NCBI GenBank assembly: GCA_031553005.1
Contig: JAVBMA010000008.1
Span: 78 to 64,077, forward strand
Length of the DNA stretch: 64,000 nucleotides
Direction of reading: 5' to 3'
DNA from: Paludibacteraceae bacterium
GTDB lineage: Bacteria; Bacteroidota; Bacteroidia; Bacteroidales; Paludibacteraceae
The translations under genes were made by a program, and so were the position numbers. Shown here piece after piece: positions 1 through 64,000 of the stretch (the first letter of the stretch is position 1; each line of letters begins with the position of its first letter). The notes below the pieces were generated by a model. That model worked only from the letters and a program-made list of their open reading frames with translations, searched no databases and was not told the DNA's origin.

Positions 1-1847
1 AAAAGGCAATTTGTCAATAGGACAGCCGGCGGATAATTATTTTTAAAAAGATTATTCTTATTAATAAAACGCGCTTTTCCTCCTGATTCATCCAACAGTT
101 GCAAACCGCCTCCCAAAGTGGTCAGCCAAATTCGCCCCCGGCTATCCTCCAAAATATCATTTATTGCTAATGATATAGGAGAAAATTCGCTTTTTGGAGA
201 AGAGGTATATGATTGAACCGTAAATGAAACGGACTCGCGAGTCCGGGGAGTTAACTTGAATAATCCGGGATTTCCACCAATCCAAAATATGCCTTTCCGA
301 TCCTGATAGATAGACAGGACATTGGCAAAGGTGGACTCTGTTTTTGTTATTTCTCCTTTTTTATTCAAAAAACCGATGAACTGCCTGTTTTCATCATAAA
401 TCCGCACACGGTTGTCCTGCGTCGAAATCCATAACCGGTGCTTATCATCTTCGAAAAGAGCCAGAATATCGTTAGCTTCCGTATATTCCAACGAACTTTT
501 GCATTGTGTAAAATGAAAAGAAGAGTTTAATGAAACACATTTCCGGATACCTCCATAATGAGTTGTCATCCAAAAGACTCCGGCAGTATCGGAAAATGAT
601 TTATAAACAACCGAAGAAAACATCCCTTGCCCATTTTCACGGCTGAAGTAGGGTTTACTTCCTGCATAATTATCATTATACCAAACTTTTCCCGGCAGCG
701 GGGGCATCAGCCAGAGTTTATCTTTATCGTCCTTGAAAGAGAGAAAAAACGATGATTTACGGGATAAAGGGAAAGAGGTAAAATCTTCCTGGTAATAACG
801 AAACGGCATATAATATACCTTATCCTCCTTCGGATTATAGCGGATAAATCCAAATACATCGCCCGGCTTCATCCATATATCGCCTTGCATATCCTTCCAC
901 GAATTTTCTATTTCATCCGAAAGCATCCCTTTTACTTTACCGGAAAGAAAATGCCTGAGCTTGTTCGTGCTGTGGTTCAATAGAAAAAAGCCGTCGGAAT
1001 CGGTAGAAATAAAACAGACAGAGTCATTTAACGCTAATATATTATTGAGGTTGGAGGTAACCGGTAATTGAAAAACAGTAAATCTTTTTTTCGATTTGTT
1101 ATAACGGAAAAGCCGGCCTTCAGAGCCTGAAACCAACAGTTCTTCATTTGTCTCAACAGATGCAAAAAGAGCATTTTGCTTTGCCGAATCTTCCCTTTCG
1201 GTCAGGTAATAGCCCGAAGGTTCTTCCTCTCCTTCCGAAACAATTGCAATGCCATGTTCCGTAAACAACCACATCCGCTGGTCTTTATCCTGATAGATAG
1301 AATGAACTTCATGACCTGTTTTTTGTTGGTTTTGCGAGCAAAACAGCGTCAGTTTAACGGAAAAATCCGAAGTATCGGTTACCGCCCGTATGCATCCGTT
1401 ATCATAGCCCATCATCCAGATTTCCCCCGAAGAAGTTTTTTCCAAACGTTCAACGGAAATGTAATTATCTCCCCTGTTCTCGTCTGCCGACGGGTACAAC
1501 TGAAATGTTTCCGACCGTGAATCGAAACGAAAAACCTGCCCCATATAATTGACCACCCAGAAAAATCCGTAATCGTCTTTCAATATTTGCTGAAACCTGT
1601 TGCTGATACTTCGTTTCAGTTCTTTGGAGCTCGCTTTATAGTTTTTAAAATTATATCCGTCAAAACGACTCAGCCCGTCTCCGGTGGTAAACCAAAGAAA
1701 GCCCTCATCGTCTTTCAACATATCCGTCACCGAATTTTGGGACAAACCATTCTCTACCGAATAAGTTTCGGATATAATCTGATATTGCGCATTTGCATGC
1801 ACAATAAACCCGGTTAACAGTATAAATATGAAAATATATTTTTTCAT
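1..1847 (-). CDS. Sensor protein N-terminal region with two-component-regulator propeller repeats (hybrid two-component-system-like); 3' end runs off the left edge
   Basis: Absent from the ORF track (no in-window stop). Reverse-complement translation from the ATG at 1847-1845 gives MKKYIFIFILLTGFIVHANAQYQIISETYSVENGLSQNSVTDMLKDDEGFLWFTTGDGLSRFDGYNFKNY... I saw no stop down to position 1. Signal peptide plus repeated GLSxN / W-x-T motifs typical of Reg_prop repeats. Confidence 0.6.
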   Translation of the reverse strand, partial: MKKYIFIFILLTGFIVHANAQYQIISETYSVENGLSQNSVTDMLKDDEGFLWFTTGDGLSRFDGYNFKNYKASSKELKRSISNRFQQILKDDYGFFWVVNYMGQVFRFDSRSETFQLYPSADENRGDNYISVERLEKTSSGEIWMMGYDNGCIRAVTDTSDFSVKLTLFCSQNQQKTGHEVHSIYQDKDQRMWLFTEHGIAIVSEGEEEPSGYYLTEREDSAKQNALFASVETNEELLVSGSEGRLFRYNKSKKRFTVFQLPVTSNLNNILALNDSVCFISTDSDGFFLLNHSTNKLRHFLSGKVKGMLSDEIENSWKDMQGDIWMKPGDVFGFIRYNPKEDKVYYMPFRYYQEDFTSFPLSRKSSFFLSFKDDKDKLWLMPPLPGKVWYNDNYAGSKPYFSRENGQGMFSSVVYKSFSDTAGVFWMTTHYGGIRKCVSLNSSFHFTQCKSSLEYTEANDILALFEDDKHRLWISTQDNRVRIYDENRQFIGFLNKKGEITKTESTFANVLSIYQDRKGIFWIGGNPGLFKLTPRTRESVSFTVQSYTSSPKSEFSPISLAINDILEDSRGRIWLTTLGGGLQLLDESGGKARFINKNNLFKNNYPPAVLLTNCL

Positions 1848-1887
1848 TAAAATCATAAATCAGAACCCTAAAACCGAACCGCCATTC

Positions 1888-1908
1888 TTAACTTTCAACT
1901 TTCAATTG
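1888..1908 (-). repeat. GTGAAAG-family heptamer array (short; forms the 3' end of apbE)
   Basis: Minus-sense reads CAATTGAAAGTTGAAAGTTAA, encoding the last residues LKVES and the TAA stop. Confidence 0.6.
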
Positions 1909-2934
1909 TTCTGTAAAGTATTTCCTAAAACCCTCCGTATATTTTTCCGCCAAACAATTATAAGCGGTTGAATAAATGAAATAGGCTTCAATATCGGGCA
2001 TAAAATTAGCCACAATCAGGCTCTCCTCAAGCCCCATCACCATGAAAGCAGTAGCGTATGCATCGGCCAGCATACAGTTTGGAGCTATAACCGTCACACT
2101 CAACAAACTATGGTCAACCGGATAACCGGTATGAGGATTTATCGTATGTGCATATTTTTTTCCGTCCTTATGATAATATTGCCTGTAATTTCCGGAAGTT
2201 GCCAATCCTCCGCTTTCCATATAAACAATATTCTGGAGTTCTGTTCTCATCATCGTGCTGTCGTCAATAGGTTTGGTTATACCGATTGCCCAAGGCGTCA
2301 GCCTGTCATTATGCCCTTTCACCACCACTTCTCCGCCAATTTCGACCATATAGTTTTCTATTCCTTTGGAATCAAGGAAAGAAGCGACAACATCGCATGA
2401 ATATCCTTTTGCAATAGCAGATGCGTCGAGCATAACCGCCGGATTGCTTTTTACCACACGGTCGCCTTCCAGCTTCACTTTTTCATATCCCGTTTTTTTC
2501 AATAGCGAACTTATCAGTTCGGGTGTAATACTGTCTTTACGGTTAAAACCAAATCCCCAAGCATTAACCAATGGTGCAACCGTCATGTCGAATGCTCCGT
2601 TGGTTATCTCCGAAACCCGCTGGCCTGTTTCAAATACGGTGCGGAAATAATCGTCGACTACTACATCTGGGTCATTATTATTGATTCTTGAAATAACAGA
2701 ATTGTCATTAAATGTAGAAAGAGAAAGGTCGAAAGAGCGGAATATTTCGTTCAACCCCGACTCCAACGATTTTCCGTCGGGAGATTCATAGATTATTTTA
2801 TAAAAAGTACCAAATACGCGTCCTTCATTTGTCAAAAACGTTTTCTCTTTTTTACCTGAGTTATAAAAAAACAGAAAAAACATACCCACTACCAATGCAA
2901 AAAGCAAAAAAACTTTCTTTTTATCCAACTTCAT
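1888..2934 (-). CDS. apbE: FAD:protein FMN transferase (ApbE family lipoprotein)
   Basis: 348 aa ORF with a membrane-anchor N-terminus, the conserved AIAKGY motif and overall ApbE-like sequence. Confidence 0.85.
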   Translation of the reverse strand: MKLDKKKVFLLFALVVGMFFLFFYNSGKKEKTFLTNEGRVFGTFYKIIYESPDGKSLESGLNEIFRSFDLSLSTFNDNSVISRINNNDPDVVVDDYFRTVFETGQRVSEITNGAFDMTVAPLVNAWGFGFNRKDSITPELISSLLKKTGYEKVKLEGDRVVKSNPAVMLDASAIAKGYSCDVVASFLDSKGIENYMVEIGGEVVVKGHNDRLTPWAIGITKPIDDSTMMRTELQNIVYMESGGLATSGNYRQYYHKDGKKYAHTINPHTGYPVDHSLLSVTVIAPNCMLADAYATAFMVMGLEESLIVANFMPDIEAYFIYSTAYNCLAEKYTEGFRKYFTEQLKVES

Positions 2935-3046
2935 AAATAACTATTTTTTAAACCACACTATCCTTCCGGAAGAATATAGAGGGCTTTCATTCATTCTAAT
3001 TTTGAAAGAACAAAATAAACATTTTTTTCTGAATTTCTTGACAAAA

Positions 3047-3118
3047 GGGAAAATGAGAGGTGAAAAGTGAAAGATGAAAGGGGAGAGGTGAAAGATTAAG
3101 AGGAGAAATTTGGAAAGG
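3047..3118 (+). repeat. GTGAAAG-family heptamer array in the apbE / DUF4290 divergent spacer
   Basis: GGGAAAATGAGAGGTGAAAAGTGAAAGATGAAAGGGGAGAGGTGAAAGATTAAGAGGAGAAATTTGGAAAGG. It shares the 22-nt block GGTGAAAAGTGAAAGATGAAAG with 54277-54298. Confidence 0.8.
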
Positions 3119-3376
3119 TTTGTTGTTTGAGGGGAGATTCCTTGTGAAAATCGTTATCACAAAATAATTTGATGTACTCAAACCAGACTCTGAGTACACC
3201 TAAAATATTTTTTGTTCAACTTCTGGGTGCATTTCAAAAATATATTTTTTCATCAAAAAACATTATGCATATTGCTAAACCTGATTTTTTTCTATCTTTG
3301 TGAGACCAAATCCTTCCGATTAGAAATTTTTACAAACAGAAATTTTCTTTTCGTTTTTATATACCAATACAATTTA

Positions 3377-3979
3377 ATGGAATACAATACGCAGCAAAAA
3401 CGGCTCATATTGCCCGAATATGGCAGAAATATTCAAAATATGGTAGACCACTGCCTTACGATAGAAGACAGGGAAGAACGCGCACGCTGTGCCCAAACAA
3501 TTATTTCTACAATGGGGAATTTATTTCCTCACCTTCGCGATATCAACGATTTCAAACATATCTTGTGGGATCATCTGGCTATTATGTCCGATTTCCGGTT
3601 AGATATTGATTATCCTTACGAGATTATTAAGAAAGAAAACCTGTATACAAAACCGGAGCCTATCCCCTATTCTTCTCCTAAACAGATAAGGTACATGCAC
3701 TACGGCAAAACGTTGCAGCTTTTGCTTGATAAAGCAATGGACTATGAAGAGGGTGAAGAAAAAGAGCAACTGGTCTCTATGATTGCCAATCACATGAAAA
3801 AATGCTTTGCAGGATTCAATAAAGAAGGAATAGACGACCGCAAAATTTTTGACGATATCCGCGAATTTACCAAAGGGAAAATAGATTTGGACGAAACCAC
3901 CATGCAATTGGCAGAAGCTAAAGAGATTGCTCCCAACAAGAATAATTCCAATAAACAAAATAAGAAATCAGGAAGATAA
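3377..3979 (+). CDS. DUF4290 domain-containing protein
   Basis: Starts at internal ATG 3377 (MEYNTQQKRLILPEYGRNIQNMVDHCLTIEDREERARCAQTII...), the recognisable DUF4290 N-terminus. Lies upstream of murA, as is common in Bacteroidales. The upstream part of ORF 3212..3979 is AT-rich leader. Confidence 0.75.
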   Translation: MEYNTQQKRLILPEYGRNIQNMVDHCLTIEDREERARCAQTIISTMGNLFPHLRDINDFKHILWDHLAIMSDFRLDIDYPYEIIKKENLYTKPEPIPYSSPKQIRYMHYGKTLQLLLDKAMDYEEGEEKEQLVSMIANHMKKCFAGFNKEGIDDRKIFDDIREFTKGKIDLDETTMQLAEAKEIAPNKNNSNKQNKKSGR

Positions 3980-3985
3980 TTACTG

Positions 3986-4024
3986 AGGTGAAAGGTGAGA
4001 ATTGAAAGGGGAAAGTTGGAATGA
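3986..4024 (+). repeat. GTGAAAG-family heptamer array, begins 7 nt after the DUF4290 stop
   Basis: GAGGTGAAAGGTGAGAATTGAAAGGGGAAAGTTGGAATG. The 20-nt block TGAAAGGTGAGAATTGAAAG (3989-4008) recurs at 54320-54339. Confidence 0.8.
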
Positions 4025-4048
4025 CTTTCTGATTTATAATTAAAAAAG

Positions 4049-4093
4049 GATGGAGGAGAAAGAAGAGGTAAAACTGCTACTTTCTCCTCCATC
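4049..4093. repeat. Perfect 14-bp stem hairpin
   Basis: GATGGAGGAGAAAG (4049-4062) and CTTTCTCCTCCATC (4080-4093) are exact reverse complements, with a 17-nt loop. Confidence 0.8.
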
Positions 4094-4098
4094 TACTA

Positions 4099-4131
4099 AT
4101 TGGGAGGGCGGCTTAAAGTCGCCTTCCCAAT
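4099..4131. repeat. H-family hairpin (TTGGGAGGGCG..apex TTAAA..)
   Basis: ATTGGGAGGGCGGC TTAAA GTCGCCTTCCCAAT. The two non-Watson-Crick positions are G-T, i.e. G-U wobbles on the plus-strand RNA. Related to 20202-20234. Confidence 0.75.
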
Positions 4132-4325
4132 AGTAACAATAAAAGAACCTCATCACCTCACTTTTTATACTTTTTTTGAGCACCTAGCAACTTAAAATTA
4201 AGCGCAAACGCTTTTTCTTATTAAAAACAAATGTGCTAAGTCTCAATTTTTTTAGGACAAGTCTCTTATCTGTATTGTTAATTAATTCTTATCTTTAAGC
4301 AAAATTTTTCAGAAAACATTTATAC

Positions 4326-5633
4326 ATGGCAAAATTTGTTATCGAAGGCGGGCATTCACTCAATGGCACTATTTATCCGCAAGGAGCAAAAAACGAAGCA
4401 TTACAGATTATTTGTGCAACCCTCCTTACTTCCGAAGAAATTACTATTGAAAACATACCTAATATATTAGATATCAATAACCTGATTCAGTTATTAATTG
4501 ATATGGGTGTATCTGTCCGTAAGAAAGCCGCAGATACATACACCTTTAAAACCGAAAAAATAAACCTTGAATTTCTGAAAACAAAAGATTTTCAGAAACG
4601 ATGCGCTTCCTTGCGTGGTTCGGTTATGCTGATCGGCCCGATGGTAGCCCGCTTCAAACAAGCAATACTCCCTCAACCGGGAGGCGATAAGATAGGACGC
4701 CGGAGGCTTGATACTCATTTTATAGGACTGCAAAAACTCGGAGCTAAATTTACGTATAACTCCGACCAACAATTATATCAGGTTTCCGCAAAAAAACTGA
4801 AAGGTAGCTACATGCTGCTTGACGAAGCATCTGTAACAGGTACTGCCAATATACTTATGGCTGCTGTTCTTGCTGAAGGGAAAACCACAATTTATAATGC
4901 TGCTTGCGAACCATACATACAACAACTATGTAAAATGCTGAATAAGATGGGAGCTAAAATCAGCGGCATCGGTTCAAACCTTCTAATCATAGAAGGTGTT
5001 GAATGTCTGCATGGTTGCTCGCATAGAATTCTTCCCGATATGATTGAAATAGGCAGTTTTATTGGAATGGCAGCCATGACAAGTTCCGAAATTACCATCA
5101 AAAATGTCTGTTACGATGAATTGGGAATTATTCCGGACTCATTCCGCAAACTGGGAATCCGGATGGAAAGAATTAATGACGACATATATATCCCCAAACA
5201 GGAAAAATATGCGATAGATACATTTATCGACGGCTCGATAATGACCTTCGCCGATGCACCGTGGCCGGGACTTACGCCCGACCTGCTCAGCGTATTCCTT
5301 GTTGTAGCCATTCAGGCACAAGGAAGCGTGCTCATTCATCAGAAAATGTTTGAAAGCCGCCTCTTTTTTGTAGACAAGTTAATTGATATGGGAGCCCAGA
5401 TAATCCTTTGCGACCCGCACCGTGCAACGGTAATCGGATTGGGAAATCAAAATCCGCTCCGCCCGGCAAATATGAGCTCGCCCGATATCCGCGCAGGAAT
5501 CGCGTTGCTTATCGCTGCAATGAGTGCAAAAGGCACCAGCACAATCAGCGGGATTGAACAGATAGACCGGGGGTATCAAAACATTGACGAACGATTAAAC
5601 GCAATCGGCGCACAAATTACGCGCATTTCATAA
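4326..5633 (+). CDS. murA: UDP-N-acetylglucosamine 1-carboxyvinyltransferase
   Basis: 435 aa, MurA-like throughout (GGHSLNGTIYPQGAKNEALQI..., KIGRRRLDTH, DIRAGIALLIAA). Confidence 0.95.
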   Translation: MAKFVIEGGHSLNGTIYPQGAKNEALQIICATLLTSEEITIENIPNILDINNLIQLLIDMGVSVRKKAADTYTFKTEKINLEFLKTKDFQKRCASLRGSVMLIGPMVARFKQAILPQPGGDKIGRRRLDTHFIGLQKLGAKFTYNSDQQLYQVSAKKLKGSYMLLDEASVTGTANILMAAVLAEGKTTIYNAACEPYIQQLCKMLNKMGAKISGIGSNLLIIEGVECLHGCSHRILPDMIEIGSFIGMAAMTSSEITIKNVCYDELGIIPDSFRKLGIRMERINDDIYIPKQEKYAIDTFIDGSIMTFADAPWPGLTPDLLSVFLVVAIQAQGSVLIHQKMFESRLFFVDKLIDMGAQIILCDPHRATVIGLGNQNPLRPANMSSPDIRAGIALLIAAMSAKGTSTISGIEQIDRGYQNIDERLNAIGAQITRIS

Positions 5634-5640
5634 TAGCATA

Positions 5641-5667
5641 AAAAAAGGAGCCTAAGCTCCTTTTTTA
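5641..5667 (+). terminator. Rho-independent terminator of murA
   Basis: AAAAAAGGAGC CTAA GCTCCTTTTTT: GC-containing stem followed by a T6 run, 8 nt after the stop. Confidence 0.8.
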
Positions 5668-5686
5668 CCTTCTTTCCATTTCATGA

Positions 5687-5872
5687 TTAATTCAAAATCA
5701 TTGGTGTAGAAAACGTGATTTTTTTCATCCGTTTTTCTACATAGCAAACTTTGGCAAACTGAGAAATAAACATCAAAGCCTCTTTGCTTGGCTCCAAGTT
5801 TACTTTTTCCTCCTCTTTGTCTTCAGATAACTCATTAAAATTATTAGGTGTTTTCGTAAAAATATTCCTCAT
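5687..5872 (-). CDS. Hypothetical small protein (61 aa)
   Basis: ORF only; no recognisable motif; lies in an AT-rich spacer. Confidence 0.2.
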   Translation of the reverse strand: MRNIFTKTPNNFNELSEDKEEEKVNLEPSKEALMFISQFAKVCYVEKRMKKITFSTPMILN

Positions 5873-6257
5873 TCAATAATGTTTTTAATTCGACATGATT
5901 TTTTTTATTTTTAAAACGGCATTTTTACACGCTTATTGTATTCCGTTTCAAAAATTAATACGAACTAACTCAATTTTAATTTTTGGATTTCAGCCAATTA
6001 AAGCAAATTAAAAAGAGACTGACTAAAATTAATCAGCCTCTCATTATTGCCTGCAATCGCAAACAACTGCCGACAATTTATCTGACAACAGTCAGACTCT
6101 TTTTAGAATATTAAATTCACAGGCCAAGGTTTCAATGCAAAAATATAAAAAAAGAAAAATCAGACATTTTTTTTGTTTGCTTAATATAAAAAATCCTTTC
6201 AAAAAATTTATCAATTATATTTTAGATTAAAAATTTCATATTTTAAAATCGTTTTTA

Positions 6258-6265
6258 TACTTTTG
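6258..6265 (+). promoter_or_regulatory. Bacteroidota -7 promoter box (TAnnTTTG) for tRNA-Lys
   Basis: TACTTTTG, 15 nt upstream of the tRNA 5' end. Confidence 0.5.
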
Positions 6266-6279
6266 CAACCGTTTTGAAT

Positions 6280-6352
6280 GACTCAGTAGCTCAGCTGGTA
6301 GAGCAACAGACTCTTAATCTGTGGGTCCAGGGTTCGATCCCCTGCTGGGTCA
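6280..6352 (+). tRNA. tRNA-Lys (anticodon CTT)
   Basis: Cloverleaf folded by hand: acceptor GACTCAG/CTGGGTC, anticodon loop CTCTTAA, T-loop GGTTCGATCC. Confidence 0.9.
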
Positions 6353-6360
6353 CGACGCAA

Positions 6361-6396
6361 AATGCTAATAATCATATAAGGTTATTAGCATTTTTG
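6361..6396 (+). terminator. Terminator after tRNA-Lys
   Basis: AATGCTAATAA ... TTATTAGCATT: 11-bp stem followed by TTTTTG. Confidence 0.7.
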
Positions 6397-6583
6397 ATTT
6401 TAAGAAATTTTCTTTTTTTGTCCACTTTCCATTAAAACTATCTCTTTCCGTTTGAACAATATCTGATTTTCAATAAATCAAAACCATTATTTACAATGGT
6501 AAAGACTAACATTTCATTACCGGACAAGAAATGCTATTCAAAAATATTGCTAAAAAAACGATATACCGATTTATTTATTTTCG

Positions 6584-6591
6584 TACCTTTG
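6584..6591 (+). promoter_or_regulatory. -7 promoter box (TACCTTTG) about 170 nt upstream of the FabK-like gene
   Basis: Exact TAnnTTTG match. Implies a long leader containing a 43-codon uORF. Confidence 0.4.
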
Positions 6592-6763
6592 TCACTTGAA
6601 CAATAAAGTTAATAATGTATCTTTTTTCTCAATGTCCCGCTTTGCTCTTTAGCAGGCCTCTCATCGTAAGAATCGACATCAGTACCAACTTTTTTGCTTA
6701 TATTATTAACAACAAGTCGCGAAAGTATGAATCTCTATTATCGTGACACATTTTTAAAACAGA

Positions 6764-7852
6764 ATGAAATCTTTTTTTATAGGTAATCTGGAAATAAAAC
6801 TTCCGGTTATTCAAGGAGGAATGGGTGTTGGAGTTTCTTTGTCCGGCTTAGCTTCGGCGGTAGCTAATGAAGGAGGCGTAGGTGTTATTTCATGCGCCGG
6901 CCTTGGATTAATCTATCACAATTATCCGGGCGATTATTTAAATAAATGCATTATCGGATTAAAAGAAGAAATCCAGAAAGCGAAAGAAAAAAGCAAAGGC
7001 ATAATCGGCGTAAACATTATGGTTGCACTGACAAATTATGCCGACATGGTAAAAACATCGATAGCTGAAAAAGCCGACATTATTTTTTCCGGAGCCGGAC
7101 TTCCTTTCGATTTACCTTCTTATCTGACCAGCGACAGTAAAACAAAACTGGTTCCTATCGTTTCATCTTCCCGGGCTGCCAAAATCATATGTGACAAATG
7201 GAAAGCCAACTATAATTATTTGCCTGACGCAATAGTTGTAGAAGGCCCTAAAGCCGGAGGACACCTCGGTTTCAAGCTCAATCAGATTGAAGACGAGCAG
7301 TACTCTTTGGAAAAGCTTGTACCGGAAGTCATAGCCATTGCTAATTCATACAAAAGCGAAAAAGAGATTCCTGTAATTGCTGCCGGAGGCATCTCTTCGG
7401 GAAAAGACATCCTCCGCTTTATCGAAATGGGAGCTGCGGGCGTACAATTGGGTACTATGTTTGTTACCACTACGGAATGTGACGCATCCGAAACATTCAA
7501 AAATGTTTTTGTAAGTGCGAAACAAGAAGACGTAAAAATTATACAAAGTCCTGTCGGAATGCCGGGCAGAGCCATTGACGGCGAATTTATCAAAAGTGTT
7601 GAAAAAGGACAGGAAACACCAAAAAAATGTGCTTTCCATTGCATAAAAACCTGTGATTATACAAAAAGCCCTTATTGTATTATTCTGGCGCTCTATCAAG
7701 CAGCAAGAGGAAATATGAAAAAAGGTTATGCCTTTACAGGTATAAACGTCCATTTATCTCAAAAAATATCAAGTGTAAAAGAAGTTATTTCCAGATTGAA
7801 AACGGAATTTCTTAACGCAACACTCGAAAAAGAATTACTGAATAAAGAATAA
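6764..7852 (+). CDS. Nitronate monooxygenase family flavoprotein (FabK-like enoyl-ACP reductase II candidate)
   Basis: 362 aa; the N-terminal IQGGMGVGVS... and AAGGISSGKD motifs are typical of NMO/FabK TIM-barrel flavoenzymes. Confidence 0.75.
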   Translation: MKSFFIGNLEIKLPVIQGGMGVGVSLSGLASAVANEGGVGVISCAGLGLIYHNYPGDYLNKCIIGLKEEIQKAKEKSKGIIGVNIMVALTNYADMVKTSIAEKADIIFSGAGLPFDLPSYLTSDSKTKLVPIVSSSRAAKIICDKWKANYNYLPDAIVVEGPKAGGHLGFKLNQIEDEQYSLEKLVPEVIAIANSYKSEKEIPVIAAGGISSGKDILRFIEMGAAGVQLGTMFVTTTECDASETFKNVFVSAKQEDVKIIQSPVGMPGRAIDGEFIKSVEKGQETPKKCAFHCIKTCDYTKSPYCIILALYQAARGNMKKGYAFTGINVHLSQKISSVKEVISRLKTEFLNATLEKELLNKE

Positions 7853-8584
7853 ATGCAAAAATTAATAGCATATCCGCTTTCTGCAATTTATTACCTACTG
7901 TTTGGAGCTACTTTGGCTATCTTCCATCCGGTCCAGTGGCTATGCTTCAATTTATTCGGATACAAAGCCCACAAAAAAAGCGTGGATATCATGTCTTTCT
8001 TTCTGGTTGCTAATACTTATGTTTTAGGTACAAGGTATAAAATCAGTAATCCGGAAAAACTAATAACAGGTGTACCCTTGATTATCGTTGCCAACCATCA
8101 GAGCCTCTATGACATTACTACTGTTTGTTGGTTCCTGCGAAAGGTACACCCGAAATTTATCAGTAAGATTGAGCTCGGCAAAGGGATTCCCAGTATTTCC
8201 TACAATTTAAATCATGGAGGCTCTGTTCTTATTGACAGAAAAAATCCGAAACAATCCCTATCCGTAATAAGGGAAATGGGAGAATACATAGAAACTACTA
8301 AACGGTCAACCGTAATATTTCCGGAAGGAACGAGAAGTAAAACAGGCAAACCAAAACCATTTGCTGAAAACGGATTGAAAATCCTTTGTAAATATGCACC
8401 TTCTGCCTATATCGTTCCCTTAACAATCAATAATTCGTGGAAAATGACAAGATGGGGCTCCTTCCCTTTAGGAATTGGGAATAAACTCCATTTTACGATT
8501 CATGACCCCATCCCTGTCAAAGGGATGCCATTTCCCGACCTTCTACAAAAAGCCGAGCAAGCCGTTGTCGAAGCTATCTATTAA
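7853..8584 (+). CDS. 1-acyl-sn-glycerol-3-phosphate acyltransferase (PlsC/LPLAT family)
   Basis: 243 aa with HX4D motif (NHQSLYD) and FPEGTRS motif. The start directly abuts the upstream stop (TAA ATG). Confidence 0.8.
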   Translation: MQKLIAYPLSAIYYLLFGATLAIFHPVQWLCFNLFGYKAHKKSVDIMSFFLVANTYVLGTRYKISNPEKLITGVPLIIVANHQSLYDITTVCWFLRKVHPKFISKIELGKGIPSISYNLNHGGSVLIDRKNPKQSLSVIREMGEYIETTKRSTVIFPEGTRSKTGKPKPFAENGLKILCKYAPSAYIVPLTINNSWKMTRWGSFPLGIGNKLHFTIHDPIPVKGMPFPDLLQKAEQAVVEAIY

Positions 8585-8821
8585 CCCAATCCAAAGGATT
8601 GAATCTAAATAACCCCCAATAAAATTGGGAGAATAGAGCCCCCAACCTCTCCACACTCCCAAGAGCCGCTTCGAACTACACATACAAACCCAAACAAAAA
8701 ACTCACAAACTAATAATAAATTTCTGATTATTGTTAAAAACATTCATTATCTCTATTTGTTTTGTATATAGAAACTTAACCCATCTTGTCGTGAAACAAG
8801 TTGGCATAAAATTTATACAAA

Positions 8822-9838
8822 ATGAAAAAGAATCTATTCCTTCCGCTATTATTTACATTGTTACTCTTTTCCTGCAAACAAAACAACACGAAAACAGAAC
8901 AGGTGAAAACCGACCCTCTTCCATCGTGGAATGAAACAGAAAACAAAAAAGCCATTATTGACTTTGTTACGCAAGTAACTTCCGAAGGGAGTTCCGGCTT
9001 CATTCCGGCTGAAGACCGCATTGCAACATTCGACAATGACGGTACGCTTTGGAGCGAACAACCTCTATATTTCGAAATGGTGTATTCGATTGATATCGCG
9101 AAAAAGATAATCGCAGATAAACCTGAATTAGCCAAGAATCCCAAATTACAAGCACTGATAAATAAAAAACAATTCGAAAAAAATCCAGAAGAGGGAATTA
9201 TGGAAGCGTTTATAATTTCGCATTCAGGCGTCTCAACCGGCGAATTTTCGCAAATGGCTACAAACTGGTTAGATACGGCAAAACATAGCCGCTTCAAAGT
9301 AAAATATACCGAGTTGACTTATTTACCAATGGTTGAACTCTTACAATATTTACGCGAAAATGAATTTAAAACCTACATCGTATCGGGAGGCACTTCAGCC
9401 TTTATCCGCCAATTCAGCGACAAACTTTACGGTATTCCTTCGGAACAAGTAATCGGCACAATGCTCAAAAGCAAGTTTGTGGTTAAAGACAATAAATATC
9501 AGATAACTTTCGAACCCGAACTTTGGCACAACGACGATAACGTAGGAAAACCAATCGGTATAGAACAATTCATCGGTAAAAAGCCGGTACTTGCTTTTGG
9601 TAATTCCGATGGAGACCTGCAAATGCTTCAGTGGACTACGACCAATACTTATCCGAATTTGTGCCTTCTTTTGCACCATACTGATGGCGAACGCGAATAT
9701 GCCTACGATAGTCTTTCCCATATTGGAACATTAAAAAATGCCCTGATTGAAGGAGAACAAAAAGAATGGATTATAGTAGATATGAAAAATGACTTTAAAA
9801 CCGTCTTTTCTTTCCCTTCGCCAAGTAATTTGAAATAA
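8822..9838 (+). CDS. HAD-superfamily hydrolase, lipoprotein
   Basis: 338 aa with a lipobox-like LLLFSC, DxDxT motif (FDNDGTLW) and a late GNSDGD motif. Confidence 0.7.
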   Translation: MKKNLFLPLLFTLLLFSCKQNNTKTEQVKTDPLPSWNETENKKAIIDFVTQVTSEGSSGFIPAEDRIATFDNDGTLWSEQPLYFEMVYSIDIAKKIIADKPELAKNPKLQALINKKQFEKNPEEGIMEAFIISHSGVSTGEFSQMATNWLDTAKHSRFKVKYTELTYLPMVELLQYLRENEFKTYIVSGGTSAFIRQFSDKLYGIPSEQVIGTMLKSKFVVKDNKYQITFEPELWHNDDNVGKPIGIEQFIGKKPVLAFGNSDGDLQMLQWTTTNTYPNLCLLLHHTDGEREYAYDSLSHIGTLKNALIEGEQKEWIIVDMKNDFKTVFSFPSPSNLK

Positions 9839-9867
9839 GATATTTCGTAAAAAATCAAAAATAATTT

Positions 9868-9970
9868 AGCACACAGATGACGCAGATTTTACAGATTTAC
9901 ACAGAAAAAATATGGCTTTTAACAATATAAAATCTGTGTAAATCTGTAAAATCTGCGTCATCTGTGTGCT
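9868..9970. repeat. Perfect 37-bp inverted repeat (possible terminator of the HAD gene)
   Basis: 9868-9904 AGCACACAGATGACGCAGATTTTACAGATTTACACAG is the exact reverse complement of 9934-9970. The spacer is 29 nt and the repeat is followed by TTTT. Confidence 0.85.
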
Positions 9971-10139
9971 TTTGACCTACCTTATTTTAGTCTAAAAAGA
10001 ATCTTTATATCAATTTTTTATCTTATTTATAATTAATATCTGTATTTTTTGTGTTTGCTGCCAATCGAAATTCTCACTCAATTCCGGCTATATTAAATTT
10101 AAAATCAAAAAAATAGACCTATCAAAATCCCTATACAAA

Positions 10140-10200
10140 ATACAAATGAGACAAAAAACGTAAATTCAGTGAGAATTTACGTTTTTTGTCTCATTTGTAT
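10140..10200 (-). terminator. Perfect 28-bp stem hairpin, likely terminator of the 10248..10997 gene
   Basis: 10140-10167 ATACAAATGAGACAAAAAACGTAAATTC pairs perfectly with 10173-10200, with a 5-nt loop. A T-run follows on the minus strand. Confidence 0.7.
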
Positions 10201-10247
10201 TCTCCAACCTCTGCCTGATTCCGATGGCACGGATTCAATAAAAGGCT

Positions 10248-10997
10248 TTATTTTGTTTCAACAACGATATACGAATCCTGTCCTCCCTGAGTAATAGGTT
10301 CATAATATGTACCGTTGTATTCGACATATTTTTTACCATCGACAGTTGTCTCTTTAGCTCCGTCGGGCAAATGTGATACAACTGCTCCTGCCGGCGCTGT
10401 AACAACTTTATACTTACCGTCCGCTTTTACATAATACGCACCACCATAATAATAGTAAGTATTACCCGAAACGGAAATTTTCGTATATCCGCTCGGTAAA
10501 GACGAAATAACAGCTCCTATCGGTGCCGGAACAACCTTATATCCGCCTCCGCTTTCCTCAACATAATAAACCCCTTCATCATAATGATATTGCATATCAT
10601 TGATTGAAACAATAACTGCGGCTGTTGTCAAAGTTGCAACTACAAATCCTATCGGATGCCATACTGGTCCCCAATAATAAGGAACAAACGGATGATAATA
10701 ATATGGAAAAGCCGGAACAGGGACCGGGATTGGGCGGGGCACAGGAACCGGAACGGGTCTCGGTGGAGGTGGAACAGGCCGGGGTGGAGGCGGAACAGGA
10801 CGAGGACCGGGAGGCATTGGACGAGGTCCCGGATAATAACCTCTACTCGTCGACGTCGCAATAGTTCTTCCTGTATATGGATTATGTACGACAGTGGAAT
10901 GACGAAACCGCTGGGAAAAACTTTCCTGCACCGGTAAAAACAGAGCAGATGCTATTAACAGTCCTGTATATACCTTATTTTTTGACATCATTTTCAT
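10248..10997 (-). CDS. Secreted proline-rich protein with tandem C-terminal Y/G-rich repeats (DUF6515-like)
   Basis: 249 aa with a signal peptide, a PGPRPMPPGPRPVPPPPRPVPPPPRPVPVPVPRP tract and a duplicated (G)YKVV.AP.GAV.S.LP module. Confidence 0.55.
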   Translation of the reverse strand: MKMMSKNKVYTGLLIASALFLPVQESFSQRFRHSTVVHNPYTGRTIATSTSRGYYPGPRPMPPGPRPVPPPPRPVPPPPRPVPVPVPRPIPVPVPAFPYYYHPFVPYYWGPVWHPIGFVVATLTTAAVIVSINDMQYHYDEGVYYVEESGGGYKVVPAPIGAVISSLPSGYTKISVSGNTYYYYGGAYYVKADGKYKVVTAPAGAVVSHLPDGAKETTVDGKKYVEYNGTYYEPITQGGQDSYIVVETK

Positions 10998-11095
10998 ACT
11001 TAAAAATTTAAGGATTGAGAATTAAAGATGAAGCGCTTATTTCACTTTGGTTAGGACAATGACTTAAAACGTTTCAAATATGATTCGTTAAAAGT

Positions 11096-11848
11096 TTATT
11101 TTTTTTGGTCGGTTGTGTTCTGAACAAGCCTTACTTTAGTTGCCTTAGGAGGAATTGAAAATTCAAACATCGAATCCGGGATATTCGGGTTAAGATTCCA
11201 ATCGGAATAAGTTGCCTCATACTGGGACTGTCCGTTTTCGTCATTATATACAAGTACCATTTTTATCGGCAGGAAATAATCTTCTGCTGCAATCCAAAAC
11301 TGAAAACCGGTACCGTTCACATCTCTCCCTGCTATATGGAAACAACTTTTGCCATAAATATCGGTCATTCCCAAGAAAATCAATTTCGCTCCCGTATCAA
11401 CAACATCCTGTACAAATGAGCTATAAAAAAAGTCGGCCCCCGGAAAGTCAATATCATACAAGCGGTTTATTGTATCCATTACCTGAACGACATCTTTTTT
11501 AGGAAGCGGAAATATTGAATATTGGTTTCTTCCGTAAGAATAGTAACTGAAATTATTTCCATCGTAAAGGAAAACTTTATGCCCGTCGTCCCCATCTAGA
11601 TTTACCTTTAACTTATCCGGAAATTTCAGACTTACTTTATTCTCATTCGAATGTTTAATATACCCCAGCTCATCCAACCAGACATCATAGCTTATATGTG
11701 CCGTAAAACTGCATGATTGAAGACTTCGCATCTTATTATTTGTCTGTTCCAATACATATAAAGCAATAGAATCTGTTTTTGAAACCTGCGATTTAAGGGT
11801 AACCGGCATTATAAAACAAGCCAGTAGGAGGATGGCCGAATACTTCAT
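11096..11848 (-). CDS. DUF2092 / LolA-like periplasmic protein
   Basis: Start set at MKYSAILLLACF (signal peptide). Family assignment is from recalled similarity only. Confidence 0.5.
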   Translation of the reverse strand: MKYSAILLLACFIMPVTLKSQVSKTDSIALYVLEQTNNKMRSLQSCSFTAHISYDVWLDELGYIKHSNENKVSLKFPDKLKVNLDGDDGHKVFLYDGNNFSYYSYGRNQYSIFPLPKKDVVQVMDTINRLYDIDFPGADFFYSSFVQDVVDTGAKLIFLGMTDIYGKSCFHIAGRDVNGTGFQFWIAAEDYFLPIKMVLVYNDENGQSQYEATYSDWNLNPNIPDSMFEFSIPPKATKVRLVQNTTDQKK

Positions 11849-12034
11849 AATTTTTTCAATGAATAAATAAATATTGTATAATATAAACCCTTGTGATAAA
11901 AAAAGGTTCATTCTATTCAATACTTTTTATTTCAAAATCGGTCAGGATTACAACGCAAACAATACGAGGATTTTTGACATACCTCGTTTTATTTTTTCAT
12001 AGATATTAAGTAATTACAAATTACCAGTCTATTA

Positions 12035-12166
12035 AGTTTTATAAAGAATTTATTGTCATATTTTTAGTAGACAAGTTAACCAGAATAAGAATGACTTGTT
12101 TGCTCGTTTACTTGTCTACTCGTTTACTAAATTCCAAATTCATCATTAAATCTTATCAATTACTTA
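12035..12166. repeat. R-type repeat, copy 1
   Basis: TTTTATAAAGAATTTATTGTCATATTTTTAGTAGACAAGTT...ACTTGTCTACTCGTTTACT...ATCTTATCAATTACTTA. Direct copy of 14505-14649 except for an inverted core. The right end overlaps the DUF389 stop. Confidence 0.8.
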
Positions 12167-13552
12167 TTCTTTTCTAGTAACAGATTCATAAACCTTTACC
12201 TTTGAAAGAGAAAGTCTTACTTTTATCCAATCCAATACCTTTTCTCTATCAGCTGTGTCCGGAAATTTTTTCCAAATCAGAAACACGGTAGGAATCGTAT
12301 CTAATGTATTATCAGCACTTCCATATATTACATTTGCAACAGAAAAAGTATCCAAATCGGAAAAATTAATGAGTCCCTCTTTCATCAATTGCTCTATCGG
12401 ATATACCTGTTTCCGGTATTTTGCCAGCTCCTGCTCATACTGATGCAATTGAATCTCCCCTTTCTCGAAGCGGTTTTCATTTTGCTCTATATATTTTTGA
12501 AAAACAGAAATATCGCCACTCTCCGTAGACATCTGTTTAACAATCAGCCGTGTACCCTCCAATCCGAAATTCCTCATCCGGTTTTCCAATTCATCCTTTT
12601 GACCTACCGACAATGTATCGCCCATTATCGTAAGAGAAACGGTATTTCCTTTACGTGAATAATGTTTATCCGTTTTTATTATATAAACATTATCTAGCAT
12701 TATATTCTCCTGTACATAGTTCAGATAGCGGGCTGCATTGGCATCGAACGAACTCTGCTTTACTACATTAAACGCCATAAACACACTAGGAACAATCATC
12801 AAAAAGGAAAAAACGTAGATAGTAACCTTTACATGCTTTTCTTTTTTTTCGTCCATATAAGCCCGTTTGCGGAACTTCAAAATCCGAACCATAACAAAAG
12901 TGGCCAATGCAATAAAAAAGGCATTAATAAAAAAAAGGTAAAGAGCTCCGAAAAAAAACATGGCTTGTCCCGTTCCGATACCATAGCCGGCAGTACAAAG
13001 AGGCGGCATCAGTGCTGTAGCTATGGCTACACCTGAAATAACCGTTACTTTTTCCTCTTTACGCGATAACGCAGTAATTCCGGCAAGACCTCCAAACAAT
13101 GCAATAAATACGTCATAAATAGTAGGATTTGTACGCGCCAGCAACTCGGACTGAGGTTCGCTCAACGGTGAAATAAAAAAGTAAAGGGAAGAAGCCAGCA
13201 AACTGACCAATACCATGATAAACAAATTGATGAGCGAACGCCTCAGCATTATATTATCATTTATTCCGACTGATAATCCTATTCCCATAATAGGACCCAT
13301 CAGAGGAGAAATAAGCATTGCTCCGATAATCACTGCCGGAGAATTAACATTCAGCCCAACCGAAGCTACTATAAATGCAAAAATAAGAATCCAGACATTA
13401 GTTCCCTTAAAGTCAATTCCTTTCTCAATCCGGTCTATTGTTGCTTCATAATCCGTATCACCAAGCAAATTGGACATAATACGAAACCGGTTATAGGCTT
13501 CATTAAAATATCTATGAACAAAACTCTTTTCTTTTTCTTCCTTATTTTCCAT
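12164..13552 (-). CDS. DUF389 family membrane protein
   Basis: 462 aa, multi-TM N-terminal half with GAMLISPLMGP-type motifs and a soluble C-terminal half. Confidence 0.7.
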   Translation of the reverse strand: MENKEEKEKSFVHRYFNEAYNRFRIMSNLLGDTDYEATIDRIEKGIDFKGTNVWILIFAFIVASVGLNVNSPAVIIGAMLISPLMGPIMGIGLSVGINDNIMLRRSLINLFIMVLVSLLASSLYFFISPLSEPQSELLARTNPTIYDVFIALFGGLAGITALSRKEEKVTVISGVAIATALMPPLCTAGYGIGTGQAMFFFGALYLFFINAFFIALATFVMVRILKFRKRAYMDEKKEKHVKVTIYVFSFLMIVPSVFMAFNVVKQSSFDANAARYLNYVQENIMLDNVYIIKTDKHYSRKGNTVSLTIMGDTLSVGQKDELENRMRNFGLEGTRLIVKQMSTESGDISVFQKYIEQNENRFEKGEIQLHQYEQELAKYRKQVYPIEQLMKEGLINFSDLDTFSVANVIYGSADNTLDTIPTVFLIWKKFPDTADREKVLDWIKVRLSLSKVKVYESVTRKE

Positions 13553-13701
13553 TCAAAATATATTTTAAAATAAATTCTCTCAACTATAAACACTTTCAAA
13601 TTCTAAACAGAATGCATTCAGCGCAATTTACGGATAACCGGAAAGCAATTCATTGTAATACAACTATTTTTTACCCGCCACGGATATTTCCATTATTTTT
13701 T

Positions 13702-14481
13702 TTATGAAAACAACCATGCTTGAAAATCTAATGACCCGAATACATAATCCCAGCAATCATGCCCAACTCCGGGATATTCGATAAGTTCTACGACGGATGA
13801 CCCGGCAGCCTTCAATTCATAATATGCATCGCGGGAAAAAGAGACAGGAACAACAGCATCTTCCATACCGTGATAAAACCTAATCGGCATTTTTTTCAAC
13901 TTCTTCAAACGGCTCGGCTCAATGGCGCCGCAAATAGAAATTGCCCCGGCAAACATTTTCGGATTACGCACAACCAAATCCAACGCACCCATTCCTCCCA
14001 TTGACAATCCCATTATATAGACCCGTTTCGGATCGACCGGCGCATTTTTTAAATAATATTTAATCAAATCCTGCACCAATTCGCTAGACTTTGTCTGTTT
14101 CGGATTTTCGGGTATAGAGAATTTCCCTGTCACGGAATCCTTTGTATAAGTTGCCCACGAATCATCGTCAGGACACTGTGGGAAAATCACAATCGCAGGA
14201 TATTTTTGTCTGGCTACCGAATCCAGAAACGATGCAGAACCATATTTCAACTGTAATTCATTATCCGAACCACTCTCACCTCTTCCATGTAAAAAAACAA
14301 CCAGAGGATATTTTTTCTTACCGCCTTTTTTATATCCCTCCGGATACAGAATACGGTATTTCAGTACTTCTTCGCCACGACTATATTCCCTGCCGTAAAA
14401 AGTATTGGTATTAAGCTGCTGTGCGCAAACTTGCAATATCACAAAAACGTTTAAAATAAAGAATAAACCTATTTTTTTCAT
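13702..14481 (-). CDS. Secreted alpha/beta-hydrolase (carboxylesterase / peptidase S9-like)
   Basis: 259 aa with a signal peptide, GLSMGG nucleophile elbow and a late HD pair (GVGHDCW). Confidence 0.7.
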   Translation of the reverse strand: MKKIGLFFILNVFVILQVCAQQLNTNTFYGREYSRGEEVLKYRILYPEGYKKGGKKKYPLVVFLHGRGESGSDNELQLKYGSASFLDSVARQKYPAIVIFPQCPDDDSWATYTKDSVTGKFSIPENPKQTKSSELVQDLIKYYLKNAPVDPKRVYIMGLSMGGMGALDLVVRNPKMFAGAISICGAIEPSRLKKLKKMPIRFYHGMEDAVVPVSFSRDAYYELKAAGSSVVELIEYPGVGHDCWDYVFGSLDFQAWLFS

Positions 14482-14504
14482 ACAGAATATATATTATTAT
14501 TAAA

Positions 14505-14649
14505 TTTTATAAAGAATTTATTGCCATGATTTTAGTAAACAAGTTGACAAGTAAACAAAGTAAACAGGTCATTCTTATTCTGGTTTACTTGTCTACTCGT
14601 TTACTTGTATACTTTTCTAAATACTATATTAAGTCTTATCAACTACTTA
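14505..14649. repeat. R-type repeat, copy 2
   Basis: The left 41 nt match copy 1 at 37/41. ACTTGTCTACTCGTTTACT is identical. The core 14546-14585 is the reverse complement of 12078-12116. Confidence 0.8.
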
Positions 14650-14779
14650 AAAACTTCCAAAAAGAATTTTAAAAAATTCAAATAACGATGCAATTTAAAA
14701 CAAACTCAATTTTGGCACAAAGTATTTATCTTTTTTTTGAAATATTTTTCATTTTGATTGTGCAATAAAAAAAAGGGAT

Positions 14780-14787
14780 TATCTTTG
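14780..14787 (+). promoter_or_regulatory. -7 promoter box (TATCTTTG) for tRNA-Pro
   Basis: Exact TAnnTTTG, 28 nt upstream of the tRNA. Confidence 0.5.
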
Positions 14788-14814
14788 CAGCCGCAATGTA
14801 GCAATACAGACTAT

Positions 14815-14889
14815 CGAGGTGTAGCGCAGTCCGGTTAGCGCATCTGGTTTGGGACCAGAGGGTCGGGGGTTCGAATCCCTCTACCTCGA
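14815..14889 (+). tRNA. tRNA-Pro (anticodon TGG)
   Basis: Acceptor CGAGGTG/TACCTCG, anticodon loop TTTGGGA, T-loop GGTTCGAATCC. Confidence 0.9.
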
Positions 14890-14897
14890 CAATAAAG

Positions 14898-14935
14898 CGA
14901 GTTTGAAAATTTATCAAACTCGTTTCTTATTTTTA
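14898..14935 (+). terminator. Terminator after tRNA-Pro
   Basis: CGAGTTTGA / TCAAACTCG stem, then TTTCTTATTTTT. Confidence 0.65.
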
Positions 14936-15034
14936 GGGATTACCGCTAATTTTGCACCTCTGTTATTGCGAATTGTAAAAAATTAAATAACTTTGTTCTC
15001 ATTCCTAATACTTCAATTTATTATATAATAAAAT

Positions 15035-15682
15035 ATGAAAAAGATATTTTTCACCCTTTCTATCATGCTATTGTCATTTACTTGGACAATGCAAGCCCAG
15101 CAAGAAGTTAAAGTTCGTTTTGGAGGCGAAGCCGGTTTCAATATGAGTAAATGGGGAGGAAATTATGTCGATGACCTCGAAACCACATTCAAACCGGGAT
15201 TTCACATCGGAGGTGTTGCCGAAATGATGTTTAATCAACGATGGTCAATACAACCGGAAGTCGTTTTCTTTTATGAAGGAACCAACTCGGACATTCTGGA
15301 TAAAGGAATAAGTGCCATGTATATCAAATTCCCGCTTTTGGTATATTATAATTTCTTAAACGTAGGTCCGGGACGCCTGTCTCCCGGTGTAGGACCTTAT
15401 TGTGCTGCCGGAATTGCAGGAAAAATAGATGGTGATTACAATACATTCGACGAAATCGGACGATTTGACTGGGGTGTATCTGTAAAACTAGCATACGAAT
15501 TACAACACCTGAAAAAAGGGAACGGTATTTTTGCCAGCCTTGGATTTTCTCAGGGATTTATCGATAAAACCCGCAGCACGGAATTGATGCTATCCGTAGG
15601 ATATAAATTCCCATATAGCAAATGGTTAAGTTCGACTTACCATAAAAAAGATATACAAGAAAACAAATACACAAATGAGTAG
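15035..15682 (+). CDS. Outer-membrane beta-barrel (porin family, OMP_b-brl_2-like) protein
   Basis: 215 aa with a signal peptide and alternating aromatic/glycine beta-strand pattern. Confidence 0.6.
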   Translation: MKKIFFTLSIMLLSFTWTMQAQQEVKVRFGGEAGFNMSKWGGNYVDDLETTFKPGFHIGGVAEMMFNQRWSIQPEVVFFYEGTNSDILDKGISAMYIKFPLLVYYNFLNVGPGRLSPGVGPYCAAGIAGKIDGDYNTFDEIGRFDWGVSVKLAYELQHLKKGNGIFASLGFSQGFIDKTRSTELMLSVGYKFPYSKWLSSTYHKKDIQENKYTNE

Positions 15683-15756
15683 GGAAATTTTCTCTACCCT
15701 TTTGTTTATCCCATTTACAAAGAATAACAACAACTATACGTTTTAAAGTTCTTTGT

Positions 15757-16596
15757 ATGAGATTTAAGAAAATATATATTGAAATTACAAATGTCTGTAA
15801 TTTTTCTTGTAGCTTTTGCCACAAGACATTACGTCACAAAAAGTTTATATTGCCGGAAGAATTTTCGGCAATACTTCTTAAAATAAAACCCTATACGAAT
15901 TATATCTACCTCCACGTACTTGGAGAACCATTGTTACATCCTCAACTGGAAACCCTTCTCTCTATCGCCCATAAAGAAGGTTTTTTCATCAATATTACCA
16001 CCAACGGCTCGTTAATTGCAAAAAAAAGGAGCACATTAATCAGTCAACCAGTCCGGCAATTCAACATATCATTGCACGACGCGGAAGAAAATATTCCACA
16101 AGAAACAAGGGAAAGATACCTTTATGACATCTTTGACTTTGCTAATGAAAAGTCGGAAGATGCTTATTTTTCCCTTCGCCTATGGAACCAAGGCTCAGAG
16201 ACATCCAGCCAATTCAATAATGAGTGCCTAAATGCTATTAACAACTATTTTGGCAAGAATATTGATATGGATACAATCAGGAAAGAAAAAAACATAAAGA
16301 TAAAAGACCGGATTTTCTTGCAAAATGCCGTCCGCTTTTCATGGCCCGGAGAAAAAATTTTGGGAATCCAACAACGTACATGCTACGCACTAAAAGACCA
16401 TGTAGCCATTTTAGTAGACGGAACGGTAGTTCCCTGCTGTCTGGATGCCGATGCTCAAATGGCTTTGGGAAATATCTTTAACGATGATTTCGACAAAATT
16501 ATTAACGGGGAAAAAGCCCTGAAAATTCTTTCCGGATTTCAGAAACATATGGTTTCCGAAAAAATATGTACAGACTGCGGATTTGTATTATTATAA
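15757..16596 (+). CDS. Radical SAM / SPASM domain protein
   Basis: 279 aa with CNFSCSFC (CX3CX2C) at residues 14-21 and a Cys-rich C-terminus (CYALKD..., VPCCLD, CTDCG). Confidence 0.8.
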   Translation: MRFKKIYIEITNVCNFSCSFCHKTLRHKKFILPEEFSAILLKIKPYTNYIYLHVLGEPLLHPQLETLLSIAHKEGFFINITTNGSLIAKKRSTLISQPVRQFNISLHDAEENIPQETRERYLYDIFDFANEKSEDAYFSLRLWNQGSETSSQFNNECLNAINNYFGKNIDMDTIRKEKNIKIKDRIFLQNAVRFSWPGEKILGIQQRTCYALKDHVAILVDGTVVPCCLDADAQMALGNIFNDDFDKIINGEKALKILSGFQKHMVSEKICTDCGFVLL

Positions 16597-16921
16597 TATT
16601 GTGTTTCCGGTTTTATTGTATTGCAACATAAAAATTCAAGTTATTATAAGTTAAAGCCGGAATTATCTAATTTTTTTAATCATATATTTGCCAAGCAAAA
16701 AAATTATCATTTGATAAAAAGCAAGAAACAAATAGTCGTTATTTTCTCTTATAAAGATAAAAAAGCGAAGATAATAAGATAAAATATTTTTATGTAATTG
16801 CTTTATCAATGAACAAAACAATGAATACTGTTGTTTTTTCAAGAAACATTGCAACAAAATTTTGGAGTAAAAATTATTCAAACCGAATATTTAAATATTA
16901 AAAAATTATAAATTTAAATGA

Positions 16922-17473
16922 ATGAATATGAAAAAGTTATTTATGTCACTGGCAACTGCCACAATTGTTTTCTTTAATGCAAATGCTGCCACAGACGGAA
17001 TCACAGCTTTTCAAAAAGGCGATTTTGATTTAGGAATCATGATTGGTGTTCCTGCCGAAAGTCATGCAAATATGCCTACAGTTTCGTTAGACGGAGCATG
17101 GGGGCTTACTTCCGGCTTTATCAATACAAAAGCATTCGGACAAAACGGAGGCATTGACTTAGGATTCTATTATGGCATAACTTCTTATGACAATGCGCTT
17201 CAAAACTGTATTTTAGCTCGTTCGGCATTTCATTTTCAATTTGTAAAAAACTTAGATACTTATGCAGGTATACTTGCAGGGGTTAACATTTGGTCGCCTA
17301 CCGGAGATGCAAAAGACGCCGGAGCCGATACCAATACAAATGCCGCTTTCGGATTATATACCGGAGCAAAATACTACTTCAGCAACAAGATTGGTGCAAA
17401 ACTCGAACTTGCCAGCGATTTCAATGAAGGTGATGTGCCTTGGGTATCAGCAGGTATTACTTTTAAATTCTAA
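16922..17473 (+). CDS. Small outer-membrane beta-barrel protein (hypothetical)
   Basis: 183 aa with a signal peptide, a Gly/aromatic strand pattern and a C-terminal ...GITFKF. Confidence 0.5.
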   Translation: MNMKKLFMSLATATIVFFNANAATDGITAFQKGDFDLGIMIGVPAESHANMPTVSLDGAWGLTSGFINTKAFGQNGGIDLGFYYGITSYDNALQNCILARSAFHFQFVKNLDTYAGILAGVNIWSPTGDAKDAGADTNTNAAFGLYTGAKYYFSNKIGAKLELASDFNEGDVPWVSAGITFKF

Positions 17474-17603
17474 AAAACTTCGATGCGGATTTAAAACCGC
17501 TTAAAATAAATCGAATTTCATAACTCCTTTAAGCCTTCCGTCAAAGAAACTTAAAGGAGTTATTTATTTTAACCGGAGAAAAACAATTTGATAAAATAAC
17601 CTC

Positions 17604-17611
17604 TACCTTTG
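17604..17611 (+). promoter_or_regulatory. -7 promoter box (TACCTTTG) for the MFS gene
   Basis: Exact motif, 26 nt upstream of the ATG. Confidence 0.45.
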
Positions 17612-17636
17612 CACCTTCAAAACAGATAGAGGAAGT

Positions 17637-18842
17637 ATGACAACACCGAAAAAAGACAAATTATTTACTCCCGGTTATTTTTATGCCTGCAGCGCCAATT
17701 TTTTGCTGTTTTTCTGTTTCTACCTTCTAATGCCGATTTTAGCCTTATATCTTATCGACACTTTCCAGACATCTAAAAGCACGATTGGCACTATTCTGTC
17801 ATGCTACACCATAGCCGCCTTAATCATACGTCCGTTTTCCGGATTCCTTTTAGACTCATTTGCACGCAAACCGCTCTATTTGATTTCGTTGTTCATTTTT
17901 GTCATAATATTTGCCGGATATCCTTTAGCAACAAGCATAACCATGTTTGCAATCTTTCGCGTACTGCATGGATTTGCTTTCGGCACAGTTACTATTGCCG
18001 GAAATACAATCGTGATTGATATTATGCCTTCTTCACGAAGAGGCGAAGGACTCGGATATTACGGTTTATCAAATAATATAGCAATGGCTATCGGCCCTAT
18101 GACAGGTATGTACTTGTATGACCATTACAGTTACAATGTCATCTTCTACACGGCATTTGCAATTGGAATTATTTCCTTTATAATAGGTAGCCGTATTAAA
18201 ACCACTCCGAAAGTGCTGACTCCACCCGAAGCCATTTCGCTGGACCGCTTTATACTTTTAAAAGGAATACCCGCCGGAATTAATCTTTTTCTTATCGCCA
18301 TTCCTTACGGGATAGCAACAACTTATATTGCTTTATATGCAAAAGAGTTGAATATCACCGGAAAGATAGGTTTCTTTTATTGCGCTTTGGCGGTTGGGAT
18401 TGCACTTTCCAGGCTATTTTCAGGAAAACAGGTTGACCGGGGGAAGTTAACTCAAGTCATTGCTTCGGGAATATCTATTGCCACCGTTTCATTTTTATTA
18501 TTGGCAGCCTTAAAATATCTGCCGTCCGATTATTCCGCGCTATCTCAAAATATGTTCTATTTTGTAGCCCTTCTGATAGGGTTAGGTTATGGTTCGGTAT
18601 TCCCTGCCATGAATTCCCTTTTTATAGCCCTTGCTCCAAACAATAAGAGAGGAACGGCAAATTCCACTTATCTTATTTCGTGGGATATCGGAATTGGCGC
18701 AGGATTATTGCTCGGAGGAATTCTCAGTGAATTAGCCGATTTCTCAGTTGCCTTCTTTATGGGTGCCGCACTAAGCTGTATCTCTGTACTGTTTTTTATT
18801 TATTTCACAGGAGAACACTTCAAAAGAAACAAAGTCAGCTAA
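17637..18842 (+). CDS. MFS transporter
   Basis: 401 aa, about 12 TM segments, and an MFS loop motif (DSFARKP). Confidence 0.8.
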   Translation: MTTPKKDKLFTPGYFYACSANFLLFFCFYLLMPILALYLIDTFQTSKSTIGTILSCYTIAALIIRPFSGFLLDSFARKPLYLISLFIFVIIFAGYPLATSITMFAIFRVLHGFAFGTVTIAGNTIVIDIMPSSRRGEGLGYYGLSNNIAMAIGPMTGMYLYDHYSYNVIFYTAFAIGIISFIIGSRIKTTPKVLTPPEAISLDRFILLKGIPAGINLFLIAIPYGIATTYIALYAKELNITGKIGFFYCALAVGIALSRLFSGKQVDRGKLTQVIASGISIATVSFLLLAALKYLPSDYSALSQNMFYFVALLIGLGYGSVFPAMNSLFIALAPNNKRGTANSTYLISWDIGIGAGLLLGGILSELADFSVAFFMGAALSCISVLFFIYFTGEHFKRNKVS

Positions 18843-18915
18843 AATCCGGTTGAATATGAAGCGAATCATCCGAAAATAATTTAAATTTGGTAGCATATAA
18901 ATTTTATACCCAATA

Positions 18916-19890
18916 TTGAAAACCGTGCATTCTTTCTCATCCATCATCCTTGATTCAAAGTTTACAACCGGCTTTGACCTGATAACGATATTAGGCCCGA
19001 CGGCAAGCGGAAAAACCGGAATTGCCGCTCAATTGGCGTACGACATCGACTCCGAAATTATCAGTGGCGATTCAAGGCAAATATATCGAAAAATGGATAT
19101 CGGGACAGGAAAGGACCTTGAAGAATATACGGTAAAAGATAAAGCAATACCCTATCATTTAATTGATATTGCAGAGCCCGGTTATAAATATAACGTGTTC
19201 GAATATCAACAGGACTTTTTCCAAGCATACCAATCCATAAAAGAAAAAAACAAACTCCCGGTACTGTGCGGAGGAACCGGACTATATATTGAGTCGGTCC
19301 TGAAAGGGTATAAACTGCTTCCGGTACCTGAGAATAAAGAATTACGGGATTCTCTGTCAGGAAAAACATTACAGGAACTCACCGATATATTGAAAAGCTA
19401 TAAAACATTGCACAATACAACCGATGTTGATACTCCCAAAAGAGCTATCCGTGCAATCGAAATAGAAGAATTCTATCAAAACAATGAAATAAATAACCGG
19501 GACTTTGAAAAAATAAACAGCCTGATAATCGGCGTCCATATAGACCGCGAAGAACGGCGAAAAAAAATAACCCAACGCCTAAAAACCCGCCTGAAAGAAG
19601 GAATGGTTGACGAAGCAAAAGCAATACTTGATTCGGGTGTTTCTCCCGATGATTTAATCTACTACGGATTGGAGTATAAATACCTGACAAATTATATACT
19701 TGGAAACCTGACTTATGAGCAGATGTTTTCGGAATTGGAAATCGCCATTCATCAGTTTGCCAAACGCCAGATGACTTGGTTCCGAGGAATGGAAAGAAAA
19801 GGATTTCAGATCCATTGGATAGATGCCGCTCTATCAAACACAGAAAAAATAGAGAAAATATTGTCATTAGTACAAGCATCTTCGAAGTAA
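18916..19890 (+). CDS. miaA: tRNA dimethylallyltransferase
   Basis: P-loop GPTASGKT, DSRQIYR motif and QRQMTWFR-like C-terminal motif. The start codon is uncertain (the ORF track start is TTG). Confidence 0.9.
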   Translation: MKTVHSFSSIILDSKFTTGFDLITILGPTASGKTGIAAQLAYDIDSEIISGDSRQIYRKMDIGTGKDLEEYTVKDKAIPYHLIDIAEPGYKYNVFEYQQDFFQAYQSIKEKNKLPVLCGGTGLYIESVLKGYKLLPVPENKELRDSLSGKTLQELTDILKSYKTLHNTTDVDTPKRAIRAIEIEEFYQNNEINNRDFEKINSLIIGVHIDREERRKKITQRLKTRLKEGMVDEAKAILDSGVSPDDLIYYGLEYKYLTNYILGNLTYEQMFSELEIAIHQFAKRQMTWFRGMERKGFQIHWIDAALSNTEKIEKILSLVQASSK

Positions 19891-20003
19891 AATATTTATC
19901 CACAGAATTTTCTCTTAAAAATGATAAATCCAATCCGAAGGAGTGAATTATTTAAAACGTTCATTATAAATTAACAAAATTTTTAATATAAAAATCTTGT
20001 TAT

Positions 20004-20125
20004 CAATGCCGGAGGCATTGCATATTTATAGAAAAAGATGAAAACCCAGCCTGTATGACTCCATTCGGAGTCGAATATATAAAATCTTAAACAATTGACT
20101 ATAAATATATAAATCCTTCGGATTT
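20004..20125. repeat. N-type composite of short hairpins
   Basis: CAATGCC-GGA-GGCATTG, GACTCC-ATTC-GGAGTC and AAATCC-TTC-GGATTT, with flanking ATATTTATAG / CTATAAATAT inverted segments. Confidence 0.6.
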
Positions 20126-20201
20126 AATTTATCCAAAAATCAATAACTTACACATTATACTATATTAAACTCTCTTTAAAATATACTTTCAAGCATATAT
20201 C

Positions 20202-20234
20202 ATTGGGAGGGCGACTTGAAGTCGCCCTCCCAAT
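20202..20234. repeat. H-family hairpin
   Basis: ATTGGGAGGGCGAC TTGAA GTCGCCCTCCCAAT: perfect 14-bp stem. Confidence 0.85.
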
Positions 20235-20411
20235 TAGCAGATTTATATTGACAGGCGGATAAGCGCGTGGAAAGAAATTCAAACAACCTCTAAACCTCAA
20301 AAAACTTTCTATGCCAAATTCGGAATAAGCAAAATTCCTGATTTTTCAATATTTTATTACACCGAAACAAAAAAAGCCCTTAAAATTAGGGGCAAACACA
20401 CAAAATAATAC

Positions 20412-20419
20412 TACTTTTG
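20412..20419 (+). promoter_or_regulatory. -7 promoter box (TACTTTTG) for the glutamine synthetase gene
   Basis: Exact TAnnTTTG about 60 nt upstream of ATG 20480. A small hairpin (TACCCC..GGGGTA) lies in the leader. Confidence 0.45.
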
Positions 20420-20479
20420 CAAAGTTACCCCCATTTTTTTAGGGGTACATATAAGAAACAAGTAATAAACAATCGATTT

Positions 20480-22669
20480 ATGGCTACTTTACGATTTGAA
20501 GCTCTCCGGGAACTTGCACAAAGAAAACCAATGGAAGTAAATCCTCCGTCCGAAAAACTTTCCGATTATTTCGGAGTAAATGTTTTTTGTAGGGAAAAAA
20601 TGCAGGAATATTTGTCAAAAGACACATTCAAAGCATTTGTTGCAGCAGTAGAACAAGGTGTTTTATTCGACCGGAATATTGCAGATCAGATTGCCATGGG
20701 AATGCAAAAATGGGCTAAGGAACGTGGTGCTACACATTATACGCATTGGTTTCAACCATTGACAGATGGAACTGCAGAAAAGCATGATGGATTTATTGAT
20801 TTCGGAGACGACGGAAAAATAATCGAGCGTTTTTCGGGCAAACTGCTGATTCAGCAGGAACCGGACGCTTCTTCTTTTCCAAGCGGAGGTATCCGTAATA
20901 CATTCGAAGCAAGGGGATATACCGCCTGGGATCTCTCCTCTCCCGCTTTCGTTGTTGGTTCTACTCTCTGTATTCCTACTATTTTTATTTCATATACCGG
21001 CGAAGCGTTGGATTATAAAACACCCTTGCTGAAAGCGATAAATGCGGTAGACAAGGCGGCAGTAGAAATTTGCCAGTTCTTTGATAAAAATATAACCAAG
21101 GTAAATACCAATTTGGGTTGGGAACAAGAATACTTCTTAATTGACAGTGCCTTATATAATGCCCGTCCCGATTTATCATTGACCGGACGAACACTGATGG
21201 GACACGCTTCGGCCAAAGACCAACAGTTGGAAGACCATTATTTCGGTTCCATTCCCGAACGGGTCACCGCTTACATGCGCGACTTGGAGATTGAAGCCCA
21301 TAAACTAGGCATTCCGCTGAAAACAAGGCACAATGAAGTAGCTCCGAATCAGTTCGAGTTTGCCCCTATTTTCGAAGAAGCCAATCTGGCGAACGACCAC
21401 AACCAGCTGTTCATGGATCTGATGAAACGTATTGCCAGAAAGCATCATTTTCAGGTACTTCTGCACGAAAAGCCATTTGCAGGAGTAAACGGATCGGGCA
21501 AGCATAACAACTGGTCATTATGTACGGATACCGGAATCAACCTCCTTTCTCCGGCAAAAAATCCGAAAGGAAATATGCTCTTCCTTACATTCCTTGTAAA
21601 CGTTATGACTGCTGTTTATAGAAATCAGGATTTATTGAGGGCATCCATTATGAGTGCTGGAAATACGTACCGTCTGGGTGCCAATGAAGCGCCTCCGGCT
21701 ATCCTTTCCGTTTTTCTGGGGCAAAATCTTTCCGGCATGCTCGATAATTTAGTAGCGCGTGTAGGCGACAATAAGATGACACCGGAAGAAAAAACAGCGC
21801 TAAAACTGGGAATTGCCCGCATTCCGGAAATTATGTTGGATAATACAGACCGTAACCGGACTTCGCCTTTTGCTTTTACCGGAAATCGTTTTGAATTCCG
21901 CGCCGTAGGTTCGTCGGCAAACTGCGCCGCCTCTATTATAGCCCTGAATGCGGCGGTTTCTCATCAATTGAACCTTTTCAAAAAAGAAGTTGACAGTTTG
22001 ATGGAAAAAGGAGTTGGAAAAGACGAGGCTATATTTCAAACATTGAAACGCCTGATTATAGAATCCAAACCGGTTCGTTTTGAAGGTGACGGATATTCAG
22101 AAGATTGGAAAAACGAAGCCGTTAAACGTGGCCTCACAAACATTACAAATGCACCGGAGGCTATCGGAAAATATTTGGAAGAACCTGCTCGCCGCGTATT
22201 AATTGGAGAAAAAATATTTAATGAAACGGAACTACACAGCCGGGTGGAAGTTGAATATGAGAAATTTTCAAAGAAAGTACAAATTGAATCCCGCGTATTG
22301 GGAGATCTGGCTATCAATCATATCGTACCGACGGCTGTTACTTATCAAAACCGTTTGATTAAGAATCTGTGCGGATTGCAGCAGTTGTTTTCTCAGGAAG
22401 AGTTTGAGATGCTCTCTTCTGACCGCAAAGAATTAATAAGGGAGATTGCAAACCATATTACCACCATCAAGCTACTGGTAAAAGATATGACGGCAAACCG
22501 CAAAGAGGCAAACACCTCTTCTTGCGAAGAAGAAAAGGCAAAACTCTATGACCAGAAAGTAAAACCGGTGATGGAAGCTATTCGTAGCCATATAGATCAA
22601 CTGGAACTGGTAGTAGACAATGAAATCTGGCCCTTGCCGAAATACAGGGAATTACTCTTTTCAAAATAA
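20480..22669 (+). CDS. glnN: Glutamine synthetase type III
   Basis: 729 aa from ATG 20480 (MATLRFEALRELAQRK...). Size and motifs (NEVAPNQFE, NGSGKHNNWS) are typical of GSIII. The TTG start in the track at 20417 overlaps the promoter box. Confidence 0.9.
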   Translation: MATLRFEALRELAQRKPMEVNPPSEKLSDYFGVNVFCREKMQEYLSKDTFKAFVAAVEQGVLFDRNIADQIAMGMQKWAKERGATHYTHWFQPLTDGTAEKHDGFIDFGDDGKIIERFSGKLLIQQEPDASSFPSGGIRNTFEARGYTAWDLSSPAFVVGSTLCIPTIFISYTGEALDYKTPLLKAINAVDKAAVEICQFFDKNITKVNTNLGWEQEYFLIDSALYNARPDLSLTGRTLMGHASAKDQQLEDHYFGSIPERVTAYMRDLEIEAHKLGIPLKTRHNEVAPNQFEFAPIFEEANLANDHNQLFMDLMKRIARKHHFQVLLHEKPFAGVNGSGKHNNWSLCTDTGINLLSPAKNPKGNMLFLTFLVNVMTAVYRNQDLLRASIMSAGNTYRLGANEAPPAILSVFLGQNLSGMLDNLVARVGDNKMTPEEKTALKLGIARIPEIMLDNTDRNRTSPFAFTGNRFEFRAVGSSANCAASIIALNAAVSHQLNLFKKEVDSLMEKGVGKDEAIFQTLKRLIIESKPVRFEGDGYSEDWKNEAVKRGLTNITNAPEAIGKYLEEPARRVLIGEKIFNETELHSRVEVEYEKFSKKVQIESRVLGDLAINHIVPTAVTYQNRLIKNLCGLQQLFSQEEFEMLSSDRKELIREIANHITTIKLLVKDMTANRKEANTSSCEEEKAKLYDQKVKPVMEAIRSHIDQLELVVDNEIWPLPKYRELLFSK

Positions 22670-22682
22670 AAAACAGACAAAT

Positions 22683-22768
22683 AAACCGATAGCCGGATAA
22701 GCGAATAGATATTTACAAATTTTCCAATATTGGGGAATGTATCTATACGTTTATCCGGCTACCGGTTT
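22683..22768 (+). terminator. Long imperfect hairpin after the GSIII gene
   Basis: AAACCGATAGCCGGATAAGCGAATAGAT ... ATCTATACGTTTATCCGGCTACCGGTTT, about 25/28 paired. Confidence 0.5.
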
Positions 22769-22866
22769 ACTCGTTTTGTAACTTTGTAACTCATAAACTA
22801 CCTATTTGTCAACAATATTTATTAGATTTGTAGTCAGATCAATTTAGTACTACAACATAAGGTTTT

Positions 22867-23571
22867 ATGGCTGCTAAGAAGGAAGAGGAAGATTATAAGA
22901 GCATTGACGAAATTTCGGATATATGGAAAATGCTGACTCCCGAACAAACGGAATATCTAAAAAACAATTATCAGGTTCAAAAATATAAAAAGAACGAAAT
23001 AATTTATTGTGAAGGAGAAACTCCCACTCATGTGTTGTGTCTGGTAAAAGGGAAAGTCAAAATATTCAAAACCGGAGTTGGCGGACGCAGCCAGATCGTG
23101 CGCATGGTAAAGCCTTATGAAACATTTGCCTACCGGGCAATGTTTGCCGAAGAAGATTTTGTAACAGGCGCTTGTGCTTTCGAACCGACAGTCATATATG
23201 CCATTCCTAAAATTGTTATGAAAAGCCTTATCTCACAAAACAGCCAACTGGCTTGGTATTTTATTAATGCTCTATCTGTTGACTTGGGAATAGCCGATGC
23301 CCGCGCTGTTAGCCTGACACAAAAACACATTCGCGGCCGATTGGCAGAGTCTTTACTTTTCCTGAAAGAAAACTACGGATTGGAAGAAGACGGAGCTACA
23401 TTGAGCATATATCTCTCCAGAGAAGATCTGGCAAATCTCTCCAACATGACTACCTCAAATGCGATACGTACATTATCTAACTTTGTATCCGAAAAAATTA
23501 TCACAATGGATGGGCGGAAAATTAAAATTATTGACGAAGAACACTTGAAGAGAATCAGTAAAATAGGATGA
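22867..23571 (+). CDS. Crp/Fnr family transcriptional regulator
   Basis: 234 aa with a cNMP-binding-like N-domain and a C-terminal HTH (REDLANLSNMTTSNAIRTLS). Confidence 0.85.
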   Translation: MAAKKEEEDYKSIDEISDIWKMLTPEQTEYLKNNYQVQKYKKNEIIYCEGETPTHVLCLVKGKVKIFKTGVGGRSQIVRMVKPYETFAYRAMFAEEDFVTGACAFEPTVIYAIPKIVMKSLISQNSQLAWYFINALSVDLGIADARAVSLTQKHIRGRLAESLLFLKENYGLEEDGATLSIYLSREDLANLSNMTTSNAIRTLSNFVSEKIITMDGRKIKIIDEEHLKRISKIG

Positions 23572-23627
23572 TTGGCGAATTGAGGAACTGATAAATCGGC
23601 GAACTGATAAATTGACTAATTGAATTT
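23569..23627 (+). repeat. Stop-rich short-period array starting with the regulator's TGA
   Basis: TGATTGGCGAATTGAGGAACTGATAAATCGGCGAACTGATAAATTGACTAATTGAATTT. Confidence 0.7.
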
Positions 23628-23749
23628 AAGAAAACGAAAAAAATACCTTTTATATCTATCTGTAATAAATTGACATGTGTCGAGAAGAAGGCAAAACGGG
23701 CAGAGTCATTAGAGTAGAAAAAGTTATAATAATCTAAATTTATAAAGCA

Positions 23750-24913
23750 ATGAAGAAAATTTTATTTATTTCGACATTTTTTTGTCTTATAGCAAATGTG
23801 CAGATTTATGGACAAAGAGTCGAAACTATACATTTAACCGAAGCCGGTACACTTTCTAAGATTGTAACCAATCCCGTAGAAGTAACTCATCTAACCCTAA
23901 CTGGCACAATTGATGCCCGTGACATTTATTTTCTTGATGCATTATTTTACCTCGAAAGTTTAGATTTGAGTGATGCAAATATAGTGGAATTTGAAGGTAT
24001 CTCAAAACCGTCAAACCCTTATGATCAAAGTCGATTTTATCCGGCCAACCAATTACCCACATTTGCTTTTTCGTTATCCCGTTTATCTTCTCTGATTTTC
24101 CCAAAAACTTTAACAAGTATTGATTTTTATGGTATTAATCAAGATATGATGCCTTTGCCAATCCTTGTTATTCCTGAAGGTGTAACAACAATAGGAGATC
24201 GTTTTGCGTCATATCAACCTTTACTTAAAGCACTTACTTTACCAAGTACTTTAATGACTCTTGGAGACAGAAGCTTTATTAGTAGTGAAAATCTTTCCGT
24301 GATAATCAATTTCAATCCTACTCCGATAAATATTGATAATAGTGTTTTTGAAAGAGTGAATAAAAATGCCTGCATACTCTACGTCCCAATAAAAAGTAAA
24401 AGTGATTATGAGGTTGCAAATGTATGGAAAGAGTTTAATATCATCGAACTTCCCGAAATTGCAAAAGACGACATTACCATAACTCCATCAGACACCACAG
24501 CGTTAATAGAATGGAAATCCTACGAAAATGCAGAAGGCTACAAATTAATAATTTACGGAAATGAAACACATACTGATACTATTCTGATATTGGAGTTTGA
24601 CACAAAGGGTAAGTTACTTCGTTCGGAAAATACAACACTTTTCCATACAATAAAGAACTTGTCGACTAGTACCGATTATCATTATACATTTGAAATACTT
24701 GGTGTTAGCAATGTTGTATTGGCAAATCAATCGGGCGAATTTTCTACCACAGGCGAACCGACAAACATTATAAGAACAGTGAGTGCATCAAACAAAATCG
24801 AAGGTTATTACAGCATTTGGGGAACAAAACTACTTGAAGAACCAAAAAGTGGAATGTACATCATTTTGTATAGTAACGGACAGACAGAAAAAAGAATAAA
24901 AATAAATTATTAA
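23750..24913 (+). CDS. BspA-type leucine-rich-repeat surface protein with an Fn3-like domain and a T9SS-type C-terminal domain
   Basis: 387 aa with a signal peptide, LRR units (IPEGVTTIGDRF..., LPSTLMTLGDRSF), ITITPSDTTALIEWKSYENAEGYKLIIY, and C-terminal YYSIWGTKLLEEPKSGMYIILYSNGQTEKRIKINY. Confidence 0.7.
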   Translation: MKKILFISTFFCLIANVQIYGQRVETIHLTEAGTLSKIVTNPVEVTHLTLTGTIDARDIYFLDALFYLESLDLSDANIVEFEGISKPSNPYDQSRFYPANQLPTFAFSLSRLSSLIFPKTLTSIDFYGINQDMMPLPILVIPEGVTTIGDRFASYQPLLKALTLPSTLMTLGDRSFISSENLSVIINFNPTPINIDNSVFERVNKNACILYVPIKSKSDYEVANVWKEFNIIELPEIAKDDITITPSDTTALIEWKSYENAEGYKLIIYGNETHTDTILILEFDTKGKLLRSENTTLFHTIKNLSTSTDYHYTFEILGVSNVVLANQSGEFSTTGEPTNIIRTVSASNKIEGYYSIWGTKLLEEPKSGMYIILYSNGQTEKRIKINY

Positions 24914-24952
24914 TCTGCCAACCTTGACGGAAAGCAATAAAATATTTTTAAA

Positions 24953-25804
24953 ATGAAAAAAATAATTTTTCTTTTAGCAATATGCTTAATTAGCTCAATG
25001 AGTTTTGCCGAAATAATAGAAAGCGGTAATTTGAATGAAAATATTACATGGACGTTGGATAGTGATAGCACGTTAATGATTAACGGAGAAGGAGACATAT
25101 CAAGTTATCCTCCTTGGTGTAGTTATAGTATTACAAACAAAATAAAACAAATAATAGTATCAGAAGGCATTACTTCTGTCAGCAGTTTAACGTGTGGAAA
25201 TTACAATAATGTTTCATCAGTACAATTACCAAATTCATTAAAAACTATTGGTTATTGTGCTATTGGAGCGTGTAATGTAAAATCAGTCACAATTCCAGAA
25301 AATGTTACTACTATAGAAGGATTGGGATTTTATAAAATAGGTCTTGACACATTATATTACAATGCTATAAATTGTGTAGTCGAAGACCTTGATTTAGGTC
25401 TTAAAATTGTATTTATCGGAAAAAAAGTCACTCGTATTCCCGAATTTTTATTTGGCAAATGGAACGGATTAGAGCAATTAACAGTTTTATCGAATAATCC
25501 TTCTAATATAATTGTGGAAGAGAACGTTTTTAAATATGTGGATAATAACATACCTATTTATGTACCTAAGTGTGCAATAGAAGCGTATCAAACATCTGAG
25601 GGTTGGAATAAGTTTACAAATTTTATAGGTATAGAATCAGAGCTTTGCGAAGAAAGAACTAATATTGCGGAAACAAAGTGTATGTCAGACGAGATTGTTG
25701 GGTATTATAGTCTTATGGGTACAAAACTATCCGAAGAGCCAGAAAATGGCTTATACATCATTTTATATAGTAACGGACAGATAGAAAAAAGAATAAAAAA
25801 ATAA
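24953..25804 (+). CDS. BspA-type LRR protein with a T9SS-type C-terminal domain
   Basis: 283 aa with LRR units (LPNSLKTIGYCAIGACN, IPENVTTIEGLGF). The C-terminus is homologous to that of the preceding gene. Confidence 0.7.
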   Translation: MKKIIFLLAICLISSMSFAEIIESGNLNENITWTLDSDSTLMINGEGDISSYPPWCSYSITNKIKQIIVSEGITSVSSLTCGNYNNVSSVQLPNSLKTIGYCAIGACNVKSVTIPENVTTIEGLGFYKIGLDTLYYNAINCVVEDLDLGLKIVFIGKKVTRIPEFLFGKWNGLEQLTVLSNNPSNIIVEENVFKYVDNNIPIYVPKCAIEAYQTSEGWNKFTNFIGIESELCEERTNIAETKCMSDEIVGYYSLMGTKLSEEPENGLYIILYSNGQIEKRIKK

Positions 25805-25851
25805 ACTATTAATCTGCCAACCTTAACGGAAAGCTATAAAATATCTTTAAA

Positions 25852-26698
25852 ATGAAAAAAATAATTTTTCTTTTAGCAATATGCTTAATTAGCTCAATGA
25901 GTTTTGCCGAAATAATAGAAAGCGGCAATTTGAATGAAAATATTGCATGGACGTTGGATAGTGAAGGGACATTAATGATTAATGGAGAAGGAGAAATGCC
26001 GGACTATACTTCTGAGAATAATCCTCCTTGGTTTCAATATCGTGAGAAAATAACAAGTATAAAGATAAAAGGAGTATCAACTATTGGAGATTATGCTTTT
26101 AATAACTGTTATCTTACCACTTATGTCGAAATACCAAATTCAGTAATACAGTTCATTTCAAAGTTTACGCATAACAACTCTAACTCTTCCCCCCAATTTA
26201 ATAAGTATTGGACGTACCGCTTTTAATGCTTGTTTTTCACTAATAACCATTGAGATTCCCGCAAGCGTAACAACTATTGAAGACTTTGCTTTTGCACACT
26301 GTTTGGCAAAGAAAAAAATAATTATTAATTGGGAAACACCATTAGTTATCAATGGCCCAATTTTTGATATGATTTCGGGATGCGAACTCCTTGTTCCGGC
26401 AGGCACAAAAGAACTTTACGAAAAAGCCGTTGTTTGGAAAGATTTCCAAATAATAGAACAAATTGCCACTTCTCAGATTGACTCAAAAGAAAAATCGCCC
26501 ATTAATATATATACCGTTAACAACACAATATTCATAGAGAATGTAAAAAGTGAAAATATTACAATATACAACGCGCGAGGACAACTGATTACAAGTATAA
26601 GAAATACAAACAGAATAATGCAAATAAATGTACCACAAGCAGGCGTTTACCTTGTTTGGATAGACGAAAAGGTTTGGAAAATAGCAGTTACGAATTAA
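25852..26698 (+). pseudogene. Disrupted third BspA-type LRR / T9SS cargo gene (frameshifted)
   Basis: ORF 25852..26226 shares its first about 45 codons with 24953... The LRR-consistent reading continues in the +1 frame from 26147 (..SSFQSLRITTLTLPPNLISIGRTAFNAC..) to 26698, ending in a canonical T9SS CTD (ITIYNARGQLI...GVYLVWI). Confidence 0.6.
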
Positions 26699-26812
26699 CA
26701 GTAAAGAAGACAGACAAATAAACAGCCGATAACATACTATTTTTTGCATGAATAGAGGTGGAAACTGACAACAAATAAAAAATAAAATCAACAACAAAGA
26801 TAGACTAAAAAC

Positions 26813-28393
26813 ATGAAAACAATTCCAAGACTTATTTTTACAATAGCATTCACAATACTTGCGTGTGGATTATCAACCGCACAAACAACAAAAATCAAGA
26901 GTCAGTGGCAAACCGAAAAGGATAAAAATTTTTCAAAATCATCTTTTTTCGAGCATTTTCTTGGTCAAGATGAAGACAACTATTATATACTACTTCAAAA
27001 AACACGTAATACTACCTACTCGAATAGAGAGTACGAAATTGCGAAATACGACAAAAAAACACTTTCGCTAAAAGAACAGAAGAAAATTGATATGGACGTG
27101 GCTCTTGTTGAGAAAGTTCGTAATATAGCAGGAGAAACGTATGCTTATATTTGGGAAAATCCTCCGACTTCTCGCCTTAATTATATGAGCCGTTATAACA
27201 ATAAAAAACACGGTTTCTATAAATTTAATACGGAAAAAATGGAGTTTGAACTTTTACCCGGTCGAATAGATTTTTTGCCTTATGATTGGCCGTGTGAATA
27301 CTTCCTATCGCCGGATAGTTCCAAAATCCTATTCGTATACAACAAAATGTCAAAAAAAGAAAACTTACACCGCCTTGTTTTGGTTGATAATAAGATGAAT
27401 AAGATATGGGAAAAAGAGATAAATCTCCCTTTTAATTATTTTATTCTGAACGATGGGTTTGGCGATAGTTTCCTGACAAATACAACTATTGCGTTGGATA
27501 ATGCCGGTGCGGTTTATTTTGCAGATCGTATTTATTCTTCAAATACGGATTATAATTACCATATTTTGAAATATGAGGGAGGAAAATTTTCGCAAGATTT
27601 CAAATTGACAATGAACGGATTAAAATACAATAATTGCCAAGTAAATTTGGATAAAAACGATAATTTATTTGCTATTGGTTTTTATTCCGAAAACGAAAAA
27701 AAAATAGGAGGATACTATTTTACATTGGATAAAAATTTAACCCAAGCGAAAAATCTTTACTTCAAAGAGATGAAACTTGAACAATTGTATCTGACAAATC
27801 CAAAAGAAACGAAAAAGAAAAGTGTGGGCGAGATTTTAGAAGAATTTGCTTTTTACCCGGCAGAGTATAGTGCAAACGGCGATATAATAATAGGAGCAGA
27901 AGGCTCTGCCAGACCATCGAAAACTGAAACACCTCAAAAAGCAGCTAATGGAGGAAACAAAACAGAACGTATTCGTAAGGGTAATACCGATACTTACGTT
28001 TTCAGAATAAACCCCGAAAACGGTATAAGTTGGTTAAAACGAGTGCCCAAAAAACAAGAAATTGCAATAGATTATTCCGGTTCGAATAAAGAAGGTTGCA
28101 AATTCTTTGTGGAAAATGACAATGTTGTTCTGCTTTTTAACGATCATCCTAAAAATATCGATTTAGATGAAAATGCGACTAATGTATTGTTGGCTTGGAA
28201 TCTCAATGTCAAACCAATGATTGTAACCATTGACGCATACGGCAAACAAAAACGGCAACTTCTCAGTGTACCTGACAAGTTTATTTTAATCCCACAAATA
28301 TCAAATGGTTATTTTGTTGCCAATAACAAAATACTTATTTCAGCTCGCTATAAAAATGATGCCAAAATAGGAATTATAACGGTAGGAGAATAA
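26813..28393 (+). CDS. Hypothetical secreted protein (526 aa)
   Basis: Signal peptide; no motif I recognise; Asn/Lys/Tyr-rich. Confidence 0.5.
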   Translation: MKTIPRLIFTIAFTILACGLSTAQTTKIKSQWQTEKDKNFSKSSFFEHFLGQDEDNYYILLQKTRNTTYSNREYEIAKYDKKTLSLKEQKKIDMDVALVEKVRNIAGETYAYIWENPPTSRLNYMSRYNNKKHGFYKFNTEKMEFELLPGRIDFLPYDWPCEYFLSPDSSKILFVYNKMSKKENLHRLVLVDNKMNKIWEKEINLPFNYFILNDGFGDSFLTNTTIALDNAGAVYFADRIYSSNTDYNYHILKYEGGKFSQDFKLTMNGLKYNNCQVNLDKNDNLFAIGFYSENEKKIGGYYFTLDKNLTQAKNLYFKEMKLEQLYLTNPKETKKKSVGEILEEFAFYPAEYSANGDIIIGAEGSARPSKTETPQKAANGGNKTERIRKGNTDTYVFRINPENGISWLKRVPKKQEIAIDYSGSNKEGCKFFVENDNVVLLFNDHPKNIDLDENATNVLLAWNLNVKPMIVTIDAYGKQKRQLLSVPDKFILIPQISNGYFVANNKILISARYKNDAKIGIITVGE

Positions 28394-28478
28394 TTGCAAT
28401 ACAAAAGAGAAACAGTGATAGCGAAAACCTGAAAAAAGAGAGAAAACGAACTAATTTTAATTATTAAAAAAATCACAA

Positions 28479-29231
28479 ATGAGCAATCTTAAATTTTCAC
28501 TCACATTAGGCTTATTTGCCATAATGTTCAGTTCTTATGGCCAAGAAATATCTGATTCAACGTCAACAAATCCAAATGAACCACTGGCTTACGACAAAGG
28601 TGTAGTAATTAACGGTGTAAAATGGGCAACCCGAAATGTGGACAAACCCGGTACTTTTGCAACTAAACCCGAAGATTCAGGGATGTTCTATCAATGGAAC
28701 AAAAACATAGGTTGGTGTGCTGAATCGCCAATTACTGCATCAGACGGAACAACTAAATGGGATAAATTCTGGGAGTGGACGAAAGGAGGAAAACGCGTAA
28801 AAGAAGGAACATGGACAGGTGGTGATATGACTACTTGGGAAAGAAGTAATCAACCCTGTCCGAAAGGATGGCGTTTACCCACAAGCGAGGAACTAAAAAC
28901 ACTCGCCAAAGCAAAAGGTAAATTTACAGAATTGAATGGAGTGAAAGGATACACATTCGGCAGCGGTTCCAATTCAATTTTCATACCGGCAGCAGGTTTC
29001 ATTTCTCAAAGTACCTCAGGAAGTTTTAAAAATAAAACTACTACAATTTATAATTTTAGTAGGAATGTAGAAGGCTATATTTGGAGTGACACAAAGTATA
29101 AGTACGAATCACCGAGCGAAGGACATACTGCGAATACGTTGTTTTTTGACAAATATAACGTTATGGTAAACATAAAAAACAATAGAAGTCCGATTGATTT
29201 AGGATTATCATGTCGTTGCGTTGCTGAATAA
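28479..29231 (+). CDS. FISUMP (Fibrobacter succinogenes major paralogous) domain protein
   Basis: VINGVKWATRNVD..., FYQWN and CPKGWRLPTSEELKTL are hallmarks of the Fib_succ_major domain. Confidence 0.75.
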   Translation: MSNLKFSLTLGLFAIMFSSYGQEISDSTSTNPNEPLAYDKGVVINGVKWATRNVDKPGTFATKPEDSGMFYQWNKNIGWCAESPITASDGTTKWDKFWEWTKGGKRVKEGTWTGGDMTTWERSNQPCPKGWRLPTSEELKTLAKAKGKFTELNGVKGYTFGSGSNSIFIPAAGFISQSTSGSFKNKTTTIYNFSRNVEGYIWSDTKYKYESPSEGHTANTLFFDKYNVMVNIKNNRSPIDLGLSCRCVAE

Positions 29232-29241
29232 TTCAATAGAA

Positions 29242-29880
29242 ATGATGAACAAGTTTAATTTATTTTTGATAGGGTTGATGGGGATTTTATCCCTATCAAC
29301 CTCGTATGCCCAACGTGTGGGCGGTGGGGTGGAAATATCATATATTCGTCCAAATCCCAAACAAGAATTTGGTTTTATGTTAAAACAAGCACCGGGATTT
29401 GCAATTACAACTCGTAGTGACAATGAATATCGTTTACGTTGGGGCGTTTCTTTCGGCTATGTACCATTTACAACAACAATGGACGTATTCCCCACTTTTG
29501 CATACGAAACCGGAGATAATAAAGAGATTTATTACCAAGGAGAAGAATCATTAAAAAATAATCGCTATCATTATTTTTATGGGGCAGGAATCGGCGAATT
29601 TAAAATTTTGAAAACACCTTTTAGTCCGATAGTCGGATTGGATTTCAGAATTAATTTTTCAACTTATACATACACTTCATATTTCCTCGAAAATCCTTAC
29701 TCAGGCAGTATTGAAGATTCGAACAATGATATTTCCATATCGTTTGTTCCCAAAGCAGGCGTAGTCTATGACCTCAAAGATTTTTCTTTTTTACTTACCG
29801 CCGGCTATAATTGGGACATTACTCCACAAAATATGTATCCCTATACGACAGTTTCTTTTAGTGTAATTTATTACTTTTAA
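29242..29880 (+). CDS. Hypothetical outer-membrane beta-barrel-like protein
   Basis: Start set at ATG 29242 (MMNKFNLFLIGLMGILSLSTSYAQ). Alternating strand pattern and a C-terminal aromatic (..VIYYF). Confidence 0.45.
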   Translation: MMNKFNLFLIGLMGILSLSTSYAQRVGGGVEISYIRPNPKQEFGFMLKQAPGFAITTRSDNEYRLRWGVSFGYVPFTTTMDVFPTFAYETGDNKEIYYQGEESLKNNRYHYFYGAGIGEFKILKTPFSPIVGLDFRINFSTYTYTSYFLENPYSGSIEDSNNDISISFVPKAGVVYDLKDFSFLLTAGYNWDITPQNMYPYTTVSFSVIYYF

Positions 29881-29885
29881 TAACA

Positions 29886-30680
29886 ATGAGATATATTATT
29901 TTCTTTTTGACTACAGCACTATTTTTAACGAGTTGCAACGACGATAAATATCTTCGATTGCCCTCTGTAGAAACTTCGTTCGTAGAAGTTTCGGGAACAG
30001 ATGTTATTCTTTCCGGAAAAGTTATAGATGACGGTAATGCCGGAATATGGACACTCGGTTTTTGTTACGACCAAGACCAAGCCCCGTCAACAATTAAAAA
30101 AAATCAAACTTTGGTTGATTGGATGTACGAAGATGGCACATTTGGAGCAACTATACAAAGATTGAAACAAGATTCAACCTATTATTTCAAGGCGTTTATA
30201 GTTACAGATTTAGGATATGCTACAGGCGAAGTTATAGAATATACCGTACCTCGTTTTGAAGCTCCGGAATCACCTTGTGAAAACAAATTAATCACGAATC
30301 GAGTCACAGATGACGGACGGAATTATACGGTTACAGCTTACCAATCCGCAAAATTCGAAACGTATGATATTTTTGTAAATTGCGGCCCTTGGAATCCCGA
30401 CATCAAAATTTCTTTCAGAGAAAAACCGATAACAGGAATTTACAAAACAGTTGATAGAATTGAGCGTTACGGGGCAACTAACGATATATCAATAAATATC
30501 AGTAAAACAATTGGTTATAGCACTCCAACTATGCCTATCAATTCGGGGCAATCTGTCTATCTAAATTGTATAGATGAGAATAAAATTGTAATATCTTTTT
30601 GCGATTTAGCCTATCCTATGCAAGTAAACAATACGAATTATGATGTCACATTGAGCGGAAAGATTGAACTTGAAAATTAG
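29886..30680 (+). CDS. Hypothetical lipoprotein
   Basis: Lipobox LFLTSC; Ig/Fn3-like N-terminal segment; no known motif. Confidence 0.5.
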   Translation: MRYIIFFLTTALFLTSCNDDKYLRLPSVETSFVEVSGTDVILSGKVIDDGNAGIWTLGFCYDQDQAPSTIKKNQTLVDWMYEDGTFGATIQRLKQDSTYYFKAFIVTDLGYATGEVIEYTVPRFEAPESPCENKLITNRVTDDGRNYTVTAYQSAKFETYDIFVNCGPWNPDIKISFREKPITGIYKTVDRIERYGATNDISINISKTIGYSTPTMPINSGQSVYLNCIDENKIVISFCDLAYPMQVNNTNYDVTLSGKIELEN

Positions 30681-30728
30681 AAAATAAAGCCAAGCAAAAT
30701 AGCACCTCCGTTAAAAGAAAAAAAAATG

Positions 30729-30879
30729 AGGCTGTCTCAAAAGCCTATATTCTTTACAACAAAGGACACAAAGTAAATTCACAAAGAACACAATATACTG
30801 ATAATCAACCAACATACTTTGTATCCCTTAGTGTAAAACTTTGTGTCCTTTGTGGTAGAAAGACTTTTTGGACAGCTTC
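30729..30879. repeat. M-type MITE-like palindromic element, copy 1
   Basis: Inverted repeats ACAAAGGACACAAAGT / ACTTTGTGTCCTTTGT plus an outer pair GCTGTCTCAAAAG / CTTTTTGGACAGC. The right end, reverse-complemented, matches the left end of 53634-53727. Confidence 0.7.
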
Positions 30880-30982
30880 TTATAACCTTTATACTACGGA
30901 GAACAGAAATGAATTTACCGTTAAAATAGATTCTTCTATTATAAGAAAACTACTTTATAGAAAGTATAGAACTCGTTATTTC

Positions 30983-31828
30983 TTAGCCCCCAATAACTTC
31001 ATACAGCCATTTTATCTCTTCCGGCCATTTGGTTTCATCCGGCGTTTCGAGAATCAACGGAATATTGTCGAACCTTTCATCCTGCATAATCCATGCAAAC
31101 GGATCAAAGCCAAGAACTCCGGAGCCAAGGACTTCATGCCTGTCCACACGCGAACCTACTCCTTTTTTAGAATCGTTCAGGTGCATCCCTTTCAAATAAT
31201 GAAAGCCGATAATCTGAGCAAACGACTCAAAAGTTTTAACAAAACTATCTTTCTCCAACAGATCATACCCAGAGGTAAGCGCATGACAAGTATCTATACA
31301 AACGCCAACGCGGCTTTTGTCTTCCACCAAATCAATAATAAACTTCAACTCTTCAAACTTATTTCCCACATTACTCCCCTGCCCTGCCGTATTTTCAATA
31401 ACGGCACAAACATTTGCGGTCTTGCTTAATGTGATATTTATTGATTCTGCAATACGCTTAAGACACTGTTCGGTACTTATCTCTTTCAGTGAGCTGCCGG
31501 GGTGAAAATTAAGAAGTTGCAATCCCAATTGTTCGCAACGCTGCATTTCATCAAGAAAGGCTGCACGCGATTTTTCAAGACCATCTTTATTAGGATGTCC
31601 CAAATTAATCAGATAACTATCATGCGGAAGGATATATTCGGGTAAGAAACCATGTGTTTCACAATTCATTTTAAACTTGCCAATACTTTCGCGCGAAAGC
31701 GGCGCAGCGTTCCACTGTCTCTGGTTTTTAGTAAATAAGGCGAATGCTTTTGCTCCTATCCGGGCTGCATTCAACGGTGCATTTTCGACTCCTCCGGATG
31801 CACTTACATGAGCTCCAATATATTTCAT
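30983..31828 (-). CDS. nfo: Deoxyribonuclease IV (endonuclease IV)
   Basis: 281 aa, [13 protein letters not shown]..., HDSYLINL and CIDTCH motifs. Confidence 0.9.
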
Positions 31829-31935
31829 TATTTCTATTTTTACGGCAAGTTACATTTTTTGAATCAATTTCTCCCTCTTCAAAAAAATAAAAAAGGTGCG
31901 AAAGAAATAAAAATCTCCCCCTCGCACCCTCTCCC

Positions 31936-31963
31936 TTACTTTTCACCTTTCACCTTTCACCTC
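31936..31963 (-). repeat. GTGAAAG-family heptamer array that starts with the rubrerythrin TGA
   Basis: Minus-sense reads AAGAGG TGA AAGGTGAAAGGTGAAAAGTAA. The stop codon at 31957-31959 is the first TGA of the array. Confidence 0.85.
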
Positions 31964-32508
31964 TTAAAATACCGGTTGTACAACCCCTGAAAGCCCTGAC
32001 CATGTCTCGCCTCATCCTTAGCCATTTCATGAACAGTATCGTGAATTGCATCCAGATTCAATTCCTTTGCACGTTTGGCAATGCGCATTTTATCGGCACA
32101 AGCGCCGGATTCGGCATTCATACGTTTTTCCAAATTGGTCTTGGTATCCCAAACAACCTCGCCAAGCAATTCGGCAAATTTAGCAGCATGTTCGGCCTCT
32201 TCGATTGCATAACGTTTATATGCCTCGGCAATTTCAGGATAACCTTCACGGTCTGCCTGACGGCTCATAGCCAGATACATACCTACTTCGGTGCATTCAC
32301 CCATAAAATGAGCGTTCAAGTCCCTGATCATCTCCTCGTCGCAATCTTTTGCAACTCCGATTACATGCTCGGTAACAAATGATAAAGACTGTGTTTCGTC
32401 CAGTTCTTTAAACTTGCTTGCCGGAACTTTACATTGAGGACATCTTTCTGGTGCTTCTTCTCCTTCGTGAACATAGCCACATACTGTGCAAATAAATTTC
32501 TTTTTCAT
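31957..32508 (-). CDS. rbr: Rubrerythrin with an N-terminal rubredoxin-like domain (reverse rubrerythrin architecture)
   Basis: 183 aa with CTVCGY...CPQC at the N-terminus followed by ferritin-like E..EX2H motifs (EEAEHA, DEARH). Confidence 0.9.
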
Positions 32509-32526
32509 GATTGTTTTTAATTAAAA

Positions 32527-32538
32527 AAATAATTATTT
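32527..32538. promoter_or_regulatory. Fur/PerR-box-like palindrome upstream of rbr
   Basis: AAATAATTATTT is a perfect 12-bp palindrome, 19 nt upstream of the rbr ATG. Confidence 0.3.
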
Positions 32539-32590
32539 ATGTGTTTAACTTATGCAGGATTAATGAATAAAAAGTGTTTGAGAAGTTCTC

Positions 32591-33037
32591 TTAACCAATA
32601 GCATTTCCTGTCTTGCGTTCTTTGTCTTCCTTACATTTTTTGCAATAACCTTTATAATAAACATGAGTCTCGGTAATTGTCAGTTCTCCGATATTTTCGA
32701 CTGTTATTGCATCCAACTGTTCCATTTCAATATCATAAATACACCCGCATCCCAAACAGATAAAATGTGCATGTGGAGAGACATCTCCATCAAACCGGGC
32801 ATTTTTTTCCTCTATATTAATACATGTAACCGCCCCCTGTTCCATAAACAATTTTAAGGTATTGTAAACCGTCGTTTTTGATAAGGTTGGTATGGAAGGC
32901 GACAATGCATTAAAAATTTCTTCGACCGTAGGATGTGTTTTATGACTCCTCAAATAATCCATTATAGCTATCCGCTGAACAGAAGGCTTAATATCATATT
33001 CCATCAAATATTTATCAGTTGTCATTTTGAATATCAT
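32591..33037 (-). CDS. Fur family transcriptional regulator (PerR-like)
   Basis: 148 aa with a winged-helix N-domain, and CLGCG...CKKC zinc site. The start may be the second Met (33025). Confidence 0.8.
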   Translation of the reverse strand: MIFKMTTDKYLMEYDIKPSVQRIAIMDYLRSHKTHPTVEEIFNALSPSIPTLSKTTVYNTLKLFMEQGAVTCINIEEKNARFDGDVSPHAHFICLGCGCIYDIEMEQLDAITVENIGELTITETHVYYKGYCKKCKEDKERKTGNAIG

Positions 33038-33038
33038 T

Positions 33039-33051
33039 TGTAATTATTACA
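33039..33051. promoter_or_regulatory. 6-1-6 inverted repeat TGTAAT-T-ATTACA next to the Fur-family gene start
   Basis: Perfect palindromic half-sites resembling the Fur/PerR-box architecture. It sits very close to the start codon, so its role is uncertain. Confidence 0.25.
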
Positions 33052-33264
33052 CAATTGAAATCATTACAAATATGAGAAGTTATTTTAATCACTGCAAATT
33101 CTTGTTTATACTTTTTTGCTAAAAAATTATAAAATAATCCAACTTTACAATATAATCAATTATGAATTAAAGATTTATCACAAAAAAAGAATCTGATTTA
33201 GGAGGAAATTTATTTATTTGAAACGAATCAATAAGGTTTGAACAAATCTTCCTATTTAAATTTG

Positions 33265-33272
33265 TATTTTTG
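33265..33272 (+). promoter_or_regulatory. -7 promoter box (TATTTTTG) for nspC
   Basis: Exact TAnnTTTG about 90 nt upstream of ATG 33363. Confidence 0.4.
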
Positions 33273-33362
33273 CTTTCCGGATTTCGAAGATTCGCAATTC
33301 ATTTCATATCTCATTACATTTCAAATATTTAAAAAATATTCATTTTGCATTCAACTATACCC

Positions 33363-34502
33363 ATGATAGATTATTCAAAAATACCTTCTCCTTGCTATGT
33401 CGTAGACGAAGTCCGTTTACGCAAAAATTTAGAATTAATCCGCTCTGTAAAAGAACGCTCAGGAGCTGAGATCATTATGGCATTCAAGGCTTTTGCCTTA
33501 TGGAAAGTCTTTCCAATCGTAAAAGAATACATTCCCTGTTCTACGGCAAGCTCGCTTAGCGAAGCCCGATTGGCATTCGAAGAGATGGGAAAACCTGCCC
33601 ATACATACGCTCCGGCATATACTGATAAAGAGTTCCCGGAAATTGCCGGATACAGCAGCCATATTACATTCAACTCACTGAATCAGTTTCATCACTTCCA
33701 ACCTGTCCTGAAAAAACTGAATAAAGATATTTCCTGCGGATTAAGAATAAATCCGGAATTTTCGGATGTCGAAACCGATTTATATAATCCTTGTGCCCCG
33801 GGATCCCGTCTGGGTATTATCTCCGGTTTACTCGGAGAAGCCCTTCCTCAAGGTGTGGAAGGATTACATTTTCATACATTATGCGAATCCTCTGCATCCG
33901 ATCTGGAAAGGACACTGGCTGAGGTTGAATCCAAATTCGGAAAATATTTTCCACAAATCAAATGGATTAACATGGGCGGAGGGCATTTGATGACCCGTAA
34001 GGATTACGATGTCGAACATCTTATCTCTTTATTACGCGCTTTCAAATCCCGCTATCCATGGTTGCAAGTGATATTGGAACCGGGCAGCGCTTTTGCCTGG
34101 CAGACCGGTGAACTGGTGTCAACCGTTACGGATATTGTAGAAAATAAAGGCATCAAAACAGCTATTCTGGATGTTTCCTTTGCATGTCACATGCCCGATT
34201 GCCTCGAAATGCCTTATAAACCTGCAATATTAGGAGCTAAAGACGAAACTGAAGGTAAGCCGACCTACCGCATGGGTGGCAATAGTTGCCTTTCCGGCGA
34301 CTTTTACGGAAACTGGTCTTTCGACAAAGAGCTACAAATAGGCGACCGGATCGTATTTCTTGACATGATACACTATACAATAGTAAAAACAACCATGTTT
34401 AACGGAATATCGCATCCGTCAATTGCCCTTTGGACTAAAGAGGGGAAATTAAAGATGCTGAGGGAATTTGGGTATGAGGATTATAAGATGAGGATGAGCT
34501 GA
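33363..34502 (+). CDS. nspC: Carboxynorspermidine decarboxylase
   Basis: From ATG 33363 (MIDYSKIPSPCYVVDE...). PLP-dependent decarboxylase fold with the NspC-type N-terminus. Confidence 0.85.
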   Translation: MIDYSKIPSPCYVVDEVRLRKNLELIRSVKERSGAEIIMAFKAFALWKVFPIVKEYIPCSTASSLSEARLAFEEMGKPAHTYAPAYTDKEFPEIAGYSSHITFNSLNQFHHFQPVLKKLNKDISCGLRINPEFSDVETDLYNPCAPGSRLGIISGLLGEALPQGVEGLHFHTLCESSASDLERTLAEVESKFGKYFPQIKWINMGGGHLMTRKDYDVEHLISLLRAFKSRYPWLQVILEPGSAFAWQTGELVSTVTDIVENKGIKTAILDVSFACHMPDCLEMPYKPAILGAKDETEGKPTYRMGGNSCLSGDFYGNWSFDKELQIGDRIVFLDMIHYTIVKTTMFNGISHPSIALWTKEGKLKMLREFGYEDYKMRMS

Positions 34503-34523
34503 AAGGTGAAAAGGGAAAGGTTG
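34500..34523 (+). repeat. GTGAAAG-family heptamer array that starts with the nspC TGA
   Basis: GAGC TGA AAGGTGAAAAGGGAAAGGTTG. Confidence 0.8.
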
Positions 34524-34566
34524 TAATTCTTTTTTCAAAACTATTTTGGTGAAAAAGAAAAATAAC

Positions 34567-34574
34567 TATATTTG
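34567..34574 (+). promoter_or_regulatory. -7 promoter box (TATATTTG) for the tRNA-Gly/tRNA-Leu pair
   Basis: 13 nt upstream of tRNA-Gly. Confidence 0.5.
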
Positions 34575-34586
34575 CACGGTGAAAAT

Positions 34587-34662
34587 GCGGAAGTAGCTCA
34601 GTTGGTAGAGCATAACCTTGCCAAGGTTAGGGTCGCGGGTTCGAATCCCGTCTTCCGCTCCA
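34587..34662 (+). tRNA. tRNA-Gly (anticodon GCC), CCA encoded
   Basis: Acceptor GCGGAAG/CTTCCGC, anticodon loop TTGCCAA, T-loop GGTTCGAATCC, then TCCA. Confidence 0.9.
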
Positions 34663-34693
34663 ATTTGACAGGATATATCTGTCAATTTTTTTT

Positions 34694-34777
34694 GCTCAGG
34701 TGGTGAAATTGGTAGACACGCTACTTTGAGGGGGTAGTGCCGGTTCCGGTGTGTGAGTTCGAATCTCATCCTGAGCA
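34694..34777 (+). tRNA. tRNA-Leu (anticodon GAG), long variable arm
   Basis: Acceptor GCTCAGG/CCTGAGC, anticodon loop TTGAGGG, variable arm GTGCCGGTTCCGGTGT. Confidence 0.9.
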
Positions 34778-34781
34778 CTTT

Positions 34782-34809
34782 AAAAGCTGCGTAAATAGCA
34801 GCTTTTTTT
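34782..34809 (+). terminator. Terminator after tRNA-Leu
   Basis: AAAAGCTGC GTAAATA GCAGCTTTT followed by a T-run. Confidence 0.75.
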
Positions 34810-35050
34810 ATTATTTAATATTAAGTATATCTGTTTAAAGCAATTACGATTAATCTCCTTTCATATTTTACTAATTAATTGTATATTTGTTTCGCAATAG
34901 AATATTTATAATAGGTGTCCAAGAAAACATATATCCTCATTGCTGATTTTTAGTTATTTACAATAAAAAATTCATTATAATACAATGAACTAAAGGGAGT
35001 GAAAAAGTATTTCATTCTCAATCTTCAATTACTAATTTCAATTTTTACGT

Positions 35051-35635
35051 ATGAAAACACTGAAATCCATTTTAATCATTAGCTTATGCATTCTTGCCTT
35101 CGGATCATGTAAAAAAGACAATGATTTAGAAGAAACCGACAAAGAGCCTTCCGGCAAACTAATACTTTCTCAATTCGGAATGGAAGCCGAGTTTCCTTTA
35201 ACCGGATGGAGCAATCAATTTTATTATGATTTTGATGACCCTGGTTATGAAATGGAATGCATCTTGACCTATTTGAAAGATAGCAAAGAGATAACTAATG
35301 AAAAGGAAAATTATTCTGTTTGTATTTATTTTACGCGTCTTGTTTCTACTTTTGAAAATGAAGAGAAAGCAAATGGAATGATTAAAGAATTCAAAAATAT
35401 TTATGAAGGAAAACCAGAATATTCGTTTGTTTCTGATATTACATCTGCTCAAATAAGTAAATACAATGCTTCAAAAATGGAATGCAAACAGGAAAATTCA
35501 ATCGAGGAATCTTATTTTATATATCAGAATAACCGGCTTTACAGGATTGTCATTGTCATGCCCGAAGATAAAATTGACAATTACTATGCCGGATGTAAAG
35601 AAATCATTGATACATTAGTAATAACGGGTAATTAA
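35051..35635 (+). CDS. Hypothetical lipoprotein (194 aa)
   Basis: Lipobox AFGSC; no recognised domain. Confidence 0.5.
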   Translation: MKTLKSILIISLCILAFGSCKKDNDLEETDKEPSGKLILSQFGMEAEFPLTGWSNQFYYDFDDPGYEMECILTYLKDSKEITNEKENYSVCIYFTRLVSTFENEEKANGMIKEFKNIYEGKPEYSFVSDITSAQISKYNASKMECKQENSIEESYFIYQNNRLYRIVIVMPEDKIDNYYAGCKEIIDTLVITGN

Positions 35636-35640
35636 GTTTT

Positions 35641-35990
35641 TTGCCATATTTTTCAGGACACATATAAACCAGTTGACCAGTAATTCTTGTTTACTCCAGG
35701 GCATCCGCATCAAAATATTATCATTCTATATTAAAATCCGCATATATTGTTCCTAACGGAACAATATATTGGTAGAAACATTGGGTTAGTAATATTTTTG
35801 TGCCGTTAGAACAAAATGTTTTTATATTACGTACCTGACGGTACGATGAACGATGGAGAATCGTTTTTCTACCACTATGCTGTGCCTAACGGCACATTTC
35901 TCCCGTAATTCACATTATCATATCCATGACATTTTAATGCGGTTGCTCTGCGTTTACTCTGTTGACTTGTCTACTCGCCATTAAATTTTC
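35641..35990. repeat. R-type repeat, copy 3, split by an inserted element
   Basis: The left half 35641-35696 (TTGCCATATTTTT..AACCAG..TTCTTGTTTACTCC) and right half 35951-35990 (CGTTTACTCTGTTGACTTGTCTACTCGCC) match the R1/R2 ends. Confidence 0.55.
35701..35946. mobile_element. N-type MITE-like composite inserted into the R-type repeat (no transposase)
   Basis: Terminal inverted repeats GCATCCGCATCAAAAT / ATTTTAATGCGGTTGC (14/16). Interior hairpins GTTCC-TAAC-GGAAC, GTACC-TGAC-GGTAC and GTGCC-TAAC-GGCAC, with GGTAGAAA / TTTCTACC arms. Confidence 0.5.
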
Positions 35991-35991
35991 G

Positions 35992-35999
35992 TATCTTTG
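35992..35999 (+). promoter_or_regulatory. -7 promoter box (TATCTTTG) for the ABC-F gene
   Basis: 21 nt upstream of the ATG. Confidence 0.5.
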
Positions 36000-36019
36000 C
36001 CGCCAAAAAAATTTATACG

Positions 36020-37654
36020 ATGATTTCTGTAGACGGACTTACGGTAGAATTTGGAGGCTCAACTCTTTTTGAAAATATTTCCTTTCAGGTAAATGAAAAA
36101 GACCGGATTGCCCTGATGGGGAAAAACGGTGCGGGAAAATCCACCCTGTTGAAAATATTGGCAGGTGAACGGCAAGCCACCCGTGGCGTAGTATCTGCAC
36201 CTAAAGATACAATCGTAGCCTATCTGCCCCAACACTTGATGACCGAAGATTCGCGGACAGTGTTTGAAGAAGCGTCCCTTGCTTTTTCCGAAATATTCGA
36301 AATGGAACGGGAGATAGAAGAGCTTAACAAACAATTGTCCGAACGCACCGATTATGAATCGGACAGCTACATGGAACTAATCGAAAAGGTCTCTACCCTA
36401 AGCGAGAAATACTATTCCATAGAAGAAACAAATTTTGCCGGAGATGTTGAAAAAACATTGCTCGGGCTTGGTTTTGCACGAGGCGACCTGCATAAACCGA
36501 CCAAAGAATTCAGCGGAGGATGGCGCATGCGTATTGAGCTTGCCAAGATATTGCTCCGTAAGCCGGATGTTATTTTGCTTGATGAGCCTACCAACCATCT
36601 TGACATTGAGTCTATCCAATGGTTGGAGGATTTTCTCATCAACAGCGCCAAAGCGGTTATACTTATCTCGCACGACCGCGCTTTCGTAGACAATATCACT
36701 ACCCGTACCATCGAAGTTACCATGGGACGGATATACGACTATAAAGTAAATTACTCCCATTACTTGGAGCTTCGTAAGGAGCGCCGCGAACAGCAACAAA
36801 AAGCATTCGAAGAGCAGCAAAAGATGATTGCCGAAAACAAGGAGTTTATTGAACGTTTTAAAGGAACTTATTCCAAAACATTACAAGTGCAGTCACGCGT
36901 GAAAATGTTGGAGAAACTTGATATTATCGAAGTAGACGAAGAAGATTCTTCCGCTTTACGCCTGAAATTTCCACCTTCTCCACGATCGGGAAGCTATCCG
37001 GTCGTATTGGAAAATTTATCCAAAGCTTATGGGGAGCATCAGATTTTCAATAATGCTTCATTGACAATCGAACGGGGCGACAAAGTTGCTTTTGTCGGGA
37101 AAAACGGGGAAGGAAAATCAACACTGGTCAAATGTATTATGGGTGAAACCGATTTCGGCGGAAAACTTACATTAGGCCATAATGTAATGATCGGTTATTT
37201 TGCCCAGAATCAGGCATCGTTATTGGATGGAGAATTAACCGTTTTCCAGACAATAGATGATGTGGCAAAAGGAGATATCCGCAATAAAATTAAAGATTTA
37301 CTGGGTGCGTTCATGTTTGGAGGCGATAACTCGACCAAAAAGGTAAAAGTACTTTCAGGAGGCGAACGTACGCGTCTGGCAATGATAAAGCTATTGCTCG
37401 AACCTGTCAACTTATTGATTCTGGATGAGCCTACCAACCATTTGGATATGAAAACAAAAGATATCCTGAAAAGCGCTTTGAAAGATTTTGACGGTACGCT
37501 GATTCTCGTTTCGCATGACCGTGATTTTCTGGACGGGCTTGTAACTAAAGTATATGAATTCGGAAACAAAAAAGTAACCGAACATTTGGAGACTATTTAT
37601 GGATTCCTTGAGAAAAAGAAATTGGAGAATTTAAAGGAACTGGAAAGGAAATAG
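36020..37654 (+). CDS. ABC-F family ATPase (translation-factor type, no TM domain)
   Basis: 544 aa with two Walker A motifs (GKNGAGKST, GKNGEGKST), two LSGG signatures and an inter-domain linker. Confidence 0.9.
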   Translation: MISVDGLTVEFGGSTLFENISFQVNEKDRIALMGKNGAGKSTLLKILAGERQATRGVVSAPKDTIVAYLPQHLMTEDSRTVFEEASLAFSEIFEMEREIEELNKQLSERTDYESDSYMELIEKVSTLSEKYYSIEETNFAGDVEKTLLGLGFARGDLHKPTKEFSGGWRMRIELAKILLRKPDVILLDEPTNHLDIESIQWLEDFLINSAKAVILISHDRAFVDNITTRTIEVTMGRIYDYKVNYSHYLELRKERREQQQKAFEEQQKMIAENKEFIERFKGTYSKTLQVQSRVKMLEKLDIIEVDEEDSSALRLKFPPSPRSGSYPVVLENLSKAYGEHQIFNNASLTIERGDKVAFVGKNGEGKSTLVKCIMGETDFGGKLTLGHNVMIGYFAQNQASLLDGELTVFQTIDDVAKGDIRNKIKDLLGAFMFGGDNSTKKVKVLSGGERTRLAMIKLLLEPVNLLILDEPTNHLDMKTKDILKSALKDFDGTLILVSHDRDFLDGLVTKVYEFGNKKVTEHLETIYGFLEKKKLENLKELERK

Positions 37655-37730
37655 AATTAATACTATCCGTTGTTTCAATCAACAACGTCCGGTTTCGAAA
37701 AAAACAGCGCAAATAAAAGGATGATAAATC

Positions 37731-37760
37731 AAAACTTTCCCTTCGCAAAGGGAAAGTTTT
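37731..37760. terminator. Bidirectional terminator between ABC-F and panD
   Basis: AAAACTTTCCCT TCGCAA AGGGAAAGTTTT: 12-bp stem with A/T runs on both sides. Confidence 0.7.
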
Positions 37761-37761
37761 T

Positions 37762-38115
37762 TCATTTTATAACTTTGTTTGTTGCTGTATCGGGAAATAC
37801 GACAGCCGGCTTGAAATTTTTAGCCTCTTCAAAGTCCATCAAAGCATAGGACATAATGATAATGATGTCCCCTTTCTGAACCCTGCGTGCAGCAGCCCCG
37901 TTAAGGCAAACAACACCCGAACCGCGTTCTCCTTTAATGATATAAGTGTCAAAACGTTCGCCATTGTTATTATTTACAATGGAAACTTTCTCATTTGCAA
38001 TCAGATTGGCAGCATCCATCAGATCTTCATCCAACGTGATACTTCCCATGTAATTCAAATCGGCTTCCGTTACTGTAACCCGGTGAATTTTTGATTTTAC
38101 AACCTCTATAAACAT
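37762..38115 (-). CDS. panD: Aspartate 1-decarboxylase
   Basis: 117 aa, [29 protein letters not shown]..., with the Gly-Ser self-cleavage site. Confidence 0.95.
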
Positions 38116-38142
38116 TTTATTTATTTTACAAGAAAGCGAAAA

Positions 38143-38988
38143 TTATCTTTTATATTGTATATTATCAATCAGCCTCACATCGCCACAATAGACAGTAATA
38201 CATCCTACAACATACGTTGAACCGTCCCAACTATCTATCGGTTGTAAAGTCAACCCATCCACAATATCAAAATATTCAACATCCAAAAGAGGTTCTTCGT
38301 TAATCCGGTCTACAACCCACTTTCTCAATTCCGGTACGCTCTTTTGGTTTACAAAATTACAACTTTTTAATAAAGTACGGGATATTAATGTTGCTTTTTC
38401 TCTCCCTTCTTTTGAAAGGCGCATATTCCGGCTGCTTAAAGCCATGCCGTCTTCCTCCCTGACTATAGGACACCCTACGATTTCAACCGGTATTTGATAT
38501 TGCTTGACCATTTCCCTGACAATAGCGAGTTGTTGAAAATCTTTCTCGCCAAAATAGGCTTTCGACGGCTTCACGATATCAAACAAACGGCTCACAACCT
38601 GAGCAACTCCATTAAAATGTCCCGGGCGGTATTTTCCCTCCATCACTTCGCCAAACGCTCCAAAATCAAAGATACGGGTATCCGGTTCCGGATAAATCTC
38701 TTTTTCAGCAGGTGCAAAAATAATCGAACATTTCATCTTTTCCAGCAATTTAGCATCATCGTTTAATGTACGTGGATAGTTCTCTAAATCACTCTTATTG
38801 TTAAACTGTGTCGGATTGACAAAAATACTGACCACGCATATATCATTTTCTTCCACGCATCTCCGCACCAAGGTCAGATGCCCTTCATGCAATGCTCCCA
38901 TAGTAGGAACAAAACCGATTGTTTTTTTCCGGATTTGAAGGGCTTGTAATTCTTTTTGTAAATCAGCTACTGTTTCGTATATTTTCAT
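38143..38988 (-). CDS. panC: Pantoate--beta-alanine ligase
   Basis: 281 aa with the [11 protein letters not shown] motif. Confidence 0.95.
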
Positions 38989-39010
38989 ATTGTAATCGCG
39001 TTAGGGAATG

Positions 39011-39018
39011 CAAAGTTA
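39011..39018 (-). promoter_or_regulatory. -7 promoter box for panCD (TAACTTTG on the minus strand)
   Basis: Plus strand reads CAAAGTTA, 23 nt upstream of the panC ATG. Confidence 0.45.
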
Positions 39019-39323
39019 CGAGAAAGTAAATAAATAGAGAATGTAAACGAGTTTTATTTAAAACAAATATCTCCTAATTTAACGATCAGGAGATAATCTT
39101 CCCTGCTCAATGTATAATATGACCCTATCTTAACCTTACAATATAGAATTAATCGGCATCAGGACTAAAACAAAATACCCGCCGGACTTTACCAAGCAAA
39201 CCCTTTCTTACTCTCTGTTTCAAAAGGAGTTAAACATTTGTTCGTTATATATTCAAAATGTTATATTTACCAAATCATTAGGATTGAACCGCTTATAAAT
39301 TTGTCTATCTCAGTATATTTTAC

Positions 39324-39331
39324 TATCTTTG
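39324..39331 (+). promoter_or_regulatory. -7 promoter box (TATCTTTG) for the glycogen-synthase-like gene
   Basis: 32 nt upstream of the ATG. Confidence 0.5.
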
Positions 39332-39362
39332 CATACCTATTTTTTTCATTTAAAATAAATTA

Positions 39363-40175
39363 ATGGAAACCACAAAGATATTATTCATTGCTCAGGAAAT
39401 CACTCCGTACTTACCCGAAAGTGAGATCGCAAATGTTTGCAGATTTTTGCCACAAGCAATTCAGGAAAAAGGAAAAGAAATCAGAACATTCATGCCCCGG
39501 TACGGGTGCGTAAATGAGCGCCGTAACCAGTTGCACGAAGTGATACGCTTGTCCGGAATGAACCTGATAATTGATGATTCGGATCATCCTTTAATTATTA
39601 AAGTTGCTTCGATACAATCCGCACGGATGCAGGTTTACTTTATCGACAATGACGATTTCTTCCAACGCAAATATACATTTGCTGACGAAAAGGGAGAGTA
39701 TGAAGATAATGAAGACCGCGCTATATTTTTCGTACGGGGAGTACTGGAAACAGTAAAAAAACTCCGTTGGACGCCTGATATTATCCACTGCCACGGTTGG
39801 ATCGCATCACTTATTCCTCTCTATGTAAAAAAAGCATTCAACTCCGATCCGTTTTTCAAAAATTCAAAAATCGTATACTCCGTATATGGCGATGAATTTA
39901 AAAAACCATTCAGCAGCCGTTTCGGGGAAAAAGTAAAAATAGACGGGGTAAACAACGAAGATATCGATTCTATCCTGAATAAAAATATCTCATTTGCCGA
40001 CTTGTCCAAATTTGCCATCGAATACTCCGATGCCGTTATTCAAGGTAGCAGCGAGGTAGATGAAAGCGTTATCGAATACGCTAAAAAAAGCGGAGTGCCG
40101 TTTCTTTCTTACCAATCTCCGGAAAATTATATTGATGTATATAACGAATTTTATGATTCTGTATTGGGCAATTGA
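39363..40175 (+). CDS. Short glycogen/starch synthase-like protein (GT5 N-terminal domain only)
   Basis: 270 aa, ILFIAQEITPY...PRYG N-terminus. The conserved Bacteroidales neighbourhood is panC / this gene / DUF4270. Confidence 0.7.
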   Translation: METTKILFIAQEITPYLPESEIANVCRFLPQAIQEKGKEIRTFMPRYGCVNERRNQLHEVIRLSGMNLIIDDSDHPLIIKVASIQSARMQVYFIDNDDFFQRKYTFADEKGEYEDNEDRAIFFVRGVLETVKKLRWTPDIIHCHGWIASLIPLYVKKAFNSDPFFKNSKIVYSVYGDEFKKPFSSRFGEKVKIDGVNNEDIDSILNKNISFADLSKFAIEYSDAVIQGSSEVDESVIEYAKKSGVPFLSYQSPENYIDVYNEFYDSVLGN

Positions 40176-40300
40176 AAAATAAAACGAACAAAAGGACGTT
40201 GTACAAGCAATGCAATGATGATATAAAGCTATTATAATTGATTCATTCAAAAACGTTCATTTTTCAAGATATCAATGAATTATAAAAACAAAATATAAAG

Positions 40301-40356
40301 TCACAAAAACACAGGAAACCGTTGATCAAAAAACGCTGTGTTTTTGTGATTTTGTG
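40301..40356 (+). terminator. Hairpin terminator
   Basis: TCACAAAAACACAG ... CTGTGTTTTTGTGA: 14-bp perfect stem followed by TTTTGTG. Confidence 0.6.
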
Positions 40357-40435
40357 TTAACATAAATTACCTGTAAACAGATACAACGGAAGAATTTTTT
40401 GCACGATCTTAGTGCCTCAGAAATAAATACAAAAG

Positions 40436-41944
40436 ATGAAATTAAAATCAATATTTTTTATTCTAATATCAATCGTGTTTTTTACTGCCTGTAAGGATAC
40501 CGAGCAGGTAGGATCGAGCATCCAACCCGAAGAAGATCTACTGCATGTTTACTCCAATTCGATAGACATAGACATTGCATCCATATTGGTAGATTCGGCA
40601 TTAAGCAAATCTAGTTATCTTTTTCTGGGAAAATATCTTGACTCAAAATTAGGAGAAACAGATGTGGAATTTATGACCCAAATAGACTCCCGCCTGGGAG
40701 ACGACGGTCTGACAATACCAGATACGACAGTAGTTACAACGTCTTCTACTACCAACGGAATATTATCCGGTTTACTTACCGATTATGATTCTAATTACGG
40801 CCCTATTACAAAAATAAGTTCACCGACGAATGTAAAAGCTGACTCCATATTTTTTGTAATCAATTATTCTGACGATTTCTTTGGTGATTCGACTGCAAAT
40901 CAGGGAGTTTATGTATATGCTATGAATAAAACACTGGTTCCTTCTGCGGCATATAAATATTTCACTAATACAGATGTATCCGAGTTCTGTAAAAAAGACA
41001 CTCTATTGAATAGCGACGGAAAAGCCTACAAGTACAATCTTGCTAATAAAAATAAAAATGAAATTAAAATCAAATTGAAAGATGAGTTTGGCGAACGCCT
41101 TGCCAAGATTTATCAGAAAGGATCAACAATTACGAATCAAGCTGATTTTAATAACTTTTTCAAGGGCATTTATCTCTCGCATTACTTTAATAACGGATCC
41201 CTTATCAAAATCGAAGTTGCCGGAATCCTGCTTTACTACAGTTACGATGCCAATATAACCACTACCTATAACGGAGAAGAAGTTGTTGTCAATTCCGCTG
41301 ATTTAAAGGCTAAAGGATATAATCCGTTAGTATCTTCCATCTTCCTTTCCGCCAACAAAGCGGTAGAACGCGTAAATCTGGTAAGTCACCCTGATTTGGA
41401 ACAAAAATTCCCTTCTTTACAAAACCAGGATGTTACCTATGCCTATACTCCTGCCGGAATGTATACGAAAGTAAATATCCCTTTCAATACAATGATAGAT
41501 TCCGTTAAACTCAAAGCTCCCGATACGACCAAGGTTATGTTTAACAGTGCAAGGTTAACCCTTTACACCAAAACATTGGATTGGACACCTACCGATTTGA
41601 GTAAGACTCCAAACTCTTACATGTTATTGTTACATCAGGATTCCGTTGTACCATTCTTCTATAAAAATAAAACTCCGGACGGCTATTCATCTTTTGTTGC
41701 CTCCTACAACTCCACGACCGAATCATATACTTTCGATATCACAAAAGCCGTCCAGAAAAAATTAACCGGACAACAGGTTGCTTTCAGTGAAGAGATGGTA
41801 GTCGTTCCGATTGTAGTCGAACAGAGTAATAGCGTAAACTATTACAGGCAACAATTATGGCTGACAGCCACCATGCTCTACGGGCCAAATTCGGCCGACG
41901 ATAAAAAACCGCGGCTGGATATGATCTATACCCGAAGGCAGTAA
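40436..41944 (+). CDS. DUF4270 family lipoprotein
   Basis: 502 aa with lipobox FFTAC. Family assignment from size, position and recalled similarity. Confidence 0.6.
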   Translation: MKLKSIFFILISIVFFTACKDTEQVGSSIQPEEDLLHVYSNSIDIDIASILVDSALSKSSYLFLGKYLDSKLGETDVEFMTQIDSRLGDDGLTIPDTTVVTTSSTTNGILSGLLTDYDSNYGPITKISSPTNVKADSIFFVINYSDDFFGDSTANQGVYVYAMNKTLVPSAAYKYFTNTDVSEFCKKDTLLNSDGKAYKYNLANKNKNEIKIKLKDEFGERLAKIYQKGSTITNQADFNNFFKGIYLSHYFNNGSLIKIEVAGILLYYSYDANITTTYNGEEVVVNSADLKAKGYNPLVSSIFLSANKAVERVNLVSHPDLEQKFPSLQNQDVTYAYTPAGMYTKVNIPFNTMIDSVKLKAPDTTKVMFNSARLTLYTKTLDWTPTDLSKTPNSYMLLLHQDSVVPFFYKNKTPDGYSSFVASYNSTTESYTFDITKAVQKKLTGQQVAFSEEMVVVPIVVEQSNSVNYYRQQLWLTATMLYGPNSADDKKPRLDMIYTRRQ

Positions 41945-41953
41945 CACATAAAA

Positions 41954-41999
41954 AATAAGAGAAGCCCGAAGAACACATGTTCTTCGGGCTTCTCTTATT
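41954..41999. terminator. 22-bp palindromic hairpin between convergent genes
   Basis: AATAAGAGAAGCCCGAAGAACA CA TGTTCTTCGGGCTTCTCTTATT. Confidence 0.65.
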
Positions 42000-42006
42000 C
42001 TAGCCT

Positions 42007-42041
42007 TATTTAGTTGGTGACTTGAAGTCACCAACTAAATA
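42007..42041. repeat. H-family hairpin variant
   Basis: TATTTAGTTGGTGAC TTGAA GTCACCAACTAAATA. It has the same GAC-TTGAA-GTC apex as 20202-20234 but a different, fully compensated stem. Confidence 0.75.
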
Positions 42042-42048
42042 CGTCCGG

Positions 42049-42768
42049 CTAATTCAATAGCTTATCGGCAAACGGAATAATCAGAGCCGTCATAATGCCC
42101 ATAATACCGATTGCCAATCCACTGATTGCACCTTCTACGGCTCCCATTTGCAAAGCCCGTACTGTTCCCAATGCATGGGAAGAAGCGCCCATAGCAAGTC
42201 CTTGGGCAACACGGCTCTTAATACCTAGCTTACGAAGGATAATGGGTCCTACTATACCGCCGAAAATGCCGCATATGACAACAAATGCCGTGGCAAGGGC
42301 TGGTATTCCTCCCGTTTTTTCGACAATGCTCATAGCAATAGGTGTTGTAACCGACTTGGGTTCTAAAGAGGCTATCAGAATTTTGTCGGCTCCGAACGCC
42401 TTGGCAATCAGGACAACACTGACGATACTGATTATGCTGCCGACAAAAATAGAGGTAAAAATAGAAACTACATTGCCTTTGATATGCTCCATTTGCTCGT
42501 ATAAGACATACCCCAAAGAGACAACACTGGGGCCAAGCATAAAATTCAGTATCCTTGTCTGTTGGTAGAATGTTTCATACGGGACGCCTGTAATTTTCAA
42601 AAAAGAGATAACCAGAATAATGGATATGACCAGCGGTTGAAGAAGACTTATTTTGGTCTTCTTATAAATATATACTCCTAAAAGGAATGTCCCCAGTACA
42701 AGTGTCAGGAGAAAAACTTCGGAAGAAAAAAGATCCTCAAGGGAAAGGATATGGGATAAGCGTTGCAT
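42049..42768 (-). CDS. lrgB: LrgB/CidB family membrane protein
   Basis: About 239 aa from ATG 42768, with LrgB-like motifs (SLEPKSVTTPIAM, GLAMGASSHALGT). No lrgA-like ORF lies upstream. Confidence 0.8.
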   Translation of the reverse strand: MQRLSHILSLEDLFSSEVFLLTLVLGTFLLGVYIYKKTKISLLQPLVISIILVISFLKITGVPYETFYQQTRILNFMLGPSVVSLGYVLYEQMEHIKGNVVSIFTSIFVGSIISIVSVVLIAKAFGADKILIASLEPKSVTTPIAMSIVEKTGGIPALATAFVVICGIFGGIVGPIILRKLGIKSRVAQGLAMGASSHALGTVRALQMGAVEGAISGLAIGIMGIMTALIIPFADKLLN

Positions 42769-42826
42769 GCACAAAATTAAGAAATGTAAAATTTATAATG
42801 TAGAATTTACAATGAAAATTTATAGG

Positions 42827-43035
42827 ATTATCCGCAATCATACCACTAATTTAGAAGATTCCACACGCCACTTTATGGCGTGTGGAATGACTGATATTTT
42901 CAGCGTGCGGAAGAAAACGGAGAGAGGCGGCTTTGCCGCCTCTCTCCACTCTATATCCTTATAAGTTACGTTATCATTCTGACCATAGGGAAGAATCTCT
43001 CAAAAACAATCTTTAGTAGTATGATTGCGGATAAT
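42827..43035. mobile_element. MITE-like element with 17-bp perfect terminal inverted repeats (no transposase)
   Basis: ATTATCCGCAATCATAC (42827-42843) and GTATGATTGCGGATAAT (43019-43035). Internal hairpins at 42858-42888 (12 bp) and 42919-42947 (13 bp, GC-rich). Confidence 0.5.
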
Positions 43036-43169
43036 TACATAAATTTATTACTTATCATAATTTATTACTTTATGGATAAGATTTTTATTCGTTCTCAATA
43101 GAGAAAAGATTCCGCACGCAACGCAGTGGTATGAGAAATCTTGCTTATCCCAAACTCGAAGTCACCGCC

Positions 43170-44723
43170 TCAGTAAACCGCCTTCAATTCGTCAAGCAGC
43201 GTTTGCATCCCGACAATTCCGGCACATGTAAAAAACGAGGTCATGGAAACGCCCAGTATTCCGTGCAGGTTCAGGTTTTGTCCGGTCAGCAACAGATTGG
43301 GAACAGGAGTGCGGGGAGTCAATATAGTATACATAAGTTGATTATAGTCTTTTTGTATTCCATATGCCGAACCGTCTGCTGTCCCGGTATAATCGCGATA
43401 AGAGAGCGGCGTACTGGTATATACCTTTTGAATGCCGTCTTTCAGTCCGGGAATATATTGGGATGCCAATTCAATGCATTCCGACGCTTTTTGGAGTTTT
43501 AAATCTTCATACTCATCCCCCCGCTTTCCGATAAAGGTATCATGCCACTTTTCAACCTCCGCCCAATGCATTGGTGTCAGGATATCCAAATTGCGAGCAT
43601 ACTCATCCTCTTGCTCCGGAACCCGGTAACTCACGAGCACGCAAGATGCTTTTTTACCAGCCTCATAATGGGAATAAGACCAGACATCATTTGTTTTATA
43701 GATATATTGGTTCCGGTTAAGGTAAGGCACTGCGCTTTCTTTTAAGCTGATATTGGCGGTAAACATACCATAGGTATTAGGCAATCCGCTGATCCTTTTC
43801 CGGTAAATCCTGCGAATTTGTTTACTTTCGGTAATCAACTCCAATGTTCGTGCCGGATGTATACCGGAAATAAAATATGTGGCAGAGATCCGCTCTTCAT
43901 TATTCACTTCAACGGCGGCAATCTTTCCGTTTTCCTCAATCAGGTGGGTTACCTTTGCTTTAGTCAAAACAACTCCTCCCCTCTCCCTTATTTTGGTTGC
44001 CAGAGCATCGGCAATCAGCGAACCGCCGCCATTGAGCCGCCAAGCGCTCTGTATAAACGAATTGTTTATTTGCGCGAAGATATAAAGCGGGAGTTTCTGC
44101 GGATTTAATTCCATCTTCAGCGAAGTGCCCGAAAGGACATTCCGTAAAACCGGATCTGTGATTGTTTCATTTAGGAAATTAAAAGCCGACTTTGAAAAAA
44201 CAGATGTTGAGTAAAACTCTTCTTCATTCTTTTTTTCAAAGCTATGGTAGAGGTTATCTCCTACTTGCTTAAGGAAAGAGGCATAGTTTTGCAGGTTCTT
44301 CCGTTGATGCGGGAACTCCGCAGCCAATGTCTCTACAAAACGCTCGTGCCCGTTGGCAAAGGAATATGATTTTCCGTTGAGAATTATCTCGTCAAAACAT
44401 CCTTCGTCCAACTTATGCCACGGCAGATCCATGAGTTCAAAATAGCGGAACAGCTTATGCAGGGATTGCCCTTCTTCCAATCCTCCAACATAATGGAATC
44501 CGGTATCAAAGGTGCTTTTGCCTCTCCTGAATGTTTGCAGGCAGCCTCCTATCTGGGGGTTTTGCTCCAATACGCAGACATTCAGGCCTTTTTTGCTCAG
44601 GATATATCCACACTCCAATCCTCCGAGTCCGCTTCCTATTATGACTACATCAAAAGCCTTTCCCGGGGTTTTCTCCGAAAAAGATTGAAAAGTATCCTGA
44701 GTTATTTTGTTATCTATTGACAT
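43170..44723 (-). CDS. NAD(P)/FAD-dependent oxidoreductase, phytoene desaturase (CrtI-like) family
   Basis: 517 aa with the dinucleotide-binding motif VVIIGSGLGGLECG...LEQNPQIGG. Confidence 0.8.
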   Translation of the reverse strand: MSIDNKITQDTFQSFSEKTPGKAFDVVIIGSGLGGLECGYILSKKGLNVCVLEQNPQIGGCLQTFRRGKSTFDTGFHYVGGLEEGQSLHKLFRYFELMDLPWHKLDEGCFDEIILNGKSYSFANGHERFVETLAAEFPHQRKNLQNYASFLKQVGDNLYHSFEKKNEEEFYSTSVFSKSAFNFLNETITDPVLRNVLSGTSLKMELNPQKLPLYIFAQINNSFIQSAWRLNGGGSLIADALATKIRERGGVVLTKAKVTHLIEENGKIAAVEVNNEERISATYFISGIHPARTLELITESKQIRRIYRKRISGLPNTYGMFTANISLKESAVPYLNRNQYIYKTNDVWSYSHYEAGKKASCVLVSYRVPEQEDEYARNLDILTPMHWAEVEKWHDTFIGKRGDEYEDLKLQKASECIELASQYIPGLKDGIQKVYTSTPLSYRDYTGTADGSAYGIQKDYNQLMYTILTPRTPVPNLLLTGQNLNLHGILGVSMTSFFTCAGIVGMQTLLDELKAVY

Positions 44724-44730
44724 TTGTAAA

Positions 44731-44762
44731 ATTGGTTAACTGACTAATTGACTTATTGATGA
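44731..44762. repeat. Short-period stop-rich array next to the oxidoreductase start
   Basis: ATTGGTTAACTGACTAATTGACTTATTGATGA. Confidence 0.55.
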
Positions 44763-44837
44763 AAATCAGGGTTTTCAACTCTTGATTCGCATAATCCACT
44801 AATTACTACAGTCGGGCAGCAGACAAAAAACGCCTTT

Positions 44838-44863
44838 TTACCTTTCACCTTTCAATTTTCAAC
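44838..44863 (-). repeat. GTGAAAG-family heptamer array containing the MMPL gene stop
   Basis: Minus-sense reads GTTGAAAAT TGA AAGGTGAAAGGTAA. The stop is at 44852-44854. Confidence 0.8.
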
Positions 44864-47800
44864 TAAAATAGAAAAAGGTGACGATCCATTTTCATCTTCC
44901 GGGGCTTCCGGAAAATTCGAAGGGATTAACTCTTTTAATAATGGAAGATCCTCTTTCCGGAAAATGATTGTATGTACCCGGGAAGTAAGTTGTCGGATAT
45001 CCTCCTTATCAGAAGAGGTTATTTTATTCAAAATCAAAACGTCGTATTCCTCTTTCAAAAGGATATCCTTATCCGAAGAAAAACTGATCCGTTCATTTTT
45101 CAAATAACAATTCTCAGCTATGGCTATTGCTTCCGGATTGGAATCGTATCCCGAGACAAGGTTGTTTTTTCCTCTTATCATAAACCAATAGGCGATAAAA
45201 CCGTATCCGCAACCATACACCAATACCCGTTCTTGCTCTTTTATATATGGCTCAAAGATAGCGTACTTACCGGTCTCTTTCAGCTCTTCTCTCAGTAATT
45301 TTTCCACAGCAACTCCCTTATATGCATAATTGCTACGGATTTTCTGAACATCGGAAAGTCCTTTTTTTCCGAAATAAGAATCAGCATGCAGCAAGCCATG
45401 AACTGTAAGAGGGGCCTTTCCGCGCAATGCAGGGCGCTTAATCAGCCAATAGAATAAAAACGGCTGCAATGAATAGGCAATCAGAACGGAGGTAGTCATC
45501 CCGATAAGGGTAGAAATCCCGATGGAAGATATAGCCGGGTGAACGGCAAAGAGCAACGATGCAATCCCGATAATCAATACTATTGCCGAAAAGAATATAG
45601 CAGTTTTATGATATGTCAGCAACTGGTAACGGGTGCGGTAGCCTACTAACAAGCCATCCATAATGAATATGCTGTAATCGACCCCGATACCGAATATAAA
45701 GGTGGAAATGACAATATTTATCAAATTGAACTGTAACCCGAAAATCCCCATAATACCCAGCACAATGTACCAACTCAGCGCCATCGGAAGAAAAGCAAGT
45801 ACAGACAAGAGGAAATTCCGGTAAGAGAGCAGCAGCACAATGAAAACGAAAACGGAAGATATGCCGAGTATCGTATTGAAATCATCGTTCATAATGCGTA
45901 CCATATCTTTGGTGTAGTAAAAAGGATCGATCACGATACTGTTTTTGTCAGCAGATAATATATCGCTTACATCCGCCAAATCCTCTATTCTATGTTGTAC
46001 GGGCGTAAATACGATATATGTACTATCGGTATACTCAATCATATTTGCCAGAATGGCAGAAGGTATCATTCCGGAATCATATATGGAAACGGGGTCATAT
46101 TTTTTATCCAATGCATCAAAAAATGGTTGGAACATCTCTGGACGAAAATTATAAGCTGTTGCCGCATGGGTCAGGTCTTTTTCCACCTGTTCTCTTCTCT
46201 CCTTGCTCCAATAAGCATTCCATCTGCTAATCTTCTTTTGCTGTCCGGACACCGGTATAAAAAGGGAGGATGATTTTGAAAAACCAAGTATCTTCTTTTC
46301 CTGCAGAAGGGTATCCATCAGTTGCATCATCTGCCCGCTATAAACCAATGCCGAATCCAAATCATGAGAAGTAGCAGCAAAATAAGTGGTTACATATCCG
46401 GGAAGCGTATGCGAAGCCAACAGGTCATGTGATTCGGTTACCTTTTTTTCATGATAACCGATATTTTTCAGGTCGGGATCAAACGTAACCCAGCGGGAGG
46501 TATAAAAACAGATTCCGCTCAGGACAACGATCGTTATAATCAGCCATGTCTGTTTTTCCAACGGGTATGAATTGATTTTTTCTAAAAAAGCAAAAGCTTT
46601 ATCCGAGCGTTTATTTTTTTCCGGATTAAAAAAGTGAGGCAGGAAAATTAAGCTAAAGAAGGTGGTTCCCGCTAAAGCCAATGAAGCGAAAATACCGAAA
46701 TCCTTCAGTAAATCGGACTGGGTAAACAGTAATGCCGCAAATGCGCCAATAGTGGTAAGGCAACCTAAAGTAACAGGAACAGCCTGATCTTTCAATACGG
46801 TAACGGGATCGCTCACATATTTGTAATGGGTTAGTACATGCAGGCAATAACTCAGGGCGACACCAAGCACTACCGCTCCGATACCCAACGCTTGCAAAGA
46901 CATACTGCCCTTGATAAAATAAATAATGGTAAGGGAGAAGAAAGCACCGTAAACTACCGGAGCCAATAAATAGATCAGTGATGATTTATTCCGGAAACAA
47001 TAGAGTATGATACCGCAAATAATCAACAACGATACAACAAGCGTTACTACCAGGTCTTTTTTTATCTGCCGGGAATTATATACACTTTGTGCAGGTGCGC
47101 CATGGTAGCTTATTTTTATTTCGGGATGGGAGGTTTGAAAACGGTCAATCTCATCTTCGAGCATCTCGATCAGCTTGATACTCTCTTTGGAGTTGAACGA
47201 TTGGAAATTGGGAGATATAAATGCAATGCCAATAACCGTATCGGGCGTAAAAAAGTATCCGTCTTTTATGATGTAATTCGAGCCGAGCCCATCTTGCATT
47301 GCTCCCATTTTATCAATAAAAATATTGCGGAATGCAACGGGATCGTTCATGATAATATCGCGGAAAGCCATTCCTGCTGGCGATAATAAATTCATATAGT
47401 TATCAGCCATCTGCTTTTCAATATTCTCCTTTGCCAGTATCGAATCCATCTTCACATAATCAATACTGTCGAGAAACAAAGGGATATTTCCATACAGGAA
47501 TCCGATGCTATTACGGATAAAATCGTCTTCTATTTTGTAGAGGGCATCCTCTATCACGCTCTTTTCCTGAGCCGAATCCCTTGCCAAAAGGGAACCGACA
47601 AAGCTATCGCATACAACAGCGAGTTCTTCCGGACGAACGGAACCGGCATCGGAAGCAAAAAGAATAAAGAGCTTGTCTTTTACTTTTAAATTGGCAAAAA
47701 CTACTTTTTCGGAACCTCCCGATTCGGTAGAGGGCAAAAGCTTGGAGATATCTTCTTCATACTCGACCTTCGAACCGAAATAGATAAAAAACAGGCTACT

Positions 47801-47875
47801 GAAAATCAGAATCAGATAAAGCAATACCGGATGTTTCCGGAAAAACTGATATATGTAAATGGTAAATCTGGTCAT
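44852..47875 (-). CDS. MMPL/RND-type exporter fused to a C-terminal class I SAM-dependent methyltransferase-like domain
   Basis: 1007 aa with two blocks of about 6 TM segments and large loops (MMPL topology). The last about 200 aa contain VLVYGCGYG (motif I), GYDSNPEA and YDVLILN. Confidence 0.7.
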   Translation of the reverse strand: MTRFTIYIYQFFRKHPVLLYLILIFSSLFFIYFGSKVEYEEDISKLLPSTESGGSEKVVFANLKVKDKLFILFASDAGSVRPEELAVVCDSFVGSLLARDSAQEKSVIEDALYKIEDDFIRNSIGFLYGNIPLFLDSIDYVKMDSILAKENIEKQMADNYMNLLSPAGMAFRDIIMNDPVAFRNIFIDKMGAMQDGLGSNYIIKDGYFFTPDTVIGIAFISPNFQSFNSKESIKLIEMLEDEIDRFQTSHPEIKISYHGAPAQSVYNSRQIKKDLVVTLVVSLLIICGIILYCFRNKSSLIYLLAPVVYGAFFSLTIIYFIKGSMSLQALGIGAVVLGVALSYCLHVLTHYKYVSDPVTVLKDQAVPVTLGCLTTIGAFAALLFTQSDLLKDFGIFASLALAGTTFFSLIFLPHFFNPEKNKRSDKAFAFLEKINSYPLEKQTWLIITIVVLSGICFYTSRWVTFDPDLKNIGYHEKKVTESHDLLASHTLPGYVTTYFAATSHDLDSALVYSGQMMQLMDTLLQEKKILGFSKSSSLFIPVSGQQKKISRWNAYWSKERREQVEKDLTHAATAYNFRPEMFQPFFDALDKKYDPVSIYDSGMIPSAILANMIEYTDSTYIVFTPVQHRIEDLADVSDILSADKNSIVIDPFYYTKDMVRIMNDDFNTILGISSVFVFIVLLLSYRNFLLSVLAFLPMALSWYIVLGIMGIFGLQFNLINIVISTFIFGIGVDYSIFIMDGLLVGYRTRYQLLTYHKTAIFFSAIVLIIGIASLLFAVHPAISSIGISTLIGMTTSVLIAYSLQPFLFYWLIKRPALRGKAPLTVHGLLHADSYFGKKGLSDVQKIRSNYAYKGVAVEKLLREELKETGKYAIFEPYIKEQERVLVYGCGYGFIAYWFMIRGKNNLVSGYDSNPEAIAIAENCYLKNERISFSSDKDILLKEEYDVLILNKITSSDKEDIRQLTSRVHTIIFRKEDLPLLKELIPSNFPEAPEDENGSSPFSILVEN

Positions 47876-47908
47876 CTTATTTTAATATAAAATTACTTAT
47901 GTTATTAA

Positions 47909-48040
47909 ACTTCGCGTCTTCGCATTTCAAGTGCTTGCGCTTTTCCTTTTTAACGCAAAGACGCGAAGGTCGGAAAGACGCAAAGATTTTTATTTAACGT
48001 AGTAAATTGCAAACTTGACAGCTTGCGATTTCAAGATTAT
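47909..48040. repeat. P-type palindromic repeat
   Basis: CTTCGCGTCTT (47910-47920) / AAGACGCGAAG (47958-47968). It shares CTTCGCATTT and GCTTGCGCTT with 57775-57868. Confidence 0.6.
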
Positions 48041-48044
48041 CTGT

Positions 48045-48120
48045 TTTTCTACCAGGCAATAATGCCTACGGCATATGGCAATAAAAATTCAAAATATTTT
48101 CTACAAATACATAGAAAATA
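48045..48120. repeat. N-type fragment
   Basis: TTTCTACC..ATGCC-TAC-GGCAT..TTTCTACAAATAC. Confidence 0.45.
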
Positions 48121-48238
48121 ATCTATATTTTCTGTTCTCTTGCTAAATCGCAAAAATAAGATTATCCCCTTCCCTTATACAACATTGACAATAAAGCTTT
48201 TCTAAATCAGCTCACATTAACTCAAATCACTCAACCTA

Positions 48239-48272
48239 AACTTTCACTTTTCACTTTTCACTTTTCAACTTC
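48239..48272 (-). repeat. GTGAAAG-family heptamer array containing the dehydratase stop
   Basis: Minus-sense reads GAAGTTGAAAAG TGA AAAGTGAAAAGTGAAAGTT. The stop is at 48258-48260. Confidence 0.85.
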
Positions 48273-48635
48273 AAGCTCTCCCTTTAAATCCACAAAAGAG
48301 ACCGTATTTTCAGGATTAGTAATAGTTGCTTTTATCTTGTATGATTCTTCTCCGGTTTCGGTAATCTGCACACGGACAAAGAGTTCGGAGTTTTGTGCAG
48401 GAATTATTACGGACAAAAATTTGCATTGGGAAATCCGTTTCAATAGTAATTTTTTTCCGGTCTCCTGTTGAACGCACTCCTTGATCATCTGTATATTGCA
48501 AACTCCGGGTGCAACCGGCATATCCGGAAAATGCCCTTTGTAAACTTTATACGAAGGGTTCAGGGCAACTGAGAAAATCACGCTGTTTTCTTCCTCTATT
48601 CTGTCCTGTATGGTAAAATATTCTCCTAAAAGCAT
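48258..48635 (-). CDS. FabZ-like 3-hydroxyacyl-ACP dehydratase (hotdog fold)
   Basis: 125 aa with GHFPDMPVAPGV, the FabZ/FabA active-site motif. Confidence 0.7.
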   Translation of the reverse strand: MLLGEYFTIQDRIEEENSVIFSVALNPSYKVYKGHFPDMPVAPGVCNIQMIKECVQQETGKKLLLKRISQCKFLSVIIPAQNSELFVRVQITETGEESYKIKATITNPENTVSFVDLKGELEVEK

Positions 48636-48689
48636 ATTGAGTAACTGTTTAAAATTTTTATCACAAAATTATTAGATGTCCTCAAGCCG

Positions 48690-48895
48690 GACAAGCTCTT
48701 ACTTTTTTCCAGCAGCTGAAAAAAGTAAGCAAAAAAAGCCGCCGCTGTGGATTCTTCGCTAAAAATCTTCTGCATTACACTAAAACGTTTTAAACTCCTC
48801 CCTACGGTCGTCAGACAAAAAACGTTTTTTAACGCTCCATTCCGAAAATTTTCTTAACGCTTCGCCTCCAAGGCGGATGGAGCAGTAGCACCTTT
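48690..48895. repeat. Q-type cluster of hairpins inside the lipid cluster spacer
   Basis: CTTACTTTTTT..AAAAAAGTAAG (11 bp), CGCCTCCAAGGCG, CTCCAT(T)CCG...CGGATGGAG. Confidence 0.5.
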
Positions 48896-49000
48896 AGCAA
48901 AAATTTTTTATATCAAATTCATCTTAATATAAAATTTAAACAGTTTCCGAATAAAATTTAGAATTGATAGAAAAACGATCTCCGGTTTTCAACTTTCCGT

Positions 49001-49447
49001 TTATACATCCCAACGTTTTTTCCAATTGTCGAAAAAATCGGGATTGGAGATTTCAAAAATGCCGTCTTTCGTCATAAAAAGCTGGATAGAGGTAGCTTTC
49101 AACACAAGCGACTTATCGTTTTTCCGGTAAATAGTATATTCGAAAATAAGTTTTGCCGCCCGGCTGGGCACATAAGCTATCTCGATAATTATAGTATCGC
49201 CTACGGAAACAGGTTGTTTGTATTGAAGGTGCATATCGACAATCGGAGCTACATAGCCGCTGTTAAACATATACATGTATTCCAATCCGAATTTCCGCCC
49301 GAAAGCCTCTCTTGCATCTTCCATATATTTGACATAGTTTCCATGCCAAACCATATTGATAGAGTCAACCTCACTGAAACGGACATCTACCTCGATGCTC
49401 TCTGTCAGTTTTGGGAAGTCAGCCGCATCGCCACCTTGTTTTTTCAT
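49001..49447 (-). CDS. Acyl-CoA/acyl-ACP thioesterase (4HBT, YbgC-like hotdog)
   Basis: 148 aa with VRFSEVDSINMVWHGNYVKYMEDAR, typical of the 4HBT family. Confidence 0.75.
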   Translation of the reverse strand: MKKQGGDAADFPKLTESIEVDVRFSEVDSINMVWHGNYVKYMEDAREAFGRKFGLEYMYMFNSGYVAPIVDMHLQYKQPVSVGDTIIIEIAYVPSRAAKLIFEYTIYRKNDKSLVLKATSIQLFMTKDGIFEISNPDFFDNWKKRWDV

Positions 49448-49472
49448 ACAAAACGTTCATTTACGACAAACC

Positions 49473-49874
49473 TTATTCCTTAATAAATATTTTCATCTGG
49501 CAGGTTGCCACTGTACGGTCGCCCACTTTAGTTTCGGCAGAAAGGAGGCTTATATTCATCACTTCCGACAAAATGCGTATGTGTGTAACCAATTTATCGC
49601 CAACCCCGGGAAGTTCCAATGTCTCATATTTTTTGACTTCGCCGATAAAACCAACCGGAACCGGCTGATTTTTCTGTTTTGCCTTGTAACCGGCAAAAGC
49701 CGATGCAGACTGGGCAATATGCTCAATCAAGCCGGGTTCGGTAAAACGTCCGGACTCGCAAAACAAATTGTCCGGCAAAACGGTCAATCCCGTTACACAA
49801 TTATTTTCCTCCGCACTATACAGCACATCAACCATTATGATCGGCTCTCTCTGGGGAATAAAATCCTTCATCAT
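49473..49874 (-). CDS. Hotdog-fold dehydratase-like protein (ApeI/ApeP-type candidate)
   Basis: Start set at ATG 49874 (MMKDFIPQREP...). The upstream 28 codons of ORF 49473..49958 are read from the stop-free strand of the heptamer array. Confidence 0.5.
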   Translation of the reverse strand: MMKDFIPQREPIIMVDVLYSAEENNCVTGLTVLPDNLFCESGRFTEPGLIEHIAQSASAFAGYKAKQKNQPVPVGFIGEVKKYETLELPGVGDKLVTHIRILSEVMNISLLSAETKVGDRTVATCQMKIFIKE

Positions 49875-49878
49875 TATA

Positions 49879-49981
49879 GGTGAAAATTGAAAGGTGAAAA
49901 CTGAAATAGTTGAAAAGTGAAAAGTGAAAGGTGAAAGCTTTTTTATCTCACCTTTCATCTTTCACTTTTCACCTTTCACCC
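49879..49981. repeat. Inverted pair of GTGAAAG-family arrays between the ACP stop and the dehydratase start
   Basis: Plus-oriented units at 49879-49937 and minus-oriented units at 49947-49981. The ACP TGA (49976-49978) lies inside the second arm. Confidence 0.85.
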
Positions 49982-50221
49982 ATTTAACCTTTGGTAAATA
50001 AAATCGTACAGGCTTTCGAATGTTTGAACGGCTGCGATTTCCTGACCTTTAATTTTTACATTGAATGTATTTTCAATCAGAGCTACCAAATCAACCAAAC
50101 TCAAGCTATCCAGCATTAAAGTGGCTTTTATATTTGCATCGGGAGTAATTTCGGAAACTTCGATTTCAAACTCTTCTGCCAATACTTCATTCACTTGCTC
50201 TATCAATTCTTGCTTTTCCAT
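49976..50221 (-). CDS. Acyl carrier protein
   Basis: 81 aa with the LDSLSLVDLV phosphopantetheine attachment motif. Confidence 0.85.
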   Translation of the reverse strand: MEKQELIEQVNEVLAEEFEIEVSEITPDANIKATLMLDSLSLVDLVALIENTFNVKIKGQEIAAVQTFESLYDFIYQRLNG

Positions 50222-50258
50222 GCGTTGTAAATAATTTCGTTATTAATTATGTGTTTTC

Positions 50259-50293
50259 TTATTTATCTGATTATCTGACCATCTGATTATCTA
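50259..50293 (-). repeat. Period-8 stop-rich array starting with the KS stop codon
   Basis: Minus-sense reads TAG ATAATCA GATGGTCA GATAATCA GATAAATAA. Confidence 0.65.
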
Positions 50294-51514
50294 CTTTATA
50301 TCCTTCACGATCAAGGTGGAGTTTGTCCCTCCGAATCCGAAGGAGTTGGAAAGGAACATATCGAAATTTTTATCCACCCGTTGGGAAGGGATATTAAGTT
50401 TTGCGGAATCTTCGTCCGGATTTTCGAAATTGAGGTTTGGTGCGATAAAACCGTTCTTCATCATCAGCATCGAGTAAATTATCTCGCTAGCTCCCGCCAT
50501 CCACATTTCGTGTCCGGTCATCGATTTGGTCGAAGTTACTTCCGGGTTGTAGTCTCCGAAAACTCCGGAAATGGCTTTTGCCTCATTCTTATCGCCTACC
50601 GGAGTAGAAGTGGCATGTGCATTGATATAGCCGATTTCCTTCAGGTTTATTCCGGCTTCCCTGATTGCCATCTCCAACGAGCGGCTTGGGCCGTCTACGT
50701 TCGGAACGGAAATATGGTCGCCGTTGGATGAGAAACCGTATCCGGTAATTTCAGCCAAGATAGGCGCGCCACGTTTTATTGCCGACTCATAACTTTCGAT
50801 AATTACGGTAGCCGCTCCACCTCCTGGAACCAATCCGTCTCGATCGCGGTCGAACGGGCGGGATGCTTTCGCCGGATCGCTTTCGCGGACGGAAAAAGCG
50901 CTGATACCATCGAAACTACCGATAGAAAACGGATTGACTTCCTGTGCACCGCCACATATAATGCAATCCTGCAATCCCCACTTGATAAGCAACGAACCCA
51001 GCCCGATTGCGTGCGAGCCACTTGCACAGGCTCCGGAAACGGTCAGGTTCATACCTTTCAGTTTAAAGATGCATGCCAGATTCATGGTAACGGTAGAGTT
51101 CATGGACTGGAAAATGGCTCCCGAACCGATGAGGGTCGTGTCCTTTTTCTGGCGCATGATGTCTACGCTATTAACTACGGGATCGGCACTACTGTCATTT
51201 CCATATAATATACCTACTTCGTGGCTTTCCAGATAATCCATATCCAGTTTTGCATTTTTCAATGCTTCGCTGGTTGCTACATAAGCGTATTTACCTTGTT
51301 CGGGCATATATACACGTTGATTGCGGCTTAATACGCCTTTGAGGTCGGGAACTTCTAAAAAAGCGGTTAACGCGGAACGGAATCCCATCTCTTTGCGGGC
51401 AGGGTCAAAAACAATTCCCGACTTGCCTGTATAAAGAGATTCACGTACTTCTTCCATGTTTTTTCCTAAACATGAATAAATTCCCATTCCGGTAATCACA
51501 ACTCGTCTTTCCAT
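50291..51514 (-). CDS. Beta-ketoacyl-ACP synthase (KAS I/II family)
   Basis: 407 aa with active-site Cys (GACASGSHAIG) and His motifs (NAHATSTPVGD, SMTGHEMWMAG). Confidence 0.9.
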   Translation of the reverse strand: MERRVVITGMGIYSCLGKNMEEVRESLYTGKSGIVFDPARKEMGFRSALTAFLEVPDLKGVLSRNQRVYMPEQGKYAYVATSEALKNAKLDMDYLESHEVGILYGNDSSADPVVNSVDIMRQKKDTTLIGSGAIFQSMNSTVTMNLACIFKLKGMNLTVSGACASGSHAIGLGSLLIKWGLQDCIICGGAQEVNPFSIGSFDGISAFSVRESDPAKASRPFDRDRDGLVPGGGAATVIIESYESAIKRGAPILAEITGYGFSSNGDHISVPNVDGPSRSLEMAIREAGINLKEIGYINAHATSTPVGDKNEAKAISGVFGDYNPEVTSTKSMTGHEMWMAGASEIIYSMLMMKNGFIAPNLNFENPDEDSAKLNIPSQRVDKNFDMFLSNSFGFGGTNSTLIVKDIK

Positions 51515-51670
51515 ATATCTAATTTAAATTTATTTCAGTTTTTATCATACGCCAGAGTCCCGTTTCATTTACTTCGACATGAAGACACAAAGGCGTAAAG
51601 AAAATATAAATTGCAGTCTCTTTACCTTTAAAATATTTCTGACAACTTCCCCTACCTACAGCCACTCACC

Positions 51671-51699
51671 TTAACTTTCACCTTTCACTTTTCAACTTC
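51671..51699 (-). repeat. GTGAAAG-family heptamer array, 8 nt after the acyltransferase stop
   Basis: Minus-sense reads GAAGTTGAAAAGTGAAAGGTGAAAGTTAA. Confidence 0.8.
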
Positions 51700-51704
51700 T
51701 ACCC

Positions 51705-53102
51705 TCAAGCGGACTTCTGATATCCGTCAACAATACTTGATTTCAGTTCAATGTCTAAACATGAAAATATTTCTTTCCTTAATTGAATCAAATCCTGAAT
51801 TTTCCCACTTTTCAACAGCTTCCGGAAGCGTATTTCACTCCTCCATTTGATGAACGTTTTACGGTAATTCCATGCAAAAAGTCCAATAAACGGCAAAGTA
51901 AATAAATAAATCATAGCTATCCAAAACGAACCGGAGATAATCCGGCACAGGGCAAAGGCGAGGGTATAGAACAGAGGGATTGTAGCTAACACGCTGAGTC
52001 CGAAATTAAACGAACCGTAAAACATCTTATCTTTCAGCTTTCTGTTTATCAACCGGGGAGCCAGAAAAATAATGATATTCGGAATCAGGGAAAAAATAAA
52101 CAGGGGAAATAGCACTATATAGAGAAGAGCTCTTAACAATATAGAAAATATAGAAAATTTTCCATCAAAATTCCAATCCCTGATATTGAATTTCAATGTT
52201 TCTTCTTTTAATTTCAATACTTTCCGGAACAGGGCTTCTGTTTTTGATTCTTCTTTCTCCTTCAAATCTGCCATATCAGCAATAAATGCTTTATCCGAAA
52301 GCAATCTGTCCGGTAAAAGACCGGACTTGAACCCTCTTTTCTTTGCGTATTTTGCTCCGTATGTATTCCTGAGGTAATCCAACGCTTCATAATTTTCCAA
52401 ATCGGTGATATTAAGCATCAATTGCTCTATCTGTTCACGAACCAGCCTGTTTACCTCCCGCTGAGCCGTCCTCGGCTTTGTCTTATACAGCTCATAATAA
52501 GGAGCTAACGAGATAGGAGTCCCGAATTTAATCACTAACTCTTCCTGTATGCTAAAATAATTGGAATAATGGTTGCACGAGGGCAAAATAAGGATATCAT
52601 CCTGAAAACCTGCCTTTTCGGCAGCTCCGAATGCAAGCCTCAGATAGCCCAAGGAAAATTCACCCAGCCATCTTTTATCCTGATGTCCCGCTTCGGGATA
52701 GATAATAACCGACCGGCCTTTCATCAACTCCTTTCCGGCAGCTTCAAAAGTCTCGTTATTATTACCAAGCGCCGCTTCACCTTCATAATCCAACCTGAAA
52801 GCGGGCAACAGCCCGATAAAACGTAAAAATTTATTGGCTACCGGATGTTTAAATACATCGGCGCGTGCAATGAAGTTTGCCTTCCGTTTTCCCAAAGCAA
52901 AAAGGATACCGAGCGGATCATTCAGGCAGTTCTGGTGATTGGAAACAATCATCACGGGAGTTCCGTTTACCGGAATATTTTCCTGATTTACGGTGTATGT
53001 TTTTCTATAAAATATCTTATCGTGAAAAAAACGTACATAAGAGCGAAACATTTTGAAAGCCAATCCCGGCTTTAATTTTTCCGCATTTTCGTTTATGTTC
53101 AT
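51705..53102 (-). CDS. Lysophospholipid acyltransferase (LPLAT/PlsC family) with a C-terminal membrane domain
   Basis: 465 aa with HX4D (NHQNCLND) and YPEAGHQ motifs, plus C-terminal TM helices. Confidence 0.75.
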   Translation of the reverse strand: MNINENAEKLKPGLAFKMFRSYVRFFHDKIFYRKTYTVNQENIPVNGTPVMIVSNHQNCLNDPLGILFALGKRKANFIARADVFKHPVANKFLRFIGLLPAFRLDYEGEAALGNNNETFEAAGKELMKGRSVIIYPEAGHQDKRWLGEFSLGYLRLAFGAAEKAGFQDDILILPSCNHYSNYFSIQEELVIKFGTPISLAPYYELYKTKPRTAQREVNRLVREQIEQLMLNITDLENYEALDYLRNTYGAKYAKKRGFKSGLLPDRLLSDKAFIADMADLKEKEESKTEALFRKVLKLKEETLKFNIRDWNFDGKFSIFSILLRALLYIVLFPLFIFSLIPNIIIFLAPRLINRKLKDKMFYGSFNFGLSVLATIPLFYTLAFALCRIISGSFWIAMIYLFTLPFIGLFAWNYRKTFIKWRSEIRFRKLLKSGKIQDLIQLRKEIFSCLDIELKSSIVDGYQKSA

Positions 53103-53438
53103 AAAAATCCTTTCCTAATTTCTCATTCGTACTATTATGGTTCGGGACAGATAGTATAAAAAGCCGCTCCCGGCTATCTTAAAATTCAAGACTATGAATA
53201 AGTGATAAAACCCGAAAAATAAAATTCTTTTTTGTCTTCTTCTAAAAAATAACTTCGCAAAACTAATATTTTTTTTCAAATCAATTTTAGTCCCATTTTC
53301 CAGAAATAAGGTAATAAAAGCGGATTTGAGAGTAAAAACACCGGGATATCCGGGGTGCAACTTTCTGTCGCGCCCCGGATTGAAATACAAACATTATGAA
53401 AATTTGGAATAAAAATTTGGAATAAAAAAATAAAACAT

Positions 53439-53446
53439 TACCTTTG
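53439..53446 (+). promoter_or_regulatory. -7 promoter box (TACCTTTG) for tRNA-Lys(TTT)
   Basis: 36 nt upstream of the tRNA. Preceded by the direct repeat AAAATTTGGAATAAA x2. Confidence 0.5.
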
Positions 53447-53481
53447 CACCGCCTTACAAAAAAATAAGGCAATATAAGGAT

Positions 53482-53557
53482 GAGTTAGTAGCTCAGCTGG
53501 TAGAGCACATCCCTTTTAAGGATGGGGTCCTGGGTTCGAGCCCCAGCTGACTCACCA
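53482..53557 (+). tRNA. tRNA-Lys (anticodon TTT), CCA encoded
   Basis: Acceptor GAGTTAG/CTGACTC, anticodon loop CTTTTAA, T-loop GGTTCGAGCC. Confidence 0.9.
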
Positions 53558-53558
53558 A

Positions 53559-53597
53559 AGAAGCTTTCAAATTGTTTTGAAAGCTTCTCTTTTTTTG
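53559..53597 (+). terminator. Terminator after tRNA-Lys(TTT)
   Basis: AGAAGCTTTCAAA TTGT TTTGAAAGCTTCT: 13-bp perfect stem followed by a T7 run. Confidence 0.8.
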
Positions 53598-53629
53598 TAA
53601 TAATGCCAAAGATAAGAAGGTATCCTAAA

Positions 53630-53745
53630 AATACTTTAACCACAAAGTACACAAAGTTTTACACTAAAGGGCACAAAAAATAACAATTGACTATCAATAA
53701 ATTTTCCTTGTGTACTTTGTGGTAAAGAATTGACATTGCTGCTTT
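53630..53745. repeat. M-type MITE-like palindromic element, copy 2 (opposite orientation to copy 1)
   Basis: CCACAAAGTACACAAAGTTTTACACTAAAGGGCACAAA matches the reverse complement of 30819-30857. Its own inverted repeat partner is CCTTGTGTACTTTGTGG. Confidence 0.7.
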
Positions 53746-53796
53746 TGGTATTTTTTTACCGACCGAAAATTCTATTTAATCCAAAATATATGAAAA

Positions 53797-54267
53797 TCAC
53801 TTTCCTAAATTCCGTTTCTCCAATTCCAACAATCTCATTTTAACATCCAACCCTCCGGCATAGCCCGTTAGGCTTCCATTCGCGCCCACAACACGATGGC
53901 ATGGGATTAAAATCGGTATCGGATTGCGGTTATTTGCCATCCCGACCGCACGGCAAGCAGCAGGTTTGCCAATTGCCTCTGCTATCTGCTTATAGCTCCG
54001 GGTTTCTCCATAAGGTATCTCCAGCAATGCATTCCAAGTCAATTGCTGAAAAATGGTTCCTTCCAGCCTGAGCGGAACATCAAACAACTGCCGCTTCCCA
54101 TCAAAATATTCTTTCAGTTGCAGATACATTTTTTTTATCAAAGGAGTCTCCTCCTCGACCACGCTTGTCACTCTCTTTTCAAAAAAAGAGATCCCGGTAA
54201 TATATTCCGCATCGGCAAAAACCTGTAACCGCCCTATCGGGGTTTCGTAAAAAAAATAAAACTGCAT
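53797..54267 (-). CDS. ogt: Methylated-DNA--protein-cysteine methyltransferase
   Basis: 156 aa with the IPCHRVV active site. Confidence 0.9.
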   Translation of the reverse strand: MQFYFFYETPIGRLQVFADAEYITGISFFEKRVTSVVEEETPLIKKMYLQLKEYFDGKRQLFDVPLRLEGTIFQQLTWNALLEIPYGETRSYKQIAEAIGKPAACRAVGMANNRNPIPILIPCHRVVGANGSLTGYAGGLDVKMRLLELEKRNLGK

Positions 54268-54269
54268 AA

Positions 54270-54401
54270 GTTGAAAGGTGAAAAGTGAAAGATGAAAGTT
54301 AGAATACTTAGGTAAAAGTTGAAAGGTGAGAATTGAAAGCTGAAAGGTGAAATATTTCTATTTCATCAAAAACTTTCATCTTTCACTTTTCACCTTTCAA
54401 C
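54270..54401. repeat. Perfect 31-bp inverted GTGAAAG-family arrays filling the ndpA-ogt spacer
   Basis: 54270-54300 GTTGAAAGGTGAAAAGTGAAAGATGAAAGTT is the exact reverse complement of 54371-54401. An extra plus-oriented array lies at 54311-54352. Confidence 0.9.
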
Positions 54402-54405
54402 TTAT

Positions 54406-55458
54406 TCAAACTTCATATTCAAAGAAAAGCTTATAATAGTGTAGTCCTTTGCTTTGGTCGAAGCCTTTTTCGATAAAGCGACGGTTTCCGTGAACGTAGA
54501 CATGGAAATTTTTATCCAGCTTCAATACGGACTTAAAGGACTTGTTCTCTTTTTTAACTACATCGGGGGATATTTTGAACTCTTCATTCAAAGAAACATT
54601 ATTCTCTTTTTCGTAGAACTCTTTAAACTGGTTGAATGCATCTACAATATCGGGAGCAGCCAGTACTTCCCTTTCAAATTTATCTTCATCAAAAAGGGTA
54701 TTTTCTTTGAAGTAATTGATAGAACGGTTAAGCATGTCTATTTGCTCCGTACGGGGAACTTCGTTGGCAGGAGAAAAAACATCTTCGACAAATTCTTTAC
54801 AGACATTCAAGTAGTTATGAGTAAAAAAATTATTATCCTGCCGGTCTTCCAATCCCAGGAAATCTTCCTTCCAGAAAAGGGCTTCGTTTTGCTTGCTCAC
54901 TTTATCTATCAAAGAGACTACAAATCCTTTTTCGCGCTCAACGTCAAAAATCAGACATCCTTTGTCCAACTTCCGGATGTTAATGCCTTCTTCATAATTA
55001 ACATCAAACGAATTTTCGCCTGAACAGATTTTCAGGTAAGTCTCCTTATTTTCCGACTTAAAAATACCGAGGCACTTTACTGTCTGGTCAAAAATCTGGA
55101 CTCCGTCAAAAAGAGTAAGGTAAAATTCGCCGGGCTTGATCTGCGGATGGGATGAGTTTTCGTAGAGTGAAGCAGCCAGAATTCGGGAATGTTCGTAAAA
55201 AAGAGACGGATTGTCAAAAATTGCACAAGCAGACTGATAGACAATGTTTCCGGATAATCCTTTGGCTCCGCCTAAATGATAAAGGGATGGTTCGCGGAAA
55301 GAAGCCAGAAAATATTGTTTGAGCAGAAACGGTACAGGGCTTTCCTCTGCCATTTCCACACATTTTTGCGAATAAACATTTTCGGTATTATCGGTACGAC
55401 TGCCAATCTTATGGATCACCAGTTGTTCAATATCGGCATTTATTATATCAAAAAGCAT
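54406..55458 (-). CDS. Nucleoid-associated protein (NdpA/YejK, NA37 family)
   Basis: 350 aa with N-terminal ...QLVIHKIGSR..., typical of the family. Confidence 0.65.
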   Translation of the reverse strand: MLFDIINADIEQLVIHKIGSRTDNTENVYSQKCVEMAEESPVPFLLKQYFLASFREPSLYHLGGAKGLSGNIVYQSACAIFDNPSLFYEHSRILAASLYENSSHPQIKPGEFYLTLFDGVQIFDQTVKCLGIFKSENKETYLKICSGENSFDVNYEEGINIRKLDKGCLIFDVEREKGFVVSLIDKVSKQNEALFWKEDFLGLEDRQDNNFFTHNYLNVCKEFVEDVFSPANEVPRTEQIDMLNRSINYFKENTLFDEDKFEREVLAAPDIVDAFNQFKEFYEKENNVSLNEEFKISPDVVKKENKSFKSVLKLDKNFHVYVHGNRRFIEKGFDQSKGLHYYKLFFEYEV

Positions 55459-55460
55459 GT

Positions 55461-55498
55461 ATTTAGTGGTTAGTGATTAGTTATTAGTGGTTAGTGAC
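55461..55498. repeat. Period-7 array TTAGTGG/TTAGTGA next to the ndpA start
   Basis: ATTTAGTGGTTAGTGATTAGTTATTAGTGGTTAGTGAC. Confidence 0.65.
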
Positions 55499-55523
55499 AA
55501 AAAGAAAAGTAAAAAGTGATTGA

Positions 55524-56261
55524 TTATTTTTTATCACTTATCTTTTTATTATTAATCACCGTTAAAAGATCTTTGTATAAACTCTTCATATTCTTATAGA
55601 CCAGGTCGGCGCCGTTATCGGTCAACTCTTTATCTTTCAGTATACCTGTATTTACAGCAATAGTAAAAATCCCCGCAGCAACTGCCGAGCGAACTCCCAA
55701 CGGTGCATTCTCAACTACAACGGCTTGTCCGGGCTTTAAATTAGCTTTTTGCAAAGCCATCAAATAAGGTTCGGGATCGGGTTTTCCCTTTTTGACATCG
55801 TAAGCGGTTACCATTTTTTCCCGTTGGAAAAATCCGGGAAAAGAATGATCCAAGGTATCAAGCAAAGACAATTGGCCGGAACCGGTAACAATAAAAATCC
55901 CTAATCCGGCATCTTTAACCACCTGCAAAACATCTTTCACATGGGGAATTATCTTGGGAGCTCCCAATGAATCAAAACAATCCGACTTTGCTTTATAGAT
56001 TTTTTCACACTCTTCCTCGGTTGCATTGCGCCCCAACTGAAGCTGAAAAACATCGTTGATTGTGCCAACACTTGTCATGCCTTCACGCATATACGCTCCG
56101 TATTGGTCAAATTTGACACCTTGCTGTTCAAACGCATATACCCATGCTTTTGCATGGTTGGGCATCGAATCAAACAGCACGCCATCCATATCGAAAAAAA
56201 ATGCTTTTAAATCTAAAGAAGAAAGAACGGAAATTTTGTCTCCATTGCCTGAACAACTCAT
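55524..56261 (-). CDS. HAD family phosphatase (beta-phosphoglucomutase-like)
   Basis: Start set at ATG 56261 (MSCSGNGDKISV...), with FFFDMDGVLFDS as the DxDxV motif. The 81 upstream codons of the ORF are AT-rich leader. Confidence 0.8.
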   Translation of the reverse strand: MSCSGNGDKISVLSSLDLKAFFFDMDGVLFDSMPNHAKAWVYAFEQQGVKFDQYGAYMREGMTSVGTINDVFQLQLGRNATEEECEKIYKAKSDCFDSLGAPKIIPHVKDVLQVVKDAGLGIFIVTGSGQLSLLDTLDHSFPGFFQREKMVTAYDVKKGKPDPEPYLMALQKANLKPGQAVVVENAPLGVRSAVAAGIFTIAVNTGILKDKELTDNGADLVYKNMKSLYKDLLTVINNKKISDKK

Positions 56262-56500
56262 CTTTTGTGTTTTAAAAATATGAGAACAAAGATAAAAAAA
56301 ATAATGATGAAGAACGAAAAGAGGAAAAACCAATAATAAACTTTGCAATTTGCGAAGTTTATTGTTATTCTTGATAGTTATAGTTCTTAAATCGTACACG
56401 AACGTTTCAAACAAAGACCATTTATATATATATACATTTGAGCATTTGTATATCATTTTTAGAACATTGAGAAACAACATCCTGCCTTCTATTTTCACTA

Positions 56501-57733
56501 TCAATAACCGTGCTCCTCTTCCTCCATCTCTTCTTTACTTATTTTTGTCCGGTTCATTTTTTTCCATGCATAGGCGGTATATGCAAGAACAAAAGGGATG
56601 AGCAGCGAAACAACCGACATTACTTTTAAGGTAAATTCGCTCGAAGAACTGTTTTTCAGCGTCAGCGAGCTTTGTAAATCGGTCAAAGACGGATAATAGC
56701 TTGTGTTGTTGTATGCGGCAATAATCAGAAGAGAAAATACAACAAACACTATTCCGGTAGTGGCAAACCTGAAACCATTTTCACTGTCAGTAAACGCTCC
56801 TCTCCAAATTCCGGATAAAACACAGGCAATTCCCGACAGGAATAAAAAGAAAACTACCGGCATCTCTATAAAATTGCCGACATACTTATGGGGTTGTAAA
56901 AAAACTTCTCCGGTCGCGGGATCGACAGCAAAACCGTCTTTCAAAAATAATGCAACAACAAAATAGAGGAAGAAAACCAAAAATGGGATGGTTGCCCATT
57001 TTATAACTCTCCGGGCACGACCGGCAACTTCGTCCGAATCTACATTGCGGATAAAATAAAGCGCACCTGATATGCGCGAGAAAAAATAGAGCGCCAATCC
57101 TAATGCTACATTTACCGGATTTAATAACGCCTCCAATCCGTAAATAGCTCCTTGCCATTCGGAAATAGTCAACGAGCCTCCGTGAATATTGGTGATATTG
57201 CTTTTTGCAACCGTAAATTCGGCTCCTGTAAACATTGTTGCAACCACAACGCCCAATAGTAAAGGGCCAACAAACCCATTGATATACAAAAATGCATCAT
57301 AGGTTCTCTTTCCCAATAGGTTGCGGGACTTGGAACGAAATTCATAAGAGACAGCCTGAACGACAAAAGAAAACAAAATAATCATCCAGAGCCAATAAGC
57401 GCCTCCGAAACTGGTAGAATAAAACAGGGGAAAAGATGCGAAGAAAGCGCCTCCGAAAGTAACCAGCGTAGTAAAAGTAATTTCCCACTTCCGCCCAAGT
57501 ACATTTACAAGCAACAATCGTTCTTCCTCTGTTTTTCCCAACGAATAAATCAACGTCTGCCCTCCCTGCACAAACAGAAGAAAAACCAGCAAAGCTGCCA
57601 GGAGGGATATAATCGCCCACCAATAGTTTTGGAGGAATTGAAAGTTGAAAAGGGAAAGTTGAGAATTGGAAACAGCCAAGAGGATGAGAAGGTTGTTATG
57701 TACCCGGTTATCTGAGACTTTATTTTCCATCAT
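56501..57733 (-). CDS. cydB: Cytochrome bd ubiquinol oxidase subunit II
   Basis: NYWWAIISLLAALLVFLLFVQGGQTL is the conserved CydB N-terminus. The start codon is uncertain (ATG 57733 or an internal TTG at 57679). Confidence 0.85.
   Translation of the reverse strand: MMENKVSDNRVHNNLLILLAVSNSQLSLFNFQFLQNYWWAIISLLAALLVFLLFVQGGQTLIYSLGKTEEERLLLVNVLGRKWEITFTTLVTFGGAFFASFPLFYSTSFGGAYWLWMIILFSFVVQAVSYEFRSKSRNLLGKRTYDAFLYINGFVGPLLLGVVVATMFTGAEFTVAKSNITNIHGGSLTISEWQGAIYGLEALLNPVNVALGLALYFFSRISGALYFIRNVDSDEVAGRARRVIKWATIPFLVFFLYFVVALFLKDGFAVDPATGEVFLQPHKYVGNFIEMPVVFFLFLSGIACVLSGIWRGAFTDSENGFRFATTGIVFVVFSLLIIAAYNNTSYYPSLTDLQSSLTLKNSSSSEFTLKVMSVVSLLIPFVLAYTAYAWKKMNRTKISKEEMEEEEHGY
57631..57673 (+). repeat. 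GTGAAAG-family array overlapping the 5' end of the cydB ORF (antisense to cydB)
   Basis: GGAGGAATTGAAAGTTGAAAAGGGAAAGTTGAGAATTGGAAAC. Confidence 0.75.
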
Positions 57734-57774
57734 ATATAATCTTTATCTGTTATGTAATATTTTCTATCTAAAAA

Positions 57775-57868
57775 AGTGCTTTGCGACTTCGCATTTAATA
57801 GGAAAAAGCGCTTGCGCTTAACTTTAAAACGCTAAGGCTCAAAGTTCGCTAAGTCGCAATTTTTTTTG
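57775..57868. repeat. P-type palindromic repeat in the cydA-cydB spacer
   Basis: TTGCGACTTCGC ... GCTAAGTCGCAA. It shares CTTCGCATTT and GCTTGCGCTT with 47909-48040. Confidence 0.6.
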
Positions 57869-57890
57869 AATACGAATAATACAGATAGCT

Positions 57891-57951
57891 TAATCGGTTA
57901 ATCAGTTGGTCAATTGCCCGATTAGTCAATTAGTCAATTAGTCAATTAATC
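57891..57951 (-). repeat. Period-8 stop-rich array (minus-sense TTGACTAA x3)
   Basis: Plus strand reads ATTAGTCAATTAGTCAATTAGTCAATTAATC, preceded by degenerate units. Confidence 0.7.
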
Positions 57952-57988
57952 TGAATATCAGTATACAATTTTTGTCATGTACTAAGAA

Positions 57989-59557
57989 TCATTCATTTTC
58001 AGTAGTACCTTTTCGAATTTGCCTCAACATAATCATGACTTCGGCAACGGCTAATATTGAAAATAAGACGACAAAAAGCCAGAAAGTAATCTGAACGGAA
58101 GAGGCATCAATGCGGGAGACAGCAACCATTGTTGGCATCAAATCCTGAATCACCCAAGGTTGCCTGCCTACCTCGGCTACAATCCAACCTGTCTGAGATG
58201 CAAGATATACTAACGGTATGGATAAAAGAGAAAGCCAGAGTATGGGTTTAAATTTTTCTAATTTATCCTTTTTAGAAAGAAATAACATTACTGCAAACAG
58301 GAGGATAAACCAGAATCCCAACCCAACCATGATGCGAAACGAATAATAAGTCAATGGTACATTGGGAACAATATCTTCGGGCGAATTGAGATAACCATAA
58401 CCGAAATAGGCAAATTTTTCTTTCAGAAAAGTTTTTCCTTCCGGCGTATCTCTATCAAAATAACGTGCCAACTCCTCTGTTTTTTCTTTATTGCCGTCTT
58501 TCTTAGCATCGCTATATTCTTTCAAAAGCCCGATTGCTTCTTTGCCCCGTGTCATTTTCTCCCGTGCGGGTAATATTCCTTGTGCTTCGTTTCCATACGT
58601 TAAGTCATTGATGCCCGGAACATAGGCATTAAAATTGCCAAAGCCTAAAAAAGAGAGCATATAGGGAATCTCAATATTAAAATAATAACTCTCCTTCTGT
58701 GGTTTGCCCGGTTTCATATCCGGCTTCAATAAGCCTATCACACTCAATCCGGCTCCACTCCTGCCTTCATACAACGATTCGGCAGCAGCCAGTTTCACAG
58801 GTTGGTACTTTGATACACTCTTGGCTGAAGTATCTCCGGTATAGACAGTCAAAAGCGACATGCAAAGTCCGAAAACAGAAGCCATATAAATACTTTTTTT
58901 GGCGAGTACTATTTCCCTGCCTTTTATCAGGAACCAAGAGCTTACTCCTATCATAAAAACAGATGCCAGCAGGTAAGATGAAAAAATAGTATGAAAAAAC
59001 TTATTTATAGCCATCGGATTGAAAAGGACTTGCCAGAAATCGTTCATTTCATTACGCATTGTTTCGGGATTAAAGTGCATCCCGACAGGATTTTGCATCC
59101 AGCCATTTGCTACCAGAATCCATAATGCCGAGAGGCTTGCCCCGATAGCAGTCAGCCACGTCGCCGTCAAATGGACTTTCTTGCTGACCTTATTCCATCC
59201 GAAAAACATAACGGCAATGAAGACACTTTCCATAAAAAATGCAAAAATACCTTCGATAGCTAAAGGAGCTCCGAATATATCGCCTACAAACCACGAATAA
59301 TTAGACCAGTTTGTACCAAATTCAAATTCGAGGATAATACCGGTAGCAACACCGACGGCAAAATTTATCCCGAAAACCACCATCCAGAAACGGATTATAG
59401 GTTTCCACTCTTCGTTTCCGGTACGGACATAAATGGTCTCCATAAACGCTATCAGAAAAGTAATTCCAAGTGTCAACGGAACAAAAAGCCAGTGATAAAT
59501 TGCCGTTATGGCAAACTGAAGCCGAGACCAGTCTATCAGTGCAATATCATATTCCAT
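57989..59557 (-). CDS. cydA: Cytochrome bd ubiquinol oxidase subunit I
   Basis: 522 aa, with WSRLQFAITAIYHWLFVP and GWIVAEVGRQPW motifs. Confidence 0.95.
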   Translation of the reverse strand: MEYDIALIDWSRLQFAITAIYHWLFVPLTLGITFLIAFMETIYVRTGNEEWKPIIRFWMVVFGINFAVGVATGIILEFEFGTNWSNYSWFVGDIFGAPLAIEGIFAFFMESVFIAVMFFGWNKVSKKVHLTATWLTAIGASLSALWILVANGWMQNPVGMHFNPETMRNEMNDFWQVLFNPMAINKFFHTIFSSYLLASVFMIGVSSWFLIKGREIVLAKKSIYMASVFGLCMSLLTVYTGDTSAKSVSKYQPVKLAAAESLYEGRSGAGLSVIGLLKPDMKPGKPQKESYYFNIEIPYMLSFLGFGNFNAYVPGINDLTYGNEAQGILPAREKMTRGKEAIGLLKEYSDAKKDGNKEKTEELARYFDRDTPEGKTFLKEKFAYFGYGYLNSPEDIVPNVPLTYYSFRIMVGLGFWFILLFAVMLFLSKKDKLEKFKPILWLSLLSIPLVYLASQTGWIVAEVGRQPWVIQDLMPTMVAVSRIDASSVQITFWLFVVLFSILAVAEVMIMLRQIRKGTTENE

Positions 59558-59693
59558 TATTAATATTAGTTAGAAATTAGTATTATATCTACCGGAAATC
59601 GGAAACCTTCTAAGTTTTAAAAACTTAGAAGGTTTATAGAAACGGTTTATAGAGACGCTTTATTAAAACGGTTTCTATAAATGCCTTTCTTAT

Positions 59694-59918
59694 TTAGCCA
59701 CCCTTCGGGGATGAAGTTAATTGCTTCCTTACATATTCCGAACGTTCTTCTTCCGTATCAAACTTTTCTTTTAAGAAATTGGGAAAGAAAAACAGTTTCA
59801 GTACCAAAAACATAATTGTCAGCTTAATGAGAATGATAGGCCAAAGGACTCGTCCAATAGTCATACTTCGAAACCCATTGTAATAAAAGAAAAATATTTT
59901 TCTCGGAATATTATTCAT
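59694..59918 (-). CDS. DUF4492 small membrane protein (cydAB-associated in Bacteroidota)
   Basis: 74 aa with one or two TM segments, positioned directly upstream of cydA. Confidence 0.6.
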   Translation of the reverse strand: MNNIPRKIFFFYYNGFRSMTIGRVLWPIILIKLTIMFLVLKLFFFPNFLKEKFDTEEERSEYVRKQLTSSPKGG

Positions 59919-60024
59919 GCAAATGCGTTTAATTTTTCATATTTAGGACTTTCTTTCCGCTATTTAGCAAACGTGCAAACAAATATAAATAATTTTAATT
60001 ATTTAAAAACATATCAAAAACACT

Positions 60025-60069
60025 AAAAAGAAAAAAACGCACAGATTATTTTTCAACAATCTGTGCGTT
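60025..60069 (-). terminator. Hairpin terminator downstream of the DUF3078 gene
   Basis: AACGCACAGATT / AATCTGTGCGTT: 12-bp perfect stem. A T-run follows on the minus strand. Confidence 0.5.
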
Positions 60070-60185
60070 AACTCATTTTATAGCAAAATCAAATTAATAT
60101 TATCTTTGGGACTGATGCAGATACTCTAATTAAAAAATATCAAAAGTCTCACCATAAACTAATTTTTGACTCTTCTTTATATTTC

Positions 60186-61145
60186 TTAAAAATTATACGA
60201 GAATCCAACGGCAATCACATCCATAAACTGGACTTTCGGTCCGCCTTCAACGGTTGTCGGTACACCATCGATGACAACATCTTTTGTACTCTTGACATCA
60301 TCGTCATACTTCACTTGTGTACGGATAGAGGCGTTGATATATTTATTGACTTTCATAGATATTAGCAACTCCCAATTGACAACGACATTGCCGAAGGTTT
60401 CATAAGCGCTAAACAACTCTAGTTTACTGTTCAGGCTAATATTTTTCACTATATCAAAATTATTGAGTACGGTGGCATAAGCTCCGAATTCGGATTTTAT
60501 TCTTTTACCTTCATCTACACCGTATTTTGTCGATAATATTGTATCGCGTACAAAAATAAAACGGGCTGTAGTTGGCGAAACATAGAGCGATACATATTTA
60601 TTCGGGATATAATTCATACCGATAGAGGCAATGAGATAGCCGGGCGCCAAAAAGTCGGAAACATAGGTGCGGGTACTGTCATTCGGGTAATCATAGCCTT
60701 TATTAAACTGTGTTTTAAAATCTATCAATGCGGCATAATACCAATACTTGGTAGCCTGATAACCCAGATTGGAGGTTAAACTGAGTTTGTCGGAGTTTTT
60801 TCTCCAATTAAAATCTTTATTTGCTTCAGAATAGAACATGCCATACTCAGCCGAAAGATTATTAATCCAAAGCAACTTGTGCTTTTTATAATTTGCATTC
60901 AGTTGGACAAACGCACTTCCGGCTATTGAATTCTGTCCGCCTTCAGCCCAGTTGACAAATGCTGTTTGCGAGAAATTTAATCCCGTTAAACCCGGAAAAC
61001 GCCAATAAGTCGTATCTTTTGATGCCGCTTTTATCGAATCAATAGAAATATTGTTCGTACCCTTTGAGGCTGTCAATAAATCACTTTGAGCATACAATGA
61101 AATACTCAAAACCGCGAATAAAACTCCTAATAAAATTTTCTTCAT
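60186..61145 (-). CDS. DUF3078 outer-membrane protein
   Basis: 319 aa with a signal peptide, GLNFSQTAFVNWAEGGQNS motif and a C-terminal ..GFSYNF. Confidence 0.65.
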   Translation of the reverse strand: MKKILLGVLFAVLSISLYAQSDLLTASKGTNNISIDSIKAASKDTTYWRFPGLTGLNFSQTAFVNWAEGGQNSIAGSAFVQLNANYKKHKLLWINNLSAEYGMFYSEANKDFNWRKNSDKLSLTSNLGYQATKYWYYAALIDFKTQFNKGYDYPNDSTRTYVSDFLAPGYLIASIGMNYIPNKYVSLYVSPTTARFIFVRDTILSTKYGVDEGKRIKSEFGAYATVLNNFDIVKNISLNSKLELFSAYETFGNVVVNWELLISMKVNKYINASIRTQVKYDDDVKSTKDVVIDGVPTTVEGGPKVQFMDVIAVGFSYNF

Positions 61146-61627
61146 CTTACAAACTATATTTTAGTATATTATAATTAACAATCAAATCGGCAAAAAGTAA
61201 TTATTTCGGCAAAAATAAAGGTATTTTATGACTTTTTTCATTCTGATTACCTATTTAAAACAAAACAAGAGCAATTTTTGATTTTTTTAGAAATAAGTAT
61301 TTAATAAAAAAGATATATCATACGCATGCTAAATTAACATAAGTTCAATAAAAGACAGAATATAACAGATTGATTTTCAGCAAAATTAAATCCGAATTAT
61401 TTCGTTAAGCAATGGACAGAAACAAAATTTATTTTAGTTATGCCGTTACAAGAAATAATCGAATGGAGTTGTACAAATTGGATTATCACCTTATCTTCTA
61501 TAAATATGCAATACCTTCTTGAGAATAAAATTTTCCATATCAAACTCCATTTATTAGCTTTTGAGGGTACTTAAAACGATTTCTAATTCTTTGAATTCCG
61601 ATTATCCACATTCAAATTTTTATTTCT

Positions 61628-61635
61628 TATTTTTG
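61628..61635 (+). promoter_or_regulatory. -7 promoter box (TATTTTTG) for rlmD
   Basis: 53 nt upstream of the ATG. Confidence 0.4.
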
Positions 61636-61687
61636 CACAAGTAAATATTACTTATTCAACCTCCGTAAAATTCATAAAAACAATCCG

Positions 61688-63097
61688 ATGACAAGAAAAA
61701 AAAAGCAATTGCCTTTAATAGAAAATATTGAAATAACAGACATTGCAAACGAAGGAAAAGCAATTGCAAAGCTGGATAATATGGTCATTTTTACACAATA
61801 TGTTGTTCCGGGAGATGTTGTGGATATACAAGTTACCAAAAAGAAAAACAGCTACATGGAAGGGAAAGTGGTCAAAGTTCACTCTTTTTCCCAAAAAAGA
61901 GAAGTCCCTTTTTGTACTCATTACGGAGTTTGCGGCGGTTGTAAATGGCAAATTCTTCCATATCAGGAACAAATCAATCATAAAGAAAAACAAGTTATCA
62001 ATAACTTAACCCGCATCGGGAAAGTAGATTTGCCGGAAATCACGCCTATTTTGGGTTCCGAAAAAACCGTTTTTTACCGGAATAAACTGGAATTTACATT
62101 TTCCAACAAACGTTGGCTTACCGAAGAGCAGATTAAATCGGGAGAAACATTCGACAATATGAATGCACTCGGGTTTCATATTCCCGGAATGTTTGACAAA
62201 GTATTGGATATCGACAAGTGTTTTCTTCAGGAAGAAATTTCCAACGAGATACGAAATGCAATAAAGTCGTATGCCCTTGAACATGATTTGCCGTTTTTTG
62301 ACATACGGAACCAAGACGGATTATTAAGAAATATCATTATCCGTACATCCAGTACGGGAGAAACTATGTTGATTGTGGTCTTCTACAAAGAAAATAAAAA
62401 GGAGATTGAATCGTTATTAAATTACGTTGCCAACACGTTTCCTCAGATTACATCACTTATCTACATTATCAACGGAAAATGTAATGATACGATTACAGAC
62501 CAGGAAACAATCCTTTTTAAAGGAAGAGATTATATTCTGGAAGAAATGGAGGGATTGAAATTTAAAATAGGTCCAAAATCGTTTTACCAGACTAATAGCA
62601 AGCAAGCATACGAGTTGTATAAAATAACAAGGGACTTTGCGGCATTAACGGGAGAAGAGCTTGTATATGACCTTTATACGGGAACCGGAACAATAGCTTG
62701 CTTTGTAGCCAAACAGGCAAAAAAAGTGATTGGAATTGAGTATGTTCCCGAAGCGATTGAAGATGCAAAAGTCAATGCGGCAAACAACAAACTGGACAAC
62801 ACGCTTTTTTTTGCAGGCGATATGAAAAATATCCTTAATCAGGAATTTATAAACCAATACGGGCGTCCGGATGTTATAATCACCGACCCTCCGCGCGACG
62901 GGATGCATGCCGACGTTGTAGAGACCATTTTATTTGCAGAGCCTCAGCGTATCGTATATGTAAGTTGCAATCCGGCAACACAGGCGCGTGACCTGAATTT
63001 ATTAGATACTAAATATAAAGTAACAGCGGTTCAGCCAGTAGACATGTTTCCGCATACGCACCACGTAGAAAATGTTGTGTTGCTGGAAAGAAAATAG
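61688..63097 (+). CDS. rlmD: 23S rRNA (uracil-5-)-methyltransferase (RumA/RlmD family)
   Basis: 469 aa with a TRAM domain N-terminus, Fe-S Cys cluster (CTHYGVCGGCKWQ), DLYTGTGT SAM motif, DPPR and the catalytic VSCNP. Confidence 0.85.
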   Translation: MTRKKKQLPLIENIEITDIANEGKAIAKLDNMVIFTQYVVPGDVVDIQVTKKKNSYMEGKVVKVHSFSQKREVPFCTHYGVCGGCKWQILPYQEQINHKEKQVINNLTRIGKVDLPEITPILGSEKTVFYRNKLEFTFSNKRWLTEEQIKSGETFDNMNALGFHIPGMFDKVLDIDKCFLQEEISNEIRNAIKSYALEHDLPFFDIRNQDGLLRNIIIRTSSTGETMLIVVFYKENKKEIESLLNYVANTFPQITSLIYIINGKCNDTITDQETILFKGRDYILEEMEGLKFKIGPKSFYQTNSKQAYELYKITRDFAALTGEELVYDLYTGTGTIACFVAKQAKKVIGIEYVPEAIEDAKVNAANNKLDNTLFFAGDMKNILNQEFINQYGRPDVIITDPPRDGMHADVVETILFAEPQRIVYVSCNPATQARDLNLLDTKYKVTAVQPVDMFPHTHHVENVVLLERK

Positions 63098-63200
63098 AGT
63101 TTAGCTAATTGCCGGGATAACTTAAAACTGTCCCGGCAATAAAAAACAAATGCTTATCCGCAATATTACTCTTTAAAAAGAGTAGAAAAAAATATTGTGT

Positions 63201-63358
63201 ATTGTCCCGTTAGGGACGTAATATTGGCAGAAAGGAGAATTTTTTGTCAATCTAAGTCCCGTAGGGACACAATATAAGAAGAAAATATTTTGTCCCTGAC
63301 GGGACAAGGTAAGAAGATGGAACTTTTTCTACCAATATTACGTCCCTAACGGGACAAT
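63201..63358. repeat. N-type composite element with 33-bp terminal inverted repeats
   Basis: ATTGTCCCGTTAGGGACGTAATATTGGCAGAAA (63201-63233) matches the reverse complement of 63326-63358 at 32/33. Internal hairpins are GTCCC-GTA-GGGAC and GTCCC-TGAC-GGGAC. Confidence 0.85.
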
Positions 63359-63404
63359 AACGAACCTTAGGAGTAATAGTTAAAAATAATTACCACTTTT
63401 CTCA

Positions 63405-64000
63405 ATGAAAGTTTACGGAATATTTATCTTTTTCATTGTCCTCATAATCGTTATCCCGGATATATACATTTATCTGAGGTTTATACACAACCGTGTCCGC
63501 AGGTCATTAGGAGCATTGCACTGGGTAATATCCGCCTATTTTATCGTTGTATCCTTATCCATCCTTTTCAAAATCAATACGCTCCTTTCGCCCGAAACCA
63601 GCTATCATTTTATGATTTTCATAACCACCTTAGGGGCTATTTATATTCCGAAATTGATTTTTGTCTCTTTCGACCTCATATTTTTCCTGACAAAAAAACG
63701 ATGGCGAAAAATTCAATATGCAGGTTATGCTTGTGCCATCCTTGCTTTTATCGCCATTGTTTATGCCATTGGCTGGGGAAAATATAATTTCCAAAGGCGG
63801 GAGTTTGTCGTTGAGATAGAAAATCTGCCGGATGCTTTCGACGGATATAAAATAGTTCAAATTAGCGATATGCATTTGGGAAATTTTTCGGAATCCCAAA
63901 GAAGGGTGGCTCCTCTTTTTGATAGGGTTAATAAGGAAAATGCTGACATAATCGTCTTTACCGGCGATATGGTCAATAATTTCGCATCCGAAACGAAAGG
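63405..64000 (+). CDS. Membrane-anchored metallophosphoesterase (partial; 3' end off the right edge)
   Basis: Absent from the ORF track. Translation from ATG 63405 gives MKVYGIFIFFIVLIIV... (4 TM segments), then ISDMHLG and FTGDMVNN, which are calcineurin-like phosphoesterase motifs I and II. Confidence 0.65.
   Translation, partial: MKVYGIFIFFIVLIIVIPDIYIYLRFIHNRVRRSLGALHWVISAYFIVVSLSILFKINTLLSPETSYHFMIFITTLGAIYIPKLIFVSFDLIFFLTKKRWRKIQYAGYACAILAFIAIVYAIGWGKYNFQRREFVVEIENLPDAFDGYKIVQISDMHLGNFSESQRRVAPLFDRVNKENADIIVFTGDMVNNFASETK

Follow-up and report, generated by a model that had tools for sequence, protein, structure and literature searches.

Anatomy of the heptamer arrays and the genes they flank

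The window, a 64,000-nucleotide stretch of DNA from a Paludibacteraceae bacterium, contains 13 tandem arrays of the heptamer N-TGAAA-R. They occupy the 11 loci that a preliminary description of this DNA had listed as degenerate tandem 7-mers, all of which were found again. A search for TGAAANNTGAAANNTGAAA with one mismatch at most returned 25 matches in the window, compared with 0.12 expected from 100 dinucleotide shuffles, and period 7 predominated in the TRF output. Cytosine is absent (0%) from positions 2–7 of the sense units; the conservation of positions 2–6 in the unit table is a product of the search pattern itself.

Pfam assigns the array-flanked genes to ApbE, DUF4290, rubrerythrin, Orn/DAP-decarboxylase (nspC-like), MMPL, FabA/ApeI-like, ACP, acyltransferase and NA37/NdpA. 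Nine arrays, all at these Pfam-confirmed genes, are in the sense orientation and lie on the stop codon or up to 9 nt beyond it, in agreement with the distance of about 10 nt first proposed. The array supplies the stop at six of the nine gene ends, through five TGA codons and the TAA of apbE; coordinates bear out the earlier assignment of an array TGA to rbr, nspC, MMPL, the FabA/ApeI-like gene (then called FabZ-like) and ACP.

On the minus strand, an array of 2–3 units (TTGAAAG, TTGAAAG, TTAAGAA; 1885..1908) overlaps the end of apbE, providing its TAA (1888–1890) and encoding the terminal LKVES. The MMPL stop is the second TGA (44852–44854) of the minus-strand array 44835..44863, with LVEN array-encoded; both of these C-termini had been read in this way before. 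Similarly, three to four GTGAAAA units (48239..48275, minus) provide the stop of the FabA/ApeI-like gene with their second TGA (48258–48260) and encode its terminal EVEK; the gene of a relative (L149) ends in ...GEFT*, without an array. The rubrerythrin gene (rbr) stops at TGA 31957–31959 in the minus-strand array 31936..31967, which is followed by a classic terminator-like hairpin with a T-run at 31934–31889. On the plus strand, the first TGA (34500–34502) of array 34499..34523 is the stop of the nspC-like decarboxylase gene, with a tRNA-Gly downstream at 34587.

Independent stops precede the first unit at the three remaining gene ends. The DUF4290 stop (TAA 3977–3979) lies 8 nt before the plus-strand array 3986..4024, 3´ of which are two strong hairpins, one of them a REP-like palindrome (4099–4131). 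The acyltransferase stop (TGA 51705–51707) is 9 nt from the minus-strand array 51671..51702, and the ndpA (NA37) stop (TGA 54406–54408) is 5 nt from the minus-strand sense arm 54361..54403. Across the window, the next downstream feature is found 84–382 nt from the array.

Two junctions contain inverted copies. The ACP stop (TGA 49976–49978) is the first TGA of the sense arm 49945..49981 (minus), which faces one or more antisense arms at 49873..49937 (plus), CUUUCAC-type units in the minus-strand mRNA that end where the next gene downstream, dehydratase-like, probably starts (49874). The ndpA sense arm belongs to a 38-nt inverted repeat, 97% complementary; of the two antisense blocks at 54271..54353 (plus), the outer one pairs with 54371–54408, and the hairpin has the ndpA stop at one end and the ogt ATG (54267) at the other. 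The predicted folds of the ACP and ndpA junctions have MFE values of -44 and -60 kcal/mol, respectively, reaching from stop to start.

Two degenerate arrays lie elsewhere. The plus-strand array 3047..3118, with about nine units and a 21-nt super-period, sits between apbE and DUF4290, which start divergently at 2934 and 3212, respectively, in the divergent promoter region and at the end of no long ORF; only a 22-codon ORF terminates inside it. The other (57631..57673, plus) is antisense to the cyd operon, in an unusually long cydA–cydB gap or cydB 5´ extension. It falls inside a 33-codon N-terminal extension of the cydB ORF, whose Pfam domain starts at residue 34, and is the only array that clearly departs from the sense polarity.

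Stop-codon anchoring and polarity

On the sense side, 9 of 15 window arrays and 28 of 48 GTDB arrays have a long ORF terminating at them; on the antisense side, none and one do, respectively. The orientation bias that had been suspected held against a mirrored control: in an in-silico inversion test, a long ORF ran into the array only from the sense side in 33 cases and only from the mirror side in 3 (p = 2e-7). The stop is located in unit 1, 2 or 3 (offsets 4, 11 and 18) or no more than 9 nt upstream of the array, and simple arithmetic gives such anchoring a probability of roughly 1e-10 under uniform placement. Part of the general pattern of sense-strand stops is definitional, since the arrays themselves supply the stop, and purine-strand polarity was not significant across the whole set of 7–9-mer families located wholly beyond an independent stop.

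As each unit carries a TGA and its length of 7 nt is not divisible by 3, a sense array terminates any incoming ORF within three units. Both the stops in three frames and the stop-free complement, which prolongs ORFs that are spurious or doubtful (49473..49958 and codons 1–33 of 56501..57733), were confirmed. A plus-strand ORF that apparently ends at an array (49356..49883) was rejected as spurious, given its overlap with real minus-strand genes.

Selection for a fail-safe terminator, stopping ribosomes that read through or shift frame, has been considered and is decidedly improbable. All frames are closed within 21 nt by construction, and most other 7–8-mer families at stops in relatives also have sense-strand stops in all frames. 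However, two or three scattered stop triplets would suffice for this purpose, and stops are already frequent in AT-rich intergenic DNA. The 4–12 units, the shared core and the hairpin partners are left unexplained, and the enrichment is partly definitional because no ORF can continue past an array that reaches it.

It is also very unlikely that the arrays act from the opposite strand. Rho prefers C-rich, G-poor, unstructured RNA, and the complement (CUUUCAC)n, C-rich, G-free and unstructured, could be a Rho loading site that terminates transcription entering the 3´ end of a gene from downstream, with the C-free sense strand sparing the gene's own transcript. The base composition of the two strands fits this proposal, as does a polarity that strictly follows the genes and not the region (2.5 kb separate the minus-strand array at 31936 from the plus-strand array at 34500). 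Nevertheless, many arrays span 21–35 nt, below the typical length of a rut site, convergent junctions show no evident excess in an informal tally of the window, and the anchoring within 0–9 nt of the stop is not accounted for.

Copying, youth and distribution

The arrays are dispersed copies, as had been proposed, and not independent low-complexity sequence. An exact 22-mer occurs four times in the window and TGAAAGGTGAGAATTGAAA twice; a 27-mer is 100% identical at three loci and a 20-mer is common to four. In 5000 unit shuffles, this block sharing was equalled 0 times for the 27-mer and twice for the 20-mer, and the blocks common to several loci therefore indicate copying. Differences in unit number were counted as evidence of slippage: one array (L008) has two units more than its ortholog (L005), and a neighbouring TCAGATAA array has 3.8 copies in the window and 9 in L149.

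Comparison with relatives supports insertion or expansion of the arrays. At 80 metagenome loci, among them relatives with a KAS identity of 91–95%, the orthologous gene ends have no arrays, and junctions of 101–382 nt in the window correspond to overlaps or to 6–45 nt in relatives. For example, the distance from the acyltransferase stop to the KAS start is 190 nt in the window versus about 30–45 nt in the closest relatives, and most relatives have the ACP and dehydratase-like genes overlapping by 4 nt (TGATG). Since arrays are absent from the orthologous ends of close relatives, the window copies are young insertions or expansions. They have rewritten C-termini and enlarged what were compact operon junctions.

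The distribution of the family is wide. The exact 22-mer is present in 25 GTDB contigs, mostly Bacteroidales and Chitinophagales and also Chloroflexota and Verrucomicrobiota, and TGAAA arrays occur in more than 120 viral contigs. One viral contig of 67% GC (L081) has seven arrays at gene junctions, located upstream of ordinary SD-like GAGGA motifs. Two contigs with 70–79% nucleotide identity (L022 and L026) keep arrays at two or three of four orthologous junctions, and each encodes a protein ending in VKGER*.

These data also bear on a non-adaptive explanation, in which the arrays are selfish or mutational junk without a function of their own, part of a burst of small intergenic repeats in this lineage, with site and orientation determined only by where arrays arise and are tolerated. 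This is a real possibility, although a rather unlikely one. The compact operon with tiny or overlapping junctions in relatives is swollen here by other repeats and hairpins as well as by arrays, and several unrelated 7–8-mer families and REP-like palindromes share the window. A kinase gene carries one array in its reading frame, where the in-frame TGA alone has been mutated, and periods 7 and 8 dominate the tandem repeats of related genomes in a sample not selected for arrays. The array-free orthologous sites of the relatives with 91–95% identical KAS fit as well. However, tolerance by itself predicts scatter through long gaps in both orientations, in place of the 33 to 3 bias and the limit of 9 nt; arrays are retained between L022 and L026, and in streamlined viral contigs most gene junctions have one.

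The arrays are perhaps best regarded as a recent, strand-polar family of heptanucleotide simple-sequence repeats of the LSSR/STRR type, with the unit N-TGAAA-R and RNA-level effects at cistron boundaries, a reading to which we would give slightly less than an even chance. According to it, arrays would have been inserted or expanded recently at cistron boundaries in this lineage, units would be gained and lost through slippage, and ectopic conversion or template switching may have copied multi-unit blocks from one locus to another. This might have been seeded by 'TGA + A-rich' sequence, which is common where genes end. Once an array abuts a gene, the loss of the original stop would be nearly neutral and an array TGA could take over, the array-encoded residues (LKVES, LVEN, EVEK or VKGER) thereby becoming the C-terminus. 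A mutational origin alone leaves unexplained the stop placement within gaps of 100–380 nt and the near-absence of antisense copies.

Possible action on RNA and relation to known heptamer repeats

If the arrays act, cistron boundaries are the likeliest place; there they could stop translation in all frames, provide a single strand rich in A/G and free of C, and pair with inverted copies into hairpins. In the 3´ UTR or intercistronic mRNA, the array would be C-free, A/G-rich and unable to self-fold, beneath the terminating ribosome, with effects that probably depend on context. It would terminate translation in all frames. Where the next start is close, as in about 30% of arrays outside the window (an ATG lies within 20 nt of 9 of 28 GTDB and 29 of 104 viral stop-anchored arrays), it may serve as an A-rich unstructured leader; in Bacteroidia, starts are selected through upstream adenines (PMC13000457). 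With an inverted copy, it could form a strong hairpin from stop to next start or between convergent genes, leading to structure-dependent coupling, a barrier at the mRNA 3´ end or termination. A strong but unrelated hairpin follows the ACP stop in every close relative, that of L149 being made of TTGAGAG heptamers. For seven of the nine gene-end arrays in the window, the leader and the hairpin role are both inapplicable: each lacks an inverted partner, and more than 80 nt separate it from the following gene or tRNA.

Alternatively, the same core in distant phyla and viruses could reflect a conserved trans-acting partner. A single-strand RNA-binding protein or oligomer recognising UGAAA at 7-nt spacing, for which ribosomal protein bS1, cold-shock or RRM-type proteins and a TRAP- or HutP-like ring protein are candidates, would act on mRNA that a terminating ribosome has just freed, with consequences for stability, termination or re-initiation; we consider this unlikely. 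HutP recognises NAG triplets separated by 4 nt, hence with period 7, and the pentamer recurs at regular 7-nt spacing, specifically on the sense strand and at many loci per genome. Moreover, S1, Csp and CsrA-like proteins have been suggested for TAACTGA repeats (PMC4679880). However, the conservation of positions 2–6 is imposed by the search pattern, and different units at the same kind of site in related genomes (GGTAAAAA, TTGATAA, GGTTAAT and TCAGATAA) argue against one specific factor. In B. thetaiotaomicron, RbpB CLIP showed an AU-rich preference and other motifs, not a UGAAA array (PMC11697453).

The preliminary description had suggested that array RNA pairs with the 3´ tail of 16S rRNA (AGGUGA/UCACCU, GAAAGG/CCUUUC), which might capture or hold terminating ribosomes. 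Six-base complementarity does arise where units read ...AAAG-GTGA..., and a position directly after the stop would suit a ribosome-linked role. However, AGGTGA is found at only about 33% of unit junctions (window and GTDB loci) and 1% in viral arrays, and arrays also occur in Chloroflexota and Verrucomicrobiota and beside ordinary SD motifs. With the ribosome on the stop codon, the downstream array is in the entry channel and not at the platform. Furthermore, Bacteroidia ribosomes are experimentally 'blind' to SD sequences, the 3´ tail (U1537–U1544, including the sequestered U1541–U1544) being buried by bS21, bS18 and bS6 (PMC7797042; PMC9976891, PMC13000453), and the Bacteroidia 30S does not bind the SD oligo AGAAAGGAGGU (PMC7797042). 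Pairing with the 16S rRNA tail is an unlikely mechanism, and ribosome capture by it is scarcely to be expected.

The TGAAA arrays are a new sequence family within the known class of heptanucleotide SSRs (STRR, TAACTGA and Xanthomonas GGGAATC). The initial impression that no such element had been described holds for the literal GTGAAAG array, which was not found in the searchable literature, but not for the class: arrays of heptamers lying across or directly beside stop codons, and closing every frame, have been described (PMC4679880, PMC4692102). TAACTGA direct repeats are known from marine Beggiatoaceae, some Cyanobacteria and five Bacteroidetes (MacGregor 2015, PMC4679880). Like the window arrays, they have a 7-nt unit, two to tens of copies and many intergenic loci per genome; their 'forward' repeats close all three frames and extend across the stop codon of the gene upstream; they are gene-oriented without SD involvement, and their phylogenetic distribution is patchy, with orthologous sites in close relatives lacking them (PMC4679880). 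The unit differs, however, and TAACTGA repeats lie mostly a few nt upstream of a start, whereas the window arrays are stop-anchored and mostly far from the next start. TGAAA arrays are also far more widespread in Bacteroidota and are present in viral contigs.

The GGGAATC / GGGGA(C/T)T repeats of Xanthomonas and Nostoc are likewise heptamer SSRs, about 90% intergenic, but they are G-rich and quadruplex-forming, their unit has no stop triplet, and transcripts contain the two strands in roughly equal proportion (Rehm et al. 2015, PMC4692102). In contrast, TGAAA arrays cannot form G4 structures, provide the stop from their own units and are nearly all in the sense orientation. The STRR heptanucleotides of Cyanobacteria and the 'long simple sequence repeats' (Mrazek et al. 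2007) are, as cited in PMC4679880 and PMC4692102, genome-specific tandem heptamers of non-coding DNA like the TGAAA arrays, and heptamers are there the commonest prokaryotic LSSR class, without known function. The STRR unit sequences differ, and these cited passages mention neither polarity to the upstream gene nor stop anchoring.

Finally, the inverted-array loci (49873–49981 and 54263–54408) resemble REP/BIME elements and MITEs as dispersed, hairpin-forming intergenic insertions at operon junctions, whereas single TGAAA arrays are non-palindromic, with 7-nt tandem units in variable number. A REP-like palindrome family is also present in the window.

Stop-anchored heptamer arrays

Degenerate tandem heptamers with a TGAAA core (unit N-TGAAA-R) are present at all 11 loci named in the preliminary description, with TRF period-7 arrays at every locus and a total of 13 arrays in the 64 kb. 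The feature is real and strongly non-random: in the window (37.7% G+C), TGAAANNTGAAANNTGAAA has 25 matches with at most one mismatch, against a mean of 0.12 and a maximum of 2 in 100 dinucleotide-preserving shuffles. The arrays are predominantly non-coding, and their overlap with confirmed coding sequence is limited to terminal codons and the 5´ extension of cydB. Among 70 units, position 1 is occupied by G (49%), T (29%), A (16%) or C (7%), and position 7 mainly by G (56%) or A (34%), with 0% C. C is absent from positions 2-7, the conservation of positions 2-6 being partly imposed by the search pattern used to collect the units.

Sense arrays, whose TGA triplets are read in the direction of the adjoining gene, occur at nine gene ends, as proposed previously, and these genes were confirmed by Pfam. 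The neighbouring genes correspond to ApbE, DUF4290, rubrerythrin (rbr), an Orn/DAP-type decarboxylase (nspC-like), MMPL, a FabA/ApeI-like dehydratase, ACP, an acyltransferase, NA37/NdpA, Ogt and CydA/CydB. It was verified that the stop codon is one of the array's own TGAs in rbr, nspC, MMPL, ACP and the ApeI-like gene (initially called FabZ-like). The C-termini of apbE (...LKVES*) and MMPL (...LVEN*), both described as array-encoded, do lie within arrays, and so does that of the ApeI-like protein (...EVEK*). Independent stops precede the first unit in DUF4290 (8 nt), the acyltransferase gene (9 nt) and ndpA (5 nt). Counted from the array's edge, the first base past the stop falls 4, 11 or 18 nt inside (in units 1-3), or else no more than 8 nt ahead of the array. 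The next gene or tRNA lies 84-382 nt beyond the stops of the array-bearing genes, and arithmetic from the coordinates gives a chance of about 1e-10 for such anchoring under uniform placement within the gaps. Convergent genes that face an array from its far side stop 16-24 nt away.

On the sense strand, 9 of 15 window arrays and 28 of 48 arrays from GTDB contigs terminate an ORF of 300 nt or more; on the antisense strand, none and one do so, respectively. In a symmetric test, the array was inverted in silico and scored for whether it would then stop a long ORF on the opposite strand. The sense bias held under this mirrored control, with 33 sense-only versus 3 mirror-only cases (p = 2e-7), and the heterogeneous viral set gave 62 versus 37 (p = 0.015). 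A general rule equating the purine-rich strand with the sense strand was rejected for 7-9-mers located wholly past an independent stop, as the counts (19 versus 11 in set M, 74 versus 68 in the viral set) were not significant. The near-absolute sense polarity, combined with stop contact within 0-9 nt, provides an unusually clean handle on heptamer-array function.

As first described, a sense array carries stops in all frames and its complement is stop-free. Since an all-frame-stop array must end any ORF reaching it, part of the broader pattern of sense-strand stops is definitional. These stops could act as a fail-safe against translation past the gene end, a role that is considered quite unlikely. 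The arrays also matter for annotation: by providing stop codons together with a few residues of the C-terminus, they give proteins array-encoded tails, and the stop-free complement lengthens false ORFs. A plus-strand ORF (49356..49883) apparently ending in an array is spurious, as ACP, a dehydratase-like gene and a 4HBT thioesterase occupy the minus strand there.

Four of the 13 arrays are away from gene ends. The first (3047-3118) lies between divergent starts. Two form antisense arms of hairpins, at 49873-49937, where the sense arm starts at the ACP stop, and at 54271-54353, where it starts 5 nt past the ndpA stop. The last (57631-57673) is antisense and belongs to the cydA-cydB gap, where the cydB ORF is extended by 33 codons ahead of its Pfam domain; the array falls within this extension. 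This ORF (56501-57733) has no in-frame ATG, GTG or TTG near its conserved N-terminus, and the cydA-cydB gap at 57734-57988 is abnormally long (255 nt) and harbours two repeat arrays.

Repeat class and distribution

By its defining features, the TGAAA family belongs to the heptanucleotide simple-sequence repeat class, but to no named sequence family within it. Repeats of the LSSR/STRR type (long simple-sequence repeats and short tandemly repeated repetitive sequences) comprise units of 5-11 nt, head-to-tail, in at least three copies and far above chance; the TGAAA arrays show tandem copies, many non-coding loci and copy-number variation between related genomes, with a difference of two units at one ortholog between contigs L005 and L008. 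This identification is much firmer than any functional step. Heptamers have been reported as the over-represented class of prokaryotic long simple-sequence repeats (Mrazek 2007, as cited in PMC4679880 and PMC4692102), and cyanobacterial STRR heptamers are the oldest example. Searching the literature for the array, spelled either as DNA or as RNA, gave no relevant paper, and no description of the TGAAA family was found. The impression that such an element is undescribed holds, as far as this search goes, for the family itself but fails for the class, which is known, although functionally unexplained.

A close parallel is found in the TAACTGA repeats (MacGregor 2015, PMC4679880), which also have a 7-nt unit, run in forward orientation, stop every frame and overlap the upstream stop. 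However, TAACTGA repeats are anchored at the downstream start, 1-43 nt upstream of it, whereas TGAAA arrays are anchored at the stop and, with the two hairpin loci as exceptions, those in the window have more than 80 nt between them and the next start. Assignment to the TAACTGA family was discarded, given the different unit and the absence of a TAACTGA array from the TRF output for the window. Unlike TGAAA arrays, the GGGAATC repeats of Xanthomonas and Nostoc (PMC4692102) lack stop triplets and polarity.

Outside the window, the exact 22-mer GGTGAAAAGTGAAAGATGAAAG was found in 25 contigs from GTDB species-representative genomes, compared with about 0.07 matches expected by chance (22-mer, 596 Gb). 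The matches include Bacteroidales (Alistipes, Bacteroidaceae and others), Chitinophagales (Chitinophaga, Agriterribacter, Flavipsychrobacter and others), one member of the Chloroflexota (Ca. Hadersleviella, L020) and two MAGs of Verrucomicrobiota (L002 and L017), in loci with 41 to 64% G+C. The last two phyla rule out a phylum-specific element. Another contig, L026, from a 'Faecalibacterium' MAG, has its ortholog in the Bacteroidales contig L022 and was probably assigned to the wrong bin. The units beside the 22-mer resemble random draws from a small unit alphabet, so a conserved 35-nt super-motif across taxa is ruled out, and the cross-taxon identity requires neither horizontal transfer nor a longer conserved motif. 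The 190-kb long-read contig of Ca. Hadersleviella danica bears several TGAAA-type arrays, among them (ACTGAAAG)n 8-mers abutting stop codons in apparently antisense orientation (566-589, 5188-5219). The only other sighting of the source genome is a Logan contig, L001, identical to the window.

A four-unit TGAAAR pattern is present in more than 120 IMG/VR viral contigs, each with its own preferred variant (CTGAAAA, TTGAAAA, GTGAAAA, CTGAAAG and others) and often with several arrays. In one of them (L081, 3300017971_001938, 67% G+C), seven A-rich arrays are found at gene junctions, with an SD-like GAGGA between array and ATG. In this contig and in L045, L068, L087 and L102, A-rich (CTGAAAA)n, (CTGAAAG)n or (TTGAAAA)n arrays occur at nearly every junction, the upstream ORF ending within the array and the next ATG following 0-25 nt on. 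A tblastn host search with the array-rich L081 and L068 gave only distant portal or tape-measure matches in many hosts. Heptamers being the commonest long simple-sequence repeats in bacteria, the polarity, stop contact and breadth of the TGAAA family make it a good test system. Its arrays are now known from many Bacteroidota, among them gut Alistipes and Bacteroidales and the culturable Chitinophaga, as well as from viral contigs.

Copying, insertion and hairpins

Multi-unit blocks of differing units were copied from locus to locus. Four window loci share the 20-mer TGAAAAGTGAAAGATGAAAG, and three share a 27-mer; shuffling of the 70 units among arrays matched the observed sharing in 2 (20-mer) and 0 (27-mer) of 5000 trials. 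This confirms that the arrays are copies of a family rather than independent low complexity.

A scan of metagenomes with the KAS protein yielded 80 orthologous loci with 95-65% identity; judging by contig names, human-gut samples as well as other gut or rumen metagenomes appear to be among their sources. GTGAAAG arrays are absent in these relatives at the acyltransferase, KAS, ACP, thioesterase, ApeI-like, MMPL and oxidase ends, even at 91-95% KAS identity. The junctions are also shorter: ACP-dehydratase measures 101 nt in the window and is a TGATG overlap in most relatives, ApeI-like-MMPL 382 nt versus about 20 nt, and acyltransferase-KAS 190 nt versus about 30-45 nt in the closest relatives. 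Overall, the operon at 43170-55458, an aryl-polyene/flexirubin-like lipid cluster, has gaps of 100-380 nt, compared with 0-45 nt or overlaps in most of the 80 loci, the extra DNA consisting of heptamer arrays, AAAGACGC-type repeats and hairpins. These absences and shorter junctions show that the window arrays arose recently, by insertion or expansion, overwriting C-termini and enlarging a compact operon. If the arrays were pure junk without function, which is rather unlikely but has an appreciable chance, they would record a lineage-specific burst in which a compact biosynthetic operon was swollen yet unbroken.

Other 7-8-mers are found at stops in the relatives (GGTTAAT, TTGATAA, TTGAGAG, GGTAAAAA, TCAGATAA, GAAAATAA), and in a sample of relatives not selected for arrays, periods 7 and 8 lead the tandem repeats (62 and 43 arrays). 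An 8-mer array in the window (TCAGATAA x3.8, minus strand, 50263-50292) covers the TAA stop of KAS and occupies much of the gap to the ACP start; about nine copies of the same type occupy this place in the relative L149. The 8-mer family is thus also stop-anchored and variable in copy number.

Longer persistence is seen in L022 and L026, whose coding DNA is only 70-79% identical. Of four orthologous junctions, two to three retain TGAAA arrays, which differ in length and unit order, and one protein ends in the array-encoded VKGER* in both genomes. In addition, a 42-nt TGAAA array lies in frame within a diacylglycerol-kinase-like gene (L022:2297-2338, L026:2859-2900, minus strand), in the context …GGDGTVNEVA-[RGIVKGEKGKAKGE]-RSTALGILPMGSGNGFARHL…; the only unit with a would-be in-frame TGA reads GGA (GGGAAAG). 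Its presence in two such divergent genomes indicates that arrays can also enter coding sequence and persist there as an inserted loop.

Nine of the 13 arrays have no inverted partner, and the sense RNA of a single array is C-free and therefore unable to fold on itself. The two inverted-array hairpins (-44 and -60 kcal/mol, as raw energies without z-scores) each reach from one gene's stop to the next gene's start codon; that at 54263-54408, a candidate for comparison with REP/MITE-like palindromic elements, has 38-nt arms, 97% complementary, around 70 nt. An intrinsic (Rho-independent) terminator was rejected, because single arrays do not self-pair and the two hairpins have no clear U-tract. 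Among the nine gene-end arrays, a clear intrinsic terminator follows only at rbr, as a separate terminator-like site. That the antisense strand serves as a Rho-loading site is very unlikely. At gathering score, Rfam detected only tRNAs in the window, and a permissive search gave sub-threshold generic-hairpin (miRNA precursor) matches at both inverted loci. A strong hairpin follows the ACP stop in every close relative, with unrelated sequences, which suggests that structure rather than sequence is kept at this junction. It is built of inverted heptamer arrays both in the window (GTGAAAG) and in L149 (TTGAGAG).

Further short intergenic tandem-repeat families are located at 55463-55497, 57921-57948, 44737-44759, 12094-12128, 14534-14614, 59631-59674 and 53399-53428. 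Among them, (TCACTAA)5 lies 5 nt ahead of the ndpA start, and (ATTAGTCA)3.5 follows cydA, its reverse complement lying 14 nt ahead of the oxidase gene start. A 54-nt dispersed repeat (12030, 14498) houses the ACTCGTTT and AGTAAACA/GTTTACTT arrays, and 13-mers are located upstream of cydA and close to tRNA-Lys. The REP-like perfect palindrome ATTGGGAGGGCGRCTTRAAGTCGCCYTCCCAAT has three copies (4099-4131, 20202-20234, 42008-40), one of them about 75 nt downstream of the array at 3986. A 92-nt dispersed inverted repeat (30792-30883/53612-53703, 76% complementary) is intergenic at both sites, one directly past tRNA-Lys. Direct repeats of 128-211 nt at 24775-25098 and 25672-25997 (77-92% identical, spacing about 899 nt), with similar starts at 24937 and 25836, suggest putative tandem paralogous genes.

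Possible origin and function

A composite explanation, combining spreading, neutral stop loss and context-dependent effects on expression, is tentatively preferred, at somewhat short of an even chance. The arrays would spread by slippage together with template switching or ectopic conversion. Gene ends often carry a 'TGA + A-rich' sequence, and seeding there could account for both anchoring and polarity. Once an array adjoined a gene, loss of the original stop would be nearly neutral, which may be why most genes now use an array TGA. Expression effects would vary by context and could include all-frame termination. With a close downstream cistron, the array may act as an A-rich unstructured leader; outside the window, about 30% of stop-anchored arrays lie within 20 nt of the next ATG, and Bacteroidia are described as choosing starts via upstream adenines (PMC13000457). 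Inverted-copy hairpins might contribute to coupling, 3´-end protection or termination.

Alternatively, the arrays could be a widespread, selected cis-acting element of cistron boundaries in Bacteroidota, some other bacteria and many phages, each unit combining a UGA stop with a potential NUG-AAA restart. After the all-frame stop, post-termination ribosomes would be held or relayed on the C-free, A-rich track, tuning re-initiation or, with an inverted copy, unmasking the next start. This proposal is improbable; if true, the arrays would couple the translation of neighbouring cistrons in a way suited to ribosomes that disregard Shine-Dalgarno (SD) sequences. A binding array for a UGAAA-recognising protein is just as improbable, and the motifs from CLIP of RbpB (PMC11697453) do not match the arrays. 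Any action of the arrays on termination, re-initiation or mRNA ends would bear on polycistronic expression in SD-blind Bacteroidia.

Pairing with the 16S rRNA 3´ tail, proposed at the outset, is the weakest of the models and highly improbable. AGGTGA is found at only one third of junctions (33% in the window, 32% in GTDB loci) and at 1% of those in viral arrays, so contiguous complementarity to the tail, expected in every functional copy, is not general among the arrays. For Bacteroidia, the literature describes a sequestered tail and 30S subunits that do not bind an SD oligonucleotide (PMC7797042, PMC9976891, PMC13000453): the F. johnsoniae 30S, with its entire tail buried, shows no binding to AGAAAGGAGGU (PMC7797042), and the ribosomes are SD-blind (PMC9976891, PMC13000453). 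Moreover, the arrays also occur outside SD-poor lineages. The window contains no 16S gene.

Two resemblances are regarded as coincidental: CUUUCAC is identical to a typical anticodon loop of tRNA-Glu(UUC), and TTGAAA is similar to the sigma-70 -35 box.

What the first reader, a model, noticed from the sequence alone, without database searches (positions are those of the whole stretch)
24800..25994. Conserved junction cassette between tandem LRR/T9SS genes (CTD end + intergenic + signal peptide), with divergent LRR cores
The segment from about 24800 to 25095 recurs at about 25697 to 25994. It covers the last about 35 codons of gene 1, a 39-nt spacer and the first about 48 codons of gene 2. From 24851/25748 onward there are only scattered substitutions: the spacer ATTAATCTGCCAACCTT(G/A)ACGGAAAGC and the first 31 codons MKKIIFLLAICLISSMSFAEIIESGNLNENI are nearly identical. 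The LRR regions between the junctions are not alignable by eye. Homogenised ends with variable middles are what gene conversion or cassette exchange produces in surface-antigen families.
Basis: partly seen in the sequence, partly recalled or inferred. Interest (0 to 1): 0.6.

Follow-up and report, generated by a model that had tools for sequence, protein, structure and literature searches.

The report
Recombined junctions in tandem LRR genes
Three neighbouring surface-protein genes of an uncultured gut-type Bacteroidales bacterium share a freshly copied "gene end + spacer + export signal" block while their binding domains differ completely, which is a clear but ordinary case of gene conversion in an adhesin family.

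Summary
The repeat is real. 24803-25098 recurs at 25700-25997 (89% over 298 nt, E 1e-110) and is the only DNA-level similarity in the locus. The identity profile is a step: 70% in the first 54 nt, 96% over 24857-25065, 80 nt identical at 24947-25026, then 39%.

The three genes are BspA-type LRR_5 proteins. The third is split by an out-of-frame deletion.

The step is not explained by protein-level selection. Third codon positions and the spacer are conserved inside the tract and random outside it. The core of gene 2 is orthologous to a sister-species gene (68% aa). Its signal peptide and upstream DNA match that ortholog at 42% but match paralog gene 3 at 100%. The sister species has its own pair of paralogs with a shared 5' block. 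This is segmental concerted evolution, meaning gene conversion or unequal recombination.

- The first half of the "CTD" part is only family-level conservation, also seen in dispersed paralogs.
- The tails of genes 1 and 2 fail T9SS CTD models.
- There are no silent cassettes, invertible elements or recombinases, so programmed antigenic variation is not indicated.

Strain and read tests were impossible. This is a new member of a known kind.

The parts
23750..24913 (+). Gene 1 (387 aa). It has a signal peptide, a BspA-type LRR_5 domain, an FN3-like module and a short conserved C-terminal tail (...GYYSIWGTKLLEEPKSGMYIILYSNGQTEKRIKINY).
   Evidence: ORF. Pfam LRR_5 scores 36.9 bits against a cut-off of 27.7. 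The C-terminal module is 45% aa / 70% nt identical to paralogs on C64 and C33. TIGR04183 gives only 10.4 bits, E 0.51.
24803..25098 (+). Junction copy 1: the tail end of gene 1, a 39-nt spacer, and the signal peptide plus N-cap (codons 1-48) of gene 2.
   Evidence: It matches 25700-25997 at 89.3% over 298 nt by blastn.
24857..25065 (+). Recently homogenised tract, copy 1 (copy 2 is 25754-25964). It has 8 substitutions and one 2-nt indel in 209 nt (96%). It includes an 80-nt perfect identity at 24947-25026.
   Evidence: Per-segment identities and the mismatch list are. Third-codon identity is 100% in codons 1-24.
24914..24952 (+). Spacer 1 (39 nt). It has no terminator, no TAnnTTTG promoter box and no significant RNA structure.
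   Evidence: Folding z-scores are -1.2 and -0.2.
24953..25804 (+). Gene 2 (283 aa), a mosaic. Its 5' block resembles gene 3, its LRR core is orthologous to a sister-species gene, and its tail resembles gene 1.
   Evidence: LRR_5 scores 36.5 bits. The core is 68% aa identical to G003 C30 gene B and 28% to gene 3. The AF2 model (pLDDT 84) shows a signal-peptide helix at 4-13, an N-cap beta-sheet at 21-45, an LRR solenoid at 58-227, a disordered linker at 234-244 and tail strands at 248-282. The best PDB folds are gut-bacterial LRR_5 proteins 4h09 and 4fs7.
25700..25997 (+). Junction copy 2: the tail end of gene 2, a 47-nt spacer (25805-25851), and the signal peptide plus N-cap of gene 3.
25852..26226 (+). 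Gene 3, 5' fragment (124 aa): signal peptide, N-cap and the first LRR units. The frame is lost after ...IPNSVIQ near 26140-26150.
   Evidence: LRR_5 scores 27.2 bits, just below the cut-off.
26150..26698 (+). Gene 3, 3' part in the +1 frame: LRR units, a C-cap and a canonical T9SS type A C-terminal domain that is unlike the tails of genes 1 and 2.
   Evidence: Three-frame translation. TIGR04183 scores 25.4 bits against a cut-off of 23; PF18962 scores 22.2 bits, below its cut-off of 27. LRR_5 scores 47.6 bits.

Best explanation
**What the locus is.** It is a three-gene tandem array of BspA-type (LRR_5) secreted or surface binding proteins. Shown: there is no terminator and no TAnnTTTG promoter box between the genes. 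Inferred from that: the genes are probably co-transcribed.

**What the repeat is.** The repeated junction is the footprint of recent non-allelic homologous recombination between adjacent junctions of the array. This could be gene conversion or an equivalent unequal-crossover or duplication-fusion event. A tract of about 210 nt was copied from one junction to the other. It runs from the last about 19 codons of the upstream gene's tail, through the stop codon and spacer, to about codon 38 of the downstream gene (signal peptide plus the first strands of the N-terminal cap).

**Where the tract ends.** Both ends lie in sequence that all family members conserve for protein reasons. On the left this is the tail motif GxYIxLYSNGxTEK. 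On the right it is the motif WTLDS..L.I.GEGE, whose GGAGAAGGAGA is identical in all four genes compared. These motifs supply the homology that RecA-type recombination needs (inferred). The LRR cores are too diverged to recombine and keep separate histories.

**Result and consequence.** Gene 2 is a mosaic: a 5' block like gene 3, a core orthologous to a sister-species gene, and a tail like gene 1. The two 96%-identical direct repeats, with their 80-nt perfect core, should also allow precise loss or duplication of gene 2 without damaging its neighbours (inferred, not observed).

**What it is not.** No dedicated machinery is involved. This is ordinary concerted evolution of the export-signal ends of an adhesin family, not a programmed switching system.
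For: 1. The identity profile is a step: 70% / 95% / 93% / 98% / 86%, then 39%. Third-codon-position identity is 100% in codons 1-24 and 25-45% beyond codon 68. The non-coding spacer is 93% identical. Protein-level selection therefore cannot explain the tract.
2. Segments have incongruent histories.
   - Gene 2 vs G003 C30 gene B: core 74% nt, 68% aa. Every other core pair is 28-33% aa.
   - Signal-peptide codons 1-20: gene 2 vs gene 3 100%; the G003 pair 93%; between species 41-42%.
   - Upstream 60 nt: 88% within G000 against 32-45% between species.
3. The sister species shows the same mosaic independently. G003 C30 and C18 share 86% over 201 nt, from -47 to +152 around the ATG. Their cores are unalignable, and their 3' parts are 83-93% identical. 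The right-hand boundary falls on the same GEGE motif as in G000.
4. Divergence within the tract is 4%, against about 25% between the orthologous cores. The homogenisation therefore post-dates the species split.
5. The tract ends coincide with structural module boundaries in the AF2 model: the N-cap ends at residue 45 and the tail starts at residue 248.
6. No recombinase, inverted repeat or extra copy was found.
Against: - Only one outgroup genome (G003, 62% complete) carries an ortholog, so the phylogenetic incongruence rests on four genes.
- No strain, read or long-read data could be examined, so ongoing recombination and copy-number change are not shown.
- Gene conversion cannot be distinguished from replacement of the core by incoming DNA, or from a short segmental duplication fused to an older gene.
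- The genome is a metagenome-assembled draft (77 contigs). A chimeric join through the 80-nt identical stretch cannot be formally excluded.
Confidence: 0.75

Rival explanations
1. Cassette exchange. The conserved junctions are stable handles, and the LRR core of gene 2 was brought in by homologous recombination at those handles, from another strain or species or via a circular intermediate. On this reading the ends were not copied between resident genes.
For: - The architecture is junction, core 2, junction, as a Campbell-type or double-crossover insertion would leave.
- The core of gene 2 is closely related to a gene in another species, and that gene sits in a different context: a TetR fragment upstream and a cadherin-like 3' end.
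- Gene 1 and G003 gene A share the signal-peptide region (75% nt) and the C-terminal module (51% aa), but their middles are unrelated.
Against: - The core of gene 2 differs from the G003 core by about 25% at the nucleotide level, so there is no sign of recent transfer.
- Position is partly syntenic: a gene-1-like gene lies upstream in both species. This fits vertical descent of the core.
- No donor copies or mobile-element genes are present.
Confidence: 0.12
2. Old tandem duplication with no recombination. On this reading the ends stayed alike because secretion signals are under purifying selection, while the LRR cores diverged under diversifying selection.
For: The N-cap motif and the tail motif are conserved at the protein level across dispersed paralogs.
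Against: - Identity is 100% at third codon positions over codons 1-24 and 93% in the non-coding spacer.
- The signal peptide is not conserved between species (42%), while the core is (74%).
Confidence: 0.03
3. Assembly artefact. The metagenome assembler joined genes from different strains or loci through the shared 80-nt stretch, so the tandem order is not real.
For: - The genome is a 77-contig MAG.
- In the sister MAG, contigs break inside the shared 3' repeat of the paralogs.
Against: - The two junction copies differ at 8 sites plus an indel. Both contain tail end, spacer and signal peptide, so at least two such junctions exist.
- The perfect stretch is only 80 nt, shorter than usual reads and shorter than large assembly k-mers.
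- A gene-1-like gene also precedes the gene 2 ortholog in G003.
Confidence: 0.05
4. Programmed antigenic or phase variation system. This would be an expression site plus donor cassettes, or site-specific inversion or shuffling, using the junction as the recombination site.
For: Conserved ends with variable middles resemble pilE/pilS, vlsE or Mycoplasma vsp loci. The proteins are likely to be surface-exposed.
Against: - There are only two copies of the spacer plus signal-peptide block in the genome.
- Every LRR_5 hit lies in a long ORF with its own start codon, apart from broken gene 3.
- All repeats are direct, and there are no flanking inverted repeats.
- The 16 tyrosine-recombinase hits in the genome are all on other contigs.
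- There is no homopolymer or simple-repeat switch at the starts of the genes or at the gene 3 frameshift.
Confidence: 0.04

Closest known systems
Flavobacterium psychrophilum tandem LRR cell-surface protein locus (Duchaud 2007; re-analysed in PMC10392669)
   Same: - Both are in phylum Bacteroidota and are tandem arrays of secreted LRR proteins.
- In both, the N-terminal secretion peptide is conserved, the C-terminal end is conserved, and the intergenic regions are of conserved types.
- Both lack mobile-element genes.
- Both show recombination signatures and broken gene fragments (compare split gene 3).
   Different: - Here there are only three genes, against up to 19.
- The cores here are anciently diverged LRR_5 domains, not variants differing in repeat number and hypervariable positions.
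- Two of the three tails here are not recognisable T9SS CTDs.
- Strain-to-strain variation has not been observed here.
Helicobacter pylori babA/babB (and homA/homB, sabA/sabB) segmental concerted evolution (Pride & Blaser 2002, as reviewed in PMC3960876)
   Same: - The genes are adhesin paralogs in which one segment shows strong within-genome similarity while other segments follow their own allelic or orthologous history.
- The pattern is attributed to RecA-dependent intragenomic gene conversion.
   Different: - The bab loci are dispersed, and their conversion has been shown experimentally to change adhesion.
- Here the genes are adjacent.
- Here the homogenised segment spans a gene boundary (3' end, spacer, 5' end).
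- Nothing here has been shown functionally.
Porphyromonas gingivalis domain rearrangement in T9SS surface proteins (Kgp/RgpA/HagA adhesin domains; PMC5266723)
   Same: It is in order Bacteroidales, and surface proteins are diversified by domain-level recombination and mosaicism.
   Different: That case concerns large adhesin domains exchanged between strains by natural competence. This case concerns a short tract containing the export signals, homogenised between neighbouring paralogs.
Mycoplasma vsp/vlp-type loci and Borrelia Erp/OspE-F upstream homology box
   Same: A near-identical 5' non-coding region plus signal peptide is shared by otherwise different surface-protein genes.
   Different: Those systems have lipoprotein signals, promoter-borne switches or a dedicated recombinase, and many copies. 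None of these features is seen here.

Membership tests
BspA-type leucine-rich repeat proteins (Pfam LRR_5, PF13306) | The LRR_5 profile matches above Pfam's gathering score. | tested here: met
   Against a cut-off of 27.7 bits: gene 1 scores 36.9, gene 2 scores 36.5 and the gene 3 3' part scores 47.6. The gene 3 5' fragment scores 27.2, just below the cut-off.
BspA-type leucine-rich repeat proteins (Pfam LRR_5, PF13306) | A solenoid fold like the solved LRR_5 cell-surface proteins. | tested here: met
   The AF2 model of gene 2 has pLDDT 84. The best Foldseek hits are 4h09, 4fd0, 4fs7, 4fdw, PcpA (4cp6) and TpLRR (6mlx), with probability 1.0.
T9SS cargo with a type A C-terminal sorting domain (TIGR04183 / PF18962) | The C-terminal 70-100 residues match the CTD profile above its cut-off. 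| tested here: not met
   - Genes 1 and 2: TIGR04183 gives 10.4 bits (E 0.51) for gene 1 and no hit for gene 2. Pfam gives no hit.
- hhalign of the aligned tails against 32 CTDs from this genome gives 12.5% probability over 20 columns.
- Gene 3's 3' part does pass TIGR04183 (25.4 bits against 23).
T9SS cargo with a type A C-terminal sorting domain (TIGR04183 / PF18962) | The organism has a T9SS. | tested here: met
   The SprA/Sov translocon scores 2507 bits. Por_Secre_tail matches 40 times, 32 of them above the cut-off.
Segmental concerted evolution by gene conversion (bab-type) | A segment is more alike between paralogs within a genome than between orthologs, while other segments follow orthology. 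| tested here: met
   Signal peptide: 100% and 93% within genomes against 41-42% between them. Core: 68% aa between orthologs against 28-33% for all other pairs.
Segmental concerted evolution by gene conversion (bab-type) | Identity extends to silent sites and non-coding DNA. | tested here: met
   Third-position identity is 100% in codons 1-24, and the spacer is 93% identical.
Segmental concerted evolution by gene conversion (bab-type) | Conversion events or chimeras are observed among strains or within a population. | not testable with these tools
No same-species sequence was found in the protein, metagenome or genome collections.
Silent-cassette antigenic variation (pilE/pilS, vlsE, msp2 type) | One expression site plus several promoterless, partial donor copies. 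| tested here: not met
   The genome-wide blastn, tblastn and LRR_5 scans find no further junction copies. All family members are full ORFs with their own start codons.
Site-specific inversion or shufflon systems (Bacteroidales invertible promoters, Mycoplasma vsp) | Inverted repeats flank a promoter or gene segment, and a nearby recombinase is present. | tested here: not met
   No relevant inverted repeats occur in 22600-27000. No Phage_integrase-family hit lies on contig C71. Serine recombinases were not searched.
F. psychrophilum-type recombining tandem LRR array | Tandem LRR genes have a conserved signal peptide, a conserved C-terminal end and conserved intergenic DNA, with no mobilome genes. 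| tested here: met
   The features of the known system are taken from PMC10392669.
F. psychrophilum-type recombining tandem LRR array | Copy number and gene content differ between strains. | not testable with these tools
   No other strain of this species is available. The sister species has a rearranged locus.

The most novel reading that the evidence does not exclude
The block "tail end + spacer + signal peptide + N-cap" could be a portable, recombinase-free handle. It would let whole LRR binding cores be inserted, deleted or swapped within an operon without disturbing export signals. The array would then behave as a population-level adhesin repertoire. Two observations fit this reading: the sister species' paralog pair ends its shared 5' block on the same GEGE motif, and gene 1 and G003 gene A share their ends but have unrelated middles.
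Probability: 0.12. Interest if true: 0.5.

Novelty: new member of a known kind. Interest (0 to 1): 0.27.

Why it matters
It gives a clean, quantified example of how the export-signal ends of adhesin paralogs in gut Bacteroidales are kept identical by recombination while the binding domains evolve independently. The tract boundaries fall on structural module boundaries. For annotation, it warns that such junction repeats can break or mis-join metagenome assemblies. It also shows that the short GYYS...YSNG..EK tail should not be called a T9SS CTD without evidence. It opens no new mechanism and settles no open question.

Tried and rejected
- **Homopolymer phase variation.** I considered the C6 run at 26189-26194 as the cause of the gene 3 frameshift. 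Rejected: the frame change lies at about 26140-26150, where part of an LRR unit is missing.
- **Regulatory RNA or attC-like structure in the spacer.** The fold is not significant, with z-scores of -1.2 and -0.2.
- **Own promoters in the junctions.** There is no TAnnTTTG box. The sigma-70-like hits are no more frequent than in shuffled sequence.
- **Strain-level comparison.**
  - Exact-pattern scans of metagenome and genome collections with the spacer found nothing.
  - A profile-guided metagenome scan found only distant LRR proteins.
  - A 26-mer conserved in the core found only the sister MAG JAISVA010000021.1.
  - A protein search found only the window's own protein and the G003 ortholog.
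- **Other species of the genus.** G001 and G002 have no ortholog of gene 2 and no copy of either 5' block.
- **Tail as a half CTD.** A profile-profile comparison gave only 12.5% probability.
Full report
**Observation**

The window region 23750-26698 holds three co-directional genes:
- Gene 1, 23750-24913, 387 aa.
- Gene 2, 24953-25804, 283 aa.
- Gene 3, split into 25852-26226 and a +1-frame continuation to 26698.

A self-comparison of 23000-27500 gives a single DNA-level hit: 24803-25098 against 25700-25997, 89.3% over 298 nt, E 4.5e-111. The spacer is 39 nt at junction 1 and 47 nt at junction 2.

The profile inside the repeat is a step:

| Segment | Identity |
|---|---|
| 24803-24856 | 70% |
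| 24857-24898 | 95% |
| 24899-24952 (one 2-nt indel that moves the stop codon) | 93% |
| 24953-25055 | 98% |
| 25056-25098 | 86% |
| following 62 nt | 39% |

The longest perfect run is 80 nt (24947-25026 = 25846-25925). It spans the last 6 nt of the spacer, the ATG and 24 codons.

**What the genes are**

- All three genes hit Pfam LRR_5, the BspA type.
- An AlphaFold model of gene 2 has mean pLDDT 84. It shows a signal-peptide helix (4-13), a three-stranded N-cap (21-45), an LRR solenoid (58-227), a disordered linker (234-244) and a three-strand tail (248-282).
- The nearest solved folds are gut-bacterial LRR_5 cell-surface proteins: 4h09, 4fs7, 4fd0, PcpA and TpLRR.
- The genome is 2.88 Mb, 38% GC, in 77 contigs. 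It belongs to a Bacteroidales lineage whose sister MAG is labelled Prevotellaceae bacterium.
- The genome has a T9SS. SprA scores 2507 bits, and 32 Por_Secre_tail domains score above the cut-off.
- Gene 3's C-terminus passes TIGR04183 (25.4 bits against 23).
- The 35-38-residue tails of genes 1 and 2 (GYYS..G.KL..EP..G.YI.LYSNG.TEK.IK) do not pass. TIGR04183 gives 10.4 bits or nothing. hhalign against this genome's own CTDs gives 12.5% probability over 20 columns. Calling these tails T9SS CTDs is therefore unverified.
- Gene 3 loses its frame after ...IPNSVIQ at about 26140-26150, where part of one LRR unit is missing. The break is not at the C6 run. Gene 3 is either a pseudogene or carries an assembly error.

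**Not selection, and not a simple duplication**

In a protein-guided codon alignment of genes 2 and 3, third-position identity changes as follows:
- 100% in codons 1-24.
- 69-94% up to codon 48.
- 25-45% beyond codon 68, which is the random level.

The non-coding spacer is 93% identical. Amino-acid identity in the cores is 12-30%. Constraint at the protein level cannot produce this pattern.

**Incongruent histories**

One genome of the same genus, G003 (JAISVA010000021.1, Prevotellaceae bacterium Mx356_bin11), carries an ortholog of gene 2 on contig C30. Identities by segment:

| Segment | Gene 2 vs gene 3 | G003 C30 vs G003 C18 | Gene 2 vs G003 C30 |
|---|---|---|---|
| Upstream 60 nt | 88% | 67% (the last 47 nt are alike) | 43% |
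| Signal-peptide codons 1-20 | 100% | 93% | 42% |
| Codons 21-48 | 90% | 79% | 74% |
| Codons 49-100 | 46% | 41% | 74% |
| Core, amino-acid level | 28% | 28% | 68% |

The ends therefore cluster by genome and the core clusters by orthology.

The G003 pair shows the same mosaic independently:
- 86% over 201 nt, from -47 to +152 around the ATG.
- Unalignable cores.
- 83-93% identity in a cadherin-like 3' part.

Its right-hand boundary falls on the same I(N/S)GEGE motif, whose GGAGAAGGAGA is identical in all four genes. Each genome has exactly two copies of its own 5' block. Divergence within the tract in this window is 4%, against about 25% between the orthologous cores. The homogenisation is therefore much younger than the species split.

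**Gene 2 is a multi-part mosaic**

- Its 5' block matches gene 3.
- Its core (nucleotide match 25012-25545) matches G003 gene B.
- Its C-cap and linker match nothing closely. G003 gene B's C-cap is actually closer to that of gene 3.
- Its tail matches gene 1.

Gene 1 and G003 gene A share the signal-peptide region (75% nt over 80 nt) and the FN3-like plus tail module (51% aa). Their middles are unrelated: LRR in gene 1, a non-LRR domain in gene A.

**What part of the "cassette" is special**

The tail-coding DNA is also conserved in dispersed paralogs. C64 matches at 78% and C33 at 74% over the same 100 nt, and the stretch TACATC.TTTTGTATAGTAACGGACAGACAGA is about 90% identical. The first 54 nt of the repeat (70%) are therefore family background. 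The spacer, the signal peptide and the N-cap start occur only at the two junctions.

**Mechanism**

The best reading is ectopic homologous recombination between neighbouring junctions, either gene conversion or an equivalent unequal exchange. The recombination would be anchored in the two motif-coding stretches that all paralogs conserve, namely the tail and the WTLDS...GEGE N-cap. The diverged cores cannot take part.

Evidence against dedicated machinery:
- No inverted repeats or terminators in the locus.
- No significant RNA structure in the spacer.
- No TAnnTTTG promoter box in the junctions.
- No tyrosine recombinase on the 65.7-kb contig.
- No silent or partial donor copies anywhere in the genome.

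A programmed antigenic-variation system is therefore unlikely. The 96%-identical direct repeats should permit precise loss or gain of gene 2. This is an inference and was not observed.

**Comparison with known systems**

- The closest described system is the tandem LRR cell-surface locus of Flavobacterium psychrophilum. It has a conserved secretion peptide, a conserved T9SS end, two conserved intergenic types, no mobilome genes, gene fragments and recombination signatures (PMC10392669).
- The evolutionary pattern is the one described for H. pylori babA/babB and homA/homB: intrastrain similarity of one segment, RecA-dependent gene conversion (PMC3960876).
- Domain-level mosaicism of Bacteroidales surface proteins is also known in P. 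gingivalis (PMC5266723).
- Earlier notes from this scan report several similar tandem LRR arrays in other phyla. I used them only as leads.

**Limits**

- Only one outgroup genome is informative.
- The genome is a MAG.
- No same-species sequence exists in the searched collections.
- Strain variation, ongoing recombination, co-transcription and the reality of the gene 3 frameshift therefore remain untested.

**Verdict**

The gene-conversion reading is supported. The T9SS-CTD label for genes 1 and 2 and the implication of antigenic cassette exchange are not supported. This is an ordinary phenomenon and a new member of a known kind.

Noticed in passing
window 26130-26230: Gene 3 is split. Frame 0 reads ...YVEIPNSVIQ and then loses LRR periodicity, stopping at 26224-26226. 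The +1 frame reads YSSFQSLRITTLTLPPNLISIGRTAF... from 26150. About 3-4 codons plus 1-2 nt of one LRR unit are missing. There is no simple repeat at the break. The cause is either pseudogenisation or an assembly error.
   Followed up: partly
window 24896-24913 vs 25793-25804: A 2-nt indel in an A-run just before the stop codon gives gene 1 a 3-residue extension (...RIKINY). Gene 2 and the dispersed paralog on C64 end in ...IKK.
   Followed up: yes
L013 (G003:C30) 1428-1718, minus strand: In the sister species, a 96-aa fragment lies between the gene-1-like gene and the gene 2 ortholog, where this window has the 39-nt spacer. The fragment duplicates the C-terminal half of the TetR-family gene at L013 4085-4843.
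   Followed up: no
L013 1-140 and L014 1-140 (G003 contigs C30 and C18): Both contigs end inside the same near-identical cadherin-like repeat of the two LRR paralogs. The assembly therefore broke at the homogenised 3' block, and the full 3' ends of both genes are unknown.
   Followed up: no
L013 1729-2754 (G003 gene A) vs window 23750-24913: G003 gene A shares gene 1's signal-peptide region and its FN3-like plus tail module (51% aa). It carries an unrelated non-LRR domain of about 150 residues in place of the LRR domain.
   Followed up: partly
window 22677-22774: A 35-nt-arm inverted repeat (86% complementary, 28-nt loop) lies between the type III glutamine synthetase gene and the Crp/Fnr-family gene. 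It is probably a terminator or a member of the hairpin repeat families noted elsewhere in this window.
   Followed up: no
own genome, outside the window: C64:59407-59464, C33:8265-8315, C54:3290-3365, C1:117558-117615; also C64:57361-57399 vs 59417-59455: Several dispersed LRR_5 genes are followed directly by 50-80-nt palindromic elements. The C64 gene is bracketed by a 39-nt direct repeat (92%). These look like REP-like hairpin elements and were not examined.
   Followed up: no
window 26813-28393: A 526-aa secreted protein has no Pfam hit. Its ortholog in G003 (73% nt) lies on a different contig from the LRR genes. The Fib_succ_major-domain gene at 28479-29231 has a counterpart upstream of the G003 LRR locus. 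The neighbourhood is therefore rearranged between the species.
   Followed up: no
own genome C74:17506-22198 and C74:12743-14900: One large LRR_5 gene on contig C74 lies within a few kb of three tyrosine-recombinase genes, unlike the locus studied here.
   Followed up: no

Follow-up and report, generated by a model that had tools for sequence, protein, structure and literature searches.

Flexirubin and aryl-polyene clusters are among the commonest biosynthetic gene clusters of Gram-negative bacteria. A cluster of eight genes in a Paludibacteraceae bacterium resembles them, and raises the question of whether so small a set is a pathway in its own right or part of a larger one. It lies at 43170-53102 of the window, the 64,000-nt stretch of DNA that was analysed, as eight intact ORFs, all on the minus strand. 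The first-pass annotation had taken it for a compact cluster without ketoreductase (KR), chain-length factor (CLF) or starter-unit enzymes, relying on housekeeping FabG. We conclude, with moderate confidence, that it is instead a 'satellite' module, paralogous to part of a flexirubin-type aryl-polyene pathway for pigment lipids, and not an autonomous minimal cluster, and that it most likely works together with a second locus on contig C18 of the same genome.

The eight co-directional genes and their limits were recovered as first described, and Pfam and NCBIfam profile searches bore out their assignment as an LPLAT acyltransferase (AT), ketosynthase (KS), ACP, hotdog proteins, 4HBT thioesterase (TE), MMPL exporter and CrtI-like oxidoreductase (FADox) (Table 1). 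The dehydratases (DH) and thioesterase are likewise present, although not as two dehydratases followed by the thioesterase; the actual order is DH1-TE-DH2. Inside 43170-53102, ORF and profile searches found a single KS and a single ACP but neither CLF nor KR, and the reported absence of ammonia-lyase, AMP-ligase, glycosyltransferase (GT) and LolA genes from this interval was also confirmed. The genes directly flanking it are unrelated (LrgB, Ogt, NA37, cytochrome bd). All eight ORFs retain catalytic motifs, including the KS Cys/His/His residues, which are readable in the sequence, the DH2 GHFP/Glu, the TE Asp, the FAD GxGxxG and the methyltransferase (MT) GxGxG.

Table 1. Features of the eight-gene cluster, its repeats and border, and the related locus on C18 (positions without prefix are in the window; repeat copy numbers are BLAST matches across the genome, self included).
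Feature	Position	Strand	Evidence and remarks
AT, membrane-anchored LPLAT/PlsC-type acyltransferase, 465 aa	51705-53102	-	PF01553, 53 bits
KS, FabB-like stand-alone ketosynthase, FlxC paralog	50291-51514	-	PF00109 + PF02801
ACP, FlxD paralog	49976-50221	-	PF00550; 54% identical to ACP at C18:37942
DH1, hotdog protein, FlxF paralog	49473-49874 (listed ORF to 49958)	-	weak FabZ NCBIfam matches
TE, 4HBT/YbgC-type thioesterase, FlxH paralog	49001-49447	-	PF13279, PF03061, TIGR00051
DH2, FabA/ApeI-like dehydratase, FlxS paralog	48258-48635	-	PF07977, 26.4 bits (cut-off 23)
MMPL/HAE3-type RND exporter, 1007 aa, C-terminal SAM-methyltransferase-like fusion	44852-47875	-	PF03176, 67.6 bits
FADox, CrtI/CrtISO/RetSat-superfamily FAD oxidoreductase, FlxV paralog	43170-44723	-	PF01593 + PF13450
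MITE, 231 bp, 34-nt TIRs	42816-43046	.	36 matches
REP-like hairpin in 382-nt DH2-MMPL spacer	47910-47968	.	12 matches; 17-nt arms
MITE, 319 bp, 27-nt TIRs, between TE and DH2	48635-48953	.	57 matches, <=92% identical
Palindromic GTGAAAA-rich repeat, ACP-DH1	49878-49978	.	inverted repeats; 33 matches
tRNA-Lys(TTT)	53482-53557	+	ARAGORN; upstream border of cluster
Hairpin repeat past tRNA	53636-53726	.	47 matches; 19-nt arms
FlxA TAL, starter enzyme	C18:34168-35691		NF053541, 870 bits vs 700 cut-off; none in window cluster
FlxB SDR ketoreductase	C18:35718-36524		NF053542, 408 bits vs 340 cut-off; none in window cluster
KS/CLF pairs, two	C18:48790-51077, C18:59771-62036		PF00109/PF02801 + PF13723; none in window cluster
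DarB	C18:54309-55454		NF053539, 566 bits vs 550 cut-off

A complete flexirubin cluster lies at C18:34168-63653. Its genes run TAL, KR, KS, ACP, LpxL-type AT, B12-rSAM, DH, TE, KS588 and KS/CLF, followed by deacetylase, LolA, LolB2, DarB, DarG, BtrH, ABC, a second KS/CLF, DH and a GT2 (GT2-DUF2062), an order which agrees with flxA-flxV of C. pinensis (Table S4 of PMC3992019). The FlxA, FlxB, DarB and LolB2 calls are all above NCBIfam equivalog cut-offs, and the DarG family scores 138 against a cut-off of 70; a 313-aa DarA candidate upstream of DarB had no model match. An orphan FlxU-type MMPL-AT-MT exporter lies on C8. The claim that the compact cluster truly lacks KR, CLF and starter enzymes therefore does not hold, as the remaining flexirubin genes are on C18 and the exporter on C8.

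The proposed kinship with aryl-polyene and flexirubin clusters, by contrast, is upheld by homologies to flx genes, with flx roles taken from Table S4 of PMC3992019 and identities measured against the genes of C18, C8 and relatives. Homologs of FlxC, D, F, H, S, U and V are all present in the cluster. Identities to the C18 paralogs are 67% for KS, 54% for ACP, 47% for DH1 (C18:40489) and TE (C18:46120) and 44% for DH2 (C18:62095). The genome's flexirubin system is, judged by homology, spread over three places: C18 (flxA-flxT and dar), C8 (FlxU) and the window, whose share is second copies of FlxC, FlxD, FlxF, FlxS and FlxH, a FlxU-like MMPL-MT, the LPLAT and the sole FlxV-type flavoenzyme; tblastn found no second one in the genome.

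The KS itself falls with the flexirubin enzymes. Its identity is 66.6% to the KS adjoining FlxB on C18 (the FlxC position) and 35% to the FabF of C40, and in a tree the module KSs form a clade (SH-aLRT 99) nested within Bacteroidales FlxC KSs and far from FabF. Had it grouped with housekeeping FabF, the proposed kinship would have suffered; it did not, being 35% identical to C40 FabF against 67% to the C18 KS. Assignment as a housekeeping FabF or FabB was also rejected on its scores, which are below both equivalog cut-offs (NF005935 FabB, 381 against 630; TIGR03150 FabF, 341 against 494), on the location of the housekeeping fabF-acpP pair on C40 and on its place in the FlxC clade.

The AT carries an NHQNCLND (HX5D) motif and a hydrophobic tail at its C-terminus; an alignment showed HX5D to be conserved in module orthologs and in the C3 and C76 paralogs, and orthologs lie upstream of KS in G003, G005, G006, G070 and G146. 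The window exporter and the 1284-aa MMPL-AT-MT protein of C8 share 38% identity (27% in the MT part); the window exporter has weak MT matches at residues 880-970, so by its domain make-up it is the FlxU architecture minus the AT domain. DH2 has an intact GHFP..PG with His and Glu both conserved in the alignment, and DH1 (GRFTEPG..IEHIAQ) has no HFP motif and lacks the FabZ catalytic His; from these residues DH1 probably partners DH2 without being catalytic itself. As listed, the DH1 ORF has a false N-terminal extension: some 28 codons at its beginning are translated palindromic repeat, and since orthologs start at M29/M30 the true start is placed at about 49874.

FADox shares 40-43% identity with the genes at the FlxV position, directly after FlxU, of G112, G110 and G138, whose contiguous canonical clusters end GT2-FlxU-FADox, and module-type and canonical-type copies separate in the tree with a support of 100. 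Identification as a carotenoid desaturase or isomerase (CrtI, CrtD, CrtISO) was rejected, all scores being below family cut-offs (TIGR02733, 140 against 550; TIGR02730, 93 against 587; TIGR02734, 71 against 238). These low scores and the sole PDB match, a remote CrtI (4dgk, E = 1e-8), support superfamily membership only.

Relatives show how module and main cluster may be related. The arrangement AT-KS-ACP-DH1-TE-DH2-MMPL-FADox-KR(-LolA) is conserved in G001, G003-G006, G070, G125, G143, G146, G156 and G136. In a sample of 151 Bacteroidales genomes, 40 of the 42 that are FADox-positive are also CLF-positive (Fisher p = 2e-30), as are 41 of the 43 with a FlxC-type KS, each of these 43 being from a different family or nearly so. 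The sole KR, FlxC-type KS, DH and TE of G003-G005 and G156 are in the module, and the TAL, KS588, KS/CLF, LolA, GT2 and FlxU are elsewhere, so that the two loci must cooperate there. Exactly one FlxB-type KR was present in each of 16 out of 16 genomes checked, in the canonical cluster in G000, G001 and G070 and in the module in G002-G006, G125, G143, G136 and G156. The C18 FlxB is the genome's only KR of this type, and because the KR lies inside the module in relatives (61-71% identical) and occurs once per genome, FlxB is likely the KR donor for the window module. This dedicated enzyme is a likelier donor than the housekeeping FabG that had been proposed.

Compared with the known flexirubin clusters, flxA-flxY plus dar of C. 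pinensis and Fjoh_1074-1110 of F. johnsoniae (Schöner et al. 2014, PMC3992019), this genome is alike in the FlxA, FlxB, KS/CLF, LolA, LolB2, GT2, DarB, DarG and flx order of C18. It differs in that the window genes are a second copy, held as one eight-gene unit apart from the main cluster and without KR, CLF, TAL, LolA or GT. Unlike FlxU, the window exporter has no internal AT; the unit instead begins with a separate membrane-tailed HX5D LPLAT, which is of another subfamily than the AT domain of FlxU. The flavoenzyme, unlike the gene at the FlxV position, belongs to a distinct paralog clade. The tables for C. pinensis and F. johnsoniae (PMC3992019) list no duplicated module of the window type.

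The likeness to the ape clusters (apeA-apeR) of E. coli CFT073 and Xenorhabdus doucetiae is one of gene role rather than of established orthology. Shared with them are type II elongation without an enoyl reductase, a KS/CLF pair accompanied by a FabB-like homodimeric KS (ApeR), and two ACPs; further putative counterparts are the dehydratase pair ApeI/ApeP, the 4HBT ApeK, the LPLAT ApeD, the MMPL ApeM and the methyltransferase ApeB. The ape product contains a pair of polyene chains; one is a conjugated fatty acyl of non-aryl type, placed by an LPLAT. In APE clusters a conjugated C26:5 acyl chain is built on ApeF and installed by ApeD, an LPLAT (10.1101/2020.12.19.423268), and in mutants of apeR, apeD or apeJ the APE acid is still produced but its attachment fails (PMC8253772). 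The ape core has been defined as KS (ApeO/R), CLF (ApeC), two ACPs, DH (ApeI/P), KR (ApeQ) and ApeM (10.1101/2020.12.19.423268, Fig. 1), a set which the window unit does not hold in one cluster and which is complete only when C18 is added. Unlike ape clusters, the window unit has no AMP-ligase ApeH, ApeG, ApeN or GT/AT ApeJ, and ape clusters in turn have no CrtI-like flavoenzyme. The DH2 score against the ApeI-like Pfam family PF22818 (24.1 bits) is under the 28.5 cut-off. The best PDB matches of the window KS are FabB (~300 bits), against 232 bits for AbApeR (7F27); as it is nearer FabB than ApeR, the ApeR analogy is functional rather than one of orthology.

By analogy with ApeR, ApeF and ApeD, whose task in the APE-lipids of Xenorhabdus and E. 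coli is the conjugated fatty-acyl anchor chain, the module would run enoyl-reductase-free elongation on its own ACP. The KS would condense, the C18 FlxB would reduce and a DH1:DH2 heterodimer would dehydrate, giving a conjugated polyenoyl chain which the LPLAT may place on a glycerolipid acceptor. The flavoenzyme could then saturate or isomerise one double bond, and MMPL-MT carry the product toward the outer membrane, so that the module would contribute a second acyl chain or acceptor branch to the same pigment-lipid system. Since every biosynthetic enzyme of the module also has a copy on C18, flexirubin synthesis in this genome has no obvious need of the module, which may be redundant or serve another purpose.

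We think it unlikely that the module, with FabG or FlxB, is an autonomous second pathway for the synthesis and export of a conjugated polyenoyl glycerolipid that is non-aryl and unrelated to flexirubin, a reading close to the idea of the first-pass annotation. A module with its KR does hold a full enoyl-reductase-free elongation cycle together with an AT and an exporter, but the window module has no KR of its own and each genome has a single FlxB-type KR, whichever the locus. The module travels as a block whose flanks are not syntenic, and G000, G001 and G070 retain both it and the full canonical set; in G003-G005 and G156, however, the TAL/KS-CLF locus can draw on no KR, DH or TE other than those of the module. 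A case for autonomy is G136 (5.1 Mb, 99% complete), which has KS-ACP-DH1-DH2-MMPL-FADox-KR-TE with no CLF and no FlxA-type TAL, its only other KS being FabF and its only ammonia-lyase 31% HutH-like. G006, a MAG, repeats the pattern, with the module and neither a CLF-type KS nor a FlxA-type TAL, and the two together indicate that the module can persist without aryl-polyene machinery. Against this, the G136 FADox has an in-frame TAA, the G006 assembly may be incomplete, and only 1 of the 43 Bacteroidales genomes with a FlxC-type KS is clearly without KS/CLF.

A wider form of this idea, which we hold to be doubtful, is that in anaerobic Bacteroidales the module, with or without KR and LolA, suffices by itself to make conjugated-polyene glycerolipids that are exported and belong to a class not yet described. 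Most lineages would then share the reductive enzymes of the module with the aryl-polyene KS/CLF line, and the module would stand alone in G136 and be a second product line beside flexirubin in the window genome, with the flavoenzyme saturating or isomerising an ACP- or lipid-bound polyene independently of oxygen.

The repeats bear on whether the module is a redundant, decaying duplicate, MITE-eroded, bereft of KR and LolA and contributing nothing except perhaps the FlxV function. The tRNA-Lys and MITE-like repeats reported at the borders are there, although repeats also lie between genes, beyond what a description of borders alone conveyed. A MITE directly downstream of FADox occupies the place of KR and LolA in relatives, and three intergenic insertions, which could disturb co-transcription, separate genes that abut in relatives, where TE-DH2 spacing is 5-50 nt; every biosynthetic function is moreover duplicated on C18. 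Yet the repeats are confined to spacers and never enter coding sequence, the ORFs and catalytic motifs are intact, and G001 and G070 keep an intact module that likewise lacks KR and has the MT fusion, at 50-84% amino-acid identity with synonymous sites saturated (against G001, dS is saturated and dN 0.11-0.41), all of which makes decay improbable. It is scarcely credible that the genes are a housekeeping branch making cis-unsaturated membrane fatty acids with a FabB-like KS and FabA-like DH, since, for all that the best PDB and NCBIfam matches of the KS are FabB and DH2 matches the FabA Pfam family, the KS is below the FabB cut-off, its family is missing from 108 of the 151 Bacteroidales genomes and follows CLF in its distribution, it lies among genes for an exporter, a thioesterase and a CrtI-like flavoenzyme, and fabF-acpP is on C40.

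Read as a satellite of the flexirubin pathway, the cluster mainly serves to correct the earlier view: it does not amount to a new minimal pathway. What is known is the flexirubin pathway itself, and what is new is an architectural variant of it. For genome mining, "incomplete" Bacteroidales APE-like matches should be paired with a second locus before they are called novel. The lineage also offers a natural dissection, in which the same seven or eight genes travel as one unit that is the only copy in some genomes, a second copy in others and, once, the sole polyene genes of a genome. Together with the single FlxB-type KR per genome, this joint travel suggests that the flx cluster consists of two separable sub-machines.

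Eight intact ORFs lie on the window's minus strand from 43170 to 53102 (Pfam and NCBIfam annotation), transcribed in the order LPLAT acyltransferase (AT), ketosynthase (KS), ACP, DH1, thioesterase (TE), DH2, MMPL exporter and flavoenzyme (FADox). These genes, referred to here as the module, are listed in the table with the surrounding repeats and a related cluster on contig C18 of the same genome. ORF and domain annotation upholds the eight-gene cluster described in the first-pass annotation, with small corrections: its inventory of genes holds, but TE lies between DH1 and DH2, and the exporter is a fusion. The module is flanked by LrgB at one end and by tRNA-Lys(TTT), Ogt, a nucleoid protein, a HAD hydrolase and cytochrome bd at the other, none of them related to it. 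LrgB, DUF4270, Ogt, NA37 and cytochrome bd gave zero tblastn matches in any related locus, so neighbourhood synteny gives no date for the insertion. An lrgA-like gene is missing upstream of LrgB (window 42049-43169), where the 395-nt spacer contains a 231-bp MITE instead. At its start the DH1 ORF reads through ~28 codons of palindromic repeat (window 49875-49958), and this N-terminal extension is judged false because orthologs begin at M29/M30. As the longest ORF starts within the repeat, gene callers would add a spurious 28-residue N-terminus, MKGEIKKLSPFTFHFSTISVFTFQFSPI.

Features of the module, its repeats (BLAST matches across the genome, the query's own copy counted) and the C18 cluster in gene order
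Feature	Coordinates	Strand	Remarks
LPLAT acyltransferase	51705-53102	-	465 aa; PF01553, 53 bits; C-terminal third hydrophobic
KAS I/II ketosynthase	50291-51514	-	407 aa; PF00109/PF02801
ACP	49976-50221	-	81 aa; PF00550
Hotdog protein DH1	49473-49958	-	161 aa as listed; weak FabZ matches, no others
4HBT/YbgC thioesterase	49001-49447	-	148 aa; PF13279, PF03061
FabA/ApeI-like hotdog DH2	48258-48635	-	125 aa; PF07977 above cut-off, PF22818 below cut-off
MMPL/HAE3 exporter	44852-47875	-	1007 aa; methyltransferase-like at residues ~880-970
CrtI/CrtD/CrtISO-superfamily flavoenzyme	43170-44723	-	517 aa; all equivalog cut-offs far above its scores
MITE-like repeat	42816-43046		34-nt TIRs; 36 matches; directly after last module gene
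Hairpin repeat	47910-47968		12 matches; DH2/MMPL spacer
319-bp MITE-like element	48635-48953		27-nt TIRs; 57 matches, at most 92% identical; TE/DH2 spacer
Palindromic repeat	49878-49978		33 matches; ACP/DH1 spacer
Repeat element	53636-53726		47 matches; beyond tRNA
C18 cluster (whole)	C18:34168-63653		
Tyrosine ammonia-lyase (first gene)			FlxA model 870 bits, cut-off 700
SDR reductase (second gene)			FlxB model 408, cut-off 340
KS, ACP, LpxL-type acyltransferase, B12-radical-SAM, DH			
Unassigned ORFs	C18:41225-45961		~5 kb
TE, 588-aa KS, KS/CLF pair, polysaccharide deacetylase, LolA			
LolB2			111, cut-off 60
313-aa protein			DarA position
DarB, DarG family, BtrH-like protein, ABC transporter			DarB 566, cut-off 550
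Second KS/CLF pair, ApeI-like DH, GT2-DUF2062			End of cluster

A tblastn search of the genome assembly (2.88 Mb in 77 contigs, 98.5% complete) with the eight module proteins returned C18 paralogs for five of them (KS 66.6%, ACP 54%, DH1 47%, TE 47% and DH2 44% identity), and C18 encodes three further KS genes beyond the paralog of the module KS. The order of its genes is the flx/dar order tabulated for Chitinophaga pinensis and Flavobacterium johnsoniae (PMC3992019, Tables S4/S5), that is, a canonical flexirubin cluster. The flx genes noted in the first-pass annotation as lacking from the cluster are therefore present at a second locus, an outcome which that annotation had itself named as counting against its reading. 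Comparison with flx and ape rests on the C18 paralogs, the NCBIfam Flx/Dar models and the published tables. The published cluster runs on for two more genes; FlxU is an exporter with acyl- and methyltransferase domains (PMC3992019). Here a FlxU-type 1284-aa MMPL-AT-MT protein is encoded alone at C8:53367-57221, surrounded by housekeeping genes and an AsnC-type regulator; the FlxV gene that comes after its counterpart in the related Bacteroidales genomes G112, G110, G138 and G125 is missing here. No CrtI-like paralog beyond the window flavoenzyme was found in the genome by tblastn. On C18 a B12-binding radical-SAM gene lies between the LpxL-type acyltransferase and DH, and a 447-aa protein among the unassigned ORFs has repeated partial copies on contigs C51, C64 and C3. 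This complete flexirubin-type cluster sits in an apparently anaerobic, Paludibacteraceae-like genome.

The seven public relatives of the flavoenzyme all come from Bacteroidales MAGs (Paludibacteraceae, Ca. Enterocola and others). Together with the genomes of an order-wide search, they show the unit AT-KS-ACP-DH1-TE-DH2-MMPL-FADox, usually with a ketoreductase (KR) next, 61-71% identical to C18 FlxB, and often a LolA-like gene after it. Canonical clusters are contiguous in G112, G110 and G138, running from tyrosine ammonia-lyase (TAL) as TAL-KR-KS-ACP-LpxL-...-DH-GT2-FlxU-FADox. In G003-G005 and G156 a single-copy set is split: the sole KR, FlxC-type KS, DH1, DH2 and TE are in the module, and TAL, ACP, LpxL, the 588-aa KS, KS/CLF (chain-length factor), deacetylase, LolA, GT2 and FlxU form a separate locus. 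Our genome (G000), G001 and G070 have both a full canonical cluster and a module, which there lacks KR and has an MT domain on its MMPL protein.

A FlxB-type KR occurs exactly once per genome (16/16 Bacteroidales), in canonical cluster or module alike, even where KS, ACP, DH and TE are duplicated; the next-best matches in these 16 genomes are FabG-like (37-46% identity). This one-KR rule and the split configuration give the strongest argument that the module and the TAL/KS-CLF locus are one system, and suggest that the module's KR in G000 is FlxB on C18 rather than the housekeeping FabG (contig C76) on which, it was first suggested, the cluster could rely. Across 151 Bacteroidales genomes, one per family or nearly so, the flavoenzyme is present in 42, CLF in 43 and both in 40 (Fisher p = 1.7e-30). 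FlxC-type KS occurs in 43 of the 151, 41 of which have CLF. Two FlxC-type KSs were seen only in G000, G070 and G146 in the order-wide search. A phylum-wide Bacteroidota search (401 genomes), which covered KS alone, the CLF pairing counts referring to the 151-genome set, returned no further duplications in the 400 other genomes, with single copies at 64-68% identity.

The module could also be an autonomous pathway, as two genomes, G136 (5.1 Mb, 99% complete) and MAG G006, carry it by itself; in both, FabF is the only other KS and neither CLF nor a FlxA-type lyase was found. The aryl-polyene/flexirubin kinship first proposed is borne out by the C18 paralogs, but the second locus and the one-KR rule speak against the autonomy proposed with it, and we consider an independent pathway unlikely. 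The G136 genes run KS-ACP-DH1-DH2-MMPL-FADox-KR-x-TE on its contig C97, with one in-frame TAA in the FADox frame.

A KS tree rooted on FabF and both CLF-partner KSs unites the module KSs in one clade (11 sequences, SH-aLRT 99) that falls inside the Bacteroidales FlxC-type KSs. It puts the C18 copies from G000 and G001 in a clade of their own (support 100) and the second copies from G070 and G146 on deep branches. By this placement the module KS neither groups with housekeeping enzymes, a possibility raised at first, nor comes from outside the order, and horizontal import from another phylum was rejected because the module KSs nest within the Bacteroidales FlxC clade. On this evidence the module arose by an old rearrangement or duplication inside a group of Bacteroidales families. 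A long branch in the flavoenzyme tree sets the FlxV-position genes, a clade with support 100, apart from those of the module type; both types are present in G125 and G070, and G000 retains the module type alone. Tandem RetSat/CrtI-like flavoenzyme pairs, ~33-47% identical to the window gene, are common in Bacteroidales flexirubin-type clusters (e.g. G013:C6:54716-57693, G104:C76, G054:C3, G062:C27, G099:C5 and G107:C9).

Repeats of at least five distinct MITE/REP-like families lie in or next to the locus, each family with 12-57 BLAST matches in the 2.9-Mb genome. The module spacers are insertions, since the same genes abut or overlap in relatives. The repeats are confined to the spacers of one 10-kb operon and interrupt none of the reading frames. 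Such insertions, with the loss of KR and LolA, could mark a redundant or decaying copy. However, in comparison with the orthologs of G001, dN is 0.11-0.41 and synonymous substitutions have reached saturation, a sign of long-term purifying selection rather than decay. A redundant or decaying copy is quite improbable. A housekeeping FabA/FabB-like role was considered, rejected and is essentially excluded. A sigma-70 promoter and terminator scan of the locus was uninformative for Bacteroidota. The Bacteroides-type motif TAnnTTTG lies upstream of AT and also 36 nt before DH2 within the 319-bp element, a weak signal at 7 matches per 10 kb.

Sequence inspection shows that KS keeps its Cys (GACASG), both His (HATSTP, GHEMW) and Lys; among solved structures it matches FabB best (~300 bits), ahead of FabF (~250 bits) and A. 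baumannii ApeR (7F27, 232 bits). In alignments, DH2 and its orthologs retain the FabZ/FabA motif GHFPxxPxxPG and the downstream Glu, and the motif His is missing from DH1 and from every DH1 ortholog, the genes at the canonical FlxF position among them (GRFTEPG...IEHIAQ). The natural reading, by analogy with ApeI/ApeP and mycobacterial HadAB, is that DH1 and DH2 would form a non-catalytic/catalytic heterodimer. The module AT family has NHQNxxxD (HX5D), a form shared with two probably housekeeping AT paralogs on C3 and C76, and the FlxU AT domain has HX4D. A PDB sequence search with the flavoenzyme returned remote CrtI and nothing else.

From these features we infer the enzymatic roles of the module. 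KS, FlxB and DH1:DH2 would carry out ER-free elongation on the module's own ACP, TE would proofread or release the chain, and LPLAT would place it on a glycerolipid. The RetSat/CrtISO-like flavoenzyme may alter a double bond of the polyene, and the MMPL-MT protein would export the product. Published APE-lipids offer a precedent. Those of Xenorhabdus carry, in addition to the aryl polyene, a C26:5 fatty acyl with conjugated double bonds, presumably assembled on the second ACP, ApeF, and placed at sn-2 by the LPLAT ApeD (10.1101/2020.12.19.423268). In E. coli mutants of apeR (a FabB-like KS), apeD and apeJ the APE acid is still made and its attachment fails (PMC8253772). ApeD/ApeR/ApeF are mirrored by the module's head triad of LPLAT, FabB-like KS and ACP, whereas canonical flx has its own triad, FlxC-FlxD-FlxE, with an acyltransferase of a different (LpxL-type) family. 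Because these families differ, the two triads may serve different acceptors.

Within a well-known system the module stands as a new architectural variant: a paralogous unit for chain building and export that can be relocated. It is not a new pathway. It calls for caution in genome mining, and it is valuable above all because nature has here dissected the flx cluster into two sub-machines.
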